Shown: positions 1-24,510 of the stretch, one piece after another | Layout: every line of letters starts with the position of its first letter | Position numbering within the stretch: position 1 is the first letter of the stretch | Source of the DNA: Planctomycetota bacterium | GTDB taxonomy: Bacteria; Planctomycetota; MHYJ01; JACPRB01 | Direction: 5' to 3' | Assembly (NCBI GenBank): GCA_035490275.1 | Contig: DATHFI010000186.1 | Location: forward strand, 1 to 24,510 | DNA: 24,510 nucleotides | Notes under the pieces: generated by a model | The model's database searches: none | What the model was told of the DNA's origin: nothing | What the model saw: only the letters and a program-made list of their open reading frames with translations | Translations under genes and position numbers: made by a program

Positions 1-769
1 GAGCCCCTTCCGCGTCCTGATCGCGCTGCTCCTCCTCGCGCCCCTTCCACCCCAGGAGGGCGACGACACGGGAGTGGTCTCGGAAGACCTGAAGGCGGGC
101 GGCGACGCGAACAAGCGGTATTTTCTCATCGCCCCGCAGAAGAAGGGGGCCAAGCCGCCCAAGGCCGGGTACAAGCTCGCCGTCGTCCTTCCGGGCGGCG
201 ATGGGGGCGCGGGAACCCACACGTTCGTCAAGCGGATCTGGAAGGAGGCGCTCTCCGGGGACTACCTCCTCGTCCAGCCCGTCGCCGTCGAATGGAAGCC
301 CGGGCAGTTCGAAAAGCTGGTGTGGCCCACCAAGAAGAGCCCCGCGGAGGGGATGAAGTTCACGACCGAGGAATTCGTCGAGGCGGTCGTCAAGGAGACG
401 GCGAAGAAGTACAAGCTCGACCCGCGCTGCGTCTTCACGCTCTCGTGGTCATCAGGCGGCCCCCCGGCCTACACCCTTTCCCTCCAGGAGAATCGGATCG
501 TCACCGGATCGTTTGTTTCGATGTCCGTTTTCTACGAGTCGCAGCTGCCTCCGCTCAAGAACGCAAAGGGGTACGCCTATTACCTGCATCACTCGCCCGA
601 GGACACAATCTGCAAGATCGAGCTCGCCCGGGAGGCCCAGAAGCAGTTGAAGGCCATGGGCGCCAAGGTCGAATTCGCGGAGTACAAGGGAGGCCACGGC
701 TGGCACGGCGACGTGTACCCCCAGATCCACGCGGGTTTCCAGTGGCTTGAAAAGTCCACGGCGCGTTGA
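1..769 (+). CDS. Secreted alpha/beta-hydrolase (phospholipase/carboxylesterase-like), start codon just outside the window
   Basis: The frame of ORF 74..769 is open back to base 2 (SPFRVLIALLLLAPLPPQEGDD, signal-peptide-like). Motifs: LAVVLPGG oxyanion region, nucleophile elbow SWSSGG, acid HSPED, His in GGHGW. Confidence 0.75.
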   Translation, partial: SPFRVLIALLLLAPLPPQEGDDTGVVSEDLKAGGDANKRYFLIAPQKKGAKPPKAGYKLAVVLPGGDGGAGTHTFVKRIWKEALSGDYLLVQPVAVEWKPGQFEKLVWPTKKSPAEGMKFTTEEFVEAVVKETAKKYKLDPRCVFTLSWSSGGPPAYTLSLQENRIVTGSFVSMSVFYESQLPPLKNAKGYAYYLHHSPEDTICKIELAREAQKQLKAMGAKVEFAEYKGGHGWHGDVYPQIHAGFQWLEKSTAR

Positions 770-809
770 ACCCCGCACTCCCGAATCGGCCCCCGGAAGC
801 CCTTTCGTG

Positions 810-818
810 TGCTATAAT
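810..818 (+). promoter_or_regulatory. Extended -10 promoter element (TGcTATAAT)
   Basis: Perfect TGn-TATAAT at 810-818, ending 26 nt upstream of the TTG at 845, in an AT-richer intergenic gap. Confidence 0.6.
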
Positions 819-844
819 CAGGTAAATTCGGTTGGGCCAAATAG

Positions 845-1600
845 TTGCCTAAAAAGCTGAAAGAGACGTATCCCCGCCTCGGCGAAATCCTCGTGCGCAA
901 GGGCGTGGCCAAGCCACAGCACATCGACGAGGCCCTCGCCATGCAGCGGCACCAGATCAACGAGGGCGGCAGCGCCACCCGCTTGGGCGACATCCTCGTC
1001 AAACGCAACATCTTAAGCCCCATAGTGATCCGTGAGATCCTTGAGGAGCAGCGGATCGGCCGGGGGGAGAAGCGGGTCCTCACGATCGGCCTTCGGGACA
1101 ACGGCGACGTCGCCGTTCTGGAGCTGGCCGGCCGGCTCGATGAAACGAAGCTGGACACCGTGACGCGCGTCTTCGAGCGGCTCATGAACCGCGGTTTCTG
1201 CAAGGTCCTCGTCGACTGCCGCCAGCTTGTCTACCTCGACAGCCATGGCGTTTCCGCCTTCGTGGCCTATATCGACGAGGCGCGCGCCCGCGGAGGCGAC
1301 GTCAAGTTCTGCGGACTCAATCCCGACGCCCAGTTCACGCTCGACCGCCTGGGACTCAACCCCTACCTCCAGACCTTCACGGTGGAAGAGGAGGCGGTCC
1401 GGGCCTTCGAGCTCCCCATCGACGAGTACATGTCGCGCGGTGCTCTCGGCGAATACGTCTCCATCGGCGTCCAGAAGACCTTTCACCTCTCGTACTGCCC
1501 GGCCCTCGAGGGCACCGACGACGAGGAGAGGGCCTACTACGAGAGCAAGAAGCACGCGCGCGATGCCGGCAAGGTCGCGTGCCGCAAGTGCCGGCCCTAA
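845..1600 (+). CDS. MshEN (c-di-GMP-binding motif pair) + STAS anti-sigma-factor antagonist + Ada-type Zn-binding domain fusion
   Basis: RLGEILVRKGVAKPQHIDEALAMQ and RLGDILVKRNILSPIVIREILEEQ are two 24-aa MshEN motifs. VAVLELAGRLD...VLVDCRQLVYLDSHG...LGL is a SpoIIAA/RsbV-type STAS with the phosphoacceptor Ser. FHLSYC...YYESKKHARDAGKVACRKCRP is Ada_Zn-like. TTG start. Confidence 0.8.
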   Translation: MPKKLKETYPRLGEILVRKGVAKPQHIDEALAMQRHQINEGGSATRLGDILVKRNILSPIVIREILEEQRIGRGEKRVLTIGLRDNGDVAVLELAGRLDETKLDTVTRVFERLMNRGFCKVLVDCRQLVYLDSHGVSAFVAYIDEARARGGDVKFCGLNPDAQFTLDRLGLNPYLQTFTVEEEAVRAFELPIDEYMSRGALGEYVSIGVQKTFHLSYCPALEGTDDEERAYYESKKHARDAGKVACRKCRP

Positions 1601-1611
1601 TGGGCGGTGTG

Positions 1612-1768
1612 TCAGTTTCCAGATTCCAGATCCCGGTTTTCGGAAGTTTCCAGCTTCCAGCGCCGTAGCCGGGATTCATACGGATTGCACTTGGATGCGC
1701 TCTTCGCCTCCGGCTTGCGACTCGAAACTTCAGGGACTGGAATCTGGGATCAGGAATCTGGTAACTGA
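1612..1768. repeat. 157-bp element with 23-bp imperfect terminal inverted repeats built from CCAGATT-type heptamers
   Basis: Left arm 1612-1634 TCAGTTTCCAGATTCCAGATCCC versus the reverse complement of 1746-1768 TCAGTTACCAGATTCCTGATCCC (21/23 identical). Confidence 0.8.
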
Positions 1769-1787
1769 GCCACCACCCCCTAATAGC

Positions 1788-2282
1788 ATGAGGTCCCTGG
1801 CGCTCCTCGCGGTTCTCCTGTCGGTCGCCTCCTGCCAGACCCCCTCCGCGCCCGTCGGCGGCTCTTCAGCGCCACTCGCGATGACGCTCCGTTATTCCGT
1901 CAAGAAGTCGGCTCCCGGCGCGGCCGCGGCGGCCACCCCGGCGCACTTTGTCGTCGAGGCCTCGCTCCTCTCGAAAGGAGCCGCGCCTCAAACCCAGACC
2001 CTGGTCATCTACGATTCTAAGTGGGCCACCATGAAGGTCGGCGAGGTGCTCCAAGCGGTGAAGGACATAGAGCCCACTCCGGATGGCGAGGATGCCGTGC
2101 CGGTGGAAGTCGACATTTTCACGGGCACCCTGTTCGCATTCCGGTGCCGCGAGGCGAAGGATGGCAGGATCGAAACCAACGTCAGGGTCTATGAGGTCAG
2201 GGACGGCCGCCTGCGGGGCCGCTTCTCTTCCAACGACACCCTGGGCAGCGGCGAATCCAAGGAACTTCCCCTCATGCCTTGA
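1788..2282 (+). CDS. Lipoprotein, 164 aa, with weak resemblance to part of the secretin beta-domain
   Basis: ATG at 1788 within ORF 1227..2282. MRSLALLAVLLSVASC is a signal peptide II with lipobox VASC. The upstream part of the listed ORF is antisense-like or repeat-derived. Confidence 0.75.
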   Translation: MRSLALLAVLLSVASCQTPSAPVGGSSAPLAMTLRYSVKKSAPGAAAAATPAHFVVEASLLSKGAAPQTQTLVIYDSKWATMKVGEVLQAVKDIEPTPDGEDAVPVEVDIFTGTLFAFRCREAKDGRIETNVRVYEVRDGRLRGRFSSNDTLGSGESKELPLMP

Positions 2283-2354
2283 GAGACAGCACCTCCTTCC
2301 AAAGACTCTATAAGATCTTAAGACTAATCATCTCCGTCGTAAGAGTCTTTGAGT

Positions 2355-2409
2355 TGTGGATGGATTGTTGATAATCACAGTAACACACTCATTTTCAGAC
2401 ACTTACACA
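2355..2409. promoter_or_regulatory. Cluster of DnaA-box-like sites with IHF-like sites between them
   Basis: Against TTWTNCACA: rc CCATCCACA 2355-2363 (7/9), rc TTATCAACA 2366-2374 (8/9), ATAATCACA 2371-2379 (7/9), ACTTACACA 2401-2409 (7/9). Back-to-back WATCAAN4TTR-like sites at 2381-2393 (-) and 2393-2405 (+), 2 mismatches each. Confidence 0.6.
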
Positions 2410-2541
2410 AAACACCCATCGTTTAATCCTCTGTAAGATTTAGAGAAACACCCGAGAAAGGAGTGTTGGTCTTTTGGGGAGGATCCGGGGAGACTCGCGA
2501 GCGACCTCTTGGGATGTGAAGAGGGGGTAAACTTCCCGGAA

Positions 2542-2561
2542 AGTCCCACAGAACTTCCACA
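2542..2561 (+). promoter_or_regulatory. Tandem DnaA-box-like pair next to the dnaA stop
   Basis: AGTCCCACA 2542-2550 (6/9) and ACTTCCACA 2553-2561 (7/9), same orientation, 11-bp period. Confidence 0.5.
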
Positions 2562-2568
2562 GGCCGGT

Positions 2569-3945
2569 TTACAGTTCGGAGGCCCCCTTGAGGAGCCGGC
2601 GCAGGGAGTCGACCTCGCCCCGTAGAACCTCGTCGCTCTCCAGCCCGCGCTGGACGCGCTTCAACCCGTAGACGACCGTCGAGTGATCCTTCCCGCCGAA
2701 GAACGAGCCGATCTCGGCGAGCGAGTGGCTCGTCATCTCCTTGCACAGGAACATCGCGACCTGGCGCGCCTTCGAGATCGACTTGGTCCAGGTCCGCGTG
2801 CGGAGATCGGTGACCTTCTTGCCGTAGTACCGGGCGACGAACTCCTGGATCCGGGGGATGCCGATGGGCGGCGCCCCGCCCGATCCGATATCTTTCAGGG
2901 CTTCGTGCCCGAGGGCGAGATCGACGGTGCGCCCGGACAGGGTGGCGTACGCGATGAGCTTGTTCACCGCGCCCTCGAGTTCGCGGATGTTCGTGTCCAC
3001 CGCCGACGCGACGAAGGAGAGGACGTCCTCGGGAATCTCCCGCTGCTTCAGCTCCGCCTTCCGGCGCAGGATCGCCACCCGCATTTCGAACGTCGGGGGG
3101 TCGACGCGCGCCTCGAAGCCCGCGAGGAACCGCGAGACGAGCTGCTCCTTGAGCGTGCGGATCTCCTTCGGCCCGGAATCGCTCGAGAGGACGATCCTCC
3201 GCTGGGCCATGTGGAGCGCGTTGAACGTGTGGAAAAACTCCTCCTGGCTGGAGTCCTTGCCCGCGAGGAAGTGGACGTCGTCGATGACGAGCGCGTCGGC
3301 GCCCCGCATGCGGCGGCGGAAATCCTCGATGCGCCCCTTCTGGAGCGCGCCGATGTACTCGTTCACGAAATGCTCGCACGACATGTAAAGGATGCGCGCG
3401 TACGGATTGCGCGCGAGCACCGCGTGGCAGATCGCTTGGAGGAGATGGGTCTTGCCCAAGCCGACGCCGCCGTGGACGAAGAACGGGTTGTAGACGTTGC
3501 CGGCCCCCTCGGCGACCGAGAGCGCGGCCGCGTGGGCGACGCGGTTGGTCGGCCCGGCGACGAAGGTGTCGAACGTGTAATTCGGGTTCAGGACCAGGTC
3601 GCCGCTGGCCACCGGGGCGGGGGGCGGCGGGACGGCGCGGGCCGGGGGCCGGGGCGCGGGCGGGGGGGGTGCGAAGACCGCCATCGCCTCCGCGGAATCG
3701 CTGATGCGGAAGGCGAGCCCGGGCGCGCGGCCGAAGACCTGGCGGAACGCCTCCTCGAGCGGGCGGCGGATCTCGCGTTCGAGCCAGTCGCGGTAGAAGG
3801 CGTTCGGAACCGGGACCTCGAACGAATTCTCGGCGACCTCCTCGATCGCGAGGTTGCGGCACCACGTCTGGAAGATGGCCGGCGGCACCGCCTGCTCGAG
3901 GCGCGTGAGGATCGACTCGCGGGTCTCAGGGGCGAGGGCGGTCAT
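2569..3945 (-). CDS. dnaA: Chromosomal replication initiator protein DnaA (458 aa)
   Basis: Domain I (FQTW...VPNAFYRDWLE), LNPNYTFDTFV, Walker A GGVGLGKTHLL, Walker B LVIDDVH, LVSRF, RELEGA, domain IV SLAEIGSFFGGKDHSTV. Start placed at ATG 3945, which overlaps the FHA gene stop (ATGA). Confidence 0.97.
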   Translation of the reverse strand: MTALAPETRESILTRLEQAVPPAIFQTWCRNLAIEEVAENSFEVPVPNAFYRDWLEREIRRPLEEAFRQVFGRAPGLAFRISDSAEAMAVFAPPPPAPRPPARAVPPPPAPVASGDLVLNPNYTFDTFVAGPTNRVAHAAALSVAEGAGNVYNPFFVHGGVGLGKTHLLQAICHAVLARNPYARILYMSCEHFVNEYIGALQKGRIEDFRRRMRGADALVIDDVHFLAGKDSSQEEFFHTFNALHMAQRRIVLSSDSGPKEIRTLKEQLVSRFLAGFEARVDPPTFEMRVAILRRKAELKQREIPEDVLSFVASAVDTNIRELEGAVNKLIAYATLSGRTVDLALGHEALKDIGSGGAPPIGIPRIQEFVARYYGKKVTDLRTRTWTKSISKARQVAMFLCKEMTSHSLAEIGSFFGGKDHSTVVYGLKRVQRGLESDEVLRGEVDSLRRLLKGASEL

Positions 3946-4466
3946 TTGGGGATCGTCCGTTCGAAGGCCCAGAGGAAGGCGAGACGGGAGATCCACGCTC
4001 CGCCGGCGAAGACGGCGAGGAGGATGATCCAGAAGAAAATGCTCCGGGCCGCGCCCGGGCCTTGGATGATGATATTGGTGCGCTCGCGGGCCGGTCCCCG
4101 GCCCGGGCCCGCCTCGACCGGCGCCGCGGCGGCCTCGGAGGCCCGCGGGACGCGCAGCTCGGGGGCGAGGCCCCCGTCGTCGCGGTCCAGTTCGAAGGTG
4201 AAAACGGTGCGGCCGATGCGGATCCGGTCCCCCGGGTAGAGGACTTCGGGGGCCCCGACGGGCATTTCGTTCAGGAAGGTCCCGTTGCGGCTCTCGAGGT
4301 CGCGGATGACGTAGGCCCGCCCGTCGAAGGCGATGCCGGTGTTCTCGCGGGAGGCCTGGGTGTCGTCAATCATGACACCGCAGCCCTCGTGGCGGCCGAT
4401 GATGAGGGATCGGCCCACGGGATAGCTGCGGGGCGGTCCCCCTGACTCCAGGATGATTCGGGCCAC
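3942..4466 (-). CDS. FHA-domain protein with C-terminal transmembrane helix
   Basis: IIGR...ASRE...IRDLESRNGTFLN...GDRIRIG is the FHA signature. A Pro/Ala/Arg linker follows, then hydrophobic IFFWIILLAVFAGGAWI. GTG start preceded by GGAG. Confidence 0.9.
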   Translation of the reverse strand: MARIILESGGPPRSYPVGRSLIIGRHEGCGVMIDDTQASRENTGIAFDGRAYVIRDLESRNGTFLNEMPVGAPEVLYPGDRIRIGRTVFTFELDRDDGGLAPELRVPRASEAAAAPVEAGPGRGPARERTNIIIQGPGAARSIFFWIILLAVFAGGAWISRLAFLWAFERTIPK

Positions 4467-4530
4467 GCGGAAAGCTCCGATCCAAGGCGGGGTGGGGGGT
4501 AGGCAGGATGTCCGCGTCGGTCGAATCGTC

Positions 4531-4539
4531 TATGGAAAA
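4531..4539 (-). promoter_or_regulatory. DnaA-box-like site in the FHA-dnaA 5' leader
   Basis: rc TTTTCCATA is 8/9 to TTWTNCACA. A similar rc TTTTCCATG (7/9) lies at 4675-4683. Confidence 0.4.
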
Positions 4540-4627
4540 GTCTTTTGGACCGGTGCGCGCGCGGACGATGCTCCCGTATCTCTCCGTCCGACTCCCCCGA
4601 ACCCCGGCACCCTCTCCGTCCGGGGCC

Positions 4628-4655
4628 ATTCTAGTCGCGACCCGAATCGCGTCAA
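4628..4655 (-). promoter_or_regulatory. Sigma70-type promoter for the FHA-dnaA operon
   Basis: Minus strand TTGACG (4655-4650)-N16-TAGAAT (4633-4628), close to TTGACA-N17-TATAAT. Confidence 0.65.
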
Positions 4656-4677
4656 CCGTTTTTGTCGGGCGCTCCAT

Positions 4678-4705
4678 GGAAAATGCACGAGCGGTCCCGG
4701 TCTTA
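4678..4705 (+). promoter_or_regulatory. Candidate ECF (sigmaE/AlgU-like) promoter upstream of the ECF sigma gene
   Basis: GGAAAAT (4678-4684)-N16-TCTTA (4701-4705), compared with GGAACTT-N16-TCAAA/TCTGA. Spacing is correct but the match is only partial. Confidence 0.3.
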
Positions 4706-4879
4706 CATGAAGAATGGTCCGCCTTCGCGCGGACAGCATCGGAAATGGGCCGACGTTTTTCCGGGGCGGAAGCCCCGGCGACGCCGGGACTGGCGGGATC
4801 GGGCCCTCCCCCGTATTCTTTTCCTGCGCCATGGAACCAAGCTCGAAGCGCATCTGCGGCGGGGAGCTGGGAGCGGGCC

Positions 4880-4914
4880 GCTGACTGCTGAGCGCTGACT
4901 GCTGATCGCTGAAC
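4880..4914 (+). repeat. Tandem heptamer array (GCTGANN)x5
   Basis: GCTGACT GCTGAGC GCTGACT GCTGATC GCTGAAC, immediately before the GGAGG RBS of the sigma gene. Confidence 0.9.
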
Positions 4915-4930
4915 TAATGGAGGCCTTGGG

Positions 4931-5518
4931 TTGTCCCAATTCCCAGAACCCCGGGAGGCGCCCGACGCCGCCGCCGAGGAGGCCCTCGTCCGACGGGCCC
5001 AGGCCGGCGACCGCGACGCCTTCCGATCGCTCTATCAAAAGTACCAGGACCGCGTCTTCGCGACGGCGTACCGCATCGCGGGCGACCGCGAGACGGCCGC
5101 CGACCTGACCCAGGAGGTCTTCGTCAAGATCTTCGAGGAGCTCCCCGGGTTCCGGTTCGGCAGCCGGTTCTCCACGTGGCTCTACCGCGTCGCGGCGAAC
5201 CACGCCATCAACAAGGCTTCCGAGACGGCCCGGCACGCCCGGCTCAACGAGCGGATCGCGCGCGAGCGCCCCGCCGCGGCGCCGGCGGACCCGCCCTCCC
5301 GCGACCGGTTCGCGGGCGAGCGCCTCCAGGCCGCCCTCGCCGCGCTCAGCGTCAAGCTGCGCGCCGTCACGGTCCTGCGGTACCTCGAGGGATTGTCGTA
5401 CGAGGAAATCGCCGAGACCCTGGAGCTGTCCATCGGGACCGTGAAGTCCCGGCTCTTCCTGGCCCACGCGACGCTCCGGGAGCTGATGGACGACGATGTG
5501 AAGGAAGGTGACCGATGA
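4931..5518 (+). CDS. rpoE: ECF RNA polymerase sigma factor (sigma-70 family, RpoE-like)
   Basis: Region 2 (GDRDAFRSLY...DLTQEVFVKIF...FSTWLYRVAAN) and region 4 (LRYLEGLSYEEIAETLELSIGTVKSRLFLA). TTG start with GGAGG 7 nt upstream. Confidence 0.93.
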   Translation: MSQFPEPREAPDAAAEEALVRRAQAGDRDAFRSLYQKYQDRVFATAYRIAGDRETAADLTQEVFVKIFEELPGFRFGSRFSTWLYRVAANHAINKASETARHARLNERIARERPAAAPADPPSRDRFAGERLQAALAALSVKLRAVTVLRYLEGLSYEEIAETLELSIGTVKSRLFLAHATLRELMDDDVKEGDR

Positions 5519-5979
5519 ACGCGACCTGCGCGATTTTCCGCGAGTCGCTCCTCGACTATGTCGACGAGGCGCTTCACCCCGCCGTGCGCGAGGTGGCCCG
5601 AGCCCACGAGCGCTCCTGCGCGGACTGCGCCGGCCTCGTCCGGAGCGTCCGCGAACAACGCGCGCTCCTGTCGTCGCTCCCCCGCCCCGCCGCGCCCGGG
5701 AATCTCGGCGCGCGCATCGAACGCGCCCTCGCGAATTCCCGGCGCGCCGCCTTCCGGCCCCGGCGCTGGACGGCATGGGGGGCGGCCGCCGCGGCCGCGG
5801 TGCTCGTCGCGATCGGCCTCATGGCCGGCGCCTCACGGCTCCGCGCCCCCGAGCGCTCCATCACGGTGGTCGACGTGGAGCTTCCCGACCGCGGCACGCT
5901 CCTCGGCCGCTTCGCTCCGAGCTACGAAAATCCCTCGGCGAGCCTGCTTGACCCGCTCGTCTCCAGCGAGAATCCCTAG
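5515..5979 (+). CDS. Zinc-binding (ZAS/zf-HC2) transmembrane anti-sigma factor
   Basis: Hx3Cx2C motif HERSCADC, an N-terminal Cys, TM helix WTAWGAAAAAAVLVAIGLMAGA, and an ATGA overlap with the sigma gene. Confidence 0.88.
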   Translation: MNATCAIFRESLLDYVDEALHPAVREVARAHERSCADCAGLVRSVREQRALLSSLPRPAAPGNLGARIERALANSRRAAFRPRRWTAWGAAAAAAVLVAIGLMAGASRLRAPERSITVVDVELPDRGTLLGRFAPSYENPSASLLDPLVSSENP

Positions 5980-5985
5980 GGAATC

Positions 5986-6999
5986 ATGATGTCGCGGAGA
6001 ATGGTCCGGAACGTCCTGGCGACCGCCGGGATCGCCCTCCTTGCCGCCCCCGCGGCCTTCGCGGTCTTGGCGGAGGCCTCCCACGGCCGCGACGCCGCCT
6101 TCCTGGAGGAAGTGCGCGCCGCGCAGGACCGCGTCCGTTTCCAGGGACGAAAGGTGGTCGCCTTTCATGACGGGACGGCCATCCTCGACGTCCGCGCGGA
6201 TCGCCCGGGGCGCCTCCACGTCGAAACCGTCCAGCGTCCCGCGGGCCGCCGCGGGTTCGGCTGGCCGGGCCGCGGGCCTCGGGGCCGCTTCGCCGACCCG
6301 GCCCTCATCGCCGAAAACTACCGGCTCGACCCCCGCGGTCGGGAGACTCTCGCGGGCCGCGAGGCGGACCGGTTCGCGCTCCGCCCCCGTCGCCCGGGTC
6401 GCGCGGCTTATGAATTCGCCGTCGACCGCTCGACCCGATTCCTCCTCGCCTTCCGCGCCGTGGCGGCCGACGGCACGACCCTCTATGACTCCCGATTCGA
6501 ATCCATCGAATTCAATCCCGCCGCCCGGCCGGAGGCGAGCGCGCCCAAGCCGTCCACGCCCACCGGTCCCAAACAAGAGAGGCCCCGGCGCGTGATCCGG
6601 CAACGCGTCACCGAGGAGGAGCTCCGCGGCGCCATGCCCTTCACGGTGTGGAGGCCCGCCTGGGTGCCCGAAGGCTTTCGGCTCCGAGCGCTCGAGCGGT
6701 ACGTCATCCGCGATCTCGGCGAGGCGGTGATGGGAACATGGTCCGACGGGATGGCCTCGATCTTCGTGGTCCAGGCGGATGCGTCCAACCCGGCGTGGGA
6801 ACTCTTCCGCGGCCTCTACCTCGGCCTTCCGGAAGCCCCCGCGGCGGCCGCCGGAACCGACATCGTGGCCCACCGGATGCGCCACCCCGGCGGCGCGGTC
6901 CTCAACCTCACCCTCGAGGGGACGGAACTCCTGATCGGCGGGCAGATCGATCCTTCGGAATTGGAAGAGATGGCGAAACGCTTGGTTAAAATCGACTGA
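5986..6999 (+). CDS. RseB/MucB-like periplasmic negative regulator (LolA-fold N-domain plus C-domain)
   Basis: Signal peptide (AFA cleavage). ENYRL...GRETLAGREADRFALRP...YEFAVDRSTRFLL and VWRPAWVPEGFRL are typical of MucB/RseB. Located third in a sigma/anti-sigma operon. Confidence 0.75.
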   Translation: MMSRRMVRNVLATAGIALLAAPAAFAVLAEASHGRDAAFLEEVRAAQDRVRFQGRKVVAFHDGTAILDVRADRPGRLHVETVQRPAGRRGFGWPGRGPRGRFADPALIAENYRLDPRGRETLAGREADRFALRPRRPGRAAYEFAVDRSTRFLLAFRAVAADGTTLYDSRFESIEFNPAARPEASAPKPSTPTGPKQERPRRVIRQRVTEEELRGAMPFTVWRPAWVPEGFRLRALERYVIRDLGEAVMGTWSDGMASIFVVQADASNPAWELFRGLYLGLPEAPAAAAGTDIVAHRMRHPGGAVLNLTLEGTELLIGGQIDPSELEEMAKRLVKID

Positions 7000-7016
7000 C
7001 ACAAGATGGAGGCCTC

Positions 7017-8039
7017 ATGACGACGATCATGGCTCTCGTGGCGACGGCGGTGCTGGCTACCTATCAGGATCCCCCGACTCCGGCTCCGGCCCCGGCCCCG
7101 CAGGAGGGCGAAGGCCGGCGGACCCGGCGCATCGAAATGTTCCAGGACCAGAATCCCGAGCGCCAGGCGGAGCAGCGCGCCAAGTTCCTCAAGGACCAGC
7201 TCGGCCTCACCGACGAGCAGGTCCAGAAGGCGACCGAGATCTACAAGCAGTCGCGCGAAGCGGAGGCGAAGCTCGAGAAGGAGCGCCAGGGGAAGCTCCG
7301 CGAGATCCTCACCGATGACCAGAAGAAGAAGTACGACGACCTCATCGAGAACCCCGGCCGCTTCACCGCCCGGCCCGGCGCCGGAGGCGCGTTCGGCGGC
7401 TTCGACCGGATGATGGAGGGCTGGGCCGACACGCTCAAGAAGGAGCTCGGACTCAGCGACGAGGCCTTCGAGAAGGTGAAGGGGATCGTCGAGGACTTTC
7501 GCAAGAAGACCCAGGACCGCATCGAGAAACTCCGCCAGGACGGCTTCCAGGGGATGAACTGGCAGGAGGAGATGCAGAAGTTCCAGGACGGGCTCAAGGA
7601 TATCGGGGAGAAGATCAAGGAACACCTCACCCCCGAGCAGAAGGAGAAATTCGACAAGCTCGTCGAGCGGCTCCAGCCCGGCCGCTTCGGACCCCAGGGC
7701 GGCCCCCAGCGCCCGTCTCCGGAAGAGCGCGCGGGCCGCGTCGTCGAGGCCCTGAAGATCGAGGACTCGAAGGACCAGGCCGCCGTCAAGACGTCCGTTG
7801 TAAAGGTCCTCGAGGCCGAGCAGGCCCTGCGGGATTACGACCGGGAGTCGCGCGGCAAAGTCGAGGAGATCAACCGGGACAGCTCGCTGAGCGACGAGCA
7901 GGTCGCCGCCAAGCTGAACGAGATCCGCTCGGCGCGCCTGGAGAAGGACAAGGCCCACAAGTCGGCCCAGAAGGATCTGCGGGAAGTGGTCTCGGCGCGG
8001 CAGGAAGTGGAGCTGATCCGCCAAGGGATCTTCCGGTAA
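7017..8039 (+). CDS. Exported all-helical protein with repeated LTxxQ motifs (Spy/CpxP-like, three tandem modules)
   Basis: Signal peptide, then LGLTDEQ, ILTDDQ, LGLSDE, HLTPEQ, LSDEQ and VSARQ motifs. The modules are separated by G/P-rich linkers. GGAGG RBS. Confidence 0.65.
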   Translation: MTTIMALVATAVLATYQDPPTPAPAPAPQEGEGRRTRRIEMFQDQNPERQAEQRAKFLKDQLGLTDEQVQKATEIYKQSREAEAKLEKERQGKLREILTDDQKKKYDDLIENPGRFTARPGAGGAFGGFDRMMEGWADTLKKELGLSDEAFEKVKGIVEDFRKKTQDRIEKLRQDGFQGMNWQEEMQKFQDGLKDIGEKIKEHLTPEQKEKFDKLVERLQPGRFGPQGGPQRPSPEERAGRVVEALKIEDSKDQAAVKTSVVKVLEAEQALRDYDRESRGKVEEINRDSSLSDEQVAAKLNEIRSARLEKDKAHKSAQKDLREVVSARQEVELIRQGIFR

Positions 8040-8045
8040 ACAAGC

Positions 8046-8124
8046 GGCTTCCGGCTCGCGCTTCCGGACTTCAGCCTCGGGCTGATTGCTGAACGCCGAG
8101 AGCTGAAAGCCGTGCGAGCCGAAG
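8046..8124. repeat. Composite heptamer / inverted-repeat element
   Basis: GCTGATT GCTGAAC GCCGAGA GCTGAAA GCCGTGC (8081-8115). Hairpin TCAGCC-TCG-GGCTGA (8071-8085). GGCTCGC (8053-8059) pairs with GCGAGCC (8114-8120). Confidence 0.75.
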
Positions 8125-8133
8125 GCGAGCATT

Positions 8134-9822
8134 ATGCGTGAGCCCATCGGCCGGATCATGGTCCGGCACGGCGTCGTCACCGACGCCCAGATCGAGGAGG
8201 CGCTCCGCCTCCGCGAGAAGGGCGAACGGCTGGGGGAGGCGCTCCGCCGCCTCGGCCACGCGGGCGAGGACCACGTCGTCGCCGCCCTCGCGGAGCAGCT
8301 CCGTCTGCCCGTCGTCGAGCTCGCCGGCCGGGAAATCCCCTCCGAGGTCCTCGATCAGGTCGGGGTCAAGACGGTCTTCCGTCGGAAGGTTCTCCCTTTC
8401 GAGCGGGAGAACGGGACGCTGCGCGTGGCGCTGGCCGATCCGCTCGATCTCGATGTTCTCGACGAGCTGCGGCTCCTCGTGAAGGGGGAGGTCGTGCCGG
8501 TCCTCGCGCGGCCGTCGGAGATCGACCGGCTCATCCGGCGCTACTACGGCGTGGCGGCGGACACGGTCGACGGGATGGTCGAGGCGGCCCGGGAGGAGCT
8601 GACCGTCCTCAGGGAGGGCGAGGCCCGCGAAGATGAGGCGACGGCGCTCGCGGAAGACGCCGGCCTCATCAAGTTCGTCAACCAGCTCTTCACCGAGGGG
8701 GTGCGCGACCGCGCGAGCGACATCCACATCGAGCCGCTCGAGGAGGGACTGCGCATCCGGTACCGGATCGACGGCATCCTCCACCAGATCCCCGTGCCGC
8801 CGCAGATCGGAAGGTTCACCTCCGCGATCATCTCGCGCCTGAAGATCATGTCGGGGCTGAACATCGCCGAGAAGCGGCTCCCGCAGGACGGCCGCATCAT
8901 GCTCAAGGCGCTCGGCCACGAGATCGACGTCCGCGTCTCCATCATCCCGAACGTCTGGGGCGAGGGGGTCTGCCTGCGCCTCCTCGATCGCCGGAACATC
9001 CAACTCACCCTCGAGGATCTCGGGATGCCGCCGAAGGTCCTGGAGCAGTTCCGCCTGCTCATCGGCCAGCCCCACGGGATCCTGCTCGTGACGGGCCCGA
9101 CGGGCAGCGGCAAGACGACGACCCTCTACGCCGCGCTCCAGAAGATCAACGCGGTCGAGGACAAGATCATCACCATCGAGGATCCGGTCGAGTACCACCT
9201 CGGCGGGATCAAGCAGATCCAGGTGAACGTCCGGACGGGCCTGACCTTCGCGGGCGGCCTGAGGGCGATCCTGCGCCACGACCCCGACATCATCATGGTG
9301 GGCGAGATCCGCGACCTCGAGACGGCCGAGATCGCCATCCAGAGCGCCCTCACGGGCCACCTCGTCTTCTCGACGCTCCACACGAACGACGCGCCGAGCG
9401 CGCTCACGCGGCTCATCGACATGGGCCTGGAGCCCTTCCTGGTCTCGTCCACGATCGAGGGGTTGATGGCGCAGCGCCTCGTCCGCCGCGTCTGCCTGAT
9501 GTGCCGGGAGGAAGTGCGCCCGAAGGTGGCCGAATTCGAGACCGGCGCCCTGCCCGAGGACATCCGCACGTTCTGGCGCGGGAAGGGATGCCCCGAGTGC
9601 CGGGGGACCGGCTACCGCGGGCGGCAGGGCGTCTTCGAGCTCGTCGTCCTCAACGACAGCATCCGCGAGCTGGTCCTGAAGCACGCGAGCGCCGGGGCGG
9701 TGAAGCAGGCCTGCATCGCGGCGGGGATGAGGACTCTCCGCGACGACGGCTGGGACCGCGTGAGAACCGGAGTCACCACGCCCGAGGAGGTGATCCGGAT
9801 TACCAAGGCCGACAAGTTTTGA
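8134..9822 (+). CDS. gspE: Type II secretion ATPase GspE (PilB/GspE family) with MshEN-like N-terminus
   Basis: Walker A GPTGSGKTTT, TIEDPVEY, Walker B DIIMVGEIRD, His box GHLVFSTLHTN, tetra-Cys CLMC...CPEC, DIHIEP, AEKRLPQDG. Confidence 0.95.
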   Translation: MREPIGRIMVRHGVVTDAQIEEALRLREKGERLGEALRRLGHAGEDHVVAALAEQLRLPVVELAGREIPSEVLDQVGVKTVFRRKVLPFERENGTLRVALADPLDLDVLDELRLLVKGEVVPVLARPSEIDRLIRRYYGVAADTVDGMVEAAREELTVLREGEAREDEATALAEDAGLIKFVNQLFTEGVRDRASDIHIEPLEEGLRIRYRIDGILHQIPVPPQIGRFTSAIISRLKIMSGLNIAEKRLPQDGRIMLKALGHEIDVRVSIIPNVWGEGVCLRLLDRRNIQLTLEDLGMPPKVLEQFRLLIGQPHGILLVTGPTGSGKTTTLYAALQKINAVEDKIITIEDPVEYHLGGIKQIQVNVRTGLTFAGGLRAILRHDPDIIMVGEIRDLETAEIAIQSALTGHLVFSTLHTNDAPSALTRLIDMGLEPFLVSSTIEGLMAQRLVRRVCLMCREEVRPKVAEFETGALPEDIRTFWRGKGCPECRGTGYRGRQGVFELVVLNDSIRELVLKHASAGAVKQACIAAGMRTLRDDGWDRVRTGVTTPEEVIRITKADKF

Positions 9823-9826
9823 CGAC

Positions 9827-9885
9827 GATGACCGATGACGGATGACGCCGATTCCCCGGTCATCTGTCATCGGACATCTGTCATC
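9827..9885. repeat. Inverted heptamer array (GATGACN)x3 ... (NGTCATC)x4, hairpin-forming
   Basis: GATGACC GATGACG GATGACG (9827-9847), a 10-nt spacer, then GGTCATC TGTCATC GGACATC TGTCATC (9858-9885). Confidence 0.9.
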
Positions 9886-9911
9886 ATCGACATGACCTCC
9901 TGAGGCTTGGT

Positions 9912-11141
9912 ATGCCGCTATTTGCCTATAAAGCCAAAAAGGACGACGGCTCGACCGTCGAGGGGATGCTCCAGGCGGAGACGGAGCGGTCCGCCCTCGA
10001 CGCGCTCGGCCGCCAGGGGGTCTTTCCGCTCCAGATCGCCGAGTCCGGGGGCGCGGCCGCGGGGCCCTCTCAGGCCCGCGGGATTCGCCGGGTGCGGCGG
10101 CGCATCAAGCCGGAGGACGTCGGCCTCTTCACGCAGCAGCTCGGCGACCTCCTGAAGGCCGGGGTCCCGATCAACCGGGCCCTCGGGACGCTCGAGAAGC
10201 AGACGTCGAACGCCTCCTTCTCGGAGCTCATCGCCGACCTCGGGAAGCAAGTCTCGGCGGGCAAGCCGCTCCACGAGACGCTGGGCCGGTACCCCCGGTA
10301 TTTTCCGCCGCTCTACACGAGCATGGTGAAGGCGGGCGAGACGGGCGGGTTCCTCGAGGACGTCCTCCACCGGCTCGCGTCGTTCATCGACAAGGATTCG
10401 GACCTGCGGAGCCGGATCAAGGCGGCGCTCGCCTATCCCGTCCTGCTGATCATCCTCGGGACGGCGGCCATCGCCTTCCTCATGGTCTTCTTCATCCCCC
10501 GGTTCAGCGAGATCTTCGCCAAGCTCGGCTCGCAGCTGCCATGGTCCACGCGGGTCGTCATGTCGGTCAGCTATTTTTTCCGCGACTACTGGATGATCCC
10601 CGTCGCCCTGGTGGTCCTCGTCCCCGTCCTCTGGACGCGGCTCACGGCGACCTTCACGGGGCGCCAGACGGTGGACCGGCTGAAGCTGGGCGCGCCGGTC
10701 TACGGGGATATCACGAGGAAGAGCGCCATCGCGCGATTCACCCGGACGCTCGGGACGCTCCTGAAGAGCGGAGTTCCGATCCTGTCAGGGCTGGCGATCG
10801 CGAAGGAGGCCATGGCGAACTCGGTGCTGATGCGGGACATCGACGAGGCCGCCGCGGGCGTTAAACAGGGACGGAGCCTGGCGGAGATCATGCGCAAGTC
10901 GCGGGGTTTTCCCGCCATGGTCGTGGACATGATCGCCGTGGGCGAGGAATCGGGGAATCTCGACGAGGTGCTCGTGAACCTGGCCGATTCGTACGACAAT
11001 CAGGTCGACCGGTCGGTCAAGGTCTTCATTTCCCTTTTCGAGCCGGTGCTGCTCGTCATCATGGCCTCGATCGTCGGCTTCGTGGTGATTTCGATGCTGC
11101 TCCCCGTGTTCACGCTGTCGTCCATGATCGGAAAAAAGTGA
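9912..11141 (+). CDS. gspF: Type II secretion inner-membrane platform protein GspF
   Basis: MPLFAYKA N-terminus, two T2SSF repeats (AGETGGFL / VGEESGNL), AALAYP, three TM segments, FEPVLL...LLPVF. Confidence 0.95.
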   Translation: MPLFAYKAKKDDGSTVEGMLQAETERSALDALGRQGVFPLQIAESGGAAAGPSQARGIRRVRRRIKPEDVGLFTQQLGDLLKAGVPINRALGTLEKQTSNASFSELIADLGKQVSAGKPLHETLGRYPRYFPPLYTSMVKAGETGGFLEDVLHRLASFIDKDSDLRSRIKAALAYPVLLIILGTAAIAFLMVFFIPRFSEIFAKLGSQLPWSTRVVMSVSYFFRDYWMIPVALVVLVPVLWTRLTATFTGRQTVDRLKLGAPVYGDITRKSAIARFTRTLGTLLKSGVPILSGLAIAKEAMANSVLMRDIDEAAAGVKQGRSLAEIMRKSRGFPAMVVDMIAVGEESGNLDEVLVNLADSYDNQVDRSVKVFISLFEPVLLVIMASIVGFVVISMLLPVFTLSSMIGKK

Positions 11142-11152
11142 GGAACCATCCC

Positions 11153-11581
11153 ATGCGCAGGAATCGTCGCACTGCCTCGAGGGGATTCACCCTGATCGAG
11201 CTGCTCCTCGTGGTGGTCATCATCGGCATCCTCGCCGCGATCGTCGTGCCGCGCCTGACGGGCCGCACGGAGGACGCGCAGATCGGCGCCACGAAGGCGA
11301 CGATGACGAACATCCGGACGGCGCTCGGGCTCTACGAGACCGACAACGGAAAATTCCCCACCCAGGACCAGGACCTGATCGCGCTCATCGTGAAGCCGAC
11401 CGCCGCGCCGGAGCCGAAGAAGTGGCGGAAATACCTCGACACGAGCGAGGTTCCGACGGACGCCTGGGGAAACAAGATCACCTACAAGAACCCGGGCGAG
11501 AAGAACACGGATGGATACGACCTGGTCTCGGCCGGCCCCGACGGGGTTGCGGGAAATGATGACGACATCGTCATGCCATAG
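11153..11581 (+). CDS. gspG: Type II secretion major pseudopilin GspG
   Basis: G|FTLIELLLVVVIIGILAAIVVP, DAWGNKITY, YDLVSAGPDG...DDI C-terminus. ATG 11153 follows a GAGGA RBS. Confidence 0.93.
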   Translation: MRRNRRTASRGFTLIELLLVVVIIGILAAIVVPRLTGRTEDAQIGATKATMTNIRTALGLYETDNGKFPTQDQDLIALIVKPTAAPEPKKWRKYLDTSEVPTDAWGNKITYKNPGEKNTDGYDLVSAGPDGVAGNDDDIVMP

Positions 11582-12095
11582 GCGCGCCAACGGCGGATTC
11601 ACCCTCTATGAGGTCGTCGTCGTCCTCATCGTGTTCCTCGTCGTTTCGGCGGTCCTGGTCCCCTCGTTCACCGGGTTCCTCCCGTCGGTGCGGGTGAGGA
11701 AGGCGGGGAGCGGACTCCTCGCCACCCTCGGCAAGGCGCGGTTCGACGCGGCGCTCACGGCCCGGCGCCTGCGCGTGATCTTCGCGAAGGGAGAACTGCC
11801 CTCGTACCGGATCGTCTACGAGCCCGACCCCATGAACGAGCCCGCGACCTTCCGCGCGCTTCCCGGGGAGTGGGGGACGAAGACCGAGCTGCCGGAGGGC
11901 GTCTCCTTCGAGTCGATCGAGGGGTCGGAAACCGATCCGCAGACTTCCGAAGAGTTTCTCGAGTTCTCCGCCGACGGGAGCGCGCCCGCGGCCACGATCG
12001 TCCTGGCCCACGAGAACGGAGAAAAGGTGACGCTCGAGGTGGATCCCGCCGACGGCCGCACGCGGGTCGTGGAACCCGAGGAGAAGAAGCCGTGA
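11556..12095 (+). CDS. gspH: Minor pseudopilin GspH-like
   Basis: GG|FTLYEVVVVL N-methylation motif and FSADGSA loop, positioned after gspG. Start at ATG 11556 or 11559. Confidence 0.8.
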   Translation: MMTTSSCHRRANGGFTLYEVVVVLIVFLVVSAVLVPSFTGFLPSVRVRKAGSGLLATLGKARFDAALTARRLRVIFAKGELPSYRIVYEPDPMNEPATFRALPGEWGTKTELPEGVSFESIEGSETDPQTSEEFLEFSADGSAPAATIVLAHENGEKVTLEVDPADGRTRVVEPEEKKP

Positions 12096-12523
12096 CCCTC
12101 CTTCGCCCCGTTTCTGCCATGAAGTTTTCGCCGGGGCTTCGGAAGGCGCCCTTCGGGCGTCCCGCCGGCTTTACTCTCATCGAAGTTCTTGTCGCCCTCG
12201 TCGTCGTCACCACGGCGTTGACCGTCGTGGCCCAGGGATTCCTGACCGGAGGCCGGGCCTCGGTCGCCTCCCAGCACGAAACGGTGGCCGTCTTCCTGGC
12301 GGAATCCAAGATGGCGGAGATCGACCTGGGAATCGTCTCCACCCAGTCTTCCACCTCGGGAACCTTCGAACCCGAACAGCCCGACTTTGCCTGGAAGACC
12401 GAGGTGGAGACGACGACCGTGACCGGACTGACGAAGCTCACCCTGACGGTGACGTGGAAAGAGCGCGAGGAGGAGCGGACGTTCGCCCTGACGCGGCTCA
12501 TCATGGAGCGGACAACCCAATGA
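12092..12523 (+). CDS. gspI: Minor pseudopilin GspI-like
   Basis: AG|FTLIEVLVALVVV, A..LAESKMAEI, F.W...VE. GTGA overlap with gspH; alternative ATG at 12119. Confidence 0.8.
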   Translation: MTLLRPVSAMKFSPGLRKAPFGRPAGFTLIEVLVALVVVTTALTVVAQGFLTGGRASVASQHETVAVFLAESKMAEIDLGIVSTQSSTSGTFEPEQPDFAWKTEVETTTVTGLTKLTLTVTWKEREEERTFALTRLIMERTTQ

Positions 12524-13284
12524 GCCGCTTCCAGCATCCAGCTTCCGGCTTCCCGCCTCGGGCGGGCCCGCTCGCAGCTCGCAGCTCGAAGCTCGAAGCC
12601 ACCCCCGGGATCACCAGGGGATTCACGCTCATTGAGCTTCTGGTTGCTCTCTCCATCTTTTTGATCGTGGTGAGCGCGAGCTATGCGCTCTTCGACGGCG
12701 GGAGAAACCTCGCCGCGCGGGGGGAATACCACGCCCATCGGTTCCAGGCGGCGCGCGCCGCCCTTCGGGCCCTCGAGGCCGACCTCAAGGGGGTCTTCCA
12801 GGGCGGGCCCTACGACGCGGGCTTCATCGGAAAGCACGGAGGCACCGAGGAGCTTCCCCTGGACACGCTCGAAGCGGTCGCCTTCAACAACCAGCCGAAA
12901 CTCGCCACGCCGGCCACCACGACGCTTTCCGTGCCGCCGCCGAAGGAATTCGACATCTCGCGCGTGGCCTACTCGATCGACGACCTCGACACCACGAAAG
13001 AAAAGGGCCTCGTCCGCCAGCGGACCAAGCTCGTCCCCGAAGTCGTCACGGTCAAAGACCCCGAGGAAGGACTCGAGGAGATCTCGCCCGACGTCGTCGG
13101 ACTGCGCCTGCGGTACTACGACGGATCCGACTGGCTCGACACGTGGGACTCAACGACCTCCCGCACCCTGCCGAAGGCGATCGAGGCGACGGTCCACGTG
13201 AAGTCCGTCTTCCGCGAGAAGGAGGAGGTCGAGGCGTTCTCCACGAAGATTTTCCTTCCGGTGGCGGCCTCGACGTCGCGGTGA
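12520..13284 (+). CDS. gspJ: Minor pseudopilin GspJ-like with an unusually long (34 aa) leader
   Basis: RG|FTLIELLVALSIF, LEADL, RVAYS...LVR, LRLRYYDGSDWLDTWDS...LPKAIE. ATGA overlap with gspI. Confidence 0.82.
   Translation: MSRFQHPASGFPPRAGPLAARSSKLEATPGITRGFTLIELLVALSIFLIVVSASYALFDGGRNLAARGEYHAHRFQAARAALRALEADLKGVFQGGPYDAGFIGKHGGTEELPLDTLEAVAFNNQPKLATPATTTLSVPPPKEFDISRVAYSIDDLDTTKEKGLVRQRTKLVPEVVTVKDPEEGLEEISPDVVGLRLRYYDGSDWLDTWDSTTSRTLPKAIEATVHVKSVFREKEEVEAFSTKIFLPVAASTSR
12527..12597 (+). repeat. Heptamer arrays flanking a hairpin, inside the gspJ leader
   Basis: GCTTCCA GCATCCA GCTTCCG GCTTCCC (12527-12554), hairpin CCCGCC-TCG-GGCGGG (12552-12566), GCTCGCA GCTCGCA GCTCGAA GCTCGAA (12570-12597). 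Confidence 0.85.
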
Positions 13285-14687
13285 TTCGCATGGAACGCGG
13301 AGTGAATTCCGGGCGACGGCGGCGGGATCGGGGGATCGCGCTCATCGTGGTCCTCTTCCTGAGCGCCGTGCTCACCCTGCTCATGTACAGCTTCCTCCAG
13401 GAGATGCAGGTCGAGTACAGCCTCGCGACCTCGTGCGGCCGCGAGGCGCAGGCGCGGCAGATCGCCTGGAGCGCCGTCGAGAAGGCCATCGCGGTCCTCG
13501 CCGCGGACAAGACGTCCGTCGCGGGCCCCTCCAGCCCCTGGTTCGACAAGCCCGACGAGTGGTACGAGATCGAGCTGGGGGACGGCGTCTTCTCGGCGAT
13601 CCGCATGAGCGCCGACAACGAGGGCAAGCTCCGCTACGGGATCGTCGACGAGGCGTCGAAGCTCAACCTGAATTTCGCACCGCGCTCGGCCCTCATGAAG
13701 CTCCCGAAGATGACCGACGAGATCGCGGACTCGATCCTCGACTGGCGCGACGCCGACGACACGCCGCTCGCGAACGGGGCGGAGAACGCGTACTACCAGG
13801 CCCTGCCCCAGCCCTACAAGTGCAAGAACGCGCTTTTCGAGACGGTCGAAGAGCTGCTCCTCGTGCGGGGCGTGACGCCGGAAATCCTCTACGGCGAGGA
13901 CTGGAACCAGAACGGCATCCTCGACGCGAACGAAAACGACGGGGACAAGTCGCCGCCCACGGACAACGCCGACGGCGTGCTCGACCTCGGCCTCATCGCC
14001 TACCTGACCGTCCACTCGAGCGACCGCAACATCCGGAACGACGGCACCGCCAGGATCAATGTGAATACGGCGACCCCGGAGCAGATCCAGCAGGGCCTCG
14101 AGCTGAGCGCCCAGGAGCTCCAGCGGGTCATGGCCGCCCGGACCGCGTTCGGACAGAACGGATTTCCGACGGTGGCCCATCTCATGCCGTCGATTCCGGT
14201 CGAAAAGTGGAAGCAGATCGTCGACCGGGTGACCGTCAGCGCGGCGCCGACCCTTCCGGGACTCGTCAACGTGAACACCGCCCCGAAGAAGATCCTGGAG
14301 ATGCTCCCGAGCCTGACCGCGGACGATGTCTCCAAGCTGGCCTCCCACCGAACCCAGGAGGGGGCCGACTTGTCCACACTGGGCTGGCTGGCCGACCTCC
14401 TGCCGCCGGAAAAGCTCCAGGCGGTGGCCGGGTTCGTGACCACGCGCGCGTTCCAGTACCGACTCGACATCGTGGCGCGCATCGGGCCGAAGTCCGAGCG
14501 GGCGGCGACGGCCACTTCCGTGAAGACGCTCGATCCGGCCGCCCCGCCGCCTCCCGTCCGGGTGATCCGGAGGCTGGCGGTGGTGATCGACCGCTCGGGG
14601 CCCGCGCCCCGCGTGATCTATTCGCGGGACATCAGCCGGCTGGGTCAGCCGTATCCAATCGAGGAGCCTGCGGAGAATTCGCGATGA
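13281..14687 (+). CDS. gspK: Minor pseudopilin GspK
   Basis: RG|IALIVVLFL (no Glu5, typical of GspK), DEASKLNLN, DSILDWRDAD...GAENAYY, FETVEELLLVRG, HhH-like INVNTA repeats. Start at GTG 13281 (GTGA overlap) or ATG 13290. Confidence 0.9.
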   Translation: MIRMERGVNSGRRRRDRGIALIVVLFLSAVLTLLMYSFLQEMQVEYSLATSCGREAQARQIAWSAVEKAIAVLAADKTSVAGPSSPWFDKPDEWYEIELGDGVFSAIRMSADNEGKLRYGIVDEASKLNLNFAPRSALMKLPKMTDEIADSILDWRDADDTPLANGAENAYYQALPQPYKCKNALFETVEELLLVRGVTPEILYGEDWNQNGILDANENDGDKSPPTDNADGVLDLGLIAYLTVHSSDRNIRNDGTARINVNTATPEQIQQGLELSAQELQRVMAARTAFGQNGFPTVAHLMPSIPVEKWKQIVDRVTVSAAPTLPGLVNVNTAPKKILEMLPSLTADDVSKLASHRTQEGADLSTLGWLADLLPPEKLQAVAGFVTTRAFQYRLDIVARIGPKSERAATATSVKTLDPAAPPPPVRVIRRLAVVIDRSGPAPRVIYSRDISRLGQPYPIEEPAENSR

Positions 14688-14710
14688 GGACGATAACTCG
14701 ATAGGGGTTT

Positions 14711-16150
14711 ATGGGCTCTGTCACCGCTGTTTTCCTTGGCGATCACACGGTCGGCGTGGTCGCGGGGAGGCTCGCCGCCAAGGGCGTGGAGCTGACCCAG
14801 GCCGCCTCCGTGCCGTTGCCCGAGGATTTCGCCGGGCGCGACCTTGAAGGGCAGGGCGCCGCGATCCGCGAAGCCCTTCACGCCGCGGGAGGCGGGGTCC
14901 GGTCGTGCGTCCTCGTCCTTCCCCGGCCGCTCGTCATCCTGCGCACCTTCACGCTCCCCCCGGGCTCGCCCGAGGAGCTCCAGAACATGATCCGGTTCCA
15001 GCTCGAGAAGGACCTCCCGCTGCCCCTCGACCAGGTCCGGTACACCTACGCGACCTCTCTCGAGGACGGGAAGATCCGCGTGACCGCGGTGGCCGTCCCC
15101 ACCGAGGCGCTGGAAAAGCGCATGGCCCAGCTCGAGAAGGCCGGGGTCCGCGTCACCGGCGCGGTGGTCAGCTCCTTCGGACTCATCCGGCTCGTGCCCC
15201 AGAGCCTCCTCGAGGGCGGGTCGCTTCTCCTGAATATCGCCGACGGGTCGGCCGAGATCCTGATCGCCGAGGCCGGCCGCCTCCAGCTCTCCCGCAACAC
15301 GCCGATGCGGGAGCTCGATTCCGACGCCCTCGCCGCCGAAATCGACCGGGCCATGCTCTCGAACACGACGCGCGAAGTCGGGTCGGAGGTGAAGCGCATC
15401 CTCGTGGCGGGCGAAGGCGAGGCCGCCGAACGGGTGGTCATGGAAATCCAGCGGAGGATCCCCGCCGCCTCCGTGAAGGTGGCCGTGCCCAACGGGACCG
15501 TGACGCGCCGCCCCGACGTGCGGATCACGACCGAGTCCGCCGCGGCCGCCGGGGTGCTCCTGGGCCTGCTTCAGCCGGGACCCGCCCTGCCCGACCTCCT
15601 GAGGCCGCCCGTCGTCCGGCGCGCCATGAAATTCCGCCGGGCGCACAAGATCGGCGCCGGCGCGGGGATCCTGCTCGCGGCGCTCATCACGTGGTCCCAG
15701 ATCGCGCTGGCGGGGCGGCGGTCCGAGCTCGCGGCCCTTCAGGCGGAGCTGGGGAAGGTCAAGCCCAAGGGAGACGCGGTCGACCGCATGCGCAATGAAA
15801 TCCGGGTGCTCCAGCAGTGGCAGGACCGGCGGTTCTCGTGGATCGACCTCTTCGACCAGCTCCAGCAGCGTCTCCCGGCCGCGAAGATCCACCTCGCGAA
15901 TCTGACCGTGGACGAGAGCGGCGTCGCGTCGTTGACCGGCAAGGCGAAAGACAAGAGCGACGTGATCGCCGTCACCACGGAGCTTCAGAAGGTCCCCGCC
16001 TTCCTGAAGATTGAATCGGCCGGCATCAACAACAATTCCGACAAGAGCGAGTACAACCAGGACTTCAAGCTTCGAATCACCCTGGTCGACCTCGCGCCCG
16101 CGAAAGTGGAAAAGAAACCGGCAAAGCCGGTCCCGAACGGGAAGAAGTGA
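14711..16150 (+). CDS. gspL: GspL-like protein (PilM-like actin fold + TM + PilN-like periplasmic domain)
   Basis: VILRTFTLP...IRFQLEKDLP..LDQVRY, single TM IGAGAGILLAALITWSQIA, coiled coil, L.NLTVDESG.ASLTGKA ferredoxin-like C-domain. Position after gspK. Confidence 0.8.
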   Translation: MGSVTAVFLGDHTVGVVAGRLAAKGVELTQAASVPLPEDFAGRDLEGQGAAIREALHAAGGGVRSCVLVLPRPLVILRTFTLPPGSPEELQNMIRFQLEKDLPLPLDQVRYTYATSLEDGKIRVTAVAVPTEALEKRMAQLEKAGVRVTGAVVSSFGLIRLVPQSLLEGGSLLLNIADGSAEILIAEAGRLQLSRNTPMRELDSDALAAEIDRAMLSNTTREVGSEVKRILVAGEGEAAERVVMEIQRRIPAASVKVAVPNGTVTRRPDVRITTESAAAAGVLLGLLQPGPALPDLLRPPVVRRAMKFRRAHKIGAGAGILLAALITWSQIALAGRRSELAALQAELGKVKPKGDAVDRMRNEIRVLQQWQDRRFSWIDLFDQLQQRLPAAKIHLANLTVDESGVASLTGKAKDKSDVIAVTTELQKVPAFLKIESAGINNNSDKSEYNQDFKLRITLVDLAPAKVEKKPAKPVPNGKK

Positions 16151-16153
16151 TCG

Positions 16154-16702
16154 ATGGAACGACGGCAGAAAATCCTGGCGGCCATCGTGGCCGTGCTCCT
16201 GGCGGGGTTCATGCTGGATAAGTTCGCCATCAGCCCCTGGCTGGAAGCGATGGCTTCAGTCCAAAAGGGGATCGAGCAGGTCCGCTCCGACCGGATCTCC
16301 GCCCAGGAGAAGGCCAAGCGGGAGCCCGAGGTCGCCGCGGAGTGGAACGCCCTCCGGGAACGGCTCAAGGCGGTGAAGGGCGAGGAGGCGGCGAATCGGA
16401 TGGCCGGATTCGTCGACCAGCTGATCAAGAAATACGACTTGAAGAAGTCCTCCCTCTCCCCGGACCCCATCCCCCGCCTCGTGGAGGGCAACGCGTTCCG
16501 GGAACACGCGCTGAACGTCTCGTTCCAGTGCACGTGGGAGAGCTTCATCCGGCTCATCCTGGATCTCCACAATGCGGATGAATTCGTCAAGATCCAGCGC
16601 CTGAAGGTGGACTCTCACTACCTGGTCGAGAAAGAGAGCTACCTGGACATCAGCCTGCGCCTGACGACGATCGCCCCCGTCGCGGCCGGAGGCGGAAAAT
16701 GA
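16154..16702 (+). CDS. gspM: GspM/PilO-like assembly platform protein
   Basis: MERRQKIL + single TM + coiled coil + ferredoxin-like domain (LNVSFQCTWESFIRLILDL...VKIQRLKV). Position after gspL. Confidence 0.75.
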   Translation: MERRQKILAAIVAVLLAGFMLDKFAISPWLEAMASVQKGIEQVRSDRISAQEKAKREPEVAAEWNALRERLKAVKGEEAANRMAGFVDQLIKKYDLKKSSLSPDPIPRLVEGNAFREHALNVSFQCTWESFIRLILDLHNADEFVKIQRLKVDSHYLVEKESYLDISLRLTTIAPVAAGGGK

Positions 16703-17346
16703 GCGCGATCCTCGCCCTCCTCGTCCTGCTCGCGCCCCAGGAGAATGATCCGAAGCGCTCCCTCGAGGCGGCCCTCGGGATGCCCGGCCTCGCGAAGCCG
16801 CAGGAGGTGAAGGAGGCGCCGCCCCCGGCGTCGTTCACCGCCGGCCGCGAGAAGCGGACCGCCGACGACTACAAGGGGCTCCTCGACCACAACGTTTTCT
16901 CGCCCCCCCGCAAGAAGGACCCGCCCAAGACCGCGGACGTCGTGAAGCCGCCGGAGGGGCCCAAGTCGAAGACCTATGTCCTGACAGGCATCGTCTTCAT
17001 CAGCGCCGAGAAGCGGTACGAGGCCCTCATCGAGGAACGGGCCGGGCCGGATCTCGCGATCATCAAGGAAGCGAAGTTTTACAAGGCGGGCGACACGGTC
17101 GCTGGCGGGACCGTTTCCGAAATCACGTTCGAGCAGGTCTCCTTCCTCCGCGGCGGGTCGCCGACTGTTCTCAAGGTGAAGGATTCCGTGATCGTGGAGG
17201 GTGTCGCGTCGTCCGAAACGCCCGCCAAGGTCGACGAGCCGGGCGAAGTCGAGAAAGCCCGGGAGCGGCTGAAGAAAAAGCACCAGCGCCAGTCGGTCCC
17301 CGACGAAGCGGAAGACGAAGCGGGTGAGAGGAAAAAGCCGAAATAG
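16699..17346 (+). CDS. GspC/PilP-like HR-domain protein without PDZ
   Basis: NVFSPP...YVLTGIVF...ALIEE...YKAGDTVAGGTVSEITFEQVSF is typical of the GspC HR domain. ATGA overlap with gspM; immediately upstream of the secretin. Confidence 0.65.
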   Translation: MSAILALLVLLAPQENDPKRSLEAALGMPGLAKPQEVKEAPPPASFTAGREKRTADDYKGLLDHNVFSPPRKKDPPKTADVVKPPEGPKSKTYVLTGIVFISAEKRYEALIEERAGPDLAIIKEAKFYKAGDTVAGGTVSEITFEQVSFLRGGSPTVLKVKDSVIVEGVASSETPAKVDEPGEVEKARERLKKKHQRQSVPDEAEDEAGERKKPK

Positions 17347-17360
17347 TAGTAGGGAAGCTT

Positions 17361-17399
17361 TGACCGCAGGCGGTCATCCGTCATCGGTCATCTGTCATC
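17361..17399. repeat. Hairpin plus (NGTCATC)x4 heptamer array
   Basis: TGACCGC-AG-GCGGTCA (17361-17376), then GGTCATC CGTCATC GGTCATC TGTCATC (17372-17399). Same family as 9827-9885. Confidence 0.9.
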
Positions 17400-17470
17400 G
17401 CTTGTAGATCGAACCCGGCATGGGTCCTGTTTGTCTTAGTAGAATCACAGAGCTAGGTTTGGAGATTGCC

Positions 17471-20224
17471 ATGCATCGCTGGACTGCGGCCGGAACCCTC
17501 CTCGCGGCGTTTCTGATGGTCGGCCTCCCCGGCTGGGCGCAGGACCCGCCCGCGGGCGAGAAGCGCCTCGACTTCAAGTTCCGCGACGCCTCGGTGGACA
17601 AGGTCCTCGAGTACGTCTGCAGGCAGATGAAATGGACGCTCACCTACAGCGAGAAGGCCAAGCCCGAGGGTACGATCACGGCGTATAACGAATCGCTCGT
17701 CCCCGAGGGCAAGGTCGTCGACTTCCTGAACACCGCGCTCCAAAAGTCGAAGGTCCAGGTCTTCCTGTTCGAGGAGGTCCTCAAGGTCGTGACCGAGGAG
17801 GAGGCGAAGAAAGGGAAGTACAACATCGACTTCGGCGACGATCCGACGAAGATTCCGATCAACGACACGATGCGGACCTGGATCTATCCGCTCCGGAACG
17901 TGAACATCGACGAGATCGAGAAGAAGCTCAAGGAGATGATCGAGGAGGACGGCGTCAAGGCCGTCTTCAGCCCCTACTCGAACAGCGTCGTCATGACGGG
18001 CAAAGGCGCGAGCATCTACCGGGTGGCCCGAATCCTCAAGATCGTGGACGTGCAGGCCACGGAGCGGCTCGAAGTGCGCCTCTTCAAGCTCCGCCACGCG
18101 GACGCTCAGGAGACGGCCAAGCTCCTGAACGACGTCTTCAAGAAGCCGGAGGCCTCCGCCGGCGGCGGCGGAAACCCCTGGGCGCAGATGGCCCAGATGA
18201 TGGGCGGCGGCGGCCAGAGGACCCAGGGCCCCCAGCCCCGTTCCCTAGCGAGCGAGATGTTCCGCCTCACCGCCGACGTCCGCACGAACGCCGTGGTGGC
18301 GACCGCGACCAAGGAAAACCTGGACATGGTCGACGGCATCATCAAGCAGCTCGACGGCGAGGCCGCCGAGGCGGTCCGCCTGAAGCTCTACCCCCTGCGG
18401 TACGCGGACGCCAAGGAAGTCGCCGCCGTCATCACGAGGGTCTTCGAGGACGAGGCGGCCCAGTCCCGGCAGGCGAACCGGAACCAGCGCAACCTCCCGA
18501 TCTGGATGGGCGGATCGCCGCAGATCGGGCAGGATCCGGCCGGGGCCACGCGCGAGGTGCGCGCCGTCTCGGACGTCCGCAGCAACTCCGTCGTCGTCGC
18601 GGCCAACGAGGGCAACCTGAGGACGGTGGACGACCTGATCGCCAATCTCGACCGCCAGCTCACGGACATCCTCCGGATCAAGATCTACGAACTGAAGAAC
18701 GCGGACCCCACCGGCATGGTGAACATGCTGCGCGAGATGTTCCGGCCCCAGATCACGGCGACCCAGAACGCCGGCCGGCCCCAGCAGCAGCAGCAGCAGC
18801 AGGGCAACCAGAATCCCTTCATGTTCGGCAACCGGACCTCGACCACCGGGGGGAGCAGCGCCCTCGCGCCGAGCATGGAGATGGAAATCACCGGCGACAC
18901 CCGCACGAGGTCGGTCATCGTCAAGGCGAGCGAGGATTACATCGCCGTCATCGACGAGATTGTCTCCCAGCTCGACCGGAACCCGACCGAGACGATGAGC
19001 ACGTACGTCATCGATCTCCGCAACGCGAAAGCCGCCGACGTGGCCCAGGTCCTTCAGCAGCTGCTCCGCGGCGGCAGCACCTCGACGACGGGAAATCGCA
19101 CCAACACGAACACCAACTCGACCAACCGGAACGCGAACACGAACAGCCGCCCGGCCACCCGCCAGAGCGGCGGCGCGAGCACGCGCAACCTCGGTCCGCT
19201 CTCGGACCAGGACCCGACCCCTCCGGCGGTCCAGCAGCCGCCCCCGCCCTCCCAGGAGACCCCGGACCAGGAGGAGGCGCGCCGCGCCATTGAGGGCCAG
19301 GCCGACGTGCAGGCGGACGCCGCGACGAACTCGCTCGTGGTCCGCACCTCGCCGCGCAACCTCGAGGCGATCCGGAGCATCGTCCAGAATCTCGACCGGG
19401 CCCGCCCGCAGGTCCTCATCAAGGTGCTCATCGCCGAGGTCACGCTCGACAAGGACACCCGCTTCGGCGTCGAGGGGTTCTGGGAGAACAAGTTCCGCGT
19501 GAGCGGCGCCCCGATCACCCAGCGCCACGGCACGGACTTCGACCTGCCCACGCAGGGGCTGGCGACGCTCCTCACGGGCAAGGAGATGAAGGCCGCCCTC
19601 AACGCCTTCGCCGATGAAGGCAAGCTCAAGGTCCTGGCGACGCCGCGGATCCTCGTCCTCGACAACGAGACCGCGAACATCAACGTCGGCAAGGAAGTGC
19701 CGCGCATCACGAACTCGACGATCAACGAGCTCGGGAACACGGTGAACACGGTCCAGTACGAGTCGGTCGGCATCCTCCTCGAGGTGACGCCCCACATCAA
19801 CTTCGACGGGCTCGTGACGATGGACGTCCACCCCGAGATCTCGGACATCGCGCCCGCCTCCGAGGCGGTCGTCATCACCCCGGGCGCGACCTCGCCGACC
19901 TTCAACGTCAACTACGCGAACACGACGGTCGCCGCGCGGACCGGCCAGACGGTGGTCATCGGCGGCCTGATCCGCGAGAGCGAGTCGAACACCGTCTCCA
20001 AGGTCCCGATCCTGGGCGACATCCCGATCCTCGGCTTCCTCTTCTCCAACACGATCAAGCAGACGGTGAAGCGCGAGCTGATGATCTTCCTGACGCCGCT
20101 CGTCTCCTACACGTCCGCCCAGCTGGAGGAGATCACCGAGCTCGAGAAGGCGAAGCTGAAGCTCATCGACGACGGCGACGTGGAGGACGGCGGCGACCGG
20201 TGGCTACAGAGGCTCCGGAACTAG
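17471..20224 (+). CDS. gspD: Type II secretion secretin GspD (917 aa) with five N1-type repeats
   Basis: Signal peptide, N0 LDFKFRDASVDKVL, repeated Y.L..A.A...D.RTNS.VV...LD modules, secretin domain PQVLIKVLIAEV, LATPRILVLDNETANINVG, VGILLEVTPHI, VVIGGLI, KVPILGDIPILGFLF, ELMIFLTP. ATG 17471 follows GGAG. Confidence 0.95.
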   Translation: MHRWTAAGTLLAAFLMVGLPGWAQDPPAGEKRLDFKFRDASVDKVLEYVCRQMKWTLTYSEKAKPEGTITAYNESLVPEGKVVDFLNTALQKSKVQVFLFEEVLKVVTEEEAKKGKYNIDFGDDPTKIPINDTMRTWIYPLRNVNIDEIEKKLKEMIEEDGVKAVFSPYSNSVVMTGKGASIYRVARILKIVDVQATERLEVRLFKLRHADAQETAKLLNDVFKKPEASAGGGGNPWAQMAQMMGGGGQRTQGPQPRSLASEMFRLTADVRTNAVVATATKENLDMVDGIIKQLDGEAAEAVRLKLYPLRYADAKEVAAVITRVFEDEAAQSRQANRNQRNLPIWMGGSPQIGQDPAGATREVRAVSDVRSNSVVVAANEGNLRTVDDLIANLDRQLTDILRIKIYELKNADPTGMVNMLREMFRPQITATQNAGRPQQQQQQQGNQNPFMFGNRTSTTGGSSALAPSMEMEITGDTRTRSVIVKASEDYIAVIDEIVSQLDRNPTETMSTYVIDLRNAKAADVAQVLQQLLRGGSTSTTGNRTNTNTNSTNRNANTNSRPATRQSGGASTRNLGPLSDQDPTPPAVQQPPPPSQETPDQEEARRAIEGQADVQADAATNSLVVRTSPRNLEAIRSIVQNLDRARPQVLIKVLIAEVTLDKDTRFGVEGFWENKFRVSGAPITQRHGTDFDLPTQGLATLLTGKEMKAALNAFADEGKLKVLATPRILVLDNETANINVGKEVPRITNSTINELGNTVNTVQYESVGILLEVTPHINFDGLVTMDVHPEISDIAPASEAVVITPGATSPTFNVNYANTTVAARTGQTVVIGGLIRESESNTVSKVPILGDIPILGFLFSNTIKQTVKRELMIFLTPLVSYTSAQLEEITELEKAKLKLIDDGDVEDGGDRWLQRLRN
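18782..18802 (+). repeat. (CAG)7 in-frame repeat encoding poly-Gln in a secretin loop
   Basis: Seven perfect CAG units read directly from the sequence. Confidence 0.9.
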
Positions 20225-20228
20225 GTCC

Positions 20229-21053
20229 ATGAAGCGATTCTTCCTTTGCGGTCCGCTCCTCCTCCTGGCCGCCTGCTCCTCGCGCCCGATCGAGGAGGTC
20301 AACGCCGAGCAGTCCACCTTCCTCCGGGAGGAGGGGGATGCCGCGCTCAAGGAGGGGGATCACGGCCGGGCCATCGACATCTATACCCGCGCCCTCGAGC
20401 TGAACCCCGGGGCCGCCGACACGTGGTACCGGCGCGGCAACGCCTACGCGAAACGTCCCGCGGGGTCCGACGAGCCCAACCGCCGGCGCGAGTGGCTGCG
20501 GCAGGCCGAGGCGGATTACTCCACGGCGATCCAGCTCAACCCCGCCCACCGCGACGCCCTCTTCAACCGCGCCATGATCCGCCTGAAGATGAAGCGGTAT
20601 ATCGACGCCGCCAAGGACCTCGTCGAGTGCACCCGCGTCGATCCGCGCGACGCCGAGCCGGAGTTCGTCCTGGGACACATCTACCTCCACCGGCTCGAGG
20701 ACCAGCAGATCATGGCGATGGAGCACTACGACAAGTACGTCGCGCTCGGCGGGGACGACCCCGAGGCGGTGAAGCTGGTCCGCGAATGGCGCGAGCTGAA
20801 GAAGTCGATGGCCGCCCCCAACGGCGGGCCCGCTCCGAAGGGGCCCACGGCGGAGGACGAGGAGGCGGCGAAACAGCTCCACGCGAGGGTGCTGACGCTC
20901 ATCCCGAAGGGCGAGGAGCAGCGGCCGGAAGTCGCCCGGCTGCTCCTGGAACTGACGACGAAATACGCCCAGACGAAGTACGTGAAGGACAACGAGAAGG
21001 GGTTGAAGGCGCTCCTGAACGCCTTCCGTCCCCGCGATCCCGAGAAGAAGTGA
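20229..21053 (+). CDS. TPR-repeat lipoprotein (candidate secretin pilotin)
   Basis: MKRFFLCGPLLLLAAC lipobox. TPR motifs AIDIYTRALELNP, AEADYSTAIQLNP, AAKDLVECTRVDP. Starts 4 nt after gspD. Confidence 0.8.
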   Translation: MKRFFLCGPLLLLAACSSRPIEEVNAEQSTFLREEGDAALKEGDHGRAIDIYTRALELNPGAADTWYRRGNAYAKRPAGSDEPNRRREWLRQAEADYSTAIQLNPAHRDALFNRAMIRLKMKRYIDAAKDLVECTRVDPRDAEPEFVLGHIYLHRLEDQQIMAMEHYDKYVALGGDDPEAVKLVREWRELKKSMAAPNGGPAPKGPTAEDEEAAKQLHARVLTLIPKGEEQRPEVARLLLELTTKYAQTKYVKDNEKGLKALLNAFRPRDPEKK

Positions 21054-22195
21054 GCTCCAAGCTCCAAGCTTCAAGCCTCAAGCCAGTAGTCGCTTTCGCG
21101 ATTCTCACCCTCCTTATTCCCCAGGATGCCGAATTGGATGCGGCGCTCAAGGCCGACCGCGCCCGCATCGCCGCCAAAAAACCCCTCACCCGCGATGAAA
21201 CCAAGGGCTACCGCGCCGTCGCCCCCCGGCTCGCCCCCGACAAGGTCCGATTCCGGATCAAGGCGATCCCGCTTTCGTTCACCGGCGCGCCGGCCTCCCG
21301 CGGCGACCTCCGCGCGGCGCTTCTCGATCCCCTGGCCGCCTACTATCGCGGGCAGTCCGGCGGGGTTTTCGAGCTGGAAGCCGCGCTTCTCGAGGCGCGC
21401 GCGGCGGACGTCCCGCGATCCGAACTGGCCGCCGCGGCCGCGGGCTCGGCCGCCGAGCAGAAGATCGTCGGGCGGGTCCTGAAAGCGGAAGACCTCGAGG
21501 GGGCGGACGCGTTTATCCTGATCGCGGCGGGCGGGATCGGATCGCCGAAAACCGGGCTCTGGCCCCACGAATCGACGATGCGCGTCGGCGGAAAGACGGT
21601 GGACTACGTGCTCATGCCCGAGACGGGCGACCACCGGTGGTTCGGCATCGCGGCCCACGAGACGGGCCACCTGCTCAAGCTCGAGGACAAGTACGGCGAC
21701 CGCGAGGCGAAGGTCGGGCGGTGGTGCCTGATGGGGACGGGCTACCTCGACGCCACGAAGGAAGACCCGCGGCCCGGGCCCCTCTGCGCGGTCTGCCGCG
21801 AGGTGCTCGGGTGGATCCCGCCGCTCGTCCACGACCCCGCGTCCGAGGGGGCCTACAGCCTCGCCCCGGGGCTCGCCGCCGTGAAGGTGCCGGTGAACAA
21901 GGACGGGAAAGAGGCGGTCGTCCTCGAGTTCCGGGGCCGGGCGCTCCTCGTGTGGCACACGGGCGGCGGGCGGCCGATCGAGCTCGCCGCCATCCTGCCC
22001 ACCGAGGCGCGCGACCGCCTCACCCCGTGGTCCGATCCCCCCTTCCGCGCCCGCACCCTGGGCGCGTCGAACGCCTGGATCACCGACGTGCGGATCCAGG
22101 AGGGGAAGGCGTGGTTCCGGCTCGGCCCCTCCGCGGAGCTTACCCCGCTCGAGGACCTGCGCAGGCAGCGGGTCGGCCGCGAGCTGGGGAAGTGA
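21050..22195 (+). CDS. Exported M6-family (immune inhibitor A-like) zinc metalloprotease, 381 aa
   Basis: HETGHLLKLEDKY zinc motif (HExxHxxxxxD), GRWCLMGTG Met-turn, PLC..C..LGW, WPH motif. GTG 21050 overlaps the TPR gene stop (GTGA) and is followed by a signal-peptide-like segment. Confidence 0.7.
   Translation: MSSKLQASSLKPVVAFAILTLLIPQDAELDAALKADRARIAAKKPLTRDETKGYRAVAPRLAPDKVRFRIKAIPLSFTGAPASRGDLRAALLDPLAAYYRGQSGGVFELEAALLEARAADVPRSELAAAAAGSAAEQKIVGRVLKAEDLEGADAFILIAAGGIGSPKTGLWPHESTMRVGGKTVDYVLMPETGDHRWFGIAAHETGHLLKLEDKYGDREAKVGRWCLMGTGYLDATKEDPRPGPLCAVCREVLGWIPPLVHDPASEGAYSLAPGLAAVKVPVNKDGKEAVVLEFRGRALLVWHTGGGRPIELAAILPTEARDRLTPWSDPPFRARTLGASNAWITDVRIQEGKAWFRLGPSAELTPLEDLRRQRVGRELGK
21054..21081 (+). 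repeat. Heptamer array (GCTCCAA-type)x4 in the protease signal-peptide n-region
   Basis: GCTCCAA GCTCCAA GCTTCAA GCCTCAA. Confidence 0.85.
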
Positions 22196-22205
22196 CGGCG
22201 CCGAC

Positions 22206-22754
22206 CTACTCGAACAGACTTTCCACGATCAGCGCCAGGCCGGGGAGCAGGTCGGTGGCCAGCGCCTGATCCCCCTTCCGGTACCCCGCGGGCTCATAGC
22301 GATTTCCCGAGAGCTTCAGAATCTGCACGCTCCGGTCGGCGGGGTCGACGATCCAGTATTCCCCCACCCCGTTACGCGCGTACAGGTCGCGTTTCACGAT
22401 CAGGTCGCGCTCGGGGTGCGAGGGCGAGAGGACTTCCACGAGAAGGTCGGGCACGCCGCGAACCCAATCCTGGATGATGGCCAGATTTTCCCGGCGGACG
22501 AAGATCAGATCAGGCTCGACGATGTCCCCGGACGGCAGGTGGACATCCATGGGAGAGAGCACGACCCGGCCGAGGCGCCTTGGATGGGCGAAAACCGTAA
22601 GAGCCATGGCCAAGTTCAGAATGACCCCCTGATGGGGCACGCGCGGCGCCACGGACATGAAGATCTCCCCGTCGATCAGCTCGGCGAGCGTGCCTTCAGG
22701 GAGCTTCATGAAGTCGTCGACCGTCTTTCTCGGTCGCGTCTTGAGATCGGCCAT
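22206..22754 (-). CDS. Uma2-family PD-(D/E)xK domain protein
   Basis: ELIDGEIF, HQ, EPDLIFV, PDLLVEVLSPS, D...KRDLYA..GVGEYWIVDP. Start at ATG 22754 (or 22763). Confidence 0.9.
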   Translation of the reverse strand: MADLKTRPRKTVDDFMKLPEGTLAELIDGEIFMSVAPRVPHQGVILNLAMALTVFAHPRRLGRVVLSPMDVHLPSGDIVEPDLIFVRRENLAIIQDWVRGVPDLLVEVLSPSHPERDLIVKRDLYARNGVGEYWIVDPADRSVQILKLSGNRYEPAGYRKGDQALATDLLPGLALIVESLFE

Positions 22755-22950
22755 CGATCCCATTCTACCCTCGGCGCGCGCTTCGCACTCCACGGGAAGC
22801 GCAGAAACCGTGCCTCCGGGACCAGCTCCAAGGCATTGGGGGACTGGAGGATGAACCGGCAGACGGCGAGTGCGAATTGCGCGTTGCGGTCGGAAACGGC
22901 CTCGTTTCGCCTTGAATCGCCGTCACCGGGGCGGAATGCGGGATGCGTCC

Positions 22951-24510
22951 CTACAGACTTTTCTTGAAGAACTCCACGATCCGTTCTTCCATGTTCCGCC
23001 GGTCCATTTCGCTCCTCGGCATATGCCTCTCCTCGGGGTAGAGGAGGAGTTCGTACGGCCGGTTCGCCTTCACCAAGGCGTTGATGAACCGCGCCGTGTG
23101 GCGGAAGTGGACGTTCTCGTCGAGCATGCCGTGGATGAGGAGGAGCTTTCCCCGCAGCCTGTCGGCGAACGTCAGGCAACTTGCGTCGCGATAGCCTTCC
23201 AGATTCTCCTGGGGCGTCCCCATGTACCGCTCGGTGTAGTGCGTGTCGTAGCCCGCCGTGTCCGCATTCGGGGCGCCCGCGACGCCCGCCTTGAAGACCT
23301 CGGGCGCCTTGAGGAGGCCCATCAGCGTCATGTACCCGCCGTAGCTCCAGCCGTAGATCCCCACGCGGTCGCCGTCGACCCAACCGCGCGACTTCGCGAA
23401 GTTCACCCCGTCGACCTGGTCGCTCACCTCGATCGATCCCATCCGGCGCGCGATCGCGCCCTCGAACGCCAGCCCGCGACGCGCGGAGCCGCGATTGTCC
23501 ACGCGCATCACGAGGAACCCTTCCTTCGCGAGGAACTGCGCCCTCATTTCGACCGTGGCGAGCCACGAGTCCACCACCGTCTGCACGTGCGGGCCGCCGT
23601 ACACCTGCACGACGAGCGGCGCGGGAAGCTTCGCGGGCTTGTAGAGCATCCCGAGGAGCTCCACGCCGTCCCGCGAGCGGAACGAGAAAATCTCCGGCGT
23701 CACGAGCGGCAGGTCGACCGTGGCCGAAGCGTGCACCTCGCGATCGGGATTCTTGATCTGGACCGAGAACGGGGTCGTCCGCGAATCGTGGACGTCGACC
23801 CAGGAAGCAAAGTCCTTCGAGAAAACGGCCTGGTGGATCCCCGGCTCCTTGGTGAGACGGACCGGCTCGCCGCCGTCGAGACTCACGACGAAGACCTGGC
23901 ACTCGGTCACGGGATTCGCCGCCGTAAAAGCCAGGCGCCGGCCCTTCGGATCGAAGCCCTGCACCGAGTCGACGGCCCACGGTCCCGAGGTGAGAACCCG
24001 GGCGAGCGACCCGTCCGCGCGGCGCAGTCCGAGGTGCTTGAATCCGCTCCGCTCGGAGGCCCACAGGAACTCGCCCGTCTCCGGCACGAAGCGAAGATCG
24101 TTGTGCAGGTTGATCCAGAGGTCCGACTCCTCGACGAGGAGGGCCGCGCCTTTGCCGGTCGCGGAATCGAAGGCCCGTAGCTCCAGCCGTTTCTGGTCGC
24201 GGGTCTGGAGCTGGGCCGTGAGCCGCCCGTCGGGATGCCACGCGACGCGCGCGAGGTACTCGTACCCGCCGAGATCCATCCAGACCGTGGGGCCGCCCGC
24301 GGCGGGCACGACGCCGAGACGGACGCGCGCATTCTCCGCGCCCGCGAACGGGTAGCGATGGCGCTCGAAGGCCGGGGCGTCGCTCCCGAGATGGGGGATG
24401 ATGTACTCGGGAATGTGACGATCGTCCGCCTGCTCGTAGGCGAGGAAGCGCCCGTCGCGGCTCCACCAGAATCCCGAGAATCGATCCATCTCCTCCTGCG
24501 CGATGTACTC
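22951..24510 (-). CDS. S9B dipeptidyl peptidase IV-like serine peptidase (5' end outside the window)
   Basis: GWSYGG nucleophile, HGMLDENVH Asp, YPEERH His, EEMDRFSGFWWS DPP-IV propeller motif, VYGGP, DNRGS, YTERYMG. The frame is open to the window end. Confidence 0.93.
   Translation of the reverse strand, partial: EYIAQEEMDRFSGFWWSRDGRFLAYEQADDRHIPEYIIPHLGSDAPAFERHRYPFAGAENARVRLGVVPAAGGPTVWMDLGGYEYLARVAWHPDGRLTAQLQTRDQKRLELRAFDSATGKGAALLVEESDLWINLHNDLRFVPETGEFLWASERSGFKHLGLRRADGSLARVLTSGPWAVDSVQGFDPKGRRLAFTAANPVTECQVFVVSLDGGEPVRLTKEPGIHQAVFSKDFASWVDVHDSRTTPFSVQIKNPDREVHASATVDLPLVTPEIFSFRSRDGVELLGMLYKPAKLPAPLVVQVYGGPHVQTVVDSWLATVEMRAQFLAKEGFLVMRVDNRGSARRGLAFEGAIARRMGSIEVSDQVDGVNFAKSRGWVDGDRVGIYGWSYGGYMTLMGLLKAPEVFKAGVAGAPNADTAGYDTHYTERYMGTPQENLEGYRDASCLTFADRLRGKLLLIHGMLDENVHFRHTARFINALVKANRPYELLLYPEERHMPRSEMDRRNMEERIVEFFKKSL

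Follow-up and report, generated by a model that had tools for sequence, protein, structure and literature searches.

Heptanucleotide arrays beside T2SS genes of a Planctomycetota bacterium belong to a genome-wide repeat population associated with PF05635 genes

The window, the whole 24,510-nt stretch analyzed here from a soil Planctomycetota genome (G000 in the comparisons below), contains seven period-7 repeat loci, which are part of a much larger set of heptanucleotide arrays of the STRR/LSSR kind, about 1000 across the genome. The gene found in association with the arrays encodes a PF05635 intervening-sequence/Avd-like protein, and neither a RAYT nor a reverse transcriptase was detected in the array-rich genomes searched. 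TRF and direct reading of the window placed period-7 arrays at all seven (7/7) loci named in an earlier note on this DNA, with the following coordinates and contents.

1602–1777, no strand: copy of a MITE-like element, 176 nt (reading of the sequence and genome copies)
4878–4912, no strand: single array, CGCTGACTGCTGAG ×2.4 (GCTGANN) (TRF at periods 7 and 14, sequence)
8040–8133, no strand: spacer upstream of gspE with two arms (sequence, RNA fold)
9827–9885, no strand: convergent inverted pair, GATGACN ×3 and NGTCATC ×4 (TRF at 9827–9847 and 9857–9885, sequence)
12527–12599, no strand: arrays GCTTCCN ×4 and GCTCGNA ×4 around CGCCTCGGGCGGG (TRF at 12527–12553 and 12570–12599, sequence)
17371–17400, opposite strand relative to the E/F pair and of the same family: single array, NGTCATC ×4 (TRF, sequence, pattern matches)
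21053–21084, no strand: single array, AGCTCCA AGCTCCA AGCTTCA AGCCTCA (TRF, sequence)

The array at 4878–4912 ends 19 nt 5′ of an ECF sigma factor gene (4931–5518; Pfam Sigma70_r2/r4). In the spacer at 8040–8133, a degenerate GCTTCCG-type left arm (~8044–8072) is followed by a short GC hairpin and then by a right array (8081–8115) that reads by eye GCTGATT GCTGAAC GCCGAGA GCTGAAA; this right array is under the TRF score in the window, and TRF did call a GCTGAAC array at its ortholog in G002. The pair at 9827–9885 separates the gspE stop codon (9822) from the gspF start codon (9912), the array at 17371–17400 lies after the gspC stop codon (17346) and before gspD, and the array at 21053–21084 begins inside the TGA stop codon of the gene after gspD. 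The pair at 12527–12599 sits after the gspI stop codon (12523) and before the mature GspJ N-terminus (G/FTLIE at 12619), in frame with an ATG at 12520 from which the frame is open. Pfam confirmed the T2SS genes E, F, G–M, C, and D, and all window arrays were outside mature-protein coding sequence, as had been claimed. The Rfam scan of the window gave no match at the gathering score, and the tRNA scan gave none. The claim that head-to-head arrays form hairpins was upheld by the predicted RNA folds of two window pairs: the E/F pair (−38 kcal/mol, z −3.23) and the spacer upstream of gspE, which folds as one long hairpin (predicted −47.1 kcal/mol, z −3.59, 0/200 shuffles as stable). For the pair at 12527–12599, no long hairpin was predicted (z +0.27). 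The core GCCTCGGGC, said to be shared by 8074–8082 and 12555–12563, is real, but it has 178 occurrences in the genome, only 3 of them near arrays; the sharing is therefore probably a coincidence, and this frequent 9-mer was rejected as a functional center. Likewise, the statement that the period is always 7 holds in the window but not in some relatives, which carry period-8 arms in the same architecture.

The excess of period 7 extended over the whole genome, where TRF listed 957 rows at this period, 180 at period 6, and 138 at period 8. In a simulated genome of equal size, built as a third-order Markov chain, there were 102 period-7 and 181 period-8 rows, and periods 5, 8, 10, and 11 were at or under chance genome-wide. 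Because the excess is both genome-wide and specific, the outcome named beforehand as counting against the earlier note, a lack of such an excess, was not what we observed. After merging, 1024 period-7 arrays were counted, 901 of them intergenic in a genome that is 89.5% coding; unlike these, arrays of periods 6, 9, and 12 were ~95% coding. The arrays made up 10.2% of spacer DNA, and their density per kb fell from 5.8 in convergent spacers through 4.0 in co-directional ones to 2.0 in divergent ones, which bear promoters and were the poorest. Within 10 nt of a stop codon lay 29% of arrays, against 13% under random placement, while strand use was near-equal in each family, and solo arrays were seen both in the orientation of the upstream gene and against it. 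The view of the arrays as a T2SS junction feature had to be given up, since 40% of all spacers of at least 20 nt hold one and array-less relatives have gspE and gspF abutting. Three further ideas were also rejected. Stop codons in three frames cannot be the purpose of a 7-nt period when many units are stop-free on both strands and TGA-containing units are equally frequent in sense and antisense; a Rho-utilization-like C-rich bias amounted to a weak skew (170 vs 118 near stops); and selection acting on the core hexamers across the genome, through restriction/modification or otherwise, was contradicted by observed/expected ratios of 0.87–1.21 outside arrays.

The genome contains at least 10 abundant unit families and 174 canonical units, most of them not G-quadruplex-forming. 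Each family joins a conserved core of 5–6 bases to a variable base: the core was 91–99% conserved across 54 dispersed arrays, the seventh base was near-random, and the variable base matched between neighboring units no more often than chance (0.32 vs 0.33). An inverted partner was found for 290 of the 1024 arrays, against 22 in the control, and 72% had no detectable partner. The polarity of the pairs was fixed for each family (GATGAC..GTCATC 18:0, CAGAC 18:0, and 3:0 to 5:0 in six further families), and the left arm had G>C in 31% of 115 inverted pairs. Around these 115 simple pairs, flanking direct repeats were equal to the shifted control, indicating no target-site duplications, and the centers (1–67 bases) were mutually unrelated; the simple pairs therefore did not arise by ordinary copying of one master element.

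The association with PF05635 was seen in the gene content of the same genome. Complementary arrays bracketed 8 of its 9 PF05635 genes (23S-rRNA IVS/Avd-like; IVP) by eye, or 7 of 9 by an automatic rule, against 15 of 1588 other genes (0.9%). Among 20 sampled IVP loci in 16 relatives, 18–19 had the PF05635 gene between convergent arrays. The cassette layout is an array (U)n, a short leader, a PF05635 gene of ~120 aa, and an inverted array (rcU)n; sub-terminal motifs and polarity were common to gene-bearing and gene-less copies, and the similarity of the IVP proteins followed that of the arms. No PF05635 match was found in the window, and its arrays are therefore at most gene-less derivatives of IVP cassettes. 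When the assembly, which is 73% complete, was searched by tblastn with 16 IVP proteins, none of the IVP genes recovered had GATGAC arms. The nearest cassette to the GATGACN arms was a GTTGACN-armed one in G003 (one cassette), and the GCTGAAN/GCTTYCN arms resemble a cassette in G004. Two class-level relatives had many IVP genes and few arrays (20-kb sample), and IVP genes might instead invade the loops of pre-existing hairpins. The PF05635 family is described as functionally uncharacterized (10.1101/2024.02.27.582315), and the literature searched held no description of heptamer arrays bracketing its genes.

The locus at 1612–1768, previously read as a plain CCAGATT array, proved to be a copy of a MITE-like element spanning 1602–1777. 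Its inverted ends of ~45 nt are built of heptamers (GTTTCCA GATTCCA GATCCC ... GGGATCAGGAATCTGG; TRF period-7 call at 1613–1631, inverted partner near 1735–1765), and its center is conserved and non-palindromic. A 7-bp duplication, CCCTAAT, flanks it at 1595–1601 and 1778–1784, the first copy including the TAA stop codon of a STAS-domain gene. The genome contains at least 14 full-length copies at 85–95% identity in both orientations, with inverted ends GGTAGTGGGTCAGTTTC.../...GAAACTGAGCCACTACC and, at several copies, target duplications of 7–8 bp (CCCTAAT, GGCAGTTA, CCAGAAAC, AGCTTCC). The element thus has the terminal inverted repeats, target-site duplication, and many gene-less copies of a MITE. 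Furthermore, its CCAGATC-type arms and GAAGTYTCSAG motif match the PF05635 cassettes C81 and C185.

What we say next on the origin of the arrays, on their heptamer period, and on consequences for the T2SS transcript is inference. The explanation we prefer, which we hold to be somewhat probable, is that the arrays are the arms of hairpin elements whose full-length form is the PF05635 cassette, only gene-less forms being present in the window. The PF05635 protein, an Avd-like four-helix bundle, is encoded between the inverted arrays; the gene-less forms would be the convergent pairs (E/F, upstream of gspE, and I/J), the solo arms (4878, 17371, and 21053), and one MITE-like derivative (1602–1777). 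Such elements would spread or be rewritten without a RAYT or a reverse transcriptase and would persist only where harmless: in compact spacers, right after a stop codon and before the next ribosome-binding site. The arrays would then seem to punctuate operon junctions because they survive only at such sites. A pair with both arms is predicted to form a stem of ~25–30 bp in the polycistronic mRNA. The intervening sequences of 23S rRNA suggest, by analogy, that RNase III could cleave such a stem or that the stem could uncouple the translation of neighboring genes; this would be a side effect rather than a T2SS-specific device. A broader proposal is more tentative, and we offer it as possible only: STRR/LSSR repeats in general may be the cis elements of unrecognized hairpin cassettes encoding Avd-like PF05635 proteins, each paralogue recognizing its own heptamer arm, with gene-less pairs and solo arms as miniature derivatives spread or rewritten in trans. 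If true, this reading would account for the species-specific families, the fixed polarity, and the conserved core with a free base.

The relatives allowed modes of change to be compared, and the suggested check for presence or absence found arrays kept at the same junctions, often with another unit, or lacking. Among 107 orthologous spacers of G000 and G002 (genomes ~90% identical), 29 had arrays in both, 9 in one only, and 9 in the other only; of the 47 array-bearing spacers, 29 were thus shared, and in 15 of these the units differed by at least 2 bases. At the E/F junction, the orthologs carried GTTGACN in G002, GT[CT]GACC in G003, and a GCTGACT-type unit in a metagenome relative, and three family members had no E/F spacer. 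The metagenome contigs, compared where they covered the window, had 24 unrelated bases in place of 8027–8133 in soil-metagenome relatives and 31 other bases in place of the right arm at 12527–12599 in one relative. Matches to GATGACN ×3 numbered 160, 75, 3, and 51 across four congeners. Steps of 7 nt were also seen, with a single GGATGCC in G002 against three in G000 (C234) and arms of 2 vs 4 units at C514:11886; judging from these sequences, in situ 7-nt expansion also occurs.

These steps are what would be expected if the arrays were plain, neutral microsatellites growing by in-place slippage with a preferred 7-nt step, as proposed by Mrazek 2007 (as cited in PMC4679880), with inverted partners arising through intrastrand template switching and the IVP link being incidental. 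The window copy of the MITE-like element is short of exactly one heptamer, arrays are excluded from coding DNA as frame-breaking units would be, and no transposase partner was found, all of which suit slippage. Against it, neighbors share the variable base only at chance while the core is kept at 91–99% across 54 arrays. The repeats also fall into discrete, species-specific families with dozens of copies, their pairs never depart from one polarity, and comparison of the relatives reveals the gain or loss of entire pairs between genes in tight coupling. IVP genes, for their part, are bracketed in 7–8 of 9 cases against 0.9% for other genes. We therefore regard this account as unlikely.

Host regulatory sites are a less likely explanation again and, in our judgment, a rather improbable one: the arrays would be tiled sites for a DNA- or RNA-binding protein, or RNA hairpins selected to set transcript ends and subunit ratios, along the lines of the earlier note. 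Ribbon-helix-helix proteins, for example, tile 7–8-bp repeats. Such a role is consistent with units in which a spacer base varies freely next to a conserved core, with positions that are kept while the sequence changes, and with strong predicted hairpins at two junctions. In Nostoc, moreover, heptamer repeats are reported to affect the expression of recO/recF (preprint, 10.1101/2022.06.06.494920). In contrast, the promoter-bearing divergent spacers have the fewest arrays, solo arrays may lie on the strand of the upstream gene or on the other, relatives with intact operons lack arrays at the same junctions, core hexamers occur at expected frequency outside arrays, and a large number of regulators would be required to serve ~1000 sites divided among at least 10 families.

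The searches for partner enzymes bear on the remaining two alternatives. A reverse transcriptase or telomerase-like enzyme could in principle add heptamers to 3′ ends at breaks, giving convergent arms and a poorly templated seventh base; the fixed convergent polarity, the lack of correlation of the variable base between units, and the kinship of IVP with Avd, which partners the reverse transcriptase of DGRs (PMC10053308), would fit. The expected reverse-transcriptase partner did not appear, however: PF00078 gave 0 matches in five array-rich genomes (G000–G003 and G010, the last 91% complete), while controls responded, so that these genomes yielded no reverse transcriptase gene of a diversity-generating retroelement. 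Templated addition also leaves the unrelated 1–67-base centers unexplained, and we consider it very improbable. REP/BIME-type palindromes moved by a RAYT (Y1) transposase are hardly credible, for although the arrays are extragenic, near stop codons, in both orientations, and often paired, the arms are tandem heptamers and not a conserved 20–40-nt palindrome, and the suggested RAYT/TnpA partner failed to turn up, with no cognate Y1 transposase gene in the genus genomes examined (PF01797 0/4; G000–G003, 72–78% complete each) yet PF01797 matches in 9 array-poor relatives and 6 control genomes.

In many bacterial genomes, no other long simple repeats are as strongly over-represented as heptamers. 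The present genome is an extreme case in a new phylum, with 10% of spacer DNA and many families, and relatives at ~90% identity reveal the modes of change: unit replacement, gain or loss of whole pairs, and fixed polarity. The bracketing of PF05635 genes turns a descriptive puzzle into testable questions of arm binding and cassette mobility. For the T2SS operon, the practical points are modest: arrays here have come between genes whose translation is coupled in relatives, and one pair (12527–12599) lies within the GspJ leader-coding region.

The arrays belong to an already known but unexplained repeat type. Their proposed resemblance to STRR heptamers was borne out by the period excess, placement, and inverted pairs, which are those of the heptanucleotide STRR/LSSR kind. 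The STRR heptanucleotides that Mazel 1990 described from heterocystous cyanobacteria and the heptanucleotide LSSRs of Mrazek 2007 (cited in PMC4679880 and PMC4692102) share with our arrays the heptamer period, non-coding location, patchy lineage-specific abundance, and unexplained origin; fixed polarity, a core with a free base, and an associated gene are seen here and are absent from those descriptions as cited. A close parallel in placement is that of Xanthomonas campestris, X. axonopodis, and Nostoc PCC 7120, which carry GGGAATC/GGGGAYT heptamers (Rehm et al. 2015, PMC4692102). Those repeats are ~90% intergenic, nearer the upstream ORF, equal on both strands, and rare between divergent genes, form 70–75 convergent inverted pairs per genome, and recur at the same junctions in sister species with varying length and sequence, one adjoining the T2SS gene xpsF (PMC4692102). 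The Xanthomonas GGGAATC repeats thus match ours in placement, convergent pairs, and positional conservation, whereas Xanthomonas and Nostoc have a single G-rich unit in place of many families, belong to other phyla than our genome, and were described with no mention of PF05635 (PMC4692102). TAACTGA repeats of marine Beggiatoaceae, cyanobacteria, and Bacteroidetes (MacGregor 2015, PMC4679880) are likewise intergenic direct heptamers, in sets of 2–6 copies in scattered phyla, but they consist of one unit, mostly lie just 5′ of start codons, and are almost never inverted, in contrast to the stop-hugging, often inverted arrays described here. REP/BIME and MITEs are, like our arrays, high-copy extragenic palindromes near stop codons; the differences are that no RAYT was found here and that the simple pairs have neither target duplications nor conserved interiors, whereas the element at 1602–1777 is MITE-like in its inverted ends, its 7–8-bp target duplications, and its lack of a gene. 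The cassettes lie between protein genes and not in rRNA helices, and their arms are tandem heptamers; with 23S rRNA IVSs that carry a PF05635 ORF they share the two-arm long stem around a small PF05635 gene and the existence of gene-less forms.

Arrays of tandem 7-nt units, which the earlier note had described at seven loci between positions 1612 and 21081, were confirmed, six of them by TRF and direct reading; the seventh (8081–8115) is degenerate and still visible, and its ortholog in G002, another genome of the genus, was called by TRF. The window spans one entire contig (C186, 24.5 kb). In the whole genome (G000; metagenome-assembled, 2.56 Mb in 534 contigs, 73% complete, 67% G+C), TRF returned 957 rows of period 7, 180 of period 6, 138 of period 8, and 255 of period 14, whereas a third-order Markov genome of equal size gave 102, 57, 181, and 33, respectively. 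Among the non-coding periods, the excess was limited to period 7 and its multiples. Merging yielded 1024 period-7 arrays (median, 4.1 units). Gene calls that we made from codon bias placed 89.5% of the genome in coding sequence; on this basis, 901 of the merged arrays were intergenic, and arrays of periods 6, 9, and 12 were approximately 95% coding. Arrays covered 10.2% of the intergenic DNA and occurred in 548 of the 1376 spacers of at least 20 nt. The excess of period 7 and its intergenic bias therefore contradict the alternative raised in the earlier note, that this period is no commoner than others and that the arrays are randomly placed.

The 174 canonical units fell into a few abundant families (CAGACNT, CCAGATC, GAATCNN, GATGACN, AGCTYSN, and CCCGTTN). 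Each family core was 91–99% conserved across dozens of dispersed arrays, with one position nearly free; for example, the seventh base of GATGACN was A, C, G, or T at frequencies of 0.20, 0.33, 0.42, and 0.05. Adjacent units had the same free base at a frequency of 0.32, versus 0.33 by chance, a pattern not expected from recent single-unit slippage. Outside the arrays, the core hexamers occurred at the expected frequency. One array (C492:8171–8223) is built of GGGAATC/GGGGATC units, the heptamer expanded in Xanthomonas.

Most arrays are solo; for 28%, an inverted partner lies no more than 90 nt away, compared with 2% in the control, in agreement with the head-to-head pairing noted earlier. The polarity of the pairs is fixed (GATGAC...GTCATC, 18:0; CAGAC...GTCTG, 18:0; six further families, 3:0 to 5:0), and GAATC pairs, split 8:15, represent two subfamilies. 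The centers of the GATGAC pairs are 1–67 nt long and mutually unrelated, and a search for target-site duplications at simple inverted pairs found none. At C183:3–140 and C530:415–540, one GATGAC pair recurs in opposite orientation around an identical center of 67 nt; this is a genuine duplication of the element or an overlap of the contig ends. The locus at 1612–1768 is heptamer-periodic, as first described, but is a copy of a 176-nt element (1602–1777) rather than a simple array. This element has at least 14 full-length copies in the genome (85–95% identity), with heptamer-periodic inverted ends of approximately 45 nt, a conserved non-palindromic center, and target duplications of 7–8 bp. The first copy of the target duplication in the window (CCCTAAT) contains the stop codon of a STAS-domain gene, and the gap between the two genes before insertion was therefore approximately 7 nt.

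Array density was 5.8 per kb in convergent, 4.0 in co-directional, and 2.0 in divergent spacers, and spacers without arrays were short (median, 27 nt). Arrays lay within 10 nt of a stop codon in 29% of cases in co-directional spacers and 59% in convergent spacers, versus 13% and 35% when each array was shuffled at random inside its own spacer; in divergent spacers, they were depleted beside start codons relative to random placement. In each family, orientation relative to the upstream gene was nearly even. We infer that insertions are tolerated only in the few nucleotides separating a stop codon from the following ribosome-binding site, and that such tolerance alone would be sufficient to explain why the arrays punctuate gene junctions.

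The Pfam features of the window relevant here are as follows:
4931–6999, ECF sigma / anti-sigma / RseB-like set
8134–9822, gspE, first gene of the T2SS operon (gspE, gspF, G, H, I, J, K, L, M, C, and gspD, in order)
9912–11141, gspF
17420–20224, gspD
The GspD secretin is long (934 aa, with five Secretin_N stretches according to Pfam), and its gene contains low-complexity repeats of CAG and CACGAA type (18782–18802 and 19099–19145). Elsewhere, a lower-GC stretch (2283–2568; GC content of 0.59 over 2001–3000) adjoins a long minus-strand gene (2569–3945).

RNA folding predicted long hairpins in the gspE/gspF spacer (−38 kcal/mol, z −3.2) and in the spacer upstream of gspE (−47 kcal/mol, z −3.6), and none at the gspI/gspJ pair or at solo arrays. 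In place of the TGATG coupling of array-less relatives, the window has an 89-nt gspE/gspF spacer with its own GAGG, which lies within 9886–9911, 8–11 nt before the gspF ATG and outside the stem. Intervening sequences of rRNA are cut by RNase III; the predicted stems here might be cut in a similar way, or might alter subunit ratios, as the earlier note envisaged. At the start of gspJ (12520–12621), there is no canonical start codon near the prepilin cleavage site. The ATG at 12520, which overlaps the gspI stop codon as ATGA as in relatives, is in frame across both arrays to G|FTLIE, giving a leader of 33 residues, versus 5–7 in relatives that lack the arrays. The differing arrays of G001, a genome of the same genus, and of one metagenome relative likewise leave this frame open. 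Judging from these reading frames, the gspI/gspJ arrays may be translated within the cleaved GspJ leader peptide.

Relatives retrieved with GspF were soil and groundwater Planctomycetota MAGs. Period-7 rows numbered 3.4–10 per 10 kb in the remaining genomes of the genus (G001–G003) and 3.0 in another family member (G010), and were near background in most other members of the family and class. Three family members lack a spacer between gspE and gspF altogether (TGATG overlap). The unit at this junction is GATGACN in the window, GTTGACN in G002 (GspF identity, 95%), GT[CT]GACC in G003, of the GCTGACT type in an approximately 94% identical metagenome relative, and TAGCTCG, GAATCGA, or CCAAGNG pairs in more distant relatives. 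Other soil-metagenome contigs have 24 bases in place of the spacer upstream of gspE and 31 bases in place of the right gspI/gspJ arm. Family abundance is species-specific: three-unit matches to GATGACN numbered 160, 75, 3, 51, and 0 in G000, G001, G002, G003, and G010, and GTTGACN matches 3, 26, 9, 64, and 7, with 0–1 for reversed-pattern controls. When G000 was compared with 279 kb of G002 (coding DNA approximately 90% identical), 60 of 107 orthologous spacers had an array in neither genome, 29 in both, nine only in one genome, and nine only in the other. In the 29 shared spacers, the unit was identical in nine, one base apart in five, and two or more apart in 15. Some tightly coupled genes were separated by an entire pair in one genome and not in the other, and at C2:6450 the unit was altered in every copy of both arms (GGAATCA versus CGCATCA). 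Length changes in steps of 7 also occurred, and in-place expansion was seen in one case (GGATGCC, one copy in G002 and three in G000).

Of the partners proposed earlier, neither RAYT/TnpA nor reverse transcriptase was found: Y1/RAYT transposase (PF01797) had no match in four genus genomes and was present in array-poor relatives and control genomes, and reverse transcriptase (PF00078) had no match in five array-rich genomes. PF05635, the 23S rRNA intervening-sequence/Avd-like protein (IVP), had nine matches in G000 (contigs C331, C75, C81, C185, C378, C350, C428, and C340), i.e., 3.5 per Mb versus 0–0.55 in most family members. Eight of the nine genes lie between convergent arrays, approximately 30–110 nt away on each side and each with its own unit (GGAATCA, AGCCNTG, CCAGATC, CCCGTTN, GGAATCT, CCGTTTN, CAGACTT, and GATTCTN). 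By an automatic criterion, seven of the nine were bracketed, versus 15 of 1588 other genes. The same architecture was found at 18–19 of 20 loci from 16 relatives (32–72% G+C), including one in G003 with GTTGACN arms. Three of the loci with this architecture have period 8. Arms of period 8 around IVP genes, in places as nested multiple arrays, occur at L103, L106, and L117 (from G019, G005, and G009), so a period of 7 is not universal.

Gene-bearing and gene-less copies have common polarity and sub-terminal motifs (GAAGYTTCSAGC beside CCAGATC and CCCGTT arms; AGTTNTCAG beside CAGAC arms). The IVP paralogues are divergent (21–64% identity), and protein similarity tracks arm similarity: GGAATCA, GGAATCT, and GGCATCA arms correspond to 49–59% identity, and CCAGATC and CCCGTTC arms to 64%. 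All nine genes have a conserved leader (GGCACACC..GGAGG..ATGCAGGAYTT), and their weak or missing codon-bias calls suggest atypical composition. Gene-less pairs may have arisen by deletion from gene-bearing cassettes, or the IVP genes may have inserted into the loops of hairpins already there. There is no IVP gene in the window and no GATGAC-armed one in the incomplete assembly; two class-level relatives had many IVP genes and, in the small samples taken from them, few arrays.

PF05635 is described as functionally uncharacterized (10.1101/2024.02.27.582315) and as related to the Avd protein found in diversity-generating retroelements (PMC10053308), and IVP genes have been noted as insertions inside cas operons (PMC3936711); our literature searches found no published link to heptamer repeats. 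The GGGAATC repeats of Xanthomonas and GGGGAYT repeats of Nostoc show the same placement, strand neutrality, and convergent pairing, and their position is likewise conserved while the sequence changes (PMC4692102). Heptanucleotide LSSRs and STRR as generally described (PMC4679880; PMC6749651) and the Geobacter heptanucleotide elements (PMC2700814) also fit. The likeness to STRR repeats seen at the outset is thus upheld, and the arrays are therefore a very rich instance of a known, so far unexplained kind of heptanucleotide repeat. The bracketing of IVP genes here strengthens the gene association that makes these repeats testable.

What the first reader, a model, noticed from the sequence alone, without database searches (positions are those of the whole stretch)
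2569..4466. dnaA is translationally coupled to a membrane-anchored FHA-domain gene
The FHA gene stop and the dnaA start overlap as ATGA (3942-3945), and one sigma70-like promoter (4628-4655) lies upstream of both. dnaA is normally the first gene of a dnaA-dnaN operon. FHA domains bind phosphothreonine (established), and this protein has a cytoplasmic FHA plus a C-terminal TM helix. The conserved His of the SRxH motif is replaced (SREN). Inference: coupling would give roughly stoichiometric synthesis of an adaptor that could tether DnaA or oriC to the membrane, or relay Ser/Thr-kinase signals to replication initiation. That would be an undescribed control layer.
Basis: partly seen in the sequence, partly recalled or inferred. 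Interest (0 to 1): 0.68.

Follow-up and report, generated by a model that had tools for sequence, protein, structure and literature searches.

The report
Conserved FHA–dnaA coupled operon
In one order of uncultured soil Planctomycetota, the replication initiator gene dnaA always follows, and overlaps by four bases, a small membrane-anchored phosphothreonine-reader (FHA) gene, which makes this protein an untested candidate regulator of DNA replication start.

Summary
A 174-aa gene (4466-3942, minus strand) encodes an N-terminal FHA domain, a disordered linker and a C-terminal transmembrane helix. Its TGA stop overlaps the ATG of a bona fide dnaA (3945-2569) as ATGA.

**Conservation**
- The pair and a 4-nt [A/G]TGA overlap occur in all 17 assessable species genomes of the window's order (9 genera).
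- They also occur in 9 of 9 metagenome contigs with independent gene calls.
- The last FHA codon always ends in the base the dnaA start needs, although its residue varies.

**Expression signals**
- A sigma70-like promoter (TTGACN-16/17-TAGAAT) lies 115-225 nt upstream of the FHA start in all 16 loci with upstream sequence; no such motif lies inside the FHA gene.
- The FHA start has a Shine-Dalgarno-like motif; the dnaA start mostly does not.

**Distribution**
- Two sister families keep looser linkage.
- No FHA gene lies upstream of dnaA in 13 genomes from nine other families of the class, or in 60 other Planctomycetota.

**What is not shown**
- No evidence shows that the FHA protein acts on DnaA.
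- The SREN substitution is specific to this genus.

I found no published description.

The parts
4628..4655 (-). Sigma70-like promoter TTGACG-16 nt-TAGAAT (-35 at 4655-4650, -10 at 4633-4628)
   Evidence: Consensus scan. Both hexamers and the spacing are invariant in 4 genus-level relatives while the flanks diverge. The same motif lies 115-225 nt upstream of the FHA start in 13 of 16 loci of the order, with near variants in the other 3, and has 0 hits in 102 kb elsewhere in those loci.
4467..4621 (-). About 155-nt leader (5' UTR) with conserved purine-rich and GC-hairpin motifs, ending in a Shine-Dalgarno-like GGAG at 4478-4475
   Evidence: Alignments. No Rfam match. Structure support is weak. 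SD duplex energies.
3942..4466 (-). FHA-linker-TM gene, 174 aa, GTG start, TGA stop
   Evidence: The N-terminus MAR(I/L)ILESGG aligns at residue 1 in all 17 orthologues.
4182..4466 (-). FHA domain (residues 1-95)
   Evidence: Pfam PF00498. The AF2 beta-sandwich has pLDDT of about 87-95. Foldseek top matches are the EmbR, FhaA, GarA and DgcB FHA domains, TM up to 0.92 by target. G24, R25, S39, R40, N61 and G62 are invariant and T63 is present in 67 of 69.
3963..4043 (-). C-terminal transmembrane helix (residues about 142-168), leaving a tail of about 6-14 residues
   Evidence: Hydropathy of at least 1.81 in all 69 relatives, always near the C-terminus. Helix 139-171 has pLDDT of 95 or more.
3942..3945 (-). 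ATGA: the dnaA start overlaps the FHA stop
   Evidence: and independent gene calls in 24-26, 66-68 and 76-78.
2569..3945 (-). dnaA, 458 aa from ATG 3945, TAA stop
   Evidence: Pfam DnaA_N, Bac_DnaA and Bac_DnaA_C. TIGR00362 above its cut-off. It is the only DnaA ATPase-domain match in the assembly.

Best explanation
The FHA gene and dnaA form one conserved two-gene operon.

Shown by sequence and comparison:
- A conserved sigma70-type promoter and leader lie upstream of the FHA gene.
- The FHA gene has its own Shine-Dalgarno-like site and usually a GTG start.
- dnaA has an ATG that overlaps the FHA stop and mostly no Shine-Dalgarno site of its own.

Inferred: ribosomes that terminate on the FHA gene re-initiate on dnaA, so DnaA synthesis is tied to, and probably capped by, FHA synthesis.

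The FHA protein is a tail-anchored inner-membrane protein. Its cytoplasmic FHA domain keeps every residue that contacts phosphothreonine.

Most likely function (inferred, not shown): it reads a Thr-phosphorylated partner produced by one of the genome's many Hanks-type kinases, and it acts in the same process as DnaA. That would mean control of replication initiation, or of where DnaA or the origin sit relative to the membrane. I put the operon and coupling part at about 0.85. I put a direct role in DnaA or initiation control at about 0.4, which is the confidence given.
For: - Pair and 4-nt overlap are present in 17 of 17 assessable genomes of the order (9 genera). FHA identity falls to 31% and DnaA identity to 46%.
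- 9 of 9 metagenome places show the same 4-nt overlap with third-party gene calls.
- The third base of the last FHA codon is fixed while its residue varies.
- The promoter motif is conserved upstream of FHA, is not found inside FHA, and has 0 hits elsewhere in 102 kb.
- An SD-like motif precedes FHA (duplex energy -4 to -12 kcal/mol) and is weaker before dnaA in 16 of 17 loci.
- FHA fold, invariant R25/S39/R40/N61 with near-invariant T63 (67 of 69), and a conserved TM anchor.
- About 28 Pkinase matches over the Pfam cut-off in this 73%-complete assembly.
- Looser FHA-dnaA linkage persists in two further families. f6 is sister to the order on a DnaA tree with 95/96 support.
- In the three order genomes that lack an FHA orthologue, dnaA is also missing or cut by a contig end.
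- Precedent that replication controllers are Hanks-kinase targets: YabA/YabT (PMC5871692). DnaA is listed as a phosphoprotein in Streptomyces coelicolor (PMC4754617).
Against: - There is no direct evidence of transcription, coupling or binding.
- Conserved neighbours of dnaA need not act in replication; rpmH, rnpA, yidC and jag are examples.
- In family f9 an Aminotran_5 gene lies between the FHA gene and dnaA, and it is the gene that overlaps FHA. In f6 there is a 139-nt gap.
- FHA-linker-TM look-alikes in other families sit next to a CN-hydrolase or stand alone.
- No Thr of DnaA is both invariant in the order and specific to it.
- The anti-SD sequence was assumed canonical, not read from this genome's 16S.
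- The genomes compared are related, so the counts are not independent events.
Confidence: 0.4

Rival explanations
1. Hitch-hiker. The FHA-TM protein works in another membrane-linked, kinase-controlled process, such as envelope growth or division. It merely shares the dnaA promoter, so it is made with the same timing as DnaA and has no action on DnaA.
For: - FHA-TM look-alikes in other families have unrelated neighbours.
- In f9 the gene coupled to FHA is an aminotransferase.
- DnaA has no order-specific Thr.
- The closest named small membrane FHA protein, FhaB, belongs to a cell-wall and division gene cluster (PMC3989709).
- Later checks in this scan on another dnaA neighbour noted that non-replication genes also stay beside dnaA.
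Against: The 4-nt overlap, rather than mere adjacency, has been held across deep divergence in every genome examined. Linkage to dnaA survives in three families.
Confidence: 0.35
2. Expression device. The selected feature is the coupling itself. A GTG-started, leader-controlled upstream cistron sets and buffers the translation rate of an SD-less dnaA. The FHA protein's own function is secondary or unrelated.
For: - GTG start in 13 of 17 FHA genes; dnaA has an ATG start but weak SD complementarity.
- Strongly conserved leader and translation-initiation region before FHA.
- No near-consensus DnaA boxes upstream of FHA in 15 of 16 loci, so the usual autoregulation signature is missing.
Against: The FHA protein is itself under strong purifying selection on its ligand-binding residues and TM anchor, so it is not just a spacer ORF. 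The reading is compatible with, not exclusive of, the best explanation.
Confidence: 0.15
3. Independent genes. dnaA is transcribed and translated on its own from signals inside the FHA gene, and the overlap is only inherited compact spacing.
For: Promoters of Planctomycetota are poorly known, so an internal promoter could escape a sigma70 consensus scan. Two loci have some SD-like complementarity before dnaA: L004 at -7.8 and L012 at -6.0.
Against: - No promoter-like motif inside FHA in any of 16 loci, while every locus has one upstream.
- The overlap base is conserved against a 5.7% background.
- These genomes are 4-7 Mb and not compact.
- Intergenic gaps elsewhere in the same loci are hundreds of bases.
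Confidence: 0.1

Closest known systems
FhaB/FipA (Rv0019c) of Mycobacterium and cg0063 of Corynebacterium (NCBIfam NF049868)
   Same: A small protein of about 155-175 aa with a single-pass membrane anchor and one FHA domain. It is a target or partner of Hanks-type kinases and is encoded in an origin-proximal gene cluster (PMC3989709). It is the best NCBIfam match to the window's protein.
   Different: It scores 58.4 bits against a cut-off of 125, and only the FHA domain aligns. The FHA domain is C-terminal in the profile (positions 86-157 of 158) but N-terminal here, so the topology is reversed. Its operon partners are fhaA, pstP, rodA, pbpA, pknA and pknB, not dnaA. The paper that proposed its FtsZ link (PMC2797604) is marked RETRACTED in the library.
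GarA/OdhI, FhaA (Rv0020c), EmbR and DgcB FHA domains (solved structures)
   Same: Same fold and the same phosphothreonine-binding residues. These are the best sequence and structure matches.
   Different: Those proteins are soluble or multi-domain, with known partners (KGD/ODH, MviN, their own N-terminal pThr). None is tail-anchored or linked to dnaA.
YscD/EscD-type T3SS inner-membrane ring proteins (Pfam PF16697) and T6SS TagH/Fha
   Same: An N-terminal cytoplasmic FHA-like domain followed by a TM helix. PF16697 scores 43.6 bits against a cut-off of 33.2. JGI auto-annotations call relatives 'component of type VI secretion system'.
   Different: Only about 6-14 residues follow the TM helix, so there is no periplasmic ring domain. 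No T3SS or T6SS genes are adjacent. TagH scores 32 bits against 120. YscD-type FHA domains generally lack the pThr-binding residues (from memory), whereas they are invariant here.
Lineage-specific DnaA regulators (Hda, DiaA, HobA, YabA, SirA, Soj) and kinase control of YabA by YabT
   Same: The proposed role is the same: a lineage-restricted accessory factor that tunes DnaA. YabA phosphorylation by a Hanks-type kinase is a precedent for Ser/Thr signalling reaching initiation control (PMC5871692, PMC4754617).
   Different: None of these is an FHA protein, membrane-anchored, or translationally coupled upstream of dnaA. No homology was detected.

Membership tests
FHA domain (Pfam PF00498) | Profile score above the gathering cut-off | tested here: met
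   51.3 bits against 20.7, E=1.6e-13
FHA domain (Pfam PF00498) | Eleven-stranded beta-sandwich fold | tested here: met
   AF2 model with pLDDT of about 87-95 over residues 1-95. Foldseek probability 1.00 to the EmbR, FhaA and GarA FHA domains.
FHA domain (Pfam PF00498) | Conserved Gly-Arg, Ser-x-x-His and Asn-Gly(-Thr) loops that bind phosphothreonine | tested here: met
   G24, R25, S39, R40, N61 and G62 are invariant and T63 is present in 67 of 69. His42 is Asn in this genus only, 10 of 69. From memory, the His buttresses the loops and does not touch the phosphate.
FHA domain (Pfam PF00498) | Binds phosphothreonine peptides | not testable with these tools
   Needs a binding assay.
FhaB/FipA (NCBIfam NF049868) | Equivalog score of at least 125 bits over the whole protein | tested here: not met
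   58.4 bits, FHA domain only; the domain order is reversed.
T3SS YscD/EscD (PF16697 plus periplasmic ring domains) | Periplasmic ring-forming domains after the TM helix, and a T3SS gene context | tested here: not met
   The protein ends 6-14 residues after the TM helix. Its neighbours are an ECF sigma operon, dnaA and a STAS gene.
T6SS TagH/Fha (TIGR03354) | Score of at least 120 bits | tested here: not met
   32.1 bits
DnaA (TIGR00362) | Equivalog score above the cut-off; domains I, III and IV present | tested here: met
   471.6 bits against 343.9. DnaA_N, Bac_DnaA and Bac_DnaA_C match.
Translationally coupled gene pair | Same strand, with the stop of the upstream gene overlapping the start of the downstream gene | tested here: met
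   ATGA at 3945-3942. [A/G]TGA in 17 of 17 loci.
Translationally coupled gene pair | Downstream start lacks its own strong ribosome-binding site | tested here: met
   Duplex energy to the assumed anti-SD is about -3.2 before dnaA and -5.8 before FHA in the window. It is weaker before dnaA in 16 of 17 loci. The anti-SD was assumed canonical.
Translationally coupled gene pair | Translation of the downstream gene depends on translation of the upstream gene | not testable with these tools
   Needs a reporter fusion with a premature stop codon in the FHA gene.

The most novel reading that the evidence does not exclude
A membrane-tethered phosphothreonine reader, made from the same mRNA and by the same ribosomes as DnaA, captures or releases Thr-phosphorylated DnaA (or an origin-bound partner) at the inner membrane. 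That would give Hanks-type kinases direct, eukaryote-like control over replication initiation in a bacterial lineage.
Probability: 0.2. Interest if true: 0.8.

Novelty: new variant of a known kind. Interest (0 to 1): 0.52.

Why it matters
DnaA accessory regulators are lineage-specific, and none is known for Planctomycetota, a phylum with unusual cell biology and very many Ser/Thr kinases. A phosphothreonine reader that has stayed translationally coupled to dnaA across a whole order is a concrete, testable candidate. It could link kinase signalling, the membrane and replication start. Even if the protein proves unrelated to DnaA, the locus is a clean natural case of an essential initiator gene whose translation appears to depend on an upstream cistron. 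It also comes with a conserved promoter and leader that could be used to study gene expression in this phylum.

Tried and rejected
- **Complex prediction.** FHA residues 1-140 with full-length DnaA returned 'no answer' (score 0.01, mark 0.34). This is no evidence either way.
- **Sequencing runs.** No RNA holder is listed; the holders are soil metagenome DNA runs. Expression could not be examined and read laying was not used.
- **Rfam.** No match on the leader and intergenic region.
- **RNA structure.**
  - RNAalifold on 12 leaders gave only two short stems with little covariation.
  - The RNA around the junction folds no better than shuffles, z = 0.2.
- **The search for related loci.**
  - With the 17-sequence alignment it failed for lack of a conserved stretch.
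  - With 8 sequences it mostly returned generic FHA paralogues, and was useful only for naming the phylum.
- **Representative-library search.** It was swamped by multi-FHA proteins, and only about a dozen 50%-identity clusters have the single-FHA, 165-190-aa architecture.
- **Candidate phospho-Thr on DnaA.** None is both invariant in the order and specific to it. T27 and T387 are merely enriched.
- **DnaA boxes upstream of FHA.** None within one mismatch in 15 of 16 loci. They tend to lie downstream of dnaA instead.
- **Literature.** Searches for an FHA-dnaA operon or for FHA with Planctomycetes found nothing relevant.
- **GTG 3996 as the dnaA start.** Considered and rejected. It is absent in a same-genus relative (L003), and all orthologues start at the overlap ATG or GTG.
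Full report
**What is in the window**

On the minus strand, GTG 4466 opens a 174-codon frame that ends in TGA 3944-3942. ATG 3945 opens a 458-codon dnaA that ends in TAA 2571-2569. The two genes therefore share ATGA at 3945-3942.

The upstream product matches Pfam FHA (51.3 bits, cut-off 20.7). The downstream product matches DnaA_N, Bac_DnaA and Bac_DnaA_C and passes the NCBIfam DnaA equivalog (471.6 against 343.9 bits). It is the only DnaA ATPase-domain match in the assembly.

The neighbours are:
- Upstream, on the other strand, an ECF sigma/anti-sigma/RseB-like operon starting at 4931.
- Downstream of dnaA, an AT-richer gap followed by convergent genes, including a STAS-domain gene at 845-1600.

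dnaN lies on another contig. The assembly is a 73%-complete soil MAG. Relatives are labelled Planctomycetota in their NCBI records.

**The FHA protein**

An AlphaFold2 model built on 69 relatives (mean pLDDT 84.6) has three parts:
- a beta-sandwich over residues 1-95;
- a disordered Pro/Ala-rich linker;
- a confident helix over residues 139-171.

Foldseek places the sandwich with the FHA domains of EmbR, FhaA, GarA/OdhI and DgcB, as does a profile search of PDB sequences.

In all 69 relatives the most hydrophobic 19-residue window scores at least 1.81 on the Kyte-Doolittle scale. It lies close to the C-terminus, most often 14 residues from it. The protein is therefore tail-anchored, with the FHA domain in the cytoplasm.

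The residues that bind phosphothreonine in solved FHA domains are G24, R25, S39, R40, N61, G62 and T63. All are invariant here except T63, which is present in 67 of 69 relatives.

The His of the S-x-x-H motif is Asn only in the window's genus-level clade, 10 of 69 sequences; the other 59 keep His.

**Conservation of the pair**

The window's order holds 20 species genomes, in one family and 9 genera. In every genome where the locus can be assessed (16 relatives plus the window), a full-length FHA-linker-TM orthologue lies directly upstream of dnaA on the same strand. FHA identity falls to 31% and DnaA identity to 46%.

All 17 junctions are a 4-nt overlap: ATGA in 16 and GTGA in one.

In the three genomes without an FHA orthologue, dnaA is also missing or cut by a contig end.

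Nine metagenome or MAG contigs, with gene calls made by JGI, NCBI, ENA or Logan pipelines, show the same 4-nt overlap.

The last FHA codon is AAA, CGA, CAA, CCA, ACA, TCA or CTA, with AAG in the GTGA case. The residue drifts, but the third base that forms the dnaA start is held. Only 5.7% of third positions in these genes are A. That is a nucleotide-level constraint on the overlapping start. The genomes are related, so the counts are not independent, but the residue changes show repeated substitution with the overlap preserved.

**Expression signals**

- It is the only such site in 2200-5000.
- Both hexamers and the spacing are invariant in four genus-level relatives whose flanking intergenic DNA has diverged.
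- A strict pattern, TTGAC-N16-19-TAnn[A/T]T, hits 115-225 nt upstream of the FHA start in 13 of 16 loci of the order.
- The same pattern does not hit anywhere else in 102 kb of those loci on either strand.
- The other three loci carry near variants: TTGACT-17-TATACT, TTGATG-15-TATATT and TTGACT-17-TAGACT.
- No locus has the motif inside the FHA gene.

The leader between promoter and start carries conserved motifs, and the sequence just before the FHA start is nearly fixed across genera.

Complementarity to a canonical anti-Shine-Dalgarno sequence is -4 to -12 kcal/mol before the FHA start. It is weaker before the dnaA start in 16 of 17 loci. The FHA gene starts with GTG in 13 of 17 loci, and dnaA starts with ATG in 16 of 17.

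Together these features fit one transcript on which dnaA is translated by ribosomes that have just finished the FHA gene. This is inference from sequence. No RNA data were available.

**How far the arrangement reaches**

| Group | Arrangement |
|---|---|
| Window's order (f1), 17 assessable genomes | FHA orthologue directly upstream, 4-nt overlap, 17 of 17 |
| Family f6, 1 genome | FHA orthologue 139 nt upstream of dnaA |
| Family f9, 6 genomes | FHA, then an Aminotran_5 gene that overlaps FHA by 4 nt, then about 240 nt, then dnaA |
| Nine other families of the class, 13 genomes | No FHA ORF within about 4 kb upstream of dnaA |
| 60 other Planctomycetota, at least 90% complete | No FHA-domain ORF in the 1.2-3 kb upstream of the best DnaA match |

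The same HMM that found nothing in the last two groups found the f1, f6 and f9 genes, so it serves as a positive control.

On a DnaA tree the order is one clade (100/99) and is sister to f6 (95/96). The position of f9 is unresolved.

In a profile search of 400 genomes of the phylum, orthologues from the order score above 195 bits and everything else scores 113 bits or less. None of the best outside hits lies beside dnaA.

FHA-linker-TM look-alikes in other families sit next to a CN-hydrolase gene or stand alone.

**What this supports and what it does not**

The operon and the coupling are well supported (I put them at about 0.85). A role of the FHA protein in DnaA control is only suggested.

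In favour of such a role:
- tight coupling has been held across a deep clade;
- linkage is retained in three families;
- the phosphothreonine-binding site is intact;
- the genome has about 28 Hanks-type kinase matches over the Pfam cut-off;
- there are precedents for Ser/Thr phosphorylation of replication controllers (PMC5871692, PMC4754617).

Against it:
- in f9 the FHA gene is coupled to an aminotransferase gene;
- look-alikes elsewhere have unrelated neighbours;
- DnaA has no order-specific invariant Thr;
- genes unrelated to replication are also known to stay beside dnaA.

I rate a direct replication role at about 0.4, a hitch-hiker reading at 0.35, a purely expression-setting role of the upstream cistron at 0.15 and independent expression at 0.1.

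**Comparison with known systems**

The nearest named protein is FhaB/FipA of Actinobacteria, a small membrane FHA protein in an origin-proximal kinase cluster (PMC3989709).
- The window's protein fails that family's cut-off (58 against 125 bits) and has the reversed domain order.
- The paper behind the FipA-FtsZ link is marked retracted in the library, so I do not lean on it.

The protein is not a YscD/EscD or TagH secretion component. It has no periplasmic domain, no secretion genes are adjacent, and TagH scores 32 against 120 bits. The 'type VI component' labels given by JGI to relatives are therefore likely over-annotation.

I found no paper describing an FHA gene coupled to dnaA. Earlier notes of this scan describe a different FHA membrane protein coupled to hda in another genome, and a caution about reading function from dnaA neighbours.

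**Verdict**

- Observation: confirmed.
- The finding is a previously undescribed, lineage-restricted operon variant, and a good experimental lead rather than a demonstrated control layer.

Noticed in passing
window 4467-4621 (minus strand); L008-L017, L164, L167 leaders: The 60-190-nt leader of the FHA-dnaA operon carries motifs conserved across genera: GCCTTCCG near the predicted 5' end, a GC-rich hairpin with a GGGGRA loop, GGGGGAAG, and a nearly fixed GCGACCGAGGGAT.GTCTCG just before the start. There is no Rfam match and only weak covariation, so it could be a regulatory leader.
   Followed up: partly
L164-L167, L209, L210 (metagenome contigs); window 4931-5518: In most genera a 296-aa ParB_N-domain gene is divergently transcribed from FHA-dnaA, next to an N6_Mtase/Eco57I-type methyltransferase gene. 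In the window's genus an ECF sigma operon occupies that position instead.
   Followed up: partly
window 845-1600 (+); L164 6193-6948, L167 6155-6916, L207 5690-6445: A 251-253-aa STAS-domain gene lies convergent to dnaA beyond the gap downstream of dnaA, in distant members of the order as well as here. Near-consensus DnaA boxes (at most 1 mismatch) lie 40-440 nt downstream of dnaA in 11 of 16 loci and almost never upstream of the FHA gene, so oriC probably lies in that gap.
   Followed up: partly
L149 2054-5443 (G038, family f9): In family f9 the FHA orthologue overlaps by 4 nt an Aminotran_5 (cysteine-desulfurase-like) gene. That gene is followed after about 240 nt by dnaA.
   Followed up: partly
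G008:C70, G019:C19, G012:C181, G018:C630, G016:C375, G006:C4 (loci L122-L127): Several genomes of the order carry a second, divergent DnaA-like gene of about 420-520 aa, 28-33% identical to the window's DnaA, away from the FHA-dnaA locus.
   Followed up: no
L001-L017, FHA start codons: The FHA gene starts with GTG in 13 of 17 loci, whereas dnaA starts with ATG in 16 of 17. This is a conserved weak start on the upstream cistron.
   Followed up: partly
window 4044-4058 (minus strand): A terminator-like hairpin (CCGGGCGCGGCCCGG followed by a T-rich run) lies inside the FHA coding region just before the TM segment. Three such sites were found in the region against 2.1 expected, so it is probably chance.
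   Followed up: no
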